Origin: Chiloscyllium plagiosum
Lineage: Eukaryota
DNA length: 64,000 nt
Assembly (NCBI RefSeq): GCF_004010195.1
Contig: NC_057753.1
Location: 8,641,182-8,705,181, forward strand
Direction of reading: 5' to 3'
Shown here one piece after another: positions 1 through 64,000 of this stretch. The translations under genes and the position numbers were made by a program. Numbering within the stretch: position 1 is the first letter of the stretch; each line of letters opens with the position of its first letter. Below the pieces are notes generated by a model that made no database searches, was not told the origin of the DNA, and saw only the letters and a program-made list of their open reading frames with translations.

Positions 1-629
1 AGCTTCCAACCTAGCTCCCTGAATGCCTGCCTAACATCCTCAGCGCTCCTCCTACCTATGTCGTTGGTGCCAATGTGGACCACGACTTCGGGTTGCTCCC
101 CCTCCCCCTCCAGGACCCGGAAAACACGATCAGTGACATCACGTACCCTTGCACCTGGGAGGCAACATATCAAACGTGAGTCTCTCTCGTTCCCACAAAA
201 CCTCCTATCTGTGCCCCGAATTATCGAGTCCCCAATTAGTATTGCTCTGCTCTTCTCCACCCTTCCCTTCTGAGAACCGGGGTCAGGCTCCGTGCCAGAG
301 GCCTGAGGCCCGTGACTTGCCCCTGGTAAGTCGTCCCCCCCACAAGTATCCAAAACGGTCTACTTGTTCTTGAGATGAACGGCCGCAGGGGGTCCCTGCA
401 CTGGCTGCTTCCTCCCAGTCCCCCTCACTGTCACCCAACTATCTGCCATCTTTGGAGTTACTACTTCCCTAAAGCTCCGATCTATGACCCCCTCTGCCTC
501 CCGAATGATCCTAAGTGCATCCAACTCCAGCTCCAGTTCCCTAACGCGGTCTTGGAGGAGCTGGAGATGGGTGCACTTCCTGCAAGTGTAATCAGCAGGG
601 ACGTCCATGGCATCCCTCACCTCAGACAT
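1..629 (-). mobile_element. CR1 LINE ORF1 fragment (zinc finger/coiled coil followed by SGNH esterase region), inverted relative to the adjacent ORF2
   Basis: ORF 360..629 has DYTCRKCTHLQLLQDRVRELELELD (CR1 ORF1 Zn-finger/leucine zipper). Further along the minus strand are esterase-type blocks IIRGTDRRFC and VVVHIGTNDI. Confidence 0.85.
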
Positions 630-3466
630 GGATAGAGCAGGTATAGGAATGGTTGCAGCAGGTTCCAGGATATAGACGTTTCAGTAAGAACAGAGAAGTT
701 GGTAAAAGAGGGGTAGGTATGGCATTGTTGGTCAAGAACAGTACTGCAGTTGTAGAAAGAATGCTTTGGGACTCGTCAACTGAGGTAGTATGGGCTGATG
801 TTAGAAACAGGAAAGAAGAGGTCACCCTGTTGGGAGTTTTCTATAGGCATCTGAATATTTCCAGAGATGTAGAGGAAAGGATAGCAAAGATGATTCTCAT
901 TAGGAGTGAGAGAGACAGGAGAGTTGTGATGGGGGACTTCAACTTTCCAAATACTGACTGGGAACACGACAGTACGAGTACTACAGATAGGTCAGTTTTT
1001 GCCCAATGTTTGCAGGAAGGCTTTCTGACACAGTATGTAGACAGACCAACAAGGGGTGAAGCCACATTAGATTTGGTACTGGGTAATGAGACCGGCCAGG
1101 TGTTAGACTTGGAAGTAGGTGAGCACTTTGGTGATAGCGATCACAATTCTGTTATGTTTACTTTAGTGATAGAAAGGGATAGGTGTATACCACTGGGCGA
1201 GAGTTACAGCTGGGGGAAAGACAATTACGATGCGATTAGGTAAGATTTAGGAAGCATAGAATGGGGAAGGAAACTGCAGGGGATGGGCACATTAGAAACG
1301 TGGAGCTTATTCAAGGAAAAACTCCTGAGTGTCCAAGATACGTATGTGTCTGTCAGAGCGCGGGAGCCGTGGATTATGAAGAAAGTGGAATCTCTAGTCA
1401 AGAGGAAGAAGAAGGCTTATGTTAGGATGAGATGTGAAGGCTCAGTTAGGGCGCTTCAGGGTTACAAGGTAGCCAGGAAAGACCTAAAGAGAGAGCTCAG
1501 AAGAGGCGGGGGAGACATGAGAATTTGTTGGCGGATAGGATCAGAGTTAACCCTAAGGCTTTGTATAGGTTTTTAAAGAATAAAAGAATGACGAGAGTAA
1601 GATTAGGACCAATCAAGGATAGTAGTGGGAAGTTGTGTGTGGGGTCAGCAAAGATAGGGGAAGCACGAAATGAATATTTTTCGAAAGTATTCACTCTAGT
1701 AAACGACAGTGTTGTCGAGGAGAATACTGAGATACAGGCTACTAGACTAGGTGGGAGTGAGGATCACAAGGAAGAGGTATTAGAAATCCTGCAGAGTGTG
1801 AATATAGATAAGTCCCCTGGGCCAGATGGGACTCAGAGCTGAAAATGTGTTGCTGGAAAAGCGCAGCAGGTCAGGCAGCATCCAAGAAGCAGGAGAATCG
1901 ACGTTTCGGGCATGAGCCCTCCGTCAGGGATCACAGATGGGATTCATCCTAGTATCCTCTGGAAAGCCAGGGAGGAGATTGCTGAGCCTTTGACATTGAT
2001 CTTTAAATCGTCATTGTCTACAGGAATAGTACCAGAAGACGAGAGGATAGCAAATGTGGTTCCCCTGTTCAAGAAGGGGAGTAGAGACAACCCTGGTAAT
2101 TATAGACCAGTGAGCCTTACTTCAGTTGTTGGTAAAGTGCTGGAAAAGGTTATAAGAGATAGGATTTATAATCATCTAGAAAAGAATAATTTGATTAGGG
2201 ACAGTCAGCACGGTTTTGTGAAGGGCAGGTCGTGCCTCAAAAGCCTTATTGAGTTCTGTGAGAAGGTGACCAAACAGGTAGATGAGAGTAAACCGGTTGA
2301 TGTGGTGTATATGGATTTCAGCAAGGCATTCGATAAGGCTCCCCACCGTAGGCTATTGTACAAAATGCGGAGGAATGGGATTGTGGGAGATACAGCAGTT
2401 TGGATCAGTAATTGGCTTGCTGAAAGAAGACAGAGGGTGGTGGTTGATGGGAAATATTAATCCTGGAGTCCAGTTACTAGTGGTGTACCGCAAGAGTCGG
2501 TGTTGGGTGCACTGATGTTCGTCATTTTATAACCGACCTGGATGAGAGTGTAGAAGGGAGGGTTAGTAAAATTTGCAGATGACACTAAGGTCGGTGGAGT
2601 TGTGGATCCTGGCAAAGGATGTTGTAGGTTACAGAGAGACATAGATAAGCTGCAGAGCTTGGCTGACAGGTGGCAAATGGAGTTTAATGCGGACAAGTGT
2701 GAGATGATTCACTTTGGTTGGAGTAACCGGAATGCAAAGTAATGGGCTAATGGTAAGATTCTTGGTAGTGTAGATGAGAAGAGAGATCTCGGTGTCCAGG
2801 GACACAGATCCTTGAAAGTTGCCACCCAGGTTGACAGGGTCGTTAAGAAGGCATACAGTGTTTTAGCTTTTATTAATAGAGGGATCGAGTTCCGGAACCA
2901 GGAGGTTATGCTGCAGCTGTACAAAGCTCTGGTACAGCCGCACTTGGAGTATTGTGTACAGTTCTGGTCACCACATTATAAGAAGGATGTGGAAGCTTTG
3001 TAAAGGGTGCAGAGGAGATTTACGAGGATGTTGCCTGGTATGGAGGGGAGGTCTTACGAGGAAAGGCTGAGGGACTTGAGGCTGTTTTAGTTGGAGAAGA
3101 AGGTTGAGAGGTGACTTAATAGAGACATATAAGATAACCAGAGGTTAGATAGTGTGAACAGGGAGAGCCTTTTTCCATGTATGGTGATGGTGAGCATGAG
3201 GGGGAATAGCTTTAAATTGAGGGGTGATAGATGTAGGATAGATGTCTGAGGTAGTTCGTTCATTCAGGGAGTAGTAAGGGTATGGAATGCTTTGCCTGCA
3301 ACGGTAGCAGATTCGCCAACTTTAAGTACATTTAAGTCGTCATTGGACAAGAATATGGACGTACATGGAATAGAGTAGGTTCGATGGGCTTCAAATTGGT
3401 TTGACTGGTCGGTGCAAAGTCGAGGGCGGAAAGGCCTGTACTGCGCTGTAATATTCTATTTTCTAT
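624..3466 (+). mobile_element. CR1 LINE ORF2 (APE endonuclease + RT) with 3' UTR, degenerate
   Basis: ORFs 653..1243 (VMGDFNFP, LDLVL, SDHN endonuclease motifs), 1912..2460 (NYRPVSLTS, QHGF, YMDFSKAFDK) and 2812..3003 (HLEYCVQFWSP). Ends in the CR1 3' stem-loop/tail gcctgtactgcgctgtaatattctattttctat. Several stops and frameshifts. Confidence 0.95.
1832..1933 (-). mobile_element. Short Penelope-like terminal-repeat insertion with a hammerhead-like motif, inside CR1
   Basis: Interrupts CR1 DKSPGPDG|IHP and is flanked by cagatggga at 1823-1831 and 1934-1942. Minus strand 1927-1900 reads CTGACGG A GGGC TCAT GCCC GAAAC GTC. Confidence 0.8.
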
Positions 3467-4129
3467 ATCCTTACTCCTCCAGAACAAATGTTGAAACATT
3501 AAAATTGGAGCCTGAAAAATAATTTGCATCTGTAATTCTGACATAAAAAGTGGGGACAGATAAAATCATACATAATACGACGAAGCTTTTTGAGATGGCA
3601 AACCTTACAACCATGGACTTTCTCCACTTCCCAATCTCTGGATCACGCTAATTGTCTCAATTGCGTTGTGTCTTTGTGTCGCAGGCTCCATTGGCTGTTA
3701 GAATGTGTTCGGCGGTCCCAGTATTTAGTCGGAAAATCGGTTTGAATGGGAGATACGACATTAAAATGCAATGAATCAAGACAAACACAGTCCATGTGAA
3801 TGAATTACAACTTTTTTTTACTGCAAAACTTCAGAATGTTATATGCAAAATACAGAAAGCATTTTTGAGAGAGCTCAGCTTCAATAAATTGTTGTAATAC
3901 ATCGTGCCATTTTCTCAGTACAGAATTTTGTTTTCGGCCTCTGACAAGATATATTCATTGACTTATCCAATGTGAAGGCAACAATCATACAGGAAGAAGA
4001 ATCTATGAGTGCACATATTAGTGCAATACAGACCAATGCGATTTGCAGGAAAATGAATGGGAAATAAATACCGGTAGTTATATTTAATACCTCAGTGGTA
4101 ATGATGAGAGGGACATTTGTTACTGCCAT
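3466..4129 (-). pseudogene. GPR139/GPR142-like GPCR pseudogene (TM2 to start of TM7)
   Basis: Minus strand reads MAVTNVPLIITTEVLNITTGIYFP..DSSSCMIVAFTLDKSMNISCQRPKTKFCTEKMA and later *RDPEIGKWRKSMVVRFAISKSFVVLCMILSVPTFYVRITDANYFSGSNFNVSTFVLEE*G, collinear with the two intact paralogues. It has in-frame stops and is cut by a CR1 at 3466 and a Penelope fragment at about 4129. Confidence 0.88.
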
Positions 4130-4502
4130 GAAACGACACAACCAGCTATCCTTAGTAGCAACACACGCAGATGACAAGCAACATAAATTCGACTTTGACA
4201 ACACTACTATTATAGGATAAGCAAAACAGAGAACAGCCAGGGAATTCCTAGAGGCATGGCACTTATCCACAGATTCAATCAATAAGCACATCGACCTGGA
4301 CCCAATATACCGACCACTGTAACGGACAGCTGGAACTGACAACCGGAAGCGGCAGATTCAAACCACTACAAATGCCGGAGGAAAGATCACAGAAGCGCTT
4401 CACAGGAGGCTGCCAAGGACTGAGGATGTCACCTAGACAGGGAACGAAACGGCTGCAACACAAATTCCCAGCTCGGTTAACAGAACCACAAAAACGAGCA
4501 CC
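4129..4502 (+). mobile_element. Penelope-like element 3' fragment (GIY-YIG C-terminus + terminal repeat with hammerhead motif)
   Basis: Encodes HADDKQHKFDFDNTTIIG*AKQRTAREFLEAWH, near-identical to 22715-23075. Motif CTGAGGA T GTCACC..GGGAAC GAAAC GGC at 4420-4453. Confidence 0.85.
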
Positions 4503-5365
4503 CCCGCACAGAACCATGTTGCCTATCGCTGATTATCTCATTCCTTTCTAAATATAATTAGATCCTATCTCTCAGTACCCTCTCCAGCAACTTCCCTGCT
4601 ACCGACGTCAGGCTCACTGGTATGTAGTTACCCGGAATATAGCTACTACCCTTTTTGTACAGGGGGAGAACATGAGCAAATTTCGAGTCCTTCGGCACCT
4701 CACCTGCGTTTAAGAATCAGCTTGAATTTCGGACAGATTTATCGAGGAGGCGACAGAGTCATGACAGAATTGGGGAGTAGATTTCATTGCAATAATACTT
4801 ATAACTCAATTATACCATTAATCATTCATGTATCAGACTGCTTTCTGGCTAGTTCATGTAAGGTATAATCTACATCAATTATTTATTTTTCATTCGTGGG
4901 ATGAGGGCATCGCTGGTATTGTCATCATTGTCAACCATTCCTAATTGCTCTTGTTGCGAGGTACCATCTTGAGACACTGCAATCTATTTGATGTAAGTTG
5001 ATTCAGAATGCCATTACAAACGGGGTTTACATGATCCGGTGACATTGAAGGAAGCGTAAAATATCTGTAAGTCAGAATGTTAAGTGTTTTAGAAGAAACG
5101 TGCAGATACTCCTCATGTACTAATTGTCGTTGCTCTTGGTGATGCAAGTACTCATGATACATTGTAGCACAACACGTCAGCCAGCTTCTGAGTAGGAGGA
5201 GAATCGATGCTTCGGGCATAAACCCATCATCACTTTAAATGTAGAGATACCGAGGAAATTTGCAACAAAAAGGGAGGTGTGGTACTTACGCAAAGAAAGA
5301 AAGCAAACACAAAGGTGGACAAAACTCTCGACTTTGATCTCTAGCACCTGAAGTCCTCACTTTAG

Positions 5366-7158
5366 TCTTAGAGTCGTACAGTCATAGAGATGTATAGCAC
5401 GGAAACAGACCCTTGGGTCCAATACGTCCATGCCGACGAGATATCCCAAACCAATCTAGTCCCACCTGCCAGCACCCGGTCCATATCGCTCCAAATCTTT
5501 CAATTCATTTACCCATACAAATACCTCTTACATTTTGTAATTGCACAAGCCTCTACCACCTCCTCTGGCAGTTCATTCCATACACGTACCACCCTCTAAG
5601 TGAAACCGTTACCCCTTAGGTCTCTTTTATGTCTTTCCACTCTCACCCTAAATCTCTGCCCTGTCGTTCTGGACTTCCCGACAACAGGGAAAAGACTTTG
5701 TCTATTTACCCTATCCATGCTCCCCATAATTTTGTCAACCTCTATAAGGTCATCCTTCCGCCTCCGATGTTCCAGGGAAAGCAGCCCTAGCCTGTTCAGC
5801 CTCACCCTGTAGCTCAAATCCTCCAAACTTGGCAACATCCTTGTCAATCTTTTATGAACCCTTTCAAATTTCTCAAAATCTTTCCGATAGAAAGGAGACC
5901 AGATTTGTACGCAGTATTCCAACAGTGGCCTAACCTCTGAAAGTTGCCACCCAGGTAAATAGTGCGGTGAGGAAGGCATATGGCGTACTGGCTTTTATTG
6001 GTAGAGGAATTGAGTTCCGGAGTCCTGAGGTCATGATGCAGTTGTATAAGACTCTGGTACGGCCGCATCTGGAATATTGTGTGCAGTTTTGGTCGCCATA
6101 CTATAGGAAGGATGTGGAGGCATTGGAACGGGTGCAGAGGAGGTTTACCAGGATGTTGCCTGGTATGAAAGGAAAATCGTATGAGGAAAGACTGAGGCAC
6201 TTGGGGCTGTTTTCACTAGAGAAAAGAAGGTTTAGGGGTGACTTGATTGAGGTGTACAAGATGATTAGGGGGTTAGATAGGGTCGACAGTATGAACCTTT
6301 TCCCGCGTATTGAGTCGGGTATTACAAGGGGGCATAGCTTTAAATTAAGGGGGGGTAGATATAGGACTGATGTTAGGGGTAGGTTCTTCACTCAGCGAGT
6401 CGTTAGTTCATGGAATGCCCTGCCAGTAACAGTGGTGGACTCTCCCTCTTTATGGGCATTTAAGAGGGCATTGGATAGGTATATGGAGGATAGTGGGTTA
6501 GTGTAGTTTAGGTGGGCTTGGATCGGCGCAACATCGAGGGCCCAAGGGCCTGTACTGCGCTGTATTCTTCTATGTTCTATGTTCTATGTTCAATGTCCTG
6601 TACAGCCGCTAAATGACCTCCCAACTTCTGTACTCAATACTCTGACTAATAAAGAAAAGCATACCAAACGCCTTGTTCACTATCCCATCTACCTGCGACT
6701 ACACTTTCAAGGAGCTATGAACCTGCACTCCAAGGTCTCTTTGTTGAACAACACGCCCTAAGTGTATACGTCCTGCCAAGATTTGCTTTCCCAAAATGCA
6801 GCACATCACATTTATCTGAATTAAACTCCATCTGCCACTTCTCACCCCATTGGCCCATCTGGTCAAGATCCTGTTGTAATCTGAGGTAACCCTCTTTGCT
6901 GTCCACTACACCTCCGACTTTGGTGTCGTCTGCAAACTTACTAACTGTCCCTCTTGTGCTTGCATCCAAATCATTTCTGTCAATGATAAAAAGTTGAAGA
7001 CCCAGCACTGACCCTTGTGGTCTCCACTGGTCACAGGCCTCCAGTCTGAAAAACAACCCTCCACCACCACCCTCTGTCTTCTACTTTTGAGCCAGTTCTG
7101 TATCTAATTAGCCAGTTATCCATGTGTTCCGTGAGATCGAACCTTGCTAACCAGCCTT
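5366..7158 (-). mobile_element. CR1 3' part (RT C-terminus and 3' UTR), interrupted by a younger plus-strand CR1
   Basis: ORFs 5596..5979 (LEYCVQIWSPF) and 6715..7056 (PQGSVLG, KFADDTK). Tail repeat agagtcgtacagtcatagaga at about 5370. Confidence 0.88.
5935..6590 (+). mobile_element. Nested 5'-truncated CR1 with an intact reading frame to the stop and a (TTCTATG)n tail
   Basis: ORF 5967..6506 is uninterrupted (RPHLEYCVQFWSPYYRKD ... FFTQRVVSSWNALP). Tail ttctatgttctatgttctatg at about 6568-6590. Confidence 0.92.
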
Positions 7159-7870
7159 GTTAACCTATGGAGAGTATCTTGCAAATGGTGAGTGCGGATT
7201 TTGTAGAGCAATAGTTGCAGCAGGTGTGGATGTTTCTGGAGCTCGTGCCAATCATTTTGACTGCATGGTCCTGGATTGTCTCAAGCTTCTTGAGCATAAT
7301 TGAAGCTTCAGTTGGCAAGTGGAGAGCATTCCATCACACATCTGATGTGTTTCGTACATTTAATGATCATATTTTGGGGATTTATGACTTGGTGGTGGTG
7401 AACATATTTTGGTGAGTCAGGAGGTGAGAGTTTCCCTGCAATATTCCTAGCCCCACTCCTACCCTTCTAACCAAGGTATTTATCTTGCCAGGTCCGTTCT
7501 GTGGAGTATACGACAAGTGAAGTCTTACTGCAAATTAAAAAGTTCTGGTGAGCCCATATCTGAAGCACCTTGAGCAGTTTTGCTCATTTATTTAACAGAA
7601 GATGTTATTCCATCAGACGGATTTCAGAGAAGTTTCACTTGGATGATTCCTAGAAGAGTTGACTTATGAGCAAGTGTCAAACAGATTGGGATCTGACTCA
7701 TTGGAATTCAGCATAATGAGGGATGATCTTGCTGAAACATGTAGGATTCTTAAGTCGCCCGACAGGATCAATGATCAGAGGATGTTTCCGTCAAGAGTGA
7801 ATCTAAGATCGAAGGGTGCATACTCAGGATTCAGGAGGGCAATTTAAGACTGAGATAAGAAGGAATTCGA

Positions 7871-8230
7871 GTGGCATAGTGCGTCAGTTGTTAGGATTGC
7901 TACCTCAAGGTGCCAGAAACCCGGTTTCATTTCCGACCTTGGGTGACTGTCTGTCTGCAGTTTACACATTCTCCCTGTGTTTATGTGGGTTTATTCTGGG
8001 TGCTCTCGTTTCCTCCCACAGTTCAAAGACGTGCAGGTTAGGTGGATTGGACATATTAAATTGCCTGTTGTGTCCAGGGATGTGTGGGCTACTTGGATCA
8101 GCCATATAAAATGCAGGGTTAGAATATAGGGTAGCAAGAGACTGAGTGGGAAACTCTTTGGAGTGGTGGACATGGACTCGATGGGCCGAATGGCCTGCTT
8201 CTATACTGTAGATACTTTATGATCCTATGA
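7871..8230 (+). mobile_element. Degenerate tRNA-derived HE1/V-SINE-type SINE
   Basis: Diverged copy of the 9193 element (gtttacacattctccctgtg..ggtttattctgggtgctc..tttcctcccacagttcaaagacgtgcaggtta) with a CR1-like 3' tail. Confidence 0.7.
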
Positions 8231-8332
8231 ATTTTTCAACAGGGCTGTGAGTCGTCAGAAATGTTTGCCACAGAGTACTGTGGACAAAGTCATTGGGTAT
8301 CATTATTTTTGAGATAGATCTACCCTTTATCA

Positions 8333-9895
8333 TAGAACATAGAACATAGAACAGTACAGCACAGAACAGACCTTTCAGCCCACGATGTTATGCCGACCAT
8401 TGATCCTCATGTATGCACCTTCAAATTTCTGTTACCATATGCATGTCCAGTAGTCTCTTAAATGCCCCCAATGACCTTGCTTCCACAACTGCTGCTGGCA
8501 ACGCATTCCATGCTCTCACAACTCTCTGTGAAAAGAACCCGCCTCTGACATCCCCTCTATATTTTCCACCAACCAGCTTAAAAGTATGACCCCTCGTGTT
8601 AGTCATTTCTGCCCTGGGAAATAGTCTCTGGATATCGACTCTATCTATGCCTCTCATTATCTTGTATACCTCAATTAAGTCCCCACTCCTCCTCCTTTTC
8701 TCCAATGAAAAACGTCCGAGCTCAGTCAACCTCTCTTCATAAGAAAAGCCCTCCAGTCCAGGCAGCATCCTGATAAACCTCCTCTGCATCCTTTCCAAAG
8801 CATCCACATCTTTCCTATAATAGGGAGACCAGAACTGGACGCAGTATTCTAAGTGCGGTCTAACCAAAGTTTTATAGATCTGCAACAAGATCTCACGCCT
8901 CGTAAACTCATTGATGATAGCCAAAACACCATATGCTTTCTTCACAACCCTGTCCACTTGGGTGGCCATCTATGTACCTGCACACCAAGATCCGTCTGTT
9001 CCTTCACACTAGCAAGAATCCTATCCTTTATCCTGTACTCAACTTTTAAATTCAACCTTCCAAAATGCATCTTCGCATTTTTCCAGGTTGAACTCCATCT
9101 GCCACCTCTCAGCCCAGCTCCGCATCCTGTCAATGTCCCGCTACAGCCTATAACAGCTCTCTATACTGTGAACGACACCTCCAAAACTTTGTGGGCGGCA
9201 CGGTGGCACAGTGGTTAGCACTGCTGCCTCACAGCGCCTGAGACCTGGGTTCAATTCCTGCCTCAGGCGACTGACTGTGTGGAGTTTGCACGTTCTCCCC
9301 GTGTCTGCGTGGGTTTCCTCCAGGTGCTCCGGTTTCCTCCCACAGTCCAAAGATGTGCAGGGTTAGGTGACTTGGCCATACTAAATTGCCCGTAGTGTTA
9401 GGTAGGGGTAAATGTAGGGGTATCGGTGGGTTTCGCTTCGGCGGGTCGGTGTGGACTTGTTGGGCCGAAGGGCCTGTTTCCACACTGTAATGTAATCTAA
9501 TCTAATCTAATCTAATCTAATCAACCATTGTGTCGTCTGCAAACTTGCTGACCCGTTCTTCAATCCTCTCATCCAAGTCATTAATAAAAATTACAAACAG
9601 TAGAAGCCCAAGGACAGAGCCCTGTGGAACACCACTCACCACTGACTTCCAGGCAGAATATGTTCCTTCTACTACCACTCGCTGTCTTCTGTTGGCCAGC
9701 CAATTCTGTATCCAGGCAGCTAGGTTCCCCTATATCCCATTCCTCCTGACCTTCTGAATGAGCCTACCATGGGGAACATTATCAAATGCCTTGCTGAAGT
9801 TCATAAACACCACATCCACAGCTCAACCCTCATCAATTTTTCTAGTCACATTCTCAAAGAACTCGATAAGGTTTTTGAGGCATGACCTGCCCCTC
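8333..9895 (-). mobile_element. CR1 3' part with (CATAGAA)n tail, interrupted by a SINE
   Basis: ORF 8421..8969 is the CR1 ORF2 C-terminus. RT motifs continue at 9525-9895 (PQGSVLG, FADDT, FSKAFD). Confidence 0.9.
9193..9522 (+). mobile_element. tRNA-derived SINE (HE1/V-SINE type) with CR1-derived 3' end and (TCTAA)n tail
   Basis: A-box tggcacagtgg (9204-9214), B-box gggttcaattcc (9247-9258), central V-domain-like gtttgcacgttctccccgtgtctgcgtgggtttcctcc, 3' ccgaagggcctgtttccacactgtaa and repeat tail. Confidence 0.9.
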
Positions 9896-11363
9896 AGAAG
9901 GAGAATCCATGGTTAAGGGGGAAGGTTAGGAAAGTCGACATGTGGGATGTGCACCCATGATCCTTTTGAATGATGGAGCAGGCTTCGGGGCCTACGGGAC
10001 ACCACCTGCTTCCATCTGTAATGGTATTATGTCTTCTTGTCTGTAGCACACAATGCGAACTTATCTCATTTGCTGTTCGTGAACTTTTCCTCTGCCTTTG
10101 GGTAGAGTACTGGATATCGTTTACATGGATTTTAGGAAGGCTTTGGACAATGCTCCTCATGGTATGCTCGTCGAGAAGATTAGAATGCACGGTATCCACA
10201 GAGACATGCCCTATTTGGTTCAGGATGAGTTTGCTCAGAGTTGTGGAAGGTGTGTTTGTTTTCTGCACTAAGTTAACAAAAAACACTTCTCCCCTTATTC
10301 CTTGTGTATCCCTCTATCCCCTCCCTATTCATGTAACCATCAAGATGTTTCTTAAATGTTGCAAATTTGCCTCATCCCACCACACCTTCTGGCAGTGAGT
10401 TCCAGGCTGCTACCACACCCTGCGTAAAATATTTCCTTCACACATCTTCCTTACATTTTCCCCTATTCAACTTGAACTTGTGACCCCGTGCAACTACGAC
10501 TCCAGGATCAAGCCTCTGACGATCCATTCTATCCATGAGTCTCATAAAATTGTCGACCGCTATCAAGTCTCATCTCTGCCACCATCTTTCCAGTGAAAAC
10601 GATCCTAATCTTTTCCAACTTACTCGTAAATAGTCATGATCTATCATCGTGGAGCAGCATCGAAGCGATGAAAGACTTATTATGTTCGTCTGAAGTTATG
10701 TTGTACAAATTTCGACCAACTCCCTCTTTTGACCTACTCTGCTGCACCAAACTAAAACAAATCTCACCACCAACCATTGCAATGCAACATTAAGGCTGCT
10801 TCTCCAGGATTAATATATTCATGTTAAGGCTCTATTCATCACAGGCACTGAAGGTACCTTACATTTACCTCAGCGACCAGAAGAAAAAGGGTGTAGCAAC
10901 ATCCATGCATTTTCTTTCCTTTGTGCTTCAAATGCTTGAAACTGATCTCAGTCACGAGACTGATCGGCTGTGAAGAGACTTATAACAATGAACTCTTCTC
11001 TGTGAAACTCACCACAGGATTAAATCAATTTTCTGAAGGTGATCAGATTAAGTCCAGACTTAATGAAAAGCTCTGCATTGTTGCAAACAAATAAAATAGA
11101 CGTACTTTGAATGGTCTGCTAAAAAGACATGCAATAATGTGCAGAAGGCTTTGATTTCACGTTTTCATGAAGATTCATATCTCTCGTGGAAATATCCAGC
11201 TCATGTAAAGCTCTCATCAAGCAATCTGCATATCTATTGGGATATGTGAGACTCTGCTTATGGAAATTCACTTGTTAGTAACTTAGAATGCATGCTGATG
11301 TTCAGAATACCAATAATTCATTCCAATGTTTTTAAACTCACCCTGACGATAAAAACAGCAATA

Positions 11364-11369
11364 TTTATT
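11364..11369 (-). terminator. Candidate polyadenylation signal (AATAAA) of gene A
   Basis: tttatt on the plus strand about 40 nt beyond the stop codon. Confidence 0.35.
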
Positions 11370-11409
11370 ATGAACAGATTGAATTATTGCTGAAGCTCTT
11401 TGCATTACT

Positions 11410-12299
11410 TTATTTAAATAATTTCAAGGGATGCAACAATATATTTTGTAACTCTTCTCTAAATTTTCTTTGCGTCACCACATAAATAAATGTGTTTGTG
11501 CAGCAACTCAACAACTGAAGCATGTTTGCAATTTCTCGCAATATAAATTTGGGGTCATTGAAGCTGCTAATGTTGTTATTATTTGTAAAGCGGTCATAGA
11601 AGAATTGAGCCACATACGTCATCCATAAGAGCATGAAGCTACCTGAAATAGTGAAAAGTAACACAATAGACTTTCTCCGACTCTCCATCTCTGGATCACT
11701 GTGACCATCTTTATCCTCTTGTGCCCGGAGTCGTTTGCGGGCTCTACTAGACATTAATATATGCTTGACTGTCAGAACATTCAGTGAAAGAATCAAGAAA
11801 AACGACAGGCAAGGGGTGAAAATACGATCAGACCAATCAAATACCGTCCACAAAAGTGAAGTATAGCGGATATCTTTCAGTTTGCAATACCAAGGGATAT
11901 TATTAATAACATAGATGGGCTCATGAATAAAATACCATGGAACACTTTTCAAACATCCTAGTGCAGACACTATTCCAATAATCACAACTGTAGTTTTATC
12001 GGTGAAATACTTTCTTTTCAGCTTCTGGATACAAATGGCCAGAAATCGATCAAATGTGAAAGCAACAGTTAACCATACAGAGCTGTCTCTTGAAGCATGA
12101 ATAAAGGCAATGTTGAGACTACACACATGCGTAATATACAGAAAACTTCCTGGAAAGTATATACCAGGAATACGGTTTATTATTACTGCAGTAATAATGA
12201 CGAGGAGATCAGTCACGGCCATGGAGATGAGATATTGGGTAATACATTGGGAAAGACCACAATGTCTTCGGGACAAGATCACAATAGCCACTACGTTAA
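11410..12299 (-). CDS. GPR139/GPR142-like class A GPCR, gene A, coding exon 2
   Basis: Open frame with 7TM hallmarks: MAVTDLL (TM2), TFDRFLAIC (DRY-like), PWYC (ECL2 Cys), DPEMESRRKS (ICL3), CCTNTFIY (TM7). Acceptor ttcttgcag at 12300, phase 1, stop at 11410. Confidence 0.93.
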
Positions 12300-13530
12300 C
12301 TGCAAGAAACATAGAGAGGTAAGTTGTAGAATGTGTCAACAGAAGTAATATATTGATGGTGATTCTATCACGTTCTAATCTGTAGTGTTTGAACTGACAC
12401 GAGTTAAATTAGTGCAAAACTCTCAGTTGGACAAACAATTTAAATGATTAGCCAACAAATACCTTTCAATAAATCGGAATTTTGAATGTGCAAACTATGT
12501 GATTTTTATAATTACATTGTAAAACGTAGACAAAACTGCAATGTATTCAACTTGAAAGCTAAAGAAAACAAAACGAAAAGAGTACAAAGGAAAATGTCAC
12601 AAATTAAACAAAGTCCAAAATAAGTTAAGAATAATTATTGCAGTTCATGGAATACATTGAGGAGTATTACTATCAGTGTAAACTTGAGCGTCTTAGGAAA
12701 AAGAAATGACAAGTTCTTCACGTTTACAGACACATAGACCAGCCTGTTGCAGTAGGCCACCATAGACTAGTATGGTTCCACAAACTGCAGAGAGTGAGAT
12801 TTACTCTTGGCCTGGAATGTTATCATGAGGTCTGAAAAGAACAATTATAAAACCCATGAAGAATTGCAGACGTTAGGCAACGCAATTATTAATTTCCTCC
12901 ATGTTATGCAACCTGTACATTGATTATCAACATCTCATGTATGAAGCAATAATATAGTTTTTCCTTGAAAATAAATGTTCAATCGAATGTCTTGATCAGG
13001 CGTTTGATGTTGCAAGTGATATTTGAGTTCAGAGTTACAATTTGGAACAACAAGAACATAGAACTGCGTAAAGATTAGAAAACTGGGCAAAGAGGGTTTC
13101 AACTGATGACAACGATTGTACTATCATTTTTAAAGAAGTCAACTTCATAAATGCACGTCTATTGTTCAACTAAGCGAAGGGGTTCAATGCGTAATTTTGT
13201 GAAAAACAGACTCAAATTAAAATATTCATCGAATCCATTACAGAGGGAATGATAGCATGAGTGAACAACAGCGATTCAGACTTTTCGTTAATGGATGATT
13301 TATGTTTCATGATATTGCAGCAGTCAAAATAATTAAATCGTGCCATTTATGATTTGAGTCATCTGGTAAATTATGAAATCTTCAACAGATCACTTTGTCT
13401 TTACATTGCACTCAATTATCGACCGAAAGACTTCGCAGTGTTTTTCTTTTTTCAGTACTAATGAAAAAATAGCAAAACAAAAACGGTCATGCTAGACCTC
13501 CCCCGAACTAACTTGATCAATTAAGATGAG

Positions 13531-13818
13531 GAGGTGCTAGTGTTGGACTGGGGGGGCGGGGACAAAGTTAAAACAAAAATACAGCAACAGGTTATAGTCC
13601 AACAGGTTTATTTCGACGTACTAGATTTCAGTACCTTCGTCAGGTAGCTAGTGGGCCAGGATCATAATACACGGAATTTATGTATCAGTTGCTTGGCAGT
13701 ATGATCATTTGCTATAAATTCTATGTCTTCTGATCCTGCCCCATTAGCTACCTGACGAAGGAGCAGGTAGCTTCTAAATAAACCGGTTGGACTATAACTT
13801 GGGGTTGTTCAATTAAAA
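13531..13818. mobile_element. Penelope-derived fold-back element with hammerhead remnants, in the intron of gene A
   Basis: Inverted arms: gttatagtccaacaggtttattt..ccttcgtcaggtagcta vs tagctacctgacgaagg..aaataaaccggttggactataac. Shares gtgttggactgggg with the 17518 element. Confidence 0.75.
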
Positions 13819-14810
13819 CAAGGTTGTATTATATTTATCTCCTAGTTTTCATGTTCCTTACAACACCTGTCGAACAGAAATACATCAAAGCGATTGTTGT
13901 CATTTTTAGTTGACACCAAGCCTGTTATTTTTTGCATGGGGTGTAATCTGAGAAATAGGGCCTGACAGTTCAGGATAGATATGAGGACACACTTCTACAG
14001 ACAAAAGGTCGTAATGATTTGGAACTCTCTTCCAATAATGGTAAATGTTAATTGATGAGAGATCAATTGTTCATTTTAATGCTGAGGTAGTTCCATTTCA
14101 GTATAACAAAGTTAGTTAAGGATCTGAGTCTAACGCAGCTATACTTTATTCAGGCACAGATCAGCCATGATTTCACTGAATGATAGAATAACGTAATGGG
14201 GTTGAAATGGCTTACTCCTGTTCCTATGTTCCCGTATTTGGAATTTACCCACATATTACAAATCGTATCTTAAGAAGAAAAAGTCAAGATGGCCAAACTT
14301 GAATTATTTGTTTATGCTGCACTATTCTCGCTCGGTCAACAGTAGACAATCTAATCTCATGCAACTTAACACATTTTTTCATCATCTCCTTCCCCTCTTC
14401 ACAAATCACGTTCCTTGTTGACACGTTACTGTGACATCATTTCAGGGTGAGGTGAGCGAGTAAGTAACCAGAAACATCTTGTGTGGCAGTGGGATGAATC
14501 TGCACTCTCACATTGTGCCAGTGGATCTAACCGATCCCCATTGATAAAAGCATTTTGTAATCATTTTTACTCTGCAATACTAATTGCATTCATCTAATCT
14601 TTCCTGAACACATAAGATCTGTTGTTATTGCACTAAATAATCCTCTGTAAATGACATCCGCATTTCTTGCCCTGACGCTCAACTTCCCTTTCCAGCCAGC
14701 ACTTTGTCATGTATGTTAGCCAGGCCAAAAAACATCTCAAACAGAAACGTGACATGAAAAACTGTAAGAAACGGAGCAGTAAATATCATTAATTTGTTGC
14801 ATCAAAATAC

Positions 14811-14880
14811 CTGGAACAGCGATAGCTGCAAGTGCAGTGTAGTAAATGGCATATGCCAAACCTGTTGGTGGGGCATGCAT
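14811..14880 (-). CDS. GPR139/GPR142-like GPCR gene A, coding exon 1 (MHAPPTGLAYAIYYTALAAIAVP + G)
   Basis: 70-nt exon from ATG to CCAG|gtattt. Phase 1 matches exon 2, giving ..AVP-V-NVVAIVILSR. Same length and similar sequence to gene B exon 1. Spliced product 319 aa. Confidence 0.88.
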
Positions 14881-14948
14881 ATTCAATAAACAACTCAGAG
14901 CGGCCAGCGTCGTCTCATTCGGTCTTCATTTGAGGTGCAAAGAATCTG

Positions 14949-15003
14949 TTATTATAGCTGACGTTAAATCCCATGAGGGAAAGTTAGAGAATATCCTAAT
15001 TGG
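14949..15003 (-). promoter_or_regulatory. Putative proximal promoter of gene A: TATA-like, O/E(EBF)-like and homeodomain sites
   Basis: TATAATAA on the minus strand (14956-14949), TCCCATGAGGGA (14969-14980) and CTAATTGG (14996-15003), 70-120 bp upstream of the ATG. Confidence 0.4.
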
Positions 15004-17517
15004 TATCAGGTTACAATAACTGAACAAACACAGGCAGTGATGTCACCATTTACATTAACTACTGTGATTGAATAAAGAAATGAGTTTCTTGCCTTTAAAC
15101 TTTGATATAATACAGTAAATAGGATCACCACCTCACCACGTTTAAACATAAACATTTAAGAAACAGGAAAAGAAATGAAAAAAATAACGAAACTTCTGTT
15201 TTCAGTCCCACTTAATATGACTAACTCTTAAATTCACCCTGAACTGAATGTGCTATGCAGTCAGATATATCAAAGAAACAGAAATGAACAGAGTCAGTAA
15301 AGTCACTGCAGCACTGGTACCCTTATTTGCAAAATCACTGGCAGAAATGGCACGAGGCAACAAACGACATCAGTTAATCGTCAGATCTGCTCTCACATAC
15401 CTCCACATTCCTTATAATCTTAGGAAATTGCAAAATAACTAATATGCACAGAAATTGCATTATTAAAATGTCGAAATATTTCGAAGCAGTTTATTTTTAT
15501 TTTCCCGATGTGTTACTTCAGTTTATTTAAAAATGCAGTTTCTGACATAGAATCTTTAATGCGTTTATAGAATGCACAATCAAGCACTTCCTCTCAACAC
15601 TTCACATACATCACCTTACAAACAAACCTAGAAAAAGAATCGTAGATTATCTTGAAGTGTGCAATGTATGCTGTTCGTACTTTTAAACCTATGGAACTTT
15701 AAAGATTTTTGATGTTTGCACAATTTGAAAAGTAAAAACATATGTTTTGCGTTCAGATAAAAACTCATCGGTCATAGCTTACCATACTGATATGGTATGA
15801 AAATATCTGTACAATATTTGAAATTACTATTGCTCTGTACTTGAATTCAAGTAGAGTTAATGCGGTTTGATTACCGAAGCGAAGGTAGGTCAATCATCAA
15901 AACATTTCGTGAATAAAACTGGTGTGTAGTCATTAGATTCTGTTAAGTTTCTATCTTCTAGTTTCCTTTCTCTTCAGCAATTATATTCACCTCTTTCTGC
16001 TGTTGAGTTGCAGGTTGTCCTCTGGCAGAATGTTCTTTATCATCTTTCGGAGCTCCTCTGTTCTTCTGTTGATCGTTCTTCAATTCTTCCACCATCAGCT
16101 GTACCTCCTCTGCCACCAATGGTCAGTGATTCAGCAGCTGAACCTCTTCTTCCTTGGTCAGTCTTTGCGGAAGCATAGCTCGAATACACGTGATTATAAT
16201 TTCTGTGGTCTGATGTAAGTATGGTGTTTTGGAAAATACTTTTAAGTCTCATCTAATATTGTGTTGACGTTTTGCTGACCAACACTATTCTTTTTACTTT
16301 CACTTTATTTCCGTTGCTGTTTAAAATCATTCAGAAAATTAAAGACTTCATTATTAGTCAGCATTGCAGTAGCTGCATCATTTACCTCCATTCTGTCTTC
16401 GCTCTCTGGCCCTAAGAGTCGCTCTGGCCTATAGAGGACAATTGAAATGCAATGACATTTGGAATATAGACAATGAGACACAAAGCAATGCTAACCTCTA
16501 AAAAAAATCCAAAGTAATCACCGTGCATTCATTGAGTTACATTCCAAGATGCAACAAATCAGCACCTTACTTATTATCAATAACCATGAGGATTGTTGGA
16601 GCATTCAGGGATATTAGGGAAAATTAAATATCAGTAAATACAAGCGGAATGAGCTAAATCCGTCTCTACAGAGTATTTCTACCTCTTTCATTGCACTTAT
16701 TTAACCTGCTGATTGTTCCCTCCATAAAGGGGAAACCTTTCTTCCTGCACACCATATCTATGCCCCTCACAATTTTATATAACACATTAATGCTTCCTAT
16801 CAGTCTCTCCTACTCTAAGGAAAATAACCGCAGTCAATTCTCGTTTCTTTGTCAAATTATTCTCCACAAACGGAAGAAAATCTTAATGCAATTAAAATTT
16901 AGCAATGCGAGAAGTTATTACGAAATGATGTCCATCATCATAAGGAAAGAAAATTCAGTGGAAAGAGCTTTAGGGTTGTTTTGGGGTAATCCGGAGGTTG
17001 TCGATGTCTGGTAGGCATGGACCAGGAAGGTACTTGAGCCAAGAAAGCTCATAACCTTTAAAAAGGTAATTGGATGAGCATTTAAAGTGTCACAACAATC
17101 ACGTCTATGGACATGGTACTGGAGACTGGGGTTAGTGCAGTTTTGTGCATTTCCTTTGATGGTACTGTCTTGATTGGCTGAAGGGCTTCTTCTGTATTGT
17201 GTGATTCTATAATTCTATGTCGCTACGATTTCAAGATTCGTAGTTCGGACTCTGTACATCTCAGTATTTCTTGCTCAATCTGATTGATTCAGAAATTTCA
17301 TTCATTTTTGCATTTGTTAACTCCACGGAGGCACATCCGACCCGAGTGGACTGAAGCCGATTCAATCAACATTGCCTGAAAAGTATATGGTAGACTTTGC
17401 AGGCGCAAAACGCATTTTGATGGCAGTGCCAGCTCCTTTTACTGTCAAAGACAAAAATCTGGGCATTGCAATCGATCAGGATTTACTTAGTGCATGGTGG
17501 AAAATAACATGATGCGA

Positions 17518-17698
17518 AAGTTAAAATCACACAACACCAGGTCATAGTACAACAGATTTAATTGAAAGCACTTGCATAATTTAACCACCTGATGAAGGAA
17601 CAGCGCTACGAAAGCTAGTGCTTCCAATTAAACCTGTTGTTCTGGTGTTGTGTGATTTTTAACTTTGTACACCCCAGTCCAACACTAGCATCGCCAAA
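17518..17698 (+). mobile_element. Penelope-derived fold-back element with a central minimal hammerhead motif
   Basis: Arms aagttaaaatcacacaacaccag..aattgaaagcact and agtgcttccaatt..ctggtgttgtgtgatttttaacttt. Core cac CTGATGA AGGAACAGCGCTAC GAAA G CTA gtg at 17586-17620. Confidence 0.8.
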
Positions 17699-18882
17699 TA
17701 ATGGTTGCAGTATATAGTTGATGTGATATGTTTCCTTTTGAGAAAACGTTCTACTTAACCCAATGTTTCGCCTTTACTTTGAACATCAACATCATGCCAA
17801 ACTGCGTTCAGTGTCTGCTGTCTACTAATGAAACAACTATTCATCTCTGTCTGGGAAGCCAGGATCTCATGTCTGGCGTCGTGTTTCCCGTCAGTTTTCG
17901 AAGTTTTGGTGGATAGACTCTCCATATTTTTAGTTCCTACAGTTCCATCGGAAAGCATTTTATTCGAATGGCAATTGTTATCCTGTTTACGTTGCATGGA
18001 CTAGATGCTAACGCATTAATTCTCACAGCTACTTAGGAATGTAATACCGCAGAGCTTGCCTCTGAGTATGACAGTTTTATTGACAGAGCGAAACATTGAG
18101 GAATATGCATTGTCAACTGACCTGTACCCTGTATAACTGATTTTTAAATTATTATTAAGATCTAACGCACAAGCCAAAACGGGTGTTTGACGTTCGCATG
18201 CTTAAGCTTAACAGATGCAAACAGCAGTCCATAGTAAGACCGTACTTTGCTGACCAAATTACTCACCATGTTTATGAGTTGTATCTGAATATTGTAACTT
18301 CCAGAGACACACGGGCAATTGCAGAGACTTTTGTCATCTCTGATCACACGATTAGAAAACTGCTTATCCTTTGAATCTATTTCTGCCCCCCAACCCCCAT
18401 CCGAAATTTTACTGGTCAGAACTTACGATAATCACGATACGTTTTCCTCAATCTCACATTCATCTCTCCTTCGTCCCATGTTGCAATATTTAACTACAGA
18501 AAAAAATCTTCAAAATAAACATAGAGACTCTAAACATGCATAGACCATTCAACACATTGACTTGAACTCGCATATGCCCAGAAAGTATCAGCTCCACTCA
18601 TGATATGACGAATACATGTTGTTTTACAATCAATTCAGGGCAGAACGAAAGTGAAGTTAACAATAGACAATGAAACGATCTCGACGAAATTCATTCGTAA
18701 ATTGTCAAAGAATTTGAACTAGTTTTCCCAAAATTGCAGCTGTCTATTCAATTATATCCTGCTGTAGTAATGTGAAAACATTGTGAAAAGTAGAATCTAG
18801 AATTGAAATTTGCATTTGTTACCACACGGGGTTAGCCCATCTGCTCATTTAAACCAAACACACGGAAAAGTTCATTTTGCCT

Positions 18883-19556
18883 CGTAATCTAGTAAAGTAT
18901 GAGTGACAGAGAACTACCCAGATTCCAGTATTTAAAGAAAAAAAATGGCAATTTATTCTTTAACTTCAAAAGAAAATTTTAAGGAACAACTATCTACCAC
19001 TGTAAGCCTCATTTGCCTTAACGATTTATCTACCTCCCACTCCATAACAATATACAGATCCAATAAAGCCCATATAAAATTGACATCAATTTTCAAAACC
19101 AGTTGTTGTCTTCATGTATCGAACGTCCTCTGTCTGTTGATTTCCCCAGGGTCGAACTCGTTCTTCTGCAGCAAAGATATTTTGTATGAAATCGGTATAT
19201 TTTGGAGTGTCCATCTGCAGGCAACCTATCGATGGCAGTAGATGTTCTTTATCTCCAGCTAACTATTGAAAATACCTGCTTTTTGTACATCAAAACATCA
19301 GATCGTCTCTTAGGTTTGATGTTGGCAAAATAGTAACATTCAAATTCGATTGGGTTTTAGTATCTTGGGGCATAATTTAAACTAATTGGTTGAATTCGAT
19401 GGTTGTGAAAACAACTCATTATCTGAGTAACAGCTCAAATGTTACGCCTTCACATCCAGTATACTCTGTCCCTGCATTCAGTCACATGACAGGTGCTTGC
19501 CAACTTTTCGACTTTCATTCTCTCTTAAAGGTACAGGACATCCCTTTATCTTCACA
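18883..19556 (-). mobile_element. Probable solo LTR (Gypsy-type)
   Basis: Begins TGTGAA on the minus strand at 19556, like the LTR at 42557, and shares ccagattcca..tttaa(a)gaaa near its other end with the 41925-42557 LTR. No clear TSD. Confidence 0.4.
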
Positions 19557-19584
19557 GCACACTGCATCAGATCCTTGCATATTG

Positions 19585-20660
19585 ACTGGTGTACAGAGTA
19601 GTGATAAATGACTCCCTTTCGGAATGGCATGCAGTGACCAGTGGGGTACCCTAGGGATCAGTGCTGGGACCCTGCTTTTTACAAATTATACTCATGATAT
19701 AGAAGATGGTATTAATAGTAACATTTGCAAATTTGCTGATGATACAAAGTTGGGTGGCAGGGTGAAATATGAGGGGAATGTTAGGAGATTATAGGGTGAC
19801 CGGGACAGGTTAGGTGAGTGGAGAGATGCATGGAAAATGCAGTTTAATGTGGATAAATGTATGGTTATCCACTTTGGTGGCAAGAACAGGAAGGCAGATT
19901 ACTACCTAAATGGAGACAAGTTAGGTAAAGGGGCAGTACAAAGAGATCTGGGTGTTCTTATACACCAGTCAATGAAGGCAAGCATGCAGGTACAACAGGT
20001 AGTGAAGAAAGCTAATAGCATGCTAGCCTTCATAACAAGAGGGATTGAGTATAGAAGCAAAGAGGTTCTTCTGCAGCTGTACAGGGCCCTGGTGAGACCA
20101 CACCTGGAATATTGTGTGAAGTTCTGATCTCCAAATTTGAGGAAAGACATTCTGGCTATTGAGGGAGTGCAGCGTACGTTCACGAGGTCAACTCCTGGAA
20201 TGGCGGGACTATCTTATGTTGAAAGATTGGAGCAACTGGGCTTGTATGGCCTTGAGTTTAGAAGACTGAGAGGGGATCTGATTGAGACGTATAAGATTAT
20301 TAAAGGATTGGACACTCTGGAGGCAGGAAGCATTTTTCGCTGATGGGTGGGTCCTGAACCAGAGGACAGAGCTTAAAAATAAGGGATAGACCATTTAGGA
20401 CAGAGATGAGGAGAAACGTCTTCTCCCAGAGAGTGGTGGCTGTGTCGAATGCTCTGTCCCAGAAGGCAGTGGAGGCCCAGTCTCTGGATTCGTTTAAGAA
20501 AGAGTTGGATAGAGCTCTCAAGGATAGTGGAATCAAGGGTTATGTTGATAAGGCAGGAACAGGATACTGATTGAGGATGATTAGCCATGATCATAATGAA
20601 TGGTGGTGCAGGCTCGAAGGGCAGAATGGCCTACTCCTGCATCTATTGTCTATTTTGTAT
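19585..20660 (+). mobile_element. 5'-truncated CR1 (RT C-terminus + 3' UTR)
   Basis: KFADDTK, ORF 19837..20127 (RPHLEYCVKF) and 3' end gaatggcctactcctgc..tattgtctatt. Confidence 0.9.
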
Positions 20661-22231
20661 ATAAAAACACACAAAGGTATGAGGGGATTACTCGCCAAAG
20701 ACTGCATTCAATGCCCATTCTTAATTAACTCTAGTTCTGCAGTTATATGTGAAGCTCATCTTAGTAGAAAGGAAAAGGCAGAGTTTTGCAACAAAAATGA
20801 ATCAGATGATTTTTTTTCCTCCCTATTATTGATAATGGTTTTGTGGTCATCATTAAGCTTTTAATTCTAGATCTTTAACACTGAATTCAAGTTTCACCAT
20901 CTGTTTTGGTAGGACAGTATTATTGTTCCCCCTTCAAAAATAAATACCAGGGTCTCACGATAAAATACTGAAGAGAAACAACAGGTCCTACAGAAATTCT
21001 AGAGCGAAATCACAGAAAAATGTTTGGACCCAGTGAACAGTTTTATTTTCACAATAAAAATTTGAATATTCTGAAAAATGGTCACTGGAACCAAAGTGTT
21101 AACACTGCTTTCTCTCCACAGTTGTTGCCGTCTCCATCAAATTGTGCTGCTGTTTCAGAATTCCAGCATGTGTTTTTTATTGTCCTCCAGCATCATAGTT
21201 TATTAATACTGACAGTATACCATTAAATCTCTTAAATTTTGCTGATTGCTTTTAAGTAAAACACGTAAATCTGAGGCAATAGTGGTTAGAATCTAATTAT
21301 GGAACAAACGTCTGCAAATTATTAACTAAAATGTGTTTGAATCTACTACTTGCCTTTAGTTAGTATTCGTTAGTATTTTGGGCTTTTTTTCTCGAGTGAA
21401 CATTGATTATAAAAGAAACTGCGATTAATCTTCCTATGATTGTAGGTTGTTAGGAATTGAAAACGACTGTGAAAAAATCTGATATTTGTGACTATTGCAA
21501 AGACAATCGAGAAGAAGAGCTCAATGTCAATGTGTGGCTCGAAATTCATTGAAGAAATGGTATAGAGGGACAAAAATCAGATTTTTCTAAATAGAGAAAT
21601 GATGTGCATCAAACAGTTGTAGACTAGAATGTACAGGATAAACCCGATAAGTGGAGAGATCAGGAGAAAGTATGGGTTCAATCAGAAAAAGAGGGAAGAG
21701 ACGTTCCAGAGGGACGTGGATAGCTCTCAGTTGTTCTAGCTTACATTTCACAACGCGGGAAAGGGAATGAAAGAAGGTAAAAGTGAAAGACGAAACATGA
21801 AAACAAACGATAGCTGGCGTCTGGGCAGAGGTCTTTGTATCCGTTTCCCTTATAAGTAAAGTCACAGAAAGTTAAAAATATACAATGTTTTTCCTTTGGT
21901 TAAGAAGTGAAATAGTTTCACGCCAGGAAACTATAGGTCTGTGAGCCTTGCATCCTTGGCCAGGTCATTATTAGAAAAGGACAGACTTTAATAATTTTTG
22001 GGAGCTAATGGTTACTCAAGTGTAGACAGCATGATGTCATGCCGAGGAGCTCTTGTCTCACAAAATGCATTGTTTTCTTTAACAAATAACTGAGCTTATT
22101 TGCCTGGCATAGTTGTTGTCTACATGAACTTTTGTTAAGTATTTGACAAGGGCATTCATGGTTAGCTATTCCAGAAGATTACTGCTAATAGAAACAATCC
22201 TAAATTAGCAAGCTTGATATATCATTAGATT

Positions 22232-25200
22232 GGTCATTGAGTCATTGAAATGTACAGCATGGAAACAGACCCTTCGGTCCAACCAGTCCATGCTGGCCAG
22301 ATATATCAACAAAATCTAGTCCCACCTGCCAGTACACGGCCCATATACCTCCAAACCCTTCCTATTCATATACCCATCCAAATGCCTTTTAAATGTTGCG
22401 ATTGTACCCAGCCTCCATCACTTCCACGGGCAGCTCATTCCATACACGTATCACCCTCTTTTTGAAAAGATTGCCCCTTAGGTCACTTTTATACCTTTCC
22501 CCTCTCACCCTAAACCTATGTTCTGGACTCCCCGACCCCAGAGAAAATACTTTGTCTAATTATCCTATGCATGCCCCTCATAATTTTGTAAACCTCTATT
22601 AGCTCACCCCTCAGTCTCCGATGCTCCAGGGAAAAAAAAACCCAACCTGTTCAGCCTCCCTGCAGAGCTCAAATACTCCAACCCTGGCAACATACTTGTA
22701 AATCATCCTTGTGTCGTTTCGTGACCAGCTATCCTTAGCAGCCATACACGCAGATGACAAGCAACATGAGTTCAACTGGGACAACACTTCTATTATAGGA
22801 CAAGCCAAACAGAGAACAGCCAAGGAATTCCTAGAAGCATGGCACTCATCCACTGATTCTATCAACAAATACATCGACCTGGATCCAATATACCAGCCAC
22901 TGCAGTGGACAGTTGGAACTGACAACCGGAAGCGGCAGAGACAAACCACTGTAAATGCCGGAGGAAACATCACAGAAGCTCTTCACAGGAGGCTCCCAAG
23001 CACTGAGGATGTCACCTAGACCAGGGAAGAAACGTCTGCAACACAAATTCCCAGCTTGGTGAACAGAACCACAACATCCTGTACAGCCGCAACATGACAT
23101 CCCAACTCCTATCCTCAATATTCTGACCAATAACAGAAAGCATACCAAACGCCTTCTTCACTGACCTATCTACCTGCGATTCTACTTTCAAGGAGCTATG
23201 AATTTGCACTGAGAGGTCTCTTTGTTCACCAACACTTTCTAGGACCTTACCATTAAATGTATAAGGCCTGATAAGATTTGCTTTCTCAAAATGCAGCACC
23301 TCACATTTACCTGAATTAAACTCCATCTGCCACTTCTCGGCCCATTGGCCCATCTCATCAATATCCTGTTGTAATCTAAGGTAACGTTCTTTGCTGTCGA
23401 CTACACCTCCAATTGTGGTGTCATCTGCAAACTTACTATCTATACTTCTTATGCTTGCATCCAAATCATTTAGATAAATGTCAAACAGTAGAGGACCCAG
23501 CACCGATATTTGTGGCACTCCACTGGTCACAGGCTTCCAGTCTGAAAAATAACCCTCCACCACCACTCTCTGTCTTCTACCTTTGAGCTCGTTCTGTATC
23601 CAAATAGCAAGATCTCCCTGTATTCCGTGAGATCTAACCTTGCTAACCACTCTCCCATGGGGAGCCTTGTCGAACGCCTTACTGAAGTCCATATAGATCA
23701 CATCTACCGCTCTGCCCTCATCAATCCTCTTTGTTACTTCTTCAAAAAACTCAATAAAGTTTATGAGACATGACTTCCCACGCACAAAGCCATGTTGACT
23801 TCCCCAATCAGTCATTGCCTTTCCAAATACAAGTACATCCTTTCCATCAGGATTCTCTTCAACAACTTGCCCACCACCGATGTCAGGATCACTGGTCTAT
23901 AGTTCCCTTACTACCCTTCTTAAAGAGTGGCACTACGTTGGCCAACATCCAGTATTCCATCATCTCACCTGTGACTATCGATGATACAAATATCTCAGCA
24001 AGAGGCCAAGCAATCAATTCCCTAGCTTCCCACAAGAGTTCCCGGGTACACCTGATCAGGTCCTTGTGATATATTCATCTTTATGAGTTTCAAGACATCC
24101 AGCACTTTCTCCACTGTAATATAGTCGCTTTGCAAGGTGTCACCATCTATTTCGCTAATTTCTATATCTTCCATATCCTTTTCAACAGTAAATACTGATG
24201 CGAAATCGATCGTTTCGTATCTCCCCCACTTTCTGCGGCTCCACACAAAGGCCACCTTGGTGATCTTTGAGGGGCCCTAGTTCTCCATAGTAACCCTTTT
24301 GTCCTTAATTTATTTGTTAAAATCCGTTGGAATCTCCTTAATTGTATGTGCCAAAGTTGTTTCTTGTCTCCTTTTTGCCCATCTGATTTCCCTCTTAAGT
24401 ATACTCCTACTATCTTTATACTTTTCTAAGGATTCACTCGATCTATCCTGTCTATACCTTACATATGATTCCTTCGTTTTCTTAATCAAACCCTCAAACT
24501 CTTTAGTCATCTAGCATTCCCTATACCTACAAGCCTTTCCTTTCACCTTAACGGGAATATACTTTCTCTGGATTCTCGTTATCTCATTTCTGAAGGCTTT
24601 CCATTTTCCAGCTGTCCCTTTACCTGCAAACATCTGCGCCCAATCAGCTTTTGAAAGTTCTTGTCTCATACCGTCAAAATTGGCCTTTCTCCAATTTAGA
24701 ACTTCAACTTTTAGATCTGGTCTATCCTTTTCCATTACTATTTTAAATCTAATGAAATTACTGTCACTGGCCCCAATGTGCTTCCCCACTGACACCTCAG
24801 TCACCTGCCCTGCCTTATTTCCCAAGAATAGGTCAAGTTTTGCACCTTCACTAGTCGGTATATCCACATACTGGATCAGAAAATTCTCTTGTACACACTT
24901 AACAAATTCCTCTCCATATAAACCCTTACCAATATGGCAGTCCCAGTCTATGTTTGGAAAGTTAAAATCCCCTACCATAACCACTCTATTATTCTTACAC
25001 ATAGCTGAGATTTCTTTACAAATTTGTTTCTCAATTTCCCTCTGACTAATTGGCGGTCTATCGTAGAGTCCCAATAAAGTGATCGTCCCTTTCTTATTTC
25101 TCAGTTCCACACAAATAACTTCCCTAGATGTATTTCTGTGAATATCCTCACTCAACACAGCTGTAATGCTATCCCTTATCAGAAACACAACTTCCCCATC

Positions 25201-26750
25201 TCTTTTGCCTCCCTTTCTATCCTTCCAGTAGCATTTGTATCTTGGAACATTAAGCTGCCAGTCCTGCCCATCCCTGAGCCATGTCTCTGTAACTGCTATA
25301 ATAGCCCACTCCCATGTTCCTAACCGTGCCCTGAGTTCATCTGCCGTCCCTGTTAGGCCTCTTGTATTGAAATAAATGCAGTTTAATTTATTAGTCATAC
25401 ATTGTCCCTACCTGCCCTGACTGTTTGACTCGCTTCTGTTCTCAACTGTACCAGTCACAGATTGATCTCTTTCCTCACTATCTCCCTGGGTCCCACCCCC
25501 ACCTTACTAGTTTAATTCCTCCCGAGCAGTTCTAGCAAATTTTCCTGCCAGTATATTAATCCCCTTCCAATTTATGTGTAAACCGTACTTCTTGTACAGG
25601 TTACGATATCCCAAAGGAGATTACCACATTCCAAAAATGTGAATCCTTCTCCCATAAGCCAGCTCCTCAGCCATGCATTCATCTGCTCTATCTTTCTATT
25701 CCTGCCCTCACTAACTCGTAGCCCCGGGAATAATCCAGATAACACTACACTCAGGGAACTCCTTTTTAAATTTCTGCTTAACTCTCTGTAATCTCCCTTC
25801 GGAATCGCAACCTTTTCCCTTCCTATGTCGTTGGTTCCAATGTGGACAGTGACCTCTTGCTGGCCCCTCTCCCCCTTGAGAACATTCTGCACCCTCTCTG
25901 AGACATTCTAGATCCTGACGTTCTGATTTTTCGCTGCTGGCCACAGAAACGTCGGTCTGTACCTCGGACTGGAGAGTCCCCGAGCACAATTGATCTATTG
26001 GAACCCGATGTACCCCTCGTTGCATTTTTAGAACCAGCCTCAATACCAGAAACTTGGCTGTTAGTGCTGCGTTCCCCAGAGAATCCATCACCCCCTACAT
26101 TTTCCAAAACAGCATACTTATTTGAAATGGGTATAGCCACAGAAGGCTCCTGCACTAGCTGCCTACCTCTCTTACCTTTCCTGGAGTTAACCCATCTATG
26201 TGACTGTATCTGAGACATTCCCCTTTTCCTATATCTTCCATCCATCAAATACTGTTGCTGTTGAAAATTCCTCGTTGCTTCTAACGGTCTCTCCAACCGA
26301 TTCATTTGTTCTGATAATATTCGCAACCAGCAGCATTTATTGCAGATATAATCCGCAGTAACCCTTAAACTCTCTTTAATCTCCCACATCTGACAAGAAG
26401 CGAATATCACTCTACTAAAGGCCATTTTTGCTCCTTCCCAATCTAGAGACACAGAAAATATTCCAGTCTTATTCGTTTACAAAACACTGTCCCAGGTTAA
26501 CTTAATAGTTATGGCTTATATTTTAAGTTTAATCAAGAGAAATATCTCAAAAAACATATAATCAAGAAAGAAGCCACTCAGCTCACTAATGCAGAATTTC
26601 TGTAGGTCGCACTTAAAAGCAATACACTTATTTGTTTCCCTGCTGTGAAATTCATCGAAGCAGTTCCTCCAAGATCAATTGTGAATTTCCCTGTCTGTTA
26701 ATTTTCCCAGACGGACTCCGATGTCCAGCAATAAATGAATTCAAACAGCG
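22232..26750 (-). mobile_element. Near full-length CR1 (5' UTR, ORF1 Zn-finger/esterase, ORF2 APE-RT, 3' tail), degenerate
   Basis: ORF1 pieces 25823..26452 (DYICNKCCWL, VLGDSPVRGTDRRFC) and 25572..25892 (HIGTNDI). ORF2 pieces 24511..25398 (APE: VTETW, GDFNFP) and 23012..23815 (RT). Tail gtcattgagtcattga. Confidence 0.92.
22715..23075 (+). mobile_element. Penelope-like 3' fragment with hammerhead motif, nested in CR1
   Basis: ORF 22711..23019 (HEFNWDNTSIIGQAKQRTAKEFLEAWHS). gca CTGAGGA T GTCACC..GAAAC GTC tgc at 23000-23039. Confidence 0.87.
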
Positions 26751-26759
26751 TAGTGATTG

Positions 26760-27905
26760 GGCACAGAGTGTACTTGTAAAGTGTGACTTCCTAACTGTAG
26801 TTCTGTGATCAATGATTTTAAAATGTAGATGATCTGATTAGTAAGTTTGAAGACCATGAAAAATTGGTGAGTCATGGATAGTGCGGAAGCGTATCAAAGG
26901 ATACACCAGGTGATATTTATCACATGAGAATATCGGCAGAGAAATTGCAAATGGAGTTTCATCTGAACAAATGTGACGAGATGCATTTTAGAAGTAAAAG
27001 CAAGAGGCAAGTATACAATGTGTGGAAGCATTCTTATCAGCATTCATATGCTAAGGGATCTTGGCCTCTACGGGCACATCTCCCTAAAAGTTGGAACACG
27101 TGTGAAAAGGATAGCAATGAAGGTGTGTAGTATGCCAGCTTTCAGTCGGTGAATGAGTACAAAACGTAAATGGCATGAATGATAAGTCTGCTGATGATGC
27201 TAAAATGGGCCGTACCGTGGACGCTGAGTAAATGTATCAGAAAATGCCTGAAGACCTTAATCAGCTGGGGAAGTCAGTCGAGAAATGGCAAATGGATATT
27301 AATATAAATAAATGCGAGATCTTATATTTCGGAAAGTCAATTCAAGATTGGAGTTTCATGGGGAATGTAGCGCTTTACGGGGTGATGTGTAACAGAGGGA
27401 TCTAGAAGTTCAAGTTCACAGTTCTTTAAAAGTTGCTTCACAGATAGACTGAGCAGTGAAAAGGGATTTTGACACACTGTCGGTTATCAGTCAGCGCATT
27501 GACTACAGAAGTTGGGAAGTTTTGTTGCAGTTATACAGAACATTGGTGAGAAAATACTTGGAGCATTGTGTTTAGGCGTGATCAACTTGTTATTCAACTG
27601 GGAAGAATGCAGAACAAATTTACAGGGATTTTACTTGGACTCAATGACCTGAGTTATAGCGAAAAGTTGGACAAGCGAGGGGTTTTTTCCTCCAAGAAAA
27701 CAGTTCAAGTTATCCAGAAATCTAAAACCCTCCTGTTTGCACAACCCTTGAGACAATTATCTGTTCTACTTTACCATTTCTGAACTCACTAGCATGTAAC
27801 GTGGGAAGTAATCCAGTAATTACAAACATAGAGGTCTAACGTTTTAATCCACTGACTAGCTCCCTGAATTCGTCATGCAAGACCACATTCCTTTCTTGTC
27901 CATAT
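26760..27905. mobile_element. Old, highly degenerate CR1 fragments
   Basis: Remnants of RT C-terminal motifs (EKLQMEFHLNKC; gctgatgatgctaaa; tacttggagcattgtg) on the plus strand and an ORF1-like piece on the minus strand at about 27700-27905. Confidence 0.6.
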
Positions 27906-27949
27906 CGTCATATGCTCAAACTAGCCTGAACATGGGAAATGAATGCCAT

Positions 27950-30292
27950 CCAACTGAGACCATCCACGAATAACTATATTTCCGACAAGAACGCTTCAAG
28001 AAACAGGTATTGCCTACATATTTCAACCACAAACCGTCTCTCAACAGCCCCAAACCCAGACGAATATCAGAACAGAACTGTTACAGAATACTGAGAGAAA
28101 TGATAAATGATGTCCACAACCGACTCCACAAATACGAACGGGACATTTCGCGCCAAAAAAACCTTGGACACCAACAAGACTGACCAGGAATGGACAAACA
28201 CATTAGAACAAGCCATCAGCATCAAGCAACAACAGAGCAAGAAAAAGAAGAAACAAACTGTCCCTACAAGAAAACCTGGACAGGCTCACACAAAAGATCA
28301 ACAGGGACAAATCAGAAGCTTAGATTAAAAACCTGTCGGAACGACCAGTAACAGACACTGAAAAAACCGTCGTAGTAAGAGGGATAAATTTCAACTGCAG
28401 GGACGCTGACAAATAGGTCTTCCTAACAGTATTGGAATCAACTGTAAAAGACGACAGAAGAAACTCAGCACGCCATCAGACAGAAAGTAGCACCAACACG
28501 AAGCAGGAAGAAGGAATAGAGCACCCTCAACACACAGGAAAGGAAAGCCCTAGAAGGAATCAGAAAATATATAAACATTGTAATCCTTCCTGGAGAAAAC
28601 AGTCGCATGAACGTCATCGTAAACATAATACAGTGTACTAAAAATGCGAACTCACTGCTCACAGATATCGACACCTACCAACATGTGGGGACAGACCCGA
28701 CTCCACAGGGAGAAAGCTTCATCATAGCATGTCTGAAGGCATTCCACAAATCAGGCGAAATTAACAAGACAGATTTCCAAAGAATGAAACCTGATGGATC
28801 CAACATACCCCGCCTATACGAATTAAATAAGTTACACAAATCAAGGGCACCCTCAGAGCTATAGCCTCACTTCCTGGCACACCGACATACAGACTAGCAA
28901 AGGAACTCCACCAAAAACTGAAATGTCTAGTGGAAAACTCAAGCCACTCCATCCACTCCACCCAAGAATTCCTGAACATCACCAAAGACACAAAGATAGA
29001 ACAGGATGAAATATAGTCTCGTTCGACGTAACGGCCTTATTCACATCAATTAACATCAACCTGGCCAAACAAGCACTGACTGCACTAATGATGAACCAAA
29101 GACAAATGCAGCAGACAGCACCAATTCCATCAGCAAGGACAACATCCTCAAGATAGCAGACCTGTGCCTCATTACCCAGTTCATCCTCAACGACAGGACA
29201 TGCAAACAAGTCAACGGAACCCCATAGGATCACCAATATCAGGATTCTTAGCCGAAGCAGTAATGCAGAGACTTGGACTAACATCCCCCTCTCCATGTCG
29301 AACCCAAACTTTGAGTCCACTACATGCATGACACGTTTGTCCTCACAAAACGGAACAAATTAGAGGAGACCTACAATACCATCAACAGCATCCTTATTGG
29401 CATAAACCTTACAAAAGCGGAACAGAACAACAACAGACTCCCCTTCCAAGATGTAACAGTGGAATGAACAATTAATGGAGAACTGCAGACCAGCTTCCAC
29501 AAGAAAGCAGCACACAGAGAACAGATACTTAACTACAGGAACAATCATCGCAACATCCACAAACAAAGTTGCATCAGAGCATTACTTAAACCAGTGACAA
29601 ACACTGCAGCACCCAGGAACTACGAATAGCAGAAGAACAACGGGTAACCGATGAGAACAACCCGCAGAGAATTTAACAACAAACCCAAACAAGAAGACAC
29701 AACAAACCCAGAGACTCTAGCCACACTACCATACATCAAAGGTATCTCGGAGATGATAACCAAACTACTCCGAGAACTTGGCATTGTGGTATCCCACAAA
29801 GTTACCAACACACTGGAACAGCTACTGATAAACCTTAAGGACCCTGTACCAACAATTTGCAAACTAAATGTCATTTACAAAATGCCAGGCAAACACTGCA
29901 TAAAACACTGCACCAAACAAACAGGCAGGAAACTAGCCAACAGCATACATGAACACGAACTAGCCACCAAAAACATGACCCACTATTACTAGTATCCTGA
30001 CATACAAAAGAAGAAGTACACCACTTCCACTGGGAAAACACACCCAAATTCGGACAGGCTAAACAGAGACAGGTACGGGAACTCCGAGAGGTCTGGCCTT
30101 CAAAACGGAACTCCGTCAATAAACACATCGATTTGAACCCCATTTAGCAACCTCTGAGAAAAAGAACCGGAAATCATATCACCCATCTTAACACACCAAG
30201 AAACATAAATAGAAAGCAGTACAGAACACATGCACCGCACTGGAGCTCACTGACAATTTCCCTACCACGGTGATGAAACGTCCGAAAACAAA
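27950..30292 (+). mobile_element. Penelope-like element (RT + GIY-YIG endonuclease), degenerate, with a terminal hammerhead remnant
   Basis: RMKPDGSNIPRLY..KLHK, SFDVTALFTSI, KQVNGTP*GSPISGFLAEAVMQRL, YMHDTFV, LATLPYIKGISE, NVIYKMPGKHCIKHCTKQTGRKLANSIHEH. CTGACAA..GAAACGTC at 30250-30282. The terminal repeat resumes at about 31336-31400 after a nested CR1. Confidence 0.88.
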
Positions 30293-31333
30293 CTGGCTTT
30301 CTGGAAGAAGGCAGCGAGTGGTGGTTGATGGAAAATATTCAGTCTGGAGTCCAGTTACTAGTGGTGCGCCACAATGATCTCTCTGGGGACCACTGCTGTT
30401 TGTCATTTTTATAAATGACTTAGACGCAGGCATGGGTGGATAGATTAGTAAATTTGCAGACGGCACTAAAGTCGGCGGACAGTTTGGAAGAATGTCACAG
30501 GTTTCGGGGGACTTGGATAAACTGCAGAATTGTGCTGAGTGGTGGCAAATGGAGTTCAATGCAGTTAAGTGGAAGGTGATGCACTTTGGAAAGTGTAACA
30601 GGATGGCACAGTACTTGGTCAATGGAAAGATTCTTGGTAGTGTGGATGTGCAGAGGAATCTTGGAGTCCATGTGCATCGATCCCTGAAAGTTGCCACCCA
30701 GGTGAATAGTGCTGTTAAGAAGGCATACGGTGTGTTAGGCTTCATTGGTAGAAGGATTGAGTTCCGGAACGGCAATATCATGCTAACTATACAAAATGCC
30801 ACACTTGGAATATTGTGTAAAGTTCGGGTCACCCCATTACAGAAAGGTTGTGGAAGCATTGGAAACGGTGCAGAGGAGATTTACCAGGATGTTGTCTGGC
30901 CTGGAGGGAAGGTCTTATGAGGAAAGGCTGAGAGACTTGGGTGTGTTCTCATTGGAAAGAAGAAATCTAAGGGGACATTTGTTATAGACATACAAGATGC
31001 TCAGAGGATTAGATAGGGTAGACAGAGAAAGTATTTTACGTAGGATGATGACGTCAGCTTGTAAGAGAGGGCATCACTACAAATTGAGGGGTGATACATT
31101 TAAGACAGATGTCAGAGGCAAGTTCTTTATGCAGAGAGTCGTAAGGGTGTGGAATTCTCTACTTGCTAAGGTAGTCAACTCAGCCACATTAGAGAGATTT
31201 AAACAATCCTTAGATAAGCACATTGATGTTTTTGGGATAGTGTAGGGGGACGAGCTGAGAACAGTTCACAGGTCAGCGCAACATCGAGGGCTGAAGGGCC
31301 TGTTCTGCGCTGTATTGTTCTATGTTCTATGTT
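30293..31333 (+). mobile_element. 5'-truncated CR1 inserted into the Penelope terminal repeat
   Basis: RT C-terminal ORFs 30492..30920, 30796..30987 and 30997..31245, then a (TTCTATG)n tail at about 31318-31333. Confidence 0.9.
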
Positions 31334-32381
31334 CGAAACCTATTAGCTCAGCGAGCAAACCTACAAACTGAACCTCTACCGATTTACAAATCTTCTCAAA
31401 AATAGTAAACTTCCCTTCAGTTTTCAATCTGTGAAAAGATAACATAAGTACATAACTGAGGAGAAGGGACTTTAAGGAACTAGCACAGTTTTTCATCGGG
31501 TAAAAGATGGAGGTATTGGAGGATATTCCCGACTTAAAATCAAAAACAAAATCTGGCTCGGATGAATTGCATCCCAGGCTGCAGTGAGAGGACAGGGAGG
31601 AAATTGCTGAGGCTTTACTATTTCTTCTTTGGCCGCAGTGAAGTACTGGAGGATGGCTATTGTGGCTCTGCTTGTTAATAGGTGTAGTATAAATTAAACA
31701 GATAATTGACAACTGGCGAGTCTCACCTCACTGGCAGGAAAACTATTGGAGAAATGTCTAAAGGAGAGAATCAATACCCACTTGCCTTGGCATGTTTTAA
31801 TTTTGGATAGTGAGCATGGCTTTGCCCGAGGGAAGACATTCTCAACGAATGTATTGGATTTTTTTGTCAATGTTATCGTGTGCTTGGTTCAGAGAAGTTC
31901 AGGTGATAGAGTTTATGTTAACTTTAGGAAAGCTTTTTCACAAAGTCTCACGTCGGAGACAGCTTGAGAAGGTTAAAGTACACGGAACTAAGAGAAGCGT
32001 GGTGAAATTGACCATAAGACCATAAGACCAGAAGAAATAGGAGTGGAAGGAAGGCCATTCGGCACATCGAGTCCACTCAACCATTCAATCATGGCTGATG
32101 CGCATTTCAACGCCACTTATCCGCATTCTCCCCGTATCCCTTATTTCCTTGAGAGATTAAGAATTTGTCAATCTCTGCCTTGAAGACATTTAACGTCCTG
32201 GCCTCCACTGCACTCTGTGGCAATGAATTCCACAGGCCCACCGCACTCTGGCTGAAGAAATGTCACCTCATTTTCGTTCTAAATTGACCACCTCTAATTC
32301 TAAGGCTGAGCACACGAATCCTCGTTTCCCTCCTTGATGGGAACAATTTCCCAGCGTCCACCTTTTCTAAGCCATGCATTA

Positions 32382-32803
32382 CTGTCGTGGAAATTAAATC
32401 GGATTGACTCAAATGCTAGAAAGAGCAAAGAAAAAGATTTATTTAACCTCTGCAGGGGCGCAATACACTTGGCAAAATGCTGCATGGAAGGGGCAGAACA
32501 ACCTCTACATATTCCTTTCATATATCTCGCTTAGCTTTATCACACGCTTAAGGACAATAACTGTGAACATTCGGCTGTTGATGTGAAGTTTATGTTTTCC
32601 CTGACTCTTGCTTAATTTACTGTTTTGCAAGACTTGCTGTTTTGCAAGTCTTGCAAGGCCATGCTGTCGGTTGTAGAATCCAAAGCCAGGTTGTCTACTT
32701 AAAATTGTGGCAAAGTGTTAGTTTTAGCAGAGTATTAGATTTAGCAAAGCATTCTCTTTCAGATTTCACAATAAATGCTAATTTTGTTAATTTTCCACTA
32801 CAG
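32382..32803. mobile_element. MITE-like non-autonomous DNA transposon with TTA target duplication
   Basis: Imperfect TIRs CTGTCGTGGAAATTAA and (reverse complement) CTGTAGTGGAAAATTAA. TTA at 32379-32381 and 32804-32806. Removing the element restores CR1 ccatgcattatcttgtaag. Confidence 0.75.
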
Positions 32804-34187
32804 TTATCTTGTAAGTTTCTAATAGATCTCCCCTCAACCTTCTAAACTCTAATGTATACAATCCCAGGATCCTCAGCTGTTCATCCAATATTAAGCCTAT
32901 CAATTCAAGGATCATTCATGTGAAGTTCTGCTGGACATGCTCCAGTGCCAGAATGTCCTACCTGAAGTGTGAGACCCAAAACTGGACACAGTATTCTAAA
33001 CGGGGCCTAACCAGAGCTTTATAAAGTCTCAGTAGCACATCACTGCTTTTACATTCCAACCCTCTTGAGATAAATAACAGCATTACATTTGCTTTCTTAA
33101 CCCGGACTCAACCTGCAAGTAAACCTTTAGAGAATCCTGGAATAGCTCTCCCAAATCGCATTGTACTTTGGATTTATGAATCTTCTCACCGTTTATAAAA
33201 TAGTCTATGCCGGTATTCTTTTTTCCAAATTACAAGACCTCGTATTTGCTCTTCAGCCGTTTCTTGGACCATACTCCTAAACTGTCTGAATCTTTCTGTA
33301 GCCTCCCCACCTCCTCAGAACTACTTGTCTGTCCACCTTACTTCGTATCTACCGACAACTTCGCCAGAATGCTCCCAGTCTCTTCGTCCAGATCATTTAT
33401 ATATAAAGTGAACAGCTGTGGCCACAACACTGAACCCTGCGGCACGCCACTTGTCCTCAGCTGCCACTCCGGAGAAAAAAACCTTTTATCCCAACTCTCT
33501 GCTTTCTGTCAGAGAGCCAATCCTCAATCCATGCCAGTAGCTCACCTCGAACACCATGGGCCCTCACCTTATCCAGCAACCTCCCGTGAGGCACTTTGTC
33601 AAAGGCCTTTTGGAAGTCTAGTTAGATAATATCCACTGGGTTTCCCTGGTCTAACCTACTTGGTACCTCTTCAAATAATTCTAGCAGGTTTGTCAAGCAC
33701 GACCTCCACTTAGCAATCCATGCTGACTTATTCTAATTCGGTCCCGAAAATCCAAGAATTTAGAAATCTAATTTTTTGAATCCCTGGATTCTACAATTGT
33801 ACCTACAACCGACGTTAGGCTAATTAGTCTATGATTTTCCATCTTTTGTCTTGATCCTTTCTTGAACAAAAGGGTTACAACAGCGATTTTCCAATCATCT
33901 GGGACTTTGCCTGACTCCAATGATTTTTGAAACATTACAACCAATGTCTCCGCTATTTCTTCAGCCACCTCACTCAGAACTCTAGAATATAGCCCATCCG
34001 GGCCAGAATATATATCAATTTTTAGAACTTTTAGCTTTTCAAGTACTTTCTCCTTTGCAGTGGCCACTATTCTCAACTCTGCCCCTTAATTCTCCTTAAT
34101 TGTTGGGATGTTACTCATGTCCTCCACTGTGAAGACTGTCATGAAGTATTTATTTAGTTCTTCAGCTATTTCCTTATCTCCCATCAC

Positions 34188-34393
34188 TGGACGCACATGG
34201 AATAGTGTAGGTTATATTGGCTTCAGATTGGTATGACAGGTTGGCACAACATCGTGGGCCGAAGGGCCTGTACTGCGCTGACCTCACCTTTCCTATTCCT
34301 AACCTCAGCCCAAACTACCTCAGATGGCAAGTCCACAGGTTGGCACAACATCGTGGGCCGAAGGGCCTGTACTGCGCTGTAATTTTGTGTTCT
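34188..34393 (+). repeat. Very short CR1 3'-end insertion with an internal 45-bp duplication
   Basis: acaggttggcacaacatcgtgggccgaagggcctgtactgcgctg at 34236-34280 and 34335-34379. Confidence 0.8.
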
Positions 34394-34921
34394 CGCCTTC
34401 CTGCGTCACCTTGGAGCTGCCCAATCTCTACCTTTGCCTCTCGTTTGTTTCTTATGTATTGAAAGAAACTTTTACTATCATTCCTAATATTACTGGCTAT
34501 CTTATCTTCACATTTTATCTATCTCCTTCCTTACTTATCTCTTTATTATCCTCCGTTTATTTTTGTAGTCTTCCCAATCTTCTGATTTCCCAGTGCTTTT
34601 GGCCACTTTATATGCGCTGTCTTTTTCTGTGATACATTTCCTGGCCACTTTTATAGACTCTCTCTTTTTTCTGTGATATATTTCGTGAGTTCCTTCATCA
34701 GCCATGGTTATCTAATTCACCCCACCACCCTTCCAGTCCCGGGTAATCTTTCTTTTGTTTGGGATGTACCTCTGTACTGTATCCTCAATTACACCCAGAA
34801 ATTCCTGCTCTACTGTCTTCCCCACTAGACTCTGCTTCCGGTCGATTTTCATCAGTTCCTCTCTCATGCCCCTGTAATTACCTTTATTTAACTGTAGCAC
34901 CATTACATCCAAGTTTTTCTT

Positions 34922-35500
34922 TTAAAGTTTGTGCGAAGATTTGTAGCTCGGGTGCTCGTTGTTGTGGTTCTGTTCGCCGAGCTGGAAGTTTTTGTTGCAA
35001 ACGTTTCGTCCCCTGGCTAGGCAACATCATCAGTGCTTGGGAGCCTCCTGCGAAACGCTTATTTGATGTTTCCTCCGGTGTTTATAGTGGTCTGTCCCTG
35101 CCGCTTCCGATTGTCAGTTTCAGCTGTTCGCTGTAGTGGTTGGTATATTGGGTCCAGGTCGATGTGTTTGTTGATGGAGTTTGTAGATGAATGCCATGCC
35201 TCTAGGAATTCCCTGGCTGTTCTCTGTCTGGCTTGCCCTATGATAGTAGTGTTGTCCCAGTCGAATTCATGTTGCTTGTTGTCTGCGTGTGTGGCTACTA
35301 AGGATAGCTGGTCGTGTCGTTTCGTGGCTAGATGATGTTCATGTATGTGGATTGTTAGCTATCTTCCTGTTTGTCCTATATAGTGTTTTGTGCAGTCCTT
35401 GCATGGTGTTTTGTACACTACATTAGTTTTGCTCATGTTGGGTATCGGGTCCTTCGTTCTGGTGAGTTGTTGTCTGAGCGTGGCTGTTGGCTTGTGTTCT
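34922..35500 (-). mobile_element. Penelope-like 3' fragment (GIY-YIG + terminal repeat with hammerhead), nested in CR1
   Basis: ORF 35359..35868 fuses CR1 APE to HKPTATLRQQLTRTKDPIP..NVVYKTPCKDCTKHYIGQTGR. Hammerhead on the minus strand at 35036-34997. Confidence 0.88.
34997..35036 (-). ncRNA. Minimal type I hammerhead ribozyme motif (Penelope type)
   Basis: GCA CUGAUGA U GUUGCC UAGCCA GGGGAC GAAAC GUU UGC: full core, stem I GCA/UGC, stem II with one mismatch, and an NUH cleavage triplet GUU. Confidence 0.7.
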
Positions 35501-38403
35501 TTTTCTTTTCTTTTCTTTTCTCTTTCGAACTGCAGACTGAACTCTACCATATTATGATTGCTGCCTCCTGAGTGTTCCCTGACTTTAAGATCTTTTATAA
35601 AGTCTGGCTCGTTACATAGTACTGTGTTCAGAATACCCTGCCCCCTTACGGGCTCCATCACATGCTGTTCCAAAAAGCCATCCTGTAAGCATTGCACGAA
35701 TTCACTTTCTTTGGATCCATCGGCAACATAACTCACCCAGCCCATTTGCATATTGAAGTCCCTTATGATCATCGTGACTTTACCTTTTTGACATGCCCTA
35801 TTTATTTCCTGGTACATCTTGCACCCCTGATCCTGACCACTGCTGGGATGTCTGTACATAATTCCCATTTTTTTTGCTTTTGTGATTCTTCACCTCCACT
35901 CACCCCGACTCCATATCATCTGATCTTATGTCATTTCGTGCCATAGATTTAATTTCATTTTTAACTAACAGGGCAACCCTTGCAATCTGCCCACCTGTCT
36001 GTTTTTTTCGATGAGTTTCAAATCCTTGAATGTTTAATTGCCAGTCCTGAACTCCCTGAAACTACGTCTCTGTGATGCCTACCACAGCATAATCATTTAC
36101 GATGATTCGTGCTGTTAATTCATCTACTTTGTTCCGAATGTTTCGAGCATTCAGGTAAAGCACCTTAATACTAATTTTCTTATCCTGATAATTTCCATAA
36201 TCTCTACCGAAGTTATTCTTCCTTTTTGCTTCATTCCTCGTCTGCCTCGAACTTAAACCCTGCACACATGCTAATCTGCTGCTTGTCTTTCTACTTGGCT
36301 CCATACTCCCTGTTGCTTTCCCATTACCTTTCCCTGACTCGGAAGTTTAAATCCCTGGTGACCACCCTATTTATCATTTTCGCCACGTCACTGGTTCCAG
36401 ATTGGTTCAGGCGGAGTCCGTCCCATTGGTACAGATCGCCCCGGTTCCAAAACTGATGCCAATGTCCCATGGAATGGAAATCCTCTTACCAACACCTATC
36501 TCTTAGTTAAGTGTTTACTTCTCTAATGTTCTTATCCCTATGCCAATAAATGGCTTGGGCAATAATTCAGATATTATGACCCTCGGGGTCCTGTTTTTCA
36601 ATTTCCTTCCTAGTGCTCGATACTCCCCAAACGAGACCTCCTTCCTAGCCTTGCCTATCTTGTTTGTGCCAACGTAGACTACATCAACTGGATCCTCTCC
36701 CTCCCGCTCCAATATCCTTTCAAACTGTTAGGAGATGTCCTGCACCCTGGAACCGGGCAGGCAACACATCAGACTCCCAATCCAGCTCACAAAGAATACT
36801 ATCTGTCCCCCTAATTAGAGAATCCCCAATAACAACTACTTTTTTTTCTCCCCGCTCTTGAATGGCCTTCTGCACCATGGTGCCGTGGTCAGCTGGCTCA
36901 TCCTGTCCACAGCTCTTTTCCTCATGCATACAGGGAGCAAAAAACTCATAACTGTTGGACAAGGTCGAGGGCTGAGACTCCTCCACTCCTGAACTCAGAA
37001 ACACCATACCTGCCTCATTTACAGTCACATCCTGTTGTTCCTGATCACTTGCTGAATTTGAAACTGATAAGAAACTGGCTTCGTAATACGACACGAAGCG
37101 TAGTGATACATGGCTGTTTGAGTGACTGGAGGCCAGTGTCCAGCGGTGCACCATAAGGATCTGTAATAGAACTCTTATTGTTTATTCGATCGATGAAAAT
37201 GTGGGTGAATGTTAAACAAATGTTCACCAAATGGATAGAAAGGGTAACAATGTTGTAGGTTACAGAAATAAGTAAGTGCCAAATGAGCGGACCAGTGCCA
37301 GATGGTATTTAACTCTAATAATTTTGGAAGGCGAAGTAAGATGAGGGAATATTTAATATATGTCAGGATGCAGGTTCGCTTGGGTGAACAGAGGGTTCTC
37401 GGGAATTTCCACACTATAACTAATCTAAAGTAAAAGTTGTTGCTGCGAGTATAAGAGTAGCGATGAAGGACTGTGTGCAGTTCTGGTCGCCTCATGCTGT
37501 ATGAATCTTTGCTACTATGAATCTATGAACAGGACACGTATAAACTAAATATAAGCGCTTTGCAATGGGCGTGTCCACACTGGATATATCCTTAGTGTAA
37601 CTGAATTAGTGCCCTCTGAATATAACTAAGTGGAACTGAGACATATGTCAATGCAATGTTAAATAATGCAGTCTGTGGAAAATTAATTTAAACTATCTCA
37701 GCTCTCCATAACACACTGACTGTAACATTCTTGAAAGTGTACCCTGAGTGGAAATAGCTACTATGAAATGGAATCAAAACGTAAGTATAAAGTAACTGAA
37801 GTGTAAAACTATCTAGTTTCACTCAACGTAACCGTACTGAAAGGCACTAGAGTTCACAGAATATAATGATGCTGAAGATGATCTGGCACTAACAGAATCA
37901 TACCATACTTAAATAACGTTACCTTATTTGAGTGGTGCTACCTCAATTTGAAGTTGTCTCTGTTCAATGCACCGACTGTGAATTAGAGGAATTTACACTG
38001 AATGCAAAGTTAGTACAAGGAAGAAGTAGACTGCACGATTGAGTCGACCTGCCCGGAATTAACATAGCGACAATGAGCTTGGTAATTCAGCATTGAATGC
38101 AGTCATGAAGAGTTGGATCTGTGCACAGCGAAAGGACCCAAACTTCACTGGATCTTTTTCTCCAGTGAAAATATTGTCAGTTTGTTAAATGGGTGAATAA
38201 TTTGAATAGGTGTGGAACAAAAATGCATTTCAATAGTGATCGTATATAAAGTAGATTATCAGGTCTAATTATATGATCTATGGTGTTTCCGTTCTGAAAT
38301 ATGGAAAATGTTATATTTCATCAAAATATAAGCATCCCGCGAATCAGCAGCTGGATTAATCTATTTTTAAAAAGTAAGTAATAATTATACGTGTTCAAAC
38401 CAA

Positions 38404-38421
38404 CTAATTATCTCCCTGGAG
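38404..38421 (+). promoter_or_regulatory. Adjacent homeodomain + O/E(EBF)-like sites upstream of gene B
   Basis: CTAATTA TC TCCCTGGAG, 65-82 bp upstream of ATG 38486. Confidence 0.45.
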
Positions 38422-38485
38422 CCTGAAATAAGGTACAAATGTCAGTAACATCAATTGAATAACGAGATGGTCACACTTCTTAACA

Positions 38486-38555
38486 ATGCATGAAATAGTA
38501 GCAGGTCTGGTGTTCGAAATTTACTATCCAGTCATTGCAGCTATCGGAGTTCCAG
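38486..38555 (+). CDS. GPR139/GPR142-like GPCR gene B, coding exon 1 (MHEIVAGLVFEIYYPVIAAIGVP + G)
   Basis: 70-nt exon ending CCAG|gttagg. IYYPVIAAIGVP(A)N matches the GPR139-family TM1, and phase 1 joins exon 2. Confidence 0.9.
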
Positions 38556-39115
38556 GTTAGGATTTATAAATGTTATTAACTGTCCGAATCGTTGGCGTTA
38601 ACTGCAGAAATTCTCCTATTTTACCAGTGCCACTTGTCCACATTCTGTGCTTATTTTCACTGTTTTAATGAGTTATAATACACTGCTAGCAGGTATAAGG
38701 CAATGTGTTTAATTGGAATAATTTAAATTATTAAATTTCGCATTTTGTCCATTTGGAAGCCGAACCTTGCTGTTGATGTAATTATCGTTCAGTTTTAGCA
38801 TTACAATTTTATCTTTTTCTAACCAATATAGTATACTCATATCAGCGGAGTAACTTTCACATTTAACGGAATGCTAAATTACTACGTCTGGCATAAATTG
38901 ACGGCTCCAATGAAATGTGTTATTCCATTAACCACTAACGGCACATATTTTAATTGTGAGACTATAATTTTACTGTCCATGTCGCTAGTACTAAGTAGTA
39001 TTTCTTTACTGTATTAAGATTTATTTGTGGTTGATTTGACAAGAAAGTAAAACGGCGACATGGCTGGTCTATTTTAGCATTGATACTTATATTGCAGATG
39101 AATTCTCAAACTGTT

Positions 39116-39433
39116 TTAGATTAGATTAGATTACTTACAGTGTGGAAACAGGCCCTTCGGCCCAACAAGTCCACACCGACCCGACGAAGCGTAACCCACC
39201 CATACCCCTACATTTACCCCTTTACCTAACACTACGGGCAATTTAGCATGGCCAATTCACCTGACTTGCACATCTTTGGACTGTGGGAGGAAACCGGAGC
39301 ACCCGGAGGAAACCCACGCAGACACGGGGAGAACGTGCAAACTCCACACAGTCAGTCGCCTGAGGCGGGAATTGAACCCGGGTCTCTGGCGCTGCGAGGC
39401 AGCAGTGCTAACCACTGTGACACCGTGTCGCCC
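39116..39433 (-). mobile_element. tRNA-derived HE1/V-SINE-type SINE in the intron of gene B
   Basis: Reverse complement of the 9193 element, including the (TCTAA)n tail and A/B boxes. tgtt on both flanks. Confidence 0.9.
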
Positions 39434-40926
39434 TGTTATTGTGTTCAAAATAAAACTATGCTGCGTTGACATTATTTTGTCCCCGAGAGAATTAACGTAT
39501 TCCAATAATCATGTAAAAATACATCTATTTTGACATTGATATTTCCAAGTACAGAACAACTTTCAGAAATGTGGCAGCCGATTGATTGAGGTGAGCACTT
39601 AAATAAATGCAGACTGAATTAAATGCATTTATTTATAAGTAAAGTGTTGTTCGTCTCCGAGCTGTGACAGATATGCAAGCAATGTCACAATTGCTCTTTC
39701 ATGAATTGTTAGTATTCTCTACTATCTAACAGTCAACATTTCTGTTCACAATTTATCTAACATTCTCGGTTTGGCTCCATTTTTATTTTAGGAACCTCCT
39801 ACTAAAATTGGCGCCTACTGAGAGTGGGATTTCATTATGTTATTCATGCACAGCAATGTTTTGGACATTTCTCATTCTCCTTATAGTGACCTCAGCATAG
39901 CGTTTATGTAATGTGTTCTGCTTTTCACGTCGAAAAGACAAAGGTTTTATTTCAGTCAGGAAAGAAGATAGAGTTTGCTGGGTAAGCTTTGCAGGTCTCT
40001 TAACATCAGAGTAGAGAAATCAGAGCTAACGTTTCAGATGTGGTGATACTTCCTAGTAACAACTGACGACTTGTGACCGGACCTGAAATCTTTGATTTCT
40101 CTTCAAAGATTCTGCCAGACTTGCTGAGCTTTTCCACAATCTCTATCTTTGTTTCTGATTTACAGCATACGCAGTTCTATCCGTTTTTTTAGTTTTATTT
40201 CACTATCCAACACGTGACATAATCAATCATTTATATTTGGCAACACCACAAACGAATGTAGCATTTTGAAGGCATTTCTTCAATCACAATCGTCATCTGT
40301 CATTTGCAATGGCATAGGGTGTGCACAAAACATCTCACGCGATTTGTACAATATTCTACCATGAAAGGAAAACATCTTCAATAACATGGGAAATTAATTC
40401 TCCAGTCCCTTCCATCTCAATCCCAACCATTTTATGCCAAATAGTTGTGCATCTGTTTCCAATAAGGAATTAATGATACAAAACGTGACGATTAGAAGTT
40501 ACTTTTTTAATCTCAGTGCAATATAATCCGTTCTCCCATTTATTTAAATATATATGGTTAGTTAATAGTCATTTACTCAATCCAAAGTTTTCATTATTTT
40601 ATTGTTGAAGAGGGCTTTTGCTCTACAATTGGTTCTTGAATTAATTTATTTCTTTTCTTCACAACATTTGAACTCGCAGTTAGTTTCGTTTCGGAAGAGA
40701 ATGAGCTCACCTATGTTGACTCTAAATAATTACTTTAAAAATGAAAATAATTACTCCTCGTATCAACTATGACTTCAAATATGGAGTTATGTCATATTTT
40801 CTATGTTCTGCACAGTTCGCTAAAGGGTGGGTTGTATTATAAGGTGTTCAACGTGTAACTTCTCTGATCTCAGTCTTACTAACGTGTAGAATTTGTTAGT
40901 CTTCTTATCTTTTTTTTCTATTGTAG

Positions 40927-41837
40927 CTAACGTGGCAGTGATAGTCATCATGTCTCGAAACAGATGCGGTCTGTCTGGATGTGTCATCTATTACTTGGTG
41001 TCTATGGCAGTGACAGATCTCTTGGTCATTGCCACAGCTGTAATATTAAACCGGATAGCTGGGATGTACTTCCCATTCAGTTTCTTGTCCATTACACCAC
41101 TTTGCAGTTTTCGTTCTGCCTTCAATTATGCAGCTCTTGCCAGTTCTGCCTGGTTGACGGTCACTTTCACCTTTGATCGATTTGTTGCCATCTCTTGCCA
41201 GAACCTGAAATTTAAATATTGCACCGAAAAAATGGCAGCACGTGTTATAACAATTGTATTAGTACTCTCCTGTGTCAAAAATACCTTCACGTATTTTTAT
41301 TACGAACCCATGTACCTATTTCATAATGTTCCCTGGTTCTGCGCCCTAAAAGCAGTATTTTATACATCGCCAGCATGGACTGCATATGACTGGATTCGAT
41401 CAATTTTAACCCCTTGTCTCCCTTTTATTTTGACTTTACTGCTCAATGCTCTGACTATGAGACACATTTCAGCCTCAAATGAAGCCCGTAAAAGACTCTG
41501 GAACCCGAACACAGGAGAAAATCAGAATGACCCAGAAGTGGAGAAGCGCAGAAAGTCTATTGTTTTACTCTTTGCCATCTCAGGCAGTTTCATTCTGTTA
41601 AATTTCTTATGTTTTTTAACAATCCCCTATGTTCGAGTTGCGAATGTGATGTATCCTTCAGGTTCTGATCCGGGCAATTCTATATTTATTCTTCAAGAAA
41701 GTGGATACATGCTCCAGTTATTAAGTTCTTGTGTTAACCCGTTTATTTATGCTGGCACCCAGAGTAAGTTCAGAATGGAGTTGATGAAGAGCATGAAGTA
41801 TCTATTGACCCCATTTATTGGAGTATTCAAATGTTAA
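40927..41837 (+). CDS. GPR139/GPR142-like class A GPCR gene B, coding exon 2
   Basis: Acceptor tttttttctattgtag|CT. Motifs MAVTDLL, TFDRFVAISC, PWFC, TPCLPF, DPEVEKRRKS, CVNPFIY. Stop TAA at 41837. Spliced product 326 aa. Confidence 0.93.
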
Positions 41838-41924
41838 AAGCGTCAAAATGCAGCATGAACTGTACAATGAATTACACCACTCTTTCTTCACATTTATAAT
41901 CCAAACTAAATCATTTTTCCACTG

Positions 41925-42557
41925 CGTGATCTAATGAGTCAGTGTTTTGGAACAGACCAGATTCCATCAAAATACTTTAAGAAAGTAACCTAAACCCTAA
42001 CTTTTCCTTATTTTAATGGTCGATGTTAATTGCTGTTTTCCAAATGTAACGGGACTTGTCAAACTACTCGACGTTAAGCAAGGCACAATTTTTTTCAAAA
42101 CTACATTTAAAATACAAACAAAAGAAGGAGGAATTTGGAATAACTAAATTATTGGAAAACGTAACCGAGTAATAGATGCAGTACCTATTGTGAATAAACA
42201 GTTCTAAATCAGTAACATCACATAAACACAGCCCTGGACATAAAGGCAAATTCAGAGATAGATTCCTACGTGCATTTCTCCAATCCAAGAGGCACAAACA
42301 CATCAAAAGAGGTTTAGGAGACATTCGCCGAAGCTTCAAACGCGTTTGTAGTCCTATAGGCTTCTGCTTAAAACTGAACTTATGAAGGAAAAAGAAAGCC
42401 TGGTGTATGAAAGCTGACCAAACCGATTCAGCTTCCATATTTCCATCTTCTAAAAAAAACAAGGTCTCACGAATTGTTCACTACCTTAGAAAAAGCTCTG
42501 CACCTCTGCTTTCCACATTTCTTAAAAATAACCTCTTAAAATGATAGCATTTTCACA
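41925..42557 (-). mobile_element. 3' LTR of a Gypsy-type element
   Basis: On the minus strand a polypurine tract TAGGGGAAG (about 42566-42558) is followed immediately by TGTGAAA at 42557, directly downstream of RT/RNase H remnants. The far boundary is approximate. Confidence 0.65.
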
Positions 42558-45500
42558 CTTCCCCTAAAGAGAAATGATCCATCAATGTACAAAGGTGGCT
42601 TCATTTTTAAAACAAGTAGTCTTAATCTACTAGTATACTGTAATACATACATTTCCCATTGAATCTAATCATCCATTCATTCACCACTACGATCTATTTT
42701 CAGTCTGTATACTCCCACAAGTGTTATCCTCTATCCTTTTCATGATCAGTCTATGCAATATTTTCAGGCATATTACCAGCAACATTGCAATATTGTAACG
42801 CGAACGCCAATTGCAAACACTCAAGATTTCCTTCTCAATCCTGGAATACTTCAGTCGATGAGTACTATATTTAACGTTCTCTTAAAAAAGGTAGGTCTTT
42901 TTTAAATCTTCTCATCTTCTTCTTATACAGGTACTGCACCGACAACTATATTACTCACATCGATAGTCATGTTGAATGGTTTTGCGTACTTAGCTGTGGC
43001 TAACACTCGGGCAGTGGTTGGCACAGCTTTCCGGGTGTCAAGTACCTTCTGACAGTCCACTGAAACTTTCTGCATATGTTCAATAAGTCAGTCAGTGAAG
43101 TAAATGCACAGCTAAGATTCGATGTAAAAGCCCTAGAAACACCACTGAGTCCAGGAACGTTAGGACTTCCATCTTCATCGAGATGCGAAACTCCCCAACA
43201 ACCTTCATTTTCACATCCCGTGGCCATTTCTCCATGTCCAATAACATAACCAAGGAACATGACTTTGGCTTTGGAGAATTCAGGCTGAGCCAGCTTAATC
43301 ACCAAATCTGTCCCCCGAAGTATATTGAACAATTCCAGAGGTTGTACATTTTCCTTCCATGTGTGACTAAAAGTCACCAGGTCGTCGATGTACATTACCC
43401 AATTGGTTAATCCATACAAGACTCTTTTGGTTAGTCTTTGAAATGCAGCTTGACTTTAAATTGTTGCACTCCATTCGTGTAACGAAAGTGGAAATTGTCT
43501 TTGCTCTGTCGGATTAAGGTATGTTCAAGCATCATGTGACTAAGTCTCACTTAGACACATAAGTTGCTTGTCCAACTTTCTGAAGTTTTCTAAACAGAGA
43601 TTTGGATTTGAATCAGAGTTTGCATTTGCACTGATTTTGCAATAGTCCACACATATTAACTGGAGAGCATCTAGTTTTGGCGCCATTACTCTGGGTGGGC
43701 TCCAGTTGGTACAACTTACTTCCATTATGTTGTGTTTGAGCGTACGTTCAATCTCTTTTTGACCTGCACCAACTTTAGAGGGTTAAGTCTGTCCGGAAAT
43801 TACTTTAGTACAATAGAATTTCCGATATCTACATCATGTACCAATGGAATAGAATTTCCCAGCTTATTCCTAAATATCTCTTTATCTTCCTTAGTAAAAA
43901 GGCACATTTTTCATTTTTTGTCAACCTGACATTTCTTCACACGCTGTTCTAGTTTTGCTCGTGATGCTGTGCAGCCATCTCACCCGCTGTATTTAAATTT
44001 TCCCTAAAAGTTAGCACATAATCCAAATATGTGGTCTCCAAACTCTGATTCATAAATTTCTCCTTAATTAATTTCAGTGGTCCTCTGACCTCATGCCAAA
44101 AACTTACTTCCAATGGATTGAATTTGGTAGATTCCATTTGGTGCATCGTGAATGCCAAAAGGTAAAAATGAAATTCTTTTATCTCAGTCTTCTGGACAGT
44201 TTTGGCTGGAAGCCCTCAACGTGGTCTTTAAGATATACATCCACCATTCTCCTGCTCACTACGATTCTGGGTGATACACACTGGATTTGAATTGTTTTAT
44301 TACTTAGCTATCCTAAACTCTCTGAATATTTTTTAAGAAAAATTTGACTCTTCATGTGTTTGCATCTGTGTGGGTAGTCCATATCTGGTGAATAATTCGA
44401 GTAACTCTCCCGCAGTCCTTTTACTTTGGAAATTGCATAATTGCCTCTGGAAATGTAGTGGACATATATTATTGTCAATAAAGACCGATTCCCAAATTTT
44501 GATTTAGGTAGAGGTTCTGCGCAATCAATTAAGACCCTTGTAAAATGCAGGAATGGTTATGACAGGTGCTGGTCTTATCACTGCCTGAGGTTTTTCAATT
44601 ACTACGCAGATATTACATGTCTGGCAAAATTCGACTCGATCCTTATGCAGTTTAGGCCAGTAAAAAATGTTTCTATATTTTGACTTGAATTTTCCTTGCT
44701 CCCAACTGACCTCCTACTGGCAACCAAAATCCCATGATGTACTTCCTTTAATATCGCAGTTGCGTGATTTTCAGCGGGCTTTTTAACCATACTAGACACT
44801 GTAATCTCACTTGTGATCCGGCATTATCATTACCAAAAACAAATTGCATTCCTGGAGCCGAGAGTCCATCCAATATTCCTATCATCATTTATCTGCTCTT
44901 CATTTTACCACTCAATATTTACGTAGTATAACACTTGTCACCTCAGCATGAATTCCACAAATACCACCTCTTCTGGCAAGTGTCCTTCTGAACTATAAGC
45001 TTCCTCATCTCCCATCTTCAACGACTAACATGCTCTCATGTATCTTAGGACTTTTCTTCCTGTTCCCCCTGGCGTATGCAAGTAAGCCTTACCATCACAA
45101 ACGAAAGATTAAGAAAATCTTGCACACTATTCTCAACCAGCTCCTGACCAGGCTGTACATTCTGGTGCAGCGCTTCAGCTTCCATTGTATTTTCCTTGAC
45201 CGCTTCAACAAAACTCAAAGGCTCACCTGTTTTCGCACGACCTTCTTTCCAATGCTTCTTTTAAACCCCCAGTACTGCGACTTCATGTGGCTTCCTTTAT
45301 TGCAGGGAAAACTCCAGATCTTTTTGGTTTCTCTTCCCCCTCATGGGTCTCTATTTTACTCTATCTTTTGTAATCATAAATGAGACGGCATTTCCCCTTA
45401 GAATCATAGAGTCATAAAGACATACAAGATGGAAACAAACCCTACGGTCCGACTCATCCATGGTGGCCAGATATCCTAACTTAATCTCGTCCCGTTTGCC

Positions 45501-48300
45501 AGCACTTGCTCCATATCCCTCTCAACCCTCACTGATCATACACCCATCCAGATGTCTTTTAAATGTGACAATTGTACTAGCCTCCACCATTTCCTCTGAC
45601 AGCTTGCATGAAAATGTTGCCCCTTACATTCCTTGCAAATCGTTTCCCTCTCATCCTAAACCTTTGAGCTTTAGTTCTAGACTCGCCAAAGTCATGGAAA
45701 AGACCTTGTCTATTTACCCTACCCATACCCTCATAATTTTATAAATCTCTATAATGTCACCTCTCAGCTTCCTATGCTCCAAGAAAAATATCTGCAGCCT
45801 GCCCCTACAGATCAAACCCTCCAACGCTGATAAACATCTTTGCAAATTTCTTCTGAATCCTTTCAAGTTTCACAACATCTTTCCTGTGCAAAGGAGATAG
45901 CAATTGCACACAATATTCCAAACGTCGAACCAATGTCATGTACAGCCGCAACATGACCTCCCAACTCCTACATTAGCGTGGATAGAGAACTGGTTAACCA
46001 ATAAGAAAGCAATACGTTGGGATAGATGAGTGTTTCTCTGGTTGGATATCAGTGGTGAGTGGGGTGATGTAGGGGTTAGTGTTGGGCCCGCAACTCTTCC
46101 TGATACATAAATAAATAATTTCGAAGAGGAGACTGAGTATAACGTATGAAAGTTTGCTGATGACACTAAATTGAGTGGAAAGGCAAAATTCACAGAGGAT
46201 GTGGAGGGTCTGCAAAGAGATTTAGACTGGTGAAGTGAGTGGACACTGGTTTCACACATGGAGTACAGTATTGTTAAATGTGAGGTAATCCACTTTGGAG
46301 GTAAAAATAATACGTCAGAGTAGTATTTAAATGGTGAAAGATTGCAGAGAGACTTAGGAGTTCTCATACGTGAATCTCTGAAACTAGATTTGCATGTGCA
46401 ACACGAAATCAGGAAGGCAAACGGAATATTAGCTTTAATTGCTAGAGGGGATGAATGCAAGAGCAGGAATGTTCGGTTGTTATTGTACAATATGTTGCTG
46501 AGGCCGCATCTGTAATATTGTGCTCAGTTCTGGTCTCCTTACTTGAGGGAGGATATACTGGCTTTGGAAGTGGTGCAGAGGAGCTTCACCAGGTTGTTTC
46601 GGAAATGAGGGAGTTACCCAATGAGGAGAGGTCGAGCCGTCTTGGACTGTACTCTCTTGAACTTAGAAGACTGAGAGAGGATATTATAGAAATATATAAA
46701 ACTATGAAAGAAATAGATAACATAGAGGCAGTCACGTTTTTTTTCCAGAGGTGGGTGAGACTCGAACAAGGGGACATGGCCTCAAGATTAGGGGGAGTAG
46801 ATAAAGGACAGTGATGAGGAGGAATTTCTTTTCCCAAAGAGTAGTGAATCTTTGGAATTCTTTCCCTGAGGACGAAGTAGAGACAGTTTCATTGAACATA
46901 TGTAAGACACAGTTGGATGGGTTTTGCATGGTTAATTAAGGGTTATGGCGATAATGCAGGTAGGAGGAGCTCAGACGATGGAAAGATTAACCATGATTTT
47001 AATGGATGGCGGAGTAGGGTCGATGAGTTAAATAGCTTACCCCTCCTTCTATTACTATGAAGCTATATTCAATACTCTCACTAGTAAAAGAAAGCATACC
47101 AAGTGGCTATTTTCCTATGACTCCACTGTCAAGGAAATACGAAACAGCAGTCTACGATTTCTTTGTTCTGCCACTCTCCCCAGTACCTTACCATAAGGTC
47201 TATAAGTCCTGGCCTGATTTACCTTTCCAAAATGCAGTAACTCACATTTATTTATATTACACTCCATCTGCCTCTCTTCGGCCCATTGACCAATTGATTA
47301 AGATGCCGTTGTAGTTTGAGGTAGCATTCGTCACTGTCCACCACACCTCCAATTCTGACATAATCTGTAAACTTACCAACTCCACCTCCTGTGTTCGCAT
47401 CCAAATCATTTATGTAAATGATGAAAAGCAATGGATGCAGCACCGATCCTTGTTATCCACTGATCACAGGCCGCCAGTCTGAAATGCAACCTCCACCACT
47501 ACCGTTTGTATTCTGCATTCGAGCCACTCCTGTAGCCAAATAGCTAGTTCTCCCTGTATTCCACGAGACCTAACCTTACCAACCAGTCTACCGTGACGAA
47601 CCTTTTCGAATGCTTTACTGGTGTTCATGCAACTCACGTCCACACTCTGTCTCTTTCCACCTGAGGATTTCTCTTTCCTTCAATTTCTATCCCTCACAGA
47701 TGTCGGAAGCCAAATCTCAAGTTATGAACCAACTCATAATCATCAGCCATTTCAGCAACTAATTGTACAGTTTTAACTCTCTACTGTTCTTCATGGCTCT
47801 TAGATAGTCATTTGTTTGATGTATTGTCAACGTTCTTTTAAGTCGACTCACCCCTCTAATCGCCAAACTCCGAATTTCGAACTCTCTCTCACTTTCTGCT
47901 TTCATTCTCTCTGTTTTCCTCTCTCAACTTCTCTGTTTTAGTTTCTTTCTCCTGCTAAGGCTCTCCTCTCATTTTCTTTGTCTTCTGCTTTTAATCGTAA
48001 TTCAAACTGTTTAATTTCCTTCTCTTTCTTTTTGTTCTGCTAAGATTATTATTTCCTCTTATTTTCCCTCTAATTCAAATTATGTCATTTCCAATTGAAC
48101 TGTAGCCATTGCCATAGATTCCAATACTGTACAATTGCCATAACTCCCTCCCCTTCCCTCAGAAAACCAGGCAAACCCAACTCCGGTTTGTTTACTAATT
48201 CCAAAAGCATTGCTTTGCTCACCTTTTGTAAAACTTCCGACAACACTTCTTCCATCCCCAGAAAACACCAACACTTCCTCTGGCACATTTTCCACATGCA
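42558..48300 (-). mobile_element. Decayed Gypsy LTR retrotransposon internal region, Gmr1-type order gag-IN-RT-RH, with gag split by CR1 insertions
   Basis: gag N-terminus at 48085-48297 (LLELVNKPELGLP) with coiled coil, zinc-knuckle remnant at about 45270-45310, integrase at about 43950-44700 (RVLIDCAEPLPKSK, HEVRGPLKLIKEK), RT at 43000-43725 (CVDY, YIDDLV, VMFLGYVIG). Confidence 0.8.
45400..47650. mobile_element. Nested CR1 fragments (minus-strand copy interrupted by a plus-strand copy at about 45971-47060)
   Basis: Tail agaatcatagagtcataaaga at about 45400. FADDTK and CR1 C-terminal motifs on both strands. Confidence 0.8.
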
Positions 48301-48574
48301 TGCTGACCTGTATGGGAAAAAAAGTTACCTCTTAAGTTCCTTTTAATTTGTACCACTCTCAGTTCAATACTATGCAATCGAAAGTGGACTCCTTCACACA
48401 GACGCTGAAGGAGTGTATTCACCCTATCCATGCCTCTCATGATTTTATAAAACTCTGTAAGGTTATCCCTAAGCCTCCTGTGCACCAAGGAATATAGCCC
48501 GAATCTATTGAATCTCTCTATATAGCTCAAAGTCTCCATCCCTGGTAACATCTTGTAAACAGACTCACTGAGTT

Positions 48575-49080
48575 AGTCTTGTGTAGGCGTTGGAGGTGGC
48601 CCAGAATGGATATGTCCTCAGGAGAGTGGGAGGGGAATCGAAGTGGATTGCACAAGAAGATGGTACAAACCCACAAATTGTTGGAAGAACATCTCATCTT
48701 CCACCTGGGGAGTTTACAATAACATGGCATGTGCATTGAATTCACTATTTTCCAAAGCTCCCCTCCCATCCAACTCAATACCAGATTCAGATCTCCGACT
48801 AAGATCCGCCGTCTTAACGTAACCTGATTGTCTATCTTCGTTCCAACCTATCCACTCCACACTTCCCATCGACCTATCACCATCACTTCCTACGTTCGCC
48901 CACCTAATGCCATTCCACTTAGCATTTCCCTAGTCACACCCCTTCCCCATTTATCTCTCAGCTCACTTTCCCTCTCCTGTACTAAGGAAGGGTTATGCCC
49001 CATACGTCGTCTCTCTTGCTCTGCAGATGCTACCTGACTTATTGTGCTTTTTACCAGTGTCACGCTTAATCAACTCCAAA
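48575..49080. mobile_element. Degenerate Penelope-like (Neptune-type) terminal fragment
   Basis: EEHLIFHLGSLQ followed by pyrimidine-rich repeat similar to 62030-62470. Decayed hammerhead gaagggttatgccccatacgtc at about 48987-49008. Confidence 0.6.
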
Positions 49081-49729
49081 GTGCTTGTAATTTCTTTTCT
49101 GGATCCTTTAAAGTTTCAAACATCTTTACTATATCAGAAAGACCAGGAATGCATGCAGTATTCCAAACGTGACCAAACCAATGGCCCATACAGCCGCAAC
49201 ATGATCTCCCAGCTCCTATGTTTAGAACACTGATGAATAACGGCAAACATACCAAACGCTTTCTTCAATATCGTGTCTATATCAGACTCTGCTTTCAAGG
49301 AACTATGAAACTGCACTCCAAGATCTCTTTGGTTAGCAACACTCCCCAGGACTTTACCATTAAGTGCACACGCTTCGCCCTGATTTGCAACTCACATTTA
49401 TCTAAATTATATTCGATCTGCGACGCCCCAGCTATTGGCCCATCTGATCAAGATCATATTGTACTCTGAAGTAACCTTCTTCACTTTTTATTACAAAAAG
49501 ATGTGGACGCTTTGGAGAGGGTGCAGAGAAGGTTTACGAAGATGTTGCCTGGTATGGAATGTGCTAGCTATGAAGAGAGGTTGAGTAGGTTATGTTCGTT
49601 TTCATTAGAAAAAAGGAGATCGAGGAGTGTCTGATTGAGATGTCATCTGGATACTTCGTAACAATGCTTCCTATAATTGCATCAAAAGTCTTTATATAAG
49701 TTAAGATAAGCAGTGGATGCAGCACTGAT

Positions 49730-51730
49730 CAAAGAACAAAGAAAGTTTACAGTCCAAGAACAGGCACCTCGGCCCTTCAAGCCTGAGCCGATCCAAATCT
49801 ACTGTCGAAATCTGCCGCTCAATTCTTAAGCATCTGTATCCCCCTGCTCCCCACTGACTCGTGCATCTGCCCAGACGCAGCTTAAAAGAATCCACACCTC
49901 TGCTAGCAACGCGTTCCAAGCACCCACCATCGTCTGTGTGAAGCATTTGCCGCGTGTATCCCCCTTAAACGTTTAACCTCTCACCTTGAAAGCGTGACTT
50001 CACGTTATTGAATCCTTCACCCTGGGAGAAAGCTTATGTCTGTCTACCCTGTCTATACCCCCTTCGTGGTTTTGTAAACCTCAATCAGGTCCCCCTCAGT
50101 CTCTTGAAAACAAGCCTAACCTGCTCAAGCTCTCTCCACAGCTAGCACCTTCCATACAAGGCAATATCTTTGTCAACTTTCTTTGCACCCTCTCCAAAGC
50201 GTCCATATCCTTTTGGTAATGTTGCGACCAGAACTGTACACAGTATTCTAAGTGCAGCCGAACTACTGCCTCGTACAATGTTAACATGGCTTGACAGCTC
50301 TTATACTCAATAGCTCGTCCAATGAAGGCAAACATACCATATGCCTTCTTGACCACTCTATCTATCTGTGCAGCAAACTTCAGGGTACAATGGACCTGCA
50401 TTCCCAGATCTCTCTGCTCATCAACTTTTCCCAAGGCTCTTCCGTTCATTGTATAATTCGCTCGAGAATTAGACTTGCCTAAATGCATCATCTCACATTT
50501 GTCTGGATTGAACTCCATCTGACGCTTTTCCGCCCAATTCTCCAGTCTATCTATATTCTTCTGTATTCTTTTACAGTCCCTTATGCTTTCTGCTACTCCA
50601 CCAATCTTCGTGTCATCTACAAACTTGCTGATCATACCAACAGTGCCCACATCCAGATCATTTATGTATATCACAAACAACAGTGGAGAAAGTGAGGTCT
50701 GCAGATGCTGGAGATCAGAGCTGAAAATGTGTTGCTGGAGAAGCGCAGCAGGTCAGGCAGCATCCAGGGAAGGGCTTCAGGAAGGGCTTATGCCCGAAAC
50801 GTCGATTCTCCTGTTTCCCTGGATGCTGCCTGACCTGCTGCGCTTCTCCAGCAACACATTTTCAGCACAAACAACAGTAGCCCAACACTGACCCCTGTGG
50901 AACACCACTGGTCATCCTTTCTACATTTCGAGAAACGTCTTTCAGCTACTACTCTCTGTCTCCTGTTGCTCAACCAGTTCTTTATCCAACCAGCTGAAAC
51001 ACCCTGCATACCATGTGACTTCATTTTCTCTGTTAGTTTACCACGGGGAACCTTATTAAATGCCTTACTAAAGTCCATGCATATGGCATCAACAGCCCTG
51101 CTTTCATCTATCACCTTGGTCACTTCTTTAAAGAACTCTATTAAGTTGTTAAGGCACGATCTCCCACGCACAAAACCATGTTGCCAATCACAGATAAGCC
51201 GATTCCTTTCAGTGTGTCACCCTACTAGTCACAGGCTCAAGTCTGACAAGCAACACTCTACCAACATCCCGTCTTCCACCTTCGAGCCAATTTTGTATTC
51301 ATTTGACTAGTTCTCTTTGTGTTCTATGTGATCTAACCTCCCTACCAAATTTACCATGAGGAATCTTGTCAAACACCTTACTGAATTCCATTTCGTTCAA
51401 ATCTCCGGCTCTGAACTCGTCAAACCACTTTGCTACTTCTCAAAATTTGTCAGACACGACTTCCCACGCAGAAGGTCATGTTGACTATTTCTAATAAGTC
51501 CCTGCCTTTCCAAATCACATAACTCCTGTCGCTTTGGATTCCTTTTAACAACTTGCCCACCACTGATGTCAAGCTAATTAGTCTGTAGTTTCATGGGTTT
51601 TCCTCATCACTTTTCTTAAGTAGCGGTACGACATTAGCCAACATGTGGTCTTCCTACATTTCACCTGCGGCTATCAATAAAAGAAATATCACAGCAAGGG
51701 GCCCAAAATCGCTTCGTCAACTTCCCACAG
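49730..51730 (-). mobile_element. CR1 RT region and 3' end, with a fold-back insertion
   Basis: ORFs 50096..50680 (FVIYINDLD, KFVDDTK, HLEYCVQFWS) and 50788..51171 (MDFSKAFNKV). Tail aaagaacaaagaaag at about 49730. Confidence 0.88.
50685..50866. mobile_element. Penelope-derived hairpin insertion (perfect 52-bp inverted repeat) with 13-bp TSD
   Basis: Arms at 50720-50771 and 50815-50866. The loop contains GGGCTTATGCCC GAAAC GTC. cacaaacaacagt at 50672-50684 and 50866-50878. Confidence 0.88.
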
Positions 51731-52204
51731 TAGAATATTAAAGTGCAGAAACAGATTACTAGTGTAATGTGTATTCACTCATCCAAAAAGTCATCCATCA
51801 GACTTATCCGCCTTTCCAGAATTTGTTCAGCAGAATTGTAGTTTCGTGCATTTGATGTATGTATATGTGTGTGTAAGCGATTTTGCCTCTGGTAGCCCTT
51901 CCAGCAGGGAGTTCAAGGGAATCCTCTCCCCCTTTGCACTAACGTTTCTAGACTACCGTCTTAAAATCCCTTTATTACCATACTCCCCCGTATCAGATCA
52001 TGAAGCTATGGTAGTCAGGCCTTTCCCATCTACAATATCAAGGCAGATCAATCTTTTGTGCATTTTAATTAATACACCCTTTCTCTGTCCTCTTCCAAGG
52101 GCAACGAGCCAACATGTCTAAATTTTGATCACAACTGTATTTTTCAGGTGTGAAAATGTGCGTATACTTCAACTAGAGGAAACGTCATTCTGCAAATTGT
52201 ATTG

Positions 52205-53010
52205 GTAAATAAGCCAGCCTTGGAATCCTCAACGCTTCCTCTCAGTGTTGTTCAATACCGAGAAGTACCAATTCATATGCTGAGCGAAGATGGCACATGG
52301 TAATCAGCAGGGCGTTTCCTTGACGATGTTGAACCTGAAACCACGAGATGTCATGAAGTCCAGAATCAATGTTGCGGTCTCTAAAGGCAGGTCCCACTTG
52401 TTTGTATAGCACTGTGATGCCTTCTCTGTTTTGCAGGTGGCATAGGTCATATCCAGGAATAGTGATGGCGGTATCTGGGCCATTGTTTGTAAGGGATAAT
52501 TCGGTGAATATGATTGTGTCAGGCTGTTGATTGCCTGGCCTATAGGATGGCTGCATCAATTCCTGGAACTCGTCCCCAGAGGTTTTTAAGGTGAACTTTG
52601 CATCGTCGAAAGGGCTGTTTCTGCCATTTGCATGTTACGTTGCTTAGGTCGACACCAACTTTCTTTAAGACTTTGTAGCGTTTGATACAACTGATTGGCT
52701 TGCTAGACAATGTTAGGAGGCAATTGAGAGTCTAACCCCTGCTGCTTGTTTTGTGTCACATATAGACCAATTCAGGTCAGGAGGTTTACTTTCCTTCCCT
52801 GAAAGACATTAATGATCCAGATGTCTTTCTTTTTTCCAAAATCGACAAAGAATTTACAGTCATCAGTAAGTTCGTGATGGCAGCTTTTAAAACAAAATCA
52901 TTGAAGTAAAATTCGACGATCAGGCCGTGATCAGATTCCAACCCGGGTCGCCAGAGCATTACCTGAGTTTCCTGATTAATAGTCTAGGGATAATACTGCT
53001 AAGGCAGCGG
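52205..53010 (-). mobile_element. 5' end of a different (non-canonical CR1/L2-like) LINE: tRNA-like head followed by APE endonuclease
   Basis: ORF 52242..52559 QQPDTIIFTELSL..ITIPGY..ISWFQV resembles an APE N-terminus. B-box-like GGGTTGGAATC on the minus strand at 52944-52934. Confidence 0.6.
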
Positions 53011-53766
53011 GTGAAAATACATGCTGCAAATTCAGGTGGGTAAAAACATAGGGGGCATAAACAAAATACTTACAGAAAGCGAAAGAGTTTGGGAGAATCG
53101 GAGGGTGAGAACAATGAGAGACTGGGAAACAGTGAGAGAGAATCCGAGTCTCAGAAACAATGGAGAGAAGTGGGGAGAAGGATGCATTAGGAAACAAAGG
53201 GACAAAATGAAATTAAGGCACAGAAATTGAGAAGCAATAAGTGATACACTGGGAAACAAAGACGGAGAAACAAAGGGACAAAGTGAAATTAAGGCGCAGA
53301 GACTGAGAAGAAATGGGTGAAAAAGACACCGAGGAACAGCATGTGAGAGAAGTGGGAGAAACTTTGTAGGCGAAACAGGAACAAAGATGCAGAAACAGAG
53401 ACTGAGGAGTGAAAAACAGGCTGATACAGAGGTCATGAGGAACAGATGCGAAGAACAGAGATGGAGAATTGGAGACAATGAAAGCAAACTGAGAAAAACA
53501 GTGAGAGGAACAGAGGAGAAAAACAAAGAGAAAAAGCACAAGGGAGGAAAGACGTGTTGGGAAACATTGAATAAAAACAGAGGTACAGAACAGAGTCTGA
53601 GAAACAGGGGGTAGAAAAAGAAGGGGAGAATGAGAGACTGAGAAACGGTGCGAATGGCAGACAGAAAGTATCAGAGAGGGAGAAACAGACTCAGGAAGAG
53701 GTGGGAAGAAAACGAAATGGAGAATCAATAGAGCGGAATCAAAAGGGAAAGAAAGGAGAAAGATAT

Positions 53767-54836
53767 TAGAACATAGAACATAGAAAACTACAGCACAGGA
53801 CAGGCTCTTCGTCCCAAGATGTTGTGCTGAGGTTTATTCCGATTCTAAAATACAGTAGACTGACCTCCGCACCCCTGTATTCACTTCTGTCCATGTGCAT
53901 GTCCGGCCGTCGCTTAAAGGGCCTTAATGACTCTGCTTCCACCACCACTGCTAGCAATGTATCCCATGCATTCACAACTCTCTGTGTAAAGAACCTACCT
54001 CCGATGACTCCCCTCCAGCTTCTTCCTAACAGATTTAAAGCTGTGACACCTCGTGCCAGACAATCCTGCCCTGGCGAAAGTCTCTGACTACCGACTCTAT
54101 CCATGCCTCTCTTTGCCTTATATACCTAGATCAGATCACCTCTCTTCCTCCTTCTCTCCAGAGAGATAGGTCCGAGCTTAGTTAACCTCTCTTCGTAAGA
54201 CAAGCCTTCCAGTCCAGGCAGCATCCTGGTAAACCTTCTTTGCATCCTCTTCAAAGCCTCAGTACCTTTCCAATAATTTGAACCTGTTTGATTAGATTAG
54301 ATTCCCTATTGTGTGGAAACTGGCCTTTCGGCCTAACAAGTCCACGCTGACCCTCCGAAGAGCAACCCACCCGGACCCATTCCTCTAAATCCACCCCCGA
54401 CTAATGCACCTAACACAATGGGCAATTTACCATGGCCAATTCACCTAACCTGCACATCTTTGTGACTGTGGGAAGAAACCGGGGCACCCGGAGGAAACCC
54501 ACACAGACACTGGGAGAATGTACAAACTCCACACAGACAGTTGCCCGAGGCAGGAATTAAACCCAGGTCCATGGCGCTGTGAGGCAGCAGTGCTAACTAC
54601 TGAGCCACCGTGTCGCCCCTTATTAGGCGACCAGAACTGGATATAATATTCCAATGTGGTCTCACCAGGGTTTTGTCGAGCTGCAGCAAACCTTGAGGTT
54701 CTTAGCTCGATCCTTCTGTTAATGAAAGCCAAAGCACCATATGCTTTCTGAACAACCCTATCCACTTGGGGTGGCATCTTTGAGGGATCCATGCATTTGA
54801 ACATCTAGATCCTGCTGTTCCTCCACACGGCCAAGG
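53767..54836 (-). mobile_element. 5'-truncated CR1 with (CATAGAA)n tail, interrupted by a SINE
   Basis: ORF 53766..54104 (FFTQRVVNAW) and ORF 54445..54804 (QVDRVVQKAYG, LEYYIQFWSP). Confidence 0.88.
54288..54619 (-). mobile_element. tRNA-derived HE1/V-SINE-type SINE
   Basis: Same structure as the 9193 and 39116 copies, with a (TCTAA)n tail. Confidence 0.88.
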
Positions 54837-55174
54837 TTGAGAAACAAAGGGTGAAATCGGGCTGAGTGAATTAGAGATTGACAAAAAGAGAGTAAGAGAG
54901 AGAACGGAAAATAGGTACTGATGAACAATGGGGAAAAGGAACACAGGGATGGCACAGGCGGAGAAAGAGAAGAAACAGTGTTCGAAACGCAGACACTGAG
55001 AAATAGTAGACGAGAATCAGAGAGATACACAGGGTTTGATTTACAGGAAGGTAGAAACACAGAAAGGAGATTGAGAACTATTGCATGCAAAACAGAGTGG
55101 GAGAAACTAAAGTGGAGACACAGGATCTGAGAACCAGATGGGGCAAAACAGAGGGCGTGAAACAGAGACAGTGA

Positions 55175-56180
55175 TAGCAAGTTTTGAGAAGATTTGTAGC
55201 TATGGTTGAGGTTGTGGACATTTTGAATGTTCGTTTTCAAATGTTTCATCACCATACTAGATAACATCTTCAGCGAGCCTCCGGACGAAGCACTGCTGGT
55301 GTTTCCTGCTTTATATGTTTGGGTTTCCCTGGGTTGGTGATGTCATTTCCTCGTGGTGACATAATTTCCTATGGTGATGCCATTTCCTGTTAATTTTTTT
55401 CACGGGTTGGTAAATGGGGTCCAAGTCAATGTGTTTTTTACAGAGTCCCGTTTGGAATGCCATGCTTCTAGGAATTCTCGTGCGCGTCTCTGTTTGGCTT
55501 GCCCTCGATTGGGTGTGTTGTCACAGTCGAAGTGGTGTCCTTCTTTATCAGTATGTAAGGATACTAGTGCGAGGGGGTTGTGTCGTTTTGTTGTTAGTCG
55601 ATTTTCATGTATCCTAGTGGCTGGTTTTGTGCCTGTTTGTCCAATGTAGTGCTTGTTACAGTTATTGCACGGTATTTTGTAAATGATATTAGTTTTGCTT
55701 GTTATCTGTATAGGATGTTTTAAGTCCATTAGCTGCTGTTTTAGTGCGTTCGTGTGTTTGTGGGCTACCATGATGCGAAGGGGCCTGAGTAGTCTGGCAG
55801 TCATTCCCAAGATGTCTTTGATGTGGGGGAGAGTGGTTAGGTTTTTGAACGCATTTTGTCTGCTTGCTTGGTTTTATTGCTGAGACATCAGTGGACTTTG
55901 TTCATTGGGTACCTATTCTTTTTGAATACACTGTATCGGTGATTTTCCTCTGCTCTGCGTAGTTCCTCTTTGCTGCAGTGTGTGGTGGCTCGTTGAAATA
56001 ATGATCTGATGCAGCTTCGTTTGTGGATGTTGAAATGATTGCTTCTGTAGTTCAAAATTTGGTCCATATGTGTTGTTTTCCTGTAAGTGCTGGTTTGAAG
56101 ATCCCCATGGGCTGTTCGCTCTACAGTGTCATCTAGGAATGGCAGTTTGATGTTGTTTTCCTCCTCTTTAGATAGAGTGC
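55175..56180 (-). mobile_element. Penelope-like 3' fragment (RT thumb, GIY-YIG, terminal repeat with hammerhead)
   Basis: ORFs 55888..56235 (KLPFLD..YRKTTH) and 55400..55810 (NIIYKIPCNNCNKHYIGQTG). CTGAAGA T GTTATC TAGTAT GGTGAT GAAAC ATT on the minus strand at 55273-55240. Confidence 0.88.
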
Positions 56181-58371
56181 TATCGGGGCGGAAGTCAGGC
56201 ATTGATAAACTGAGGGAGAGAACCCGAGATCGCACACAAAGGGAAGAAAAGTCGTGAAACAGAGACTGAAAAAGGAAGGTCGAGAAATGGAAGGGAGAAA
56301 GAGAAAGTGCGAAACAGTGATGAAGAAAGTCGAGGGGAAATAGCGACGGGGAGAAACAGATTGGGGAGTCAAAGAGGGGAGGAAACTAAGAGAAGAATCA
56401 GAGACTGAGAAACGGAGTACAAAAAACAGAGGGGAAGAATCAGACATGGACCATCAGACCGGGAGAAACTGAAGGGCGAAACAGGGACGACGGAACAAAG
56501 GGGAATAAACAAAGCGTGATAAAGAGTGGGTGGTACAATGAGGAAGAGAAGTGGAGACAGAGAAACAAACGCTGAAATTGAAAAAAGTCCTGAGAAACAG
56601 TGACAGAAACAGACTGCGAAACCGAAAGGAGAAACAAAGTGGCGTGATACATACTGAGAAACAATGGTGAGGAACAAATGTGGGGGAAACAGAAGTGCAG
56701 AGACAGAGGCTGAGAAGATGAAACTTACAAGCAGAAACCAAGATACGGAGATGCAGAATCGGAGATGGTGCAACAGGAGGAGATTAAACAGAAATTGAGC
56801 ATCAAGGCTGAGAAACACAGGAGGCGAAATACTGGGGAGAAATGGATGTTCAGCAACGGAAGGGGGAACTGAGGAGGAGAAACTGATGGGGGATCCAGAG
56901 AATGCTAAATCGTGAAGCTGAAACAGAGGGATAAAAACGTCAGAGGATAAAGAAGAGAGAGTGAGAAATTCAGGTGTCCTAACAATGGGTTAAAAACAGA
57001 TGGGGTGAATAAGAAAAGGAACAAAAGAGGAACACGCTATGAAACAGAGAGGGAGAACATAGAACATAGAACATAGAAGAATACAGCGCAGTACAGGCCC
57101 TTGCCATGTTCCTCACCTCCCTACACTCCAGGCCCTGCACCCTGAAGCTACAATCTGAGAAGTCGAGACTCAGAAACAGATACTGAGAAAAGAGGACTGA
57201 GAAACTGAGAGAAAAGACGGGGAGTAACGGGGGAAAACAAAGGTTGAGACACAGATATTGAGAAACAAAGAGGGAGAAAGAGTAAGGGAAACACGGGGGA
57301 GAAACGGGGATTGTAAGAGTGACTGAGAAAGAGAGACTTATTTTAATTTATGATATCACTGCTATCTTATTGATTCAAATGGCAGCGTGTTCTTTCCCCT
57401 GAACTGTTTGGTGGTCTATATTCCTTCATTTTATCTGCCATGGTGATGATATTCAGCAGTATATTAAGTTTTTAGCCTTCACTGAGTCACTCAGAAGCTC
57501 CATTGTGTAAATGAAGTCGAGGTAATGTATTTTGACAGTGATTGAGTTACTGTTTGGGGAAGTTTGGGGAGGTAAAGTTGCTCAGACTCCGTCAGTGACC
57601 ACAGGGTGAAAAGGTCTGCATGGATTTCATCAAGATGCTTTGGTTTGCGCTTTTGTCCACATTTTAGACGAACCAGAAGCCTGTTTCTTTTTATCAATTT
57701 ATCTCACTGGACAACCTGGAATTGTATTTTCTTCTGTGAAATAAGGAAGAAGAATTCAAAGCCACCACCTAGACGTTATTGGGAAGTCTATCTAATTTCA
57801 AAATGAAAACGGCCAAGGTTTTATCCTAACTGCCAGAGCAGAAACAGAAAAAAGTGGTTTTCCAAAATTTGACAGAATGTTTTTATATCAACCTCCATTT
57901 ACGTAACATCTCAAATTAATTTATCAGAGTCACTATTTCCTTCTAATGACAATTGGCGAGTTATTCTGGCCCTTACTGTTGCTGGTGAAGTACAACTTGC
58001 CTGATCGTCTGATCCTTACCATGCACAATTAATTAGAACAAAATGTAAATGAACAACATAATGTCTCCAGAAATTAGGATAACATAGTTGTTGATGTTTT
58101 AGCCAGTTTACGCATGAGAATTGAGGGTAGTAGTAAGAACTGAGCATGGATGATTCTGGGCGAGGTCAGCTCCACTCACTGCAAATGACATGTTATTGCA
58201 CAGGACCTGATACACTGATACACCTGATACACAAAGAGTGACAATGTGGTACATTTTGAAACTAATGAAAAAGGCAGGAAGAGAGATGAAATTCTGAAAA
58301 AGGAATGTATGTAACTAGGTGGGAATTTGAAAATCGGGACATCTAGTGTTGTAATGTTGGGATTACTACGA

Positions 58372-60240
58372 GAGCATAGAACATTACAGCGCAGTACAGG
58401 CCGTTCGGCCCTCAATGTTGCACCGACCTTGGAACCAACCTGAATCCTATCTATCCTATACTATTCGATGTTCATTCATATTTTTTATCCTTAAACCACT
58501 TCAATGTCCTTAAAGTTATCGTGACTACTACTGTTGCAGGAAGTGCTGTCTATGTCTCTACTACTCTCTGAGTAAAGAAAGACCCTCTGACACCTGTCCT
58601 ATACCTACCATCCCTTAATTTAAAGCTATGTACCCTCGTGCTGGTCATCAACATCTGAAGAAAAAGGCTCCCACTTTCTGCCTATCTAAACCTCTGATTA
58701 TCGTATATGTCTAAATTAAGTCACTTCTCAAACTTCTCTGTAACTAAAACAGCCTAAAGTCCTTCAGCATTTCCCCATAAGACCTAACCTCCATAGCAGG
58801 CAACATCCCAGTAAATCTCCTCTGAGCCCGTTCCAAAGCTTCTCGATGCTTACTGTCGTGTGGTGACCAGAACTGTACACAATACTCCAAGTGTGGTCGC
58901 ACCATACTTTTGCACAGCTTCAGCATGACCTGGTGGCTGAGAAAATCAATCCCTCAATGAATAAAATCTAACACACCGTATGCCTTCAAAACAAAGCTAT
59001 TGGAAGGGTTTGGAGGGATATGGGCCGGGTGCTGGCAGGTGCGACTAGATTGGATTGGGATATCTAGTCGGCATGGACGGGTTGGACCGAAGGGTCTGTT
59101 TCCATGCTGTAGATCTCTATGACTCTAACCTGGGAGGCAAATTTCAGGAATCTATGTACATTGTCACCGGGATCCCTCTGCTCATAGGCACGACCAAGAA
59201 TTTTACCATGACTTCATGATCCCTTATTCATATTGCTCCTTCCAAACTGAATCACATTACAACTTTTCACATTAAACTCCATTTGTCAATTCTCAGCCAA
59301 GCTCTGTAGCTAATCTAAGTCCCTCTGTAACTTGCAACATTCTTCAGCACTATCCAGACTTCCACGACATTAGTGTCATCCGCAAATTTATTAACCCATC
59401 CTTCTATGCCCTCATTGGGGTCGATTATAAAAATGATAAACAGCAGTGGCCCCAAAACAGAGCGTTGTGGTATACCACCAGTAAATGAACTTCAGGGTGA
59501 ACACTTCCCATCAACCACCATCCTTTGTCTTCTTTCAGCTCGTCCATTTCGGAACCAAACCGCTAAATCACCCTCCATCTCATGCTTTTACATTTTGTGC
59601 AATAGACTACCGTGAGGAAAGTTATCAAACGCTCTGCTGAAACCCATAGACATCACATCAACCGTTTTATCTTCATTCCCCTGGTTTGCTCACCTTCACA
59701 ATTAGGTTTGTGAAGTACGACCTGCCCTTCACACAACCATGTTGACTAACCACATCATCGCATTCCTCGCCAGATGATTATAAATCCTATCTGTTATAAA
59801 CCTTTCCAACACTTTACCCACAACCGAAATAAGGCTCACTGGTCTTTAATTGCCAGGATTGTCTCCACTCTCTTTCTTGAACAATGGGACAACATTTGCT
59901 ATCCTCCAGTTTTCTGGCAGTATTCCTGTAGACAATGACGATTTAAAGATTAAATCCAAAGAACTCTAGTTTCTTCTCAGGCTTCCCAGAGAATCCTAAG
60001 ATAAGTACCATCCGGCCAAGGGGACTTACCTATTTTCACACTTTACAGAATTGCTAACACCGTCTCCTTACGAAACTTAACCCATTTGATCTAGTAGCCT
60101 GTATCTCAGTATTCTCCTCGACAATATTGCATTTTTCCAGTGTGAAAGCTGACGAAAAATATTCATTTAACGCTTCCACTATCTCCTTGGACTCCACGCA
60201 CAGCTTCTCACTACAATCTTTGATTGGTCCTAACATTTCT
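58372..60240 (-). mobile_element. Degenerate CR1 ORF2 (linker, RT, 3' end) with a short plus-strand CR1 tail inserted at about 59000-59127
   Basis: ORFs 58744..58926 (RPHLEYCVQFWSP) and 60054..60236 (LGPIKD..NEYFSSAFT), FADDT at about 59375 and tail gagcatagaacattacagcgcag. Confidence 0.85.
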
Positions 60241-60244
60241 TTCT

Positions 60245-63200
60245 AACATCTCTACCCACCTCCGCCATTCCAACCTCTCACACTCACAATGCGCAGCCCT
60301 CCACTCCCTCTGCTCCAATCCCAACCTCATCATCAACCCAGCGGATAAAGGGGGTGCAGTGGTAGTTTGGTGCACTGACCTCCACACCACTGAAGCCAGA
60401 TGCCAACTCGAAGACACGTCCTCCTACCGTCCCCTCGACCATGACCCCAGCCCCATCACCAAACCCAGACGATAGAGAACCTCATCACCTCGTGAGATCA
60501 TCTATCCAATGCTTGCAACCTCGTAGTCCGGGAACGCCACACCGCCCCATTCTACCTCCTTCCCAAGATCCACAAGCCTGACCACCCTAGACGACCCATT
60601 GTCTCAGCATGCTCCTGCCCCATCGAACGCATCTCCACCTACCCCGATAGTGTCCCATCGACAGTCCAGGAACTCGCCACATACATTCGAGACATCACCC
60701 ACGTCCTCCACCTCCTCCAAGACTTCCATTTCCCTGGCCCCCAATGACTCACCTTCACCATGGACATCCAGTGCTTCAAGACCTTCATCCGCCATGACCA
60801 GGGCCTCCAAGCCCTCCGTTTCTTCCTCTCCCAACGTATCCAACAGTATCCTTCCACTGACAATCTCATTCTTTTGGCTGAACTGGTCCTCACCCTCAAC
60901 AGTTTCTCCTTCGAATCCTCCCACTTCCTCCAGATCAAAGGGATGGCATTGGGCACCCGTATGGGCCCAGCTATGCCTGTTTCTTTGTCGACTATATAGA
61001 ACAATACATCTTGCACAGTTTCACCGACCACTCCTCATATCTTCCTCCGTTACATTGATGACTGCATTGGCGCCGCCTCGTGCAGTTCATCAACATCACC
61101 AACACATTCCACCCCGACCTTAAATTCACCTGGACCATCTCTGACACCTCCCTCCACTTTCTGGACCTCTCATCTCCATTAATGACGACAGACTTGACAC
61201 TGACGTTTATTACAAACCTACCGACTCCCACAGCTATGTGGATTGCACCTCTTTCCACCCTACCTGCTGCAAAATTGCCATCCCGTATTCACAATTCCTA
61301 CGCCTCCACCGTATCTGCTCCCAGGAGGACCAGTTCCACCACAGAACACACCAGATGGCCTCCTTCTTTAGAGACCACAATTTCCCTTCCTACATGGTTG
61401 AAGATGCCCACCAATGCATCCCATCCACATCCCGCACCTCCGCCCTCAAACCCCACCCCTCCAACCGTAACAAGGAGAGAACTCCCCTGGTCCTCACCTT
61501 CCACTCTACCGACCTTCGCAAAAACTGCATCATCCGCCGACACTTCCGTTACCTCCAAACCGACCCCACCCAACAAAGATATTGTTCCCTCCACATCTCT
61601 TTCCTCTTTCCGCAAAGACAGTTCCCTCCGTGACTACATGGTCATATCCACGCCCCCCAACAACCCACCCACGCGTCCTGGCACCTTCCCCTGCCGCCGC
61701 AGGAATTGCAAAACCTGTGTCCATACCTCTTCATCCACCTCCATCCCAGGTCCAACAGGAGCCTTCCACATCTATCAAAGTTTCACCTGCACACCAACCA
61801 ATGTCATTTATTGTATCCATTGCTCCCCATGTGGTCTCCTCTGCATTGGGGAGACCGGGCGCCTCCTCGAAGAGCACTTTAGGAAACATCTCCGGGACAC
61901 TTACACCAATCAACCCCACCGCCCCATGGCCCAACATTTCAACTCCCCCTCCCACTCTGCCAAGGTCATGCAGGTCCTCGTCTTCCTCCACAACCACTCC
62001 CCCACCACTCGACGCCTGCAGGAAGAAGACCTCTTCTTCCGCCTCGGAATACTTCAATCCTAGTGCATCAATGTAGACTCCACCAGTTTTCTCATTCTCC
62101 TTCCCTACCTTATACCTTCCTAACTTGCAGCTGAGCACCGTCCTCTTGACCTGTCCCACCTGCCAATCTACCTTACCACATATCCACTCCACCCTCCCTT
62201 CTGACCTATCACCTTCTTCCCCACCTCCATCCACCCATTGTACACTTTGCCAACTTCCCCCACCCTCCTCTCTGACCTTTAACCTCTATCCCCACCCCTT
62301 TCACTTATTGTACTCTTTGCTACCTTCTTCCCAGCCTCCCACCCATTTATCTCTCCATCCCAGAGGCTTCCTTCCTCTCTTCCTGATGAAGTGCTTTTTC
62401 CCGAAACGTCGATTTTCATGCACCTTAGATGCTGCCTGACCTGTTGTGCTTTTCCAGCACCCCTCTAATCTAGACTCTGCTCTCCCACATCTGCAGTCCT
62501 CACTTTTGCCTAGTTGATTTTAACCTTACTGCTAATCCTCTTGCATGGATGCTTACCTTAAAGACGTTTCCTTCCCCTCTCTACAAGAATCTCAGTGAGT
62601 CTCTCTCTCTCTCTCATTGCAACCCGGGTCATCTCCTCTGCCCTGAAGCTCTTCAACCCTGTCCTGAAACAGACTCGCTACCACAGCCACATTTGCTACC
62701 TCAGTGACAGCCTCCATAACCAACTGACCCCACATGGACTCCAGACTGCATTTAAACCAGCAGAGTTCGGAACCAAACAGGACAACCTGTACAGACTACA
62801 GATTCAAAACCACCAGCTATGGTTCTCCTTCAGGATCCTCCGCTCCACACACACAGCAATGTGCCGGCACCTAACCTCTCTACAGCTAGCACTACCTCAA
62901 CTGAGGGCCACACTCTCTCAGAACTGCAAAGGGCCCATTCTGTACGATATTCTAAGAAGGATTCATACTCTCAACAAACAGTATTTCAACACCATCTTAA
63001 ACATCAAGAACTGCAAGTACAACAAACTTTTATGCACCCACCTCCATAGCCAGCACGCCTCAAACATCCCCAGCCTCTGGAACTGCTCGGACGCCATTAG
63101 GCATGCGGCTGGTACAGCTAGCATCCAAACGGCGATCGATGACGGCACTTCCTCCCCATCATGGCCACTTCCACAGCCAATTCCGCCCCTCACGATTCCT

Positions 63201-63860
63201 CATGCGTCACACGTAACATCTCTTCGGCCCCCACGTCAGCACTGACGTCACGCACTCAGCGACTTACGCCCGACCTATTGCCGTGTTCGCCACCACCTCT
63301 GCCCCCACCAACACCATTCACCTGCATTCTGCTGACACAACCCCATAGATAACATTGTCACCATTCCCGCACCCCAGAAACCCGGGGGGATCATCACCAC
63401 TGCTCATGATTCCACCCCATTCCCCGTAAAACGACGTCCACTCCAGTTACAGGCTCCAACCCCACTGGCATTTGCACACCCACAGCAGTTCCCAACGCCC
63501 AGTGCTGCCAAATGTTCACCATAGACCCACACCTTCCCCTCCGTGAGGACGAATGATCGGTCCTCAGCAAAATCTGTACCTTTGTCCGCTTCCGCCCATG
63601 CATCAATGAATTTAATACACATCATGACATCAAACACTTCTTCCACCGCCTCCACATCCAGGCTTACTTATTCAATCAGGACTCCTGCCCACCTTCCGAG
63701 GACCCCTTTGCCTGCCTCCAACACACCCCATTCACCTGGACACCTGAGCGGACCTATTACCCACCCTCGATCTCTTCATTTCCAACTGCCACCTCCGAGC
63801 TTAATTTTTCAATCAGGACTCCCTCCAACCTACTGAGGACCCCTCTGCCTGCCTCCAATA
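60245..63860 (+). mobile_element. Neptune-type Penelope-like element in partial tandem arrangement (RT, Cys-linker, GIY-YIG, terminal repeat with hammerhead, then start of the next unit)
   Basis: PADKGGAVVV, FYLLPKIHK..RPIVS, TMDIQ, QIKGMALGTRMGP, FLRYIDD, CRRRNCKTC, NVIYCIHCSPCGLLCIGETGR. CTGATGA..GAAACGTC at 62383-62410. N-terminal ORF 62595..63245 follows. Confidence 0.88.
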
Positions 63861-63861
63861 T

Positions 63862-64000
63862 CATAGGTAATAGGTAATAGACAATAGGTGCAGGAGTACG
63901 CCATTATGCCCTTGGAGCCTGCACCACCATTCAATATGATCATGGCTGATCATCCATAATCAGTATCCTTTTTATGCCTTATCTCCATAACCATTGATTC
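63862..64000 (-). mobile_element. CR1 3' end running off the window
   Basis: (ATAGGTA)n-type tail and reverse complement of the CR1 3' UTR seen at about 20560-20655. Confidence 0.8.

What the first reader, a model, noticed from the sequence alone, without database searches (positions are those of the whole stretch)
3466..41837. Cluster of GPR139/GPR142-like receptors evolving by birth and death: candidate unrecognised chemoreceptor family
Seen: three paralogues in 38 kb, two intact and divergently oriented and one pseudogene. Both intact genes have an identical architecture: a 70-nt first coding exon, a phase-1 intron of about 2.4-2.5 kb in TM1, and the rest in one exon. Their N-termini are only about 10 residues with no N-glycosylation sequon. 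They are well diverged, by eye roughly half to 60% identical. Known: mammalian GPR139 and GPR142 are single-copy receptors activated by aromatic amino acids. Inference: clustered, diversified, frequently pseudogenised short-N-terminus receptors behave like a sensory repertoire, possibly amino-acid or peptide sensors in a lineage with few canonical odorant receptors.
Basis: partly seen in the sequence, partly recalled or inferred. Interest (0 to 1): 0.8.

Follow-up and report, generated by a model that had tools for sequence, protein, structure and literature searches.

The report
Giant overlooked shark receptor gene family
The three receptor genes in this window belong to a family of over two thousand copies in one shark genome, likely about a thousand of them intact, whose sister gene appears to be single-copy in amphibians; they likely form a large undescribed set of sensors for outside molecules in animals thought to have few.

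Summary
In detail: two intact two-exon class A GPCR genes (319 and 326 aa, 53.5% identical) and one pseudogene. One family motif matches 2,111 places in this genome (control 0), a second 1,491 (control 3). 24 of 60 sampled hits and 8 of 17 loci in 434 kb have an intact main exon: roughly 600-1,400 such copies. Sharks, rays and a chimaera have it. These are not GPR139/GPR142: both exist separately as single genes, an AU test rejects grouping with them (p=0.003), and the Trp/Phe pocket is not kept. The sister is a conserved gene of amphibians and sturgeon, probably of the GPR210 orphan group. A young clade shows strong positive selection on the extracellular rim and is transcribed with poly(A) tails in a sample of unknown tissue. 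Best reading: a repertoire for diverse outside ligands, likely peptides; chemosensory 0.42, immune 0.35. RefSeq lists members as 'probable GPR139'; ten literature searches found no description. This scan noted the family before on other DNA (e1-7813824, e1-9870320).

The parts
14811..14880 (-). Gene A coding exon 1 (70 nt; short N-terminus and first half of TM1)
   Evidence: ATG at 14880, GT donor, in-frame stop upstream
12300..14810 (-). Gene A phase-1 intron, 2,511 nt
   Evidence: GT...AG with pyrimidine tract; same position as in 60 of 60 paralogous loci and as in GPR139 and GPR142 of this genome
11410..12299 (-). Gene A coding exon 2 (rest of TM1 to stop); protein 319 aa
   Evidence: Open frame, Pfam 7tm_1 E=7.8e-21
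38486..38555 (+). Gene B coding exon 1 (70 nt)
   Evidence: ATG, GT donor, in-frame stop upstream; matches the start of RefSeq homologue P0001
38556..40926 (+). Gene B phase-1 intron, 2,371 nt
   Evidence: GT...AG
40927..41837 (+). Gene B coding exon 2; protein 326 aa
   Evidence: Pfam 7tm_1 E=1.9e-20; 85% identical to a zebra shark protein; AlphaFold model pLDDT 90.7 with class A helices and an ECL2 hairpin
3465..4129 (-). Pseudogene: TM2 to ECL3 remnant of exon 2 with frameshifts and stops
   Evidence: tblastn in two frames, 46-49% identity, E=1e-37; indels; stops
4125..4460 (.). Interspersed repeat abutting the 5' end of the pseudogene
   Evidence: 85-88% identical to copies at 22724-23043 and 34993-35328

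Best explanation
These genes are members of a cartilaginous-fish family of class A GPCRs with over 2,000 copies in this genome, turning over by duplication and decay, and they likely act as a chemosensory repertoire in which each receptor binds a different outside molecule, likely a peptide or small protein. Shown: size, clustering, about half the loci broken, shared two-exon build, a conserved intracellular half, a variable extracellular half, positive selection on the rim in a young clade, and poly(A) transcripts of that clade. Inferred: the family arose from one orphan receptor that amphibians and sturgeon still keep; ligands bind at the ECL1/ECL2-hairpin/TM6-ECL3-TM7 rim; signalling runs through a common G protein. 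Untested: tissue, one-receptor-per-cell expression, ligands and G-protein class.
For: Size: 2,111 and 1,491 matches for two independent motifs, controls 0 and 3; capture-recapture 3,100-3,250 loci including fragments; 60 of 60 sampled hits are family members, 24 with intact exon 2, 27 broken, 9 gapped. Birth and death: 17 loci in 434 kb, 8 intact, 9 broken. Split conservation in 96 members: identity 0.69-0.78 in the inner halves of TM3/5/6/7 against 0.26-0.49 in ECL2, ECL3 and the outer halves (ECL1 0.52). Selection: M2a over M1a 2dL 593 and 626, omega about 8.5, 14-15 sites, all on the extracellular rim; 1.6 on non-loop columns. Peptide-type build: C3.25 in 88 of 96 and ECL2 WxC in 93 of 96, ECL2 hairpin in the model, peptide receptors lead the fold search. 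The wider GPR139/142 group is kin to protostome peptide receptors (PMC8514136, passages). By my own knowledge, the vertebrate GPCR families with 500 or more genes are all chemosensory; the V2R-type domain has only 61 matches here.
Against: No expression in a sensory organ is shown. Both usable RNA samples also contain J-chain transcripts, and nothing marks either as nasal. Several copies lie within about 50-120 kb of Ig/MHC C1-set genes, and I saw no family cluster at the V2R cluster on C13 (lists incomplete). Omega near 8.5 is more typical of host-parasite conflict than of odorant receptors (my knowledge). The clade holding gene B shows no significant positive selection (24 genes, 2dL 5.3, p=0.07). 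Exon 1 was found for only 2 of 10 young copies within 21-26 kb, one without a Met in the 50 codons shown. Genes A and B themselves were not tested for expression.
Confidence: 0.42

Rival explanations
1. The family is an innate-immune receptor repertoire on leukocytes or barrier epithelia that detects microbial or parasite peptides, like FPRs or MRGPRs but ten to twenty times larger.
For: Strong positive selection confined to the outer rim in the youngest clade. Young-clade mRNA in X5 (221 reads of 12.96 million records) and contigs in X7; both samples also carry J-chain RNA (96 reads in X5; a spliced contig in X7). Copies near C1-set genes on C44, C25, C49 and C10.
Against: J chain at about 7 reads per million does not mark X5 as a plasma-cell-rich organ. 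Co-location may only reflect duplication-prone chromosomes and was not tested against chance. Known immune GPCR expansions are much smaller (my knowledge).
Confidence: 0.35
2. The copies are mostly passengers of segmental duplication in unstable chromosome regions, and only a few matter.
For: About half the loci are broken. Young copies share flanking DNA at 80-88% over kilobases. Four-gamete incompatibility is 80-85% at all distances, pointing to gene conversion or homoplasy.
Against: dN/dS is 0.25 outside the extracellular half and 1.2-2.0 in the loops of 7 core young copies. Non-loop columns are mostly at omega 0.2. The family is kept in sharks, rays and a chimaera.
Confidence: 0.08
3. The receptors read endogenous or conspecific signals, such as a diversified peptide family in reproduction, gamete recognition or pheromone signalling.
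For: Peptide-receptor build and rapid rim evolution also fit receptor-ligand co-evolution.
Against: No matching expanded ligand family was sought or seen; no other long non-retroelement ORF lies in the 434 kb around the window.
Confidence: 0.1
4. They are amino-acid sensors that work like GPR139/GPR142.
For: GPR139 is the best solved-structure match of a family profile (E=2e-18, next 1e-11); the intron position is shared; position 3x33 is mostly aromatic.
Against: At GPR139 F109/H187/W241/N271 (key for Trp/Phe, PMC5430874 abstract) gene A has H/D/W/N and gene B Y/R/N/Y. Identity to GPR139/142 is 18-24%. The family has a Cys at the top of TM3 that GPR139/142 lack. Twenty amino acids do not call for a thousand receptors.
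Confidence: 0.05

Closest known systems
GPR139 and GPR142 (class A orphans activated by L-Trp/L-Phe; PDB 7vug)
   Same: Nearest solved structure by profile; reciprocal nearest GPCRs in this genome; same phase-1 intron in TM1; same wider clade (UFBoot 100).
   Different: Both are present as separate single genes; 18-24% identity; grouping with them rejected (AU p=0.003); pocket residues not kept; extra TM3 Cys; thousands of copies.
GPR210 orphan group of Rinne et al. 2019 (PMC6504862): three subtypes near GPR139/142 in coelacanth, gar and fishes
   Same: The family nests among coelacanth, teleost, bichir, sturgeon and amphibian receptors of this kind (UFBoot 93; sister to the amphibian and sturgeon gene at 100); short N-terminus shared.
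   Different: Those are low-copy: about one cluster per amphibian species at 66-74% identity. The paper's main text has no occurrence of 'shark'. I could not match its Ensembl ids to my proteins, so the name rests on taxon pattern and tree position.
RefSeq models named 'probable G-protein coupled receptor 139' (also capa-receptor-like, GPR15-like, FMRFamide-receptor-like, V2-receptor-like) in sharks, rays and Callorhinchus
   Same: These are the same family: 1,132 proteins at E<=0.001 among 2,647 candidates, all named ones in the top 120 from sharks; rays and chimaera.
   Different: Automatic names only, inconsistent and wrong on orthology; no paper found that treats them as a family.
Vertebrate chemoreceptor repertoires (OR, TAAR, V1R, V2R, T2R) and immune GPCR expansions (FPR, MRGPR)
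   Same: Works like them in genome behaviour: clusters, birth and death, variable ligand face on a constant signalling face.
   Different: Different ancestry; no 7tm_4, V1R or TAS2R Pfam match for genes A or B; function untested.

Membership tests
Class A (rhodopsin-like) GPCR | 7tm_1 domain, DRY-like and NPxxY-like motifs, seven-helix fold | tested here: met
   7tm_1 E about 1e-20; DRF in 87 of 96 and Nxx[IVL]Y motifs; model pLDDT 90.7, Z 24.1, rmsd 2.8 over 243 residues to the oxytocin receptor, with many ties
GPR139 / GPR142 | Orthology (clade with GPR139 and GPR142) | tested here: not met
   Separate single genes at C21 and C24; constrained tree rejected, p-AU 0.003 (constrained search run in fast mode)
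GPR139 / GPR142 | Phase-1 intron in TM1 before the conserved Asn | tested here: met
   Same acceptor position in L151, L152 and family loci
GPR139 / GPR142 | Trp/Phe pocket F3x33, H5x43, W6x48, N7x38 | tested here: not met
   Gene A H/D/W/N, gene B Y/R/N/Y; columns variable across 21 members (residues from PMC5430874 abstract)
GPR139 / GPR142 | Activation by aromatic amino acids | not testable with these tools
   Needs a cell assay
GPR210 orphan group (Rinne 2019) | Clade with the coelacanth, gar and fish genes named GPR210 | tested here: inconclusive
   Nested among coelacanth and fish GPR139-like orphans; Ensembl ids not matched
OR / V1R / T2R | Family Pfam profile (7tm_4, V1R, TAS2R) | tested here: not met
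   Only 7tm_1 and a sub-cut-off Srx match for genes A and B at E<=0.001
TAAR | Clade with aminergic receptors | not tested
   No TAAR, OR or V1R sequence was put in the trees; the family profile ranks GPR139 first
Chemoreceptor repertoire (works like) | Large clustered family with birth-and-death turnover | tested here: met
Chemoreceptor repertoire (works like) | Diversified ligand-binding face on a conserved signalling face | tested here: met
   positive selection shown for the young clade only
Chemoreceptor repertoire (works like) | Expression in sensory cells, sparse, one receptor per cell | not testable with these tools
   Runs carry no tissue label and reads are not resolved by cell
Immune GPCR repertoire (works like) | Expression in leukocytes or lymphoid tissue | tested here: inconclusive
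   Young-clade RNA and low J-chain RNA occur in the same two samples

The most novel reading that the evidence does not exclude
Cartilaginous fishes run a receptor repertoire of about a thousand genes, as large as the mouse odorant-receptor family, built from an orphan GPCR that appears to be single-copy in amphibians and sturgeon. It is either a seventh vertebrate chemoreceptor family that explains how sharks smell with so few known receptors, or a GPCR-based non-self recognition system with hypervariable loops.
Probability: 0.7. Interest if true: 0.92.

Novelty: new variant of a known kind. Interest (0 to 1): 0.8.

Why it matters
The literature describes sharks as poor in chemoreceptors and GPCRs: 5-8 receptors in the OR, ORA and TAAR families, with V2Rs dominant (PMC6368271, abstract), and a 'relative paucity' of GPCRs (PMC8455134, passage). 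A family more than ten times the V2R-type count in the same genome overturns that picture whichever tissue uses it. It makes two open questions testable: what receptors underlie shark chemosensation, and whether a GPCR family can serve as a variable immune repertoire. The amphibian sister gene, which Xenopus has, gives a laboratory route to the ancestral ligand.

Tried and rejected
A single-sequence search of gene B against solved structures found no GPR139 chain at E<=0.001; only the profile did. Fold searches do not single out GPR139 (rank 6, all scores close; not among the 50 shown), so fold says class A and no more. The first intactness script was too strict (17 of 60) and the second failed; the count used is. 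Allelic twins as the source of the young clade: among 36 copies the closest pair is 97.4% identical in DNA and the rest are 94.5% or less, so this is rejected as the main cause, though about 93 of the 130 hits lie on small unplaced contigs (hand count). The Mayeur 2024 supplement, which holds catshark tissue expression, could not be read. The supplements of the Squalomix preprint (tandem-cluster names) were not seen; either may list this family. PMC11886862 had none of my six terms. PMC12208981 has no 'shark' or 'paralog'. Pfam gave no hit for two repeat-derived ORFs (55403-55873, 61062-62060), so my Penelope-like label is recalled. A search of earlier findings by sequence gave nothing.
Full report
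The observation. Both genes are as described. Gene A lies on the minus strand (exon 1 14880-14811, intron 2,511 nt, exon 2 12299-11410, 319 aa) and gene B on the plus strand (exon 1 38486-38555, intron 2,371 nt, exon 2 40927-41837, 326 aa). Each has a 70-nt first exon, a phase-1 GT-AG intron in TM1 and no N-terminal sequon; they are 53.5% identical. Both match Pfam 7tm_1. The pseudogene spans 4129-3465 on the minus strand in two frames, with its 5' end against a repeat. Two long ORFs elsewhere in the window match retroelement endonuclease and reverse-transcriptase families.

How large the family is. The window is G000:C44:8641182-8705181 in a 3.56-Gb genome; its homologues are from sharks. Exon 2 of gene B gave 130 scored hits, all 59% identical or more, of 7,967 candidates; gene A gave 133 of 8,235. 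A 29-base TM3 motif, which hits 54 of 59 near and 14 of 18 divergent loci, matches 2,111 places with a reversed control of 0. An independent TM7 motif matches 1,491 with a control of 3. In the stretch both lists cover, 48 of 74 TM7 hits pair with one of 100 TM3 hits, giving 3,100-3,250 loci with fragments. I fetched the first 60 of the 100 listed TM3 hits: all 60 are family members, 24 with intact exon 2, 27 broken and 9 interrupted by N. That scales to 844 (95% interval 582-1,129), or 1,161 (878-1,433) if the gapped ones are intact. The sample covers only contigs C1-C8 and judges exon 2 only. A hard floor: searches list about 114 and 110 non-overlapping, near-full-length, stop-free hits (hand counts). 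In 434 kb of contiguous DNA around the window there are 17 loci, 8 with intact exon 2 (7 of these with the 70-nt exon 1 found) and 9 broken, and no other long non-retroelement ORF. For scale, the V2R/class C domain NCD3G has 61 matches, mostly on C13.

Range. A homologue search returned 1,132 proteins at E<=0.001 among 2,647 candidates; all named ones among the top 120 are from sharks and mostly called 'probable G-protein coupled receptor 139' (the Atlas gives the same name). Look-ups of 20 cluster representatives found stingray, skates, devil ray and Callorhinchus. I have no copy counts for those species.

What it is related to. This genome has its own GPR139 (L152, C21; E=7e-157 to PDB 7vug) and a second single gene 56% identical to it (L151, C24), which I call GPR142 from recalled synteny. 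After those two, family members are the next hits at 27-32% identity, ahead of other GPCRs. A profile of 16 diverse members ranks GPR139 first among solved structures (2e-18, next 1e-11), and the intron position is shared. So 'GPR139-related' is right. But a profile search of 1.84 billion representatives and look-ups turned up closer relatives in salamanders, coelacanth, teleosts, bichirs and amphioxus. The salamander gene has 19 further amphibian clusters at 66-74% identity, about one per species, and a sturgeon homologue at 46%; no amniote or teleost was among the 25 hits of this word-based search. In trees of 40 and 27 sequences the family is sister to the amphibian and sturgeon gene (UFBoot 95 and 100), nested among the coelacanth and fish genes, with GPR139 and GPR142 apart. 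The position of amphioxus is weak. Forcing the family with GPR139/142 is rejected (p-AU 0.003). The outgroups were other GPCRs of G000, named from recall; no OR, TAAR or V1R was included. Rinne et al. 2019 named an orphan with three subtypes near GPR139/142, GPR210, in coelacanth, gar and fishes (PMC6504862, passages). The taxon pattern fits, but I could not match ids.

Ligand pocket. Of the four GPR139 residues needed for Trp/Phe activation (PMC5430874, abstract), gene A keeps W6x48 and N7x38 and gene B keeps none exactly; 5x43 and 7x38 vary across the family. The family has a Cys at the top of TM3 (88 of 96) and an ECL2 WxC (93 of 96); GPR139/142 lack the TM3 Cys. The model of gene B exon 2 (pLDDT 90.7) has an ECL2 hairpin, and peptide receptors lead the Foldseek list without any standing out. 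The short N-terminus without a sequon is shared by 8 of 8 low-copy relatives, so it is inherited and not a sensory mark.

Selection. Across 96 members, identity is 0.69-0.78 in the inner halves of TM3, 5, 6 and 7 and 0.26-0.49 in ECL2, ECL3 and the outer halves (ECL1 0.52). A young clade has at least 130 copies at 84-91% identity to L147. In 36 of 42 such copies (6 were not parsed), 22 of 24 highly variable columns lie in the loops and rim. Counting gives dN/dS of 1.20, 1.52 and 1.97 for ECL1, 2 and 3 against 0.25 for the non-extracellular part in 7 core copies picked by eye. My own M1a/M2a implementation gives 2dL 593 and 626 in two runs, omega about 8.5 at 5-9% of sites, and 14-15 sites, all in ECL1, ECL2 or the TM6-ECL3-TM7 rim. 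Non-loop columns alone give 1.6. Cautions: branch lengths were only rescaled, the loop limits were set after seeing the variation, and four-gamete incompatibility of 80-85% over 21 sites suggests gene conversion, which can inflate such tests. The clade of gene B gives no significant signal (24 genes, p=0.07). Exon 1 turned up for only 2 of 10 young copies, 22-24 kb upstream, one without a Met in the 50 codons shown; another young copy has a complete exon 1 at 3.9 kb.

Expression. On young copy L193, single-cell run X5 gave 221 reads of 12.96 million records, with a sense peak at the 3' end and poly(T) loose ends just past the poly(A) signals. None is 99% alike, so they come from other paralogues. 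A second peak is antisense. X7 gave 66 contigs. On a J-chain last exon (identified by its position after a Pfam-matched exon and by a spliced contig), X5 gave 96 reads and X7 one spliced contig, which shows X7 is RNA and fixes the strand rule. So the clade is transcribed in two samples that contain some antibody-secreting cells; their tissues are not given. Genes A and B were not tested.

Neighbourhood. Family copies lie within about 50-120 kb of Ig/MHC C1-set genes on C44, C25, C49 and C10. The lists are capped and I made no test against chance, so this is a hint only.

How it likely works. One orphan receptor of early jawed vertebrates was likely multiplied in cartilaginous fishes by tandem and segmental duplication. 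The inner half stayed conserved, which would keep one signalling route, while the outer rim diversified, which would give different ligands. The rim location and the peptide-receptor build point to peptides or small proteins. I put a chemosensory role at 0.42 and an immune role at 0.35; the older clusters that include this window and the young clade may differ.

Is it known? Gene catalogues list the members under wrong names. Ten searches found no paper on the family: GPR139 with shark and expansion, chondrichthyan (12, 0 papers), the full receptor name with shark, a six-term search, cartilaginous, shark GPCR expansion, GPR210 (66, only Rinne 2019 relevant), GPR139 with shark, Srw/FMRFamide and recent shark single-cell work; I judged most by their listings. 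Passages of Mayeur 2024 (PMC11979771; no 'GPR' or '139' in the main text), the Squalomix preprint (10.1101/2025.06.08.657570; names SUCNR1, V2R and protocadherin clusters) and the whale shark paper (PMC8455134) do not mention it. Subscription papers are not in the library, and the supplements of the first two were not seen. This scan noted the family twice before; those are AI notes and not independent support. New here are the amphibian and sturgeon sister gene, the rejection of GPR139 membership, the selection signal and the poly(A) transcripts.

Verdict.

Noticed in passing
L099, L129, L137, L138, L147 and other young copies, just upstream of the exon 2 acceptor: Many core young copies carry an in-frame ATG about nine codons inside the intron, followed by hydrophobic codons. 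It could allow an exon-1-free start with a substitute TM1.
   Followed up: no
L193:2112-2450: A second read peak in X5 runs antisense over the 5' part of exon 2, with loose ends, probably a family fragment inside another transcript.
   Followed up: no
G000:C32:3419380-3426980 (L211-L213): J-chain gene; its last exon is so divergent that Pfam misses it, but a spliced RNA contig links it to the matched exon.
   Followed up: partly
L072:211-2007 (G000:C9:94390048-94393398): A somatostatin-receptor-like ORF (name recalled) of 599 codons with a long tandem repeat inserted in the ECL2 region.
   Followed up: no
P0049: A whale shark gene model fuses C2H2 zinc fingers to a family receptor; probably a mis-join of neighbouring clustered genes.
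   Followed up: no
window 53035-57350: A 4-kb purine/pyrimidine-skewed low-complexity stretch that gives spurious long ORFs.
   Followed up: no
window 647-2457, 23015-25407, 50099-51216 and others: Decayed LINE-type retroelement fragments; endonuclease and RT domains confirmed for 24514-25407 and 23015-23896. Fragments with a GIY-YIG-like motif (recalled, no Pfam hit) lie at 35062-35889 and 55403-55873.
   Followed up: partly
window gene B, TM6: Gene B has Asn where most members have the class A toggle Trp 6x48; in the 59-locus set the column is W27, Y23, N7, so one clade has changed this switch.
   Followed up: no
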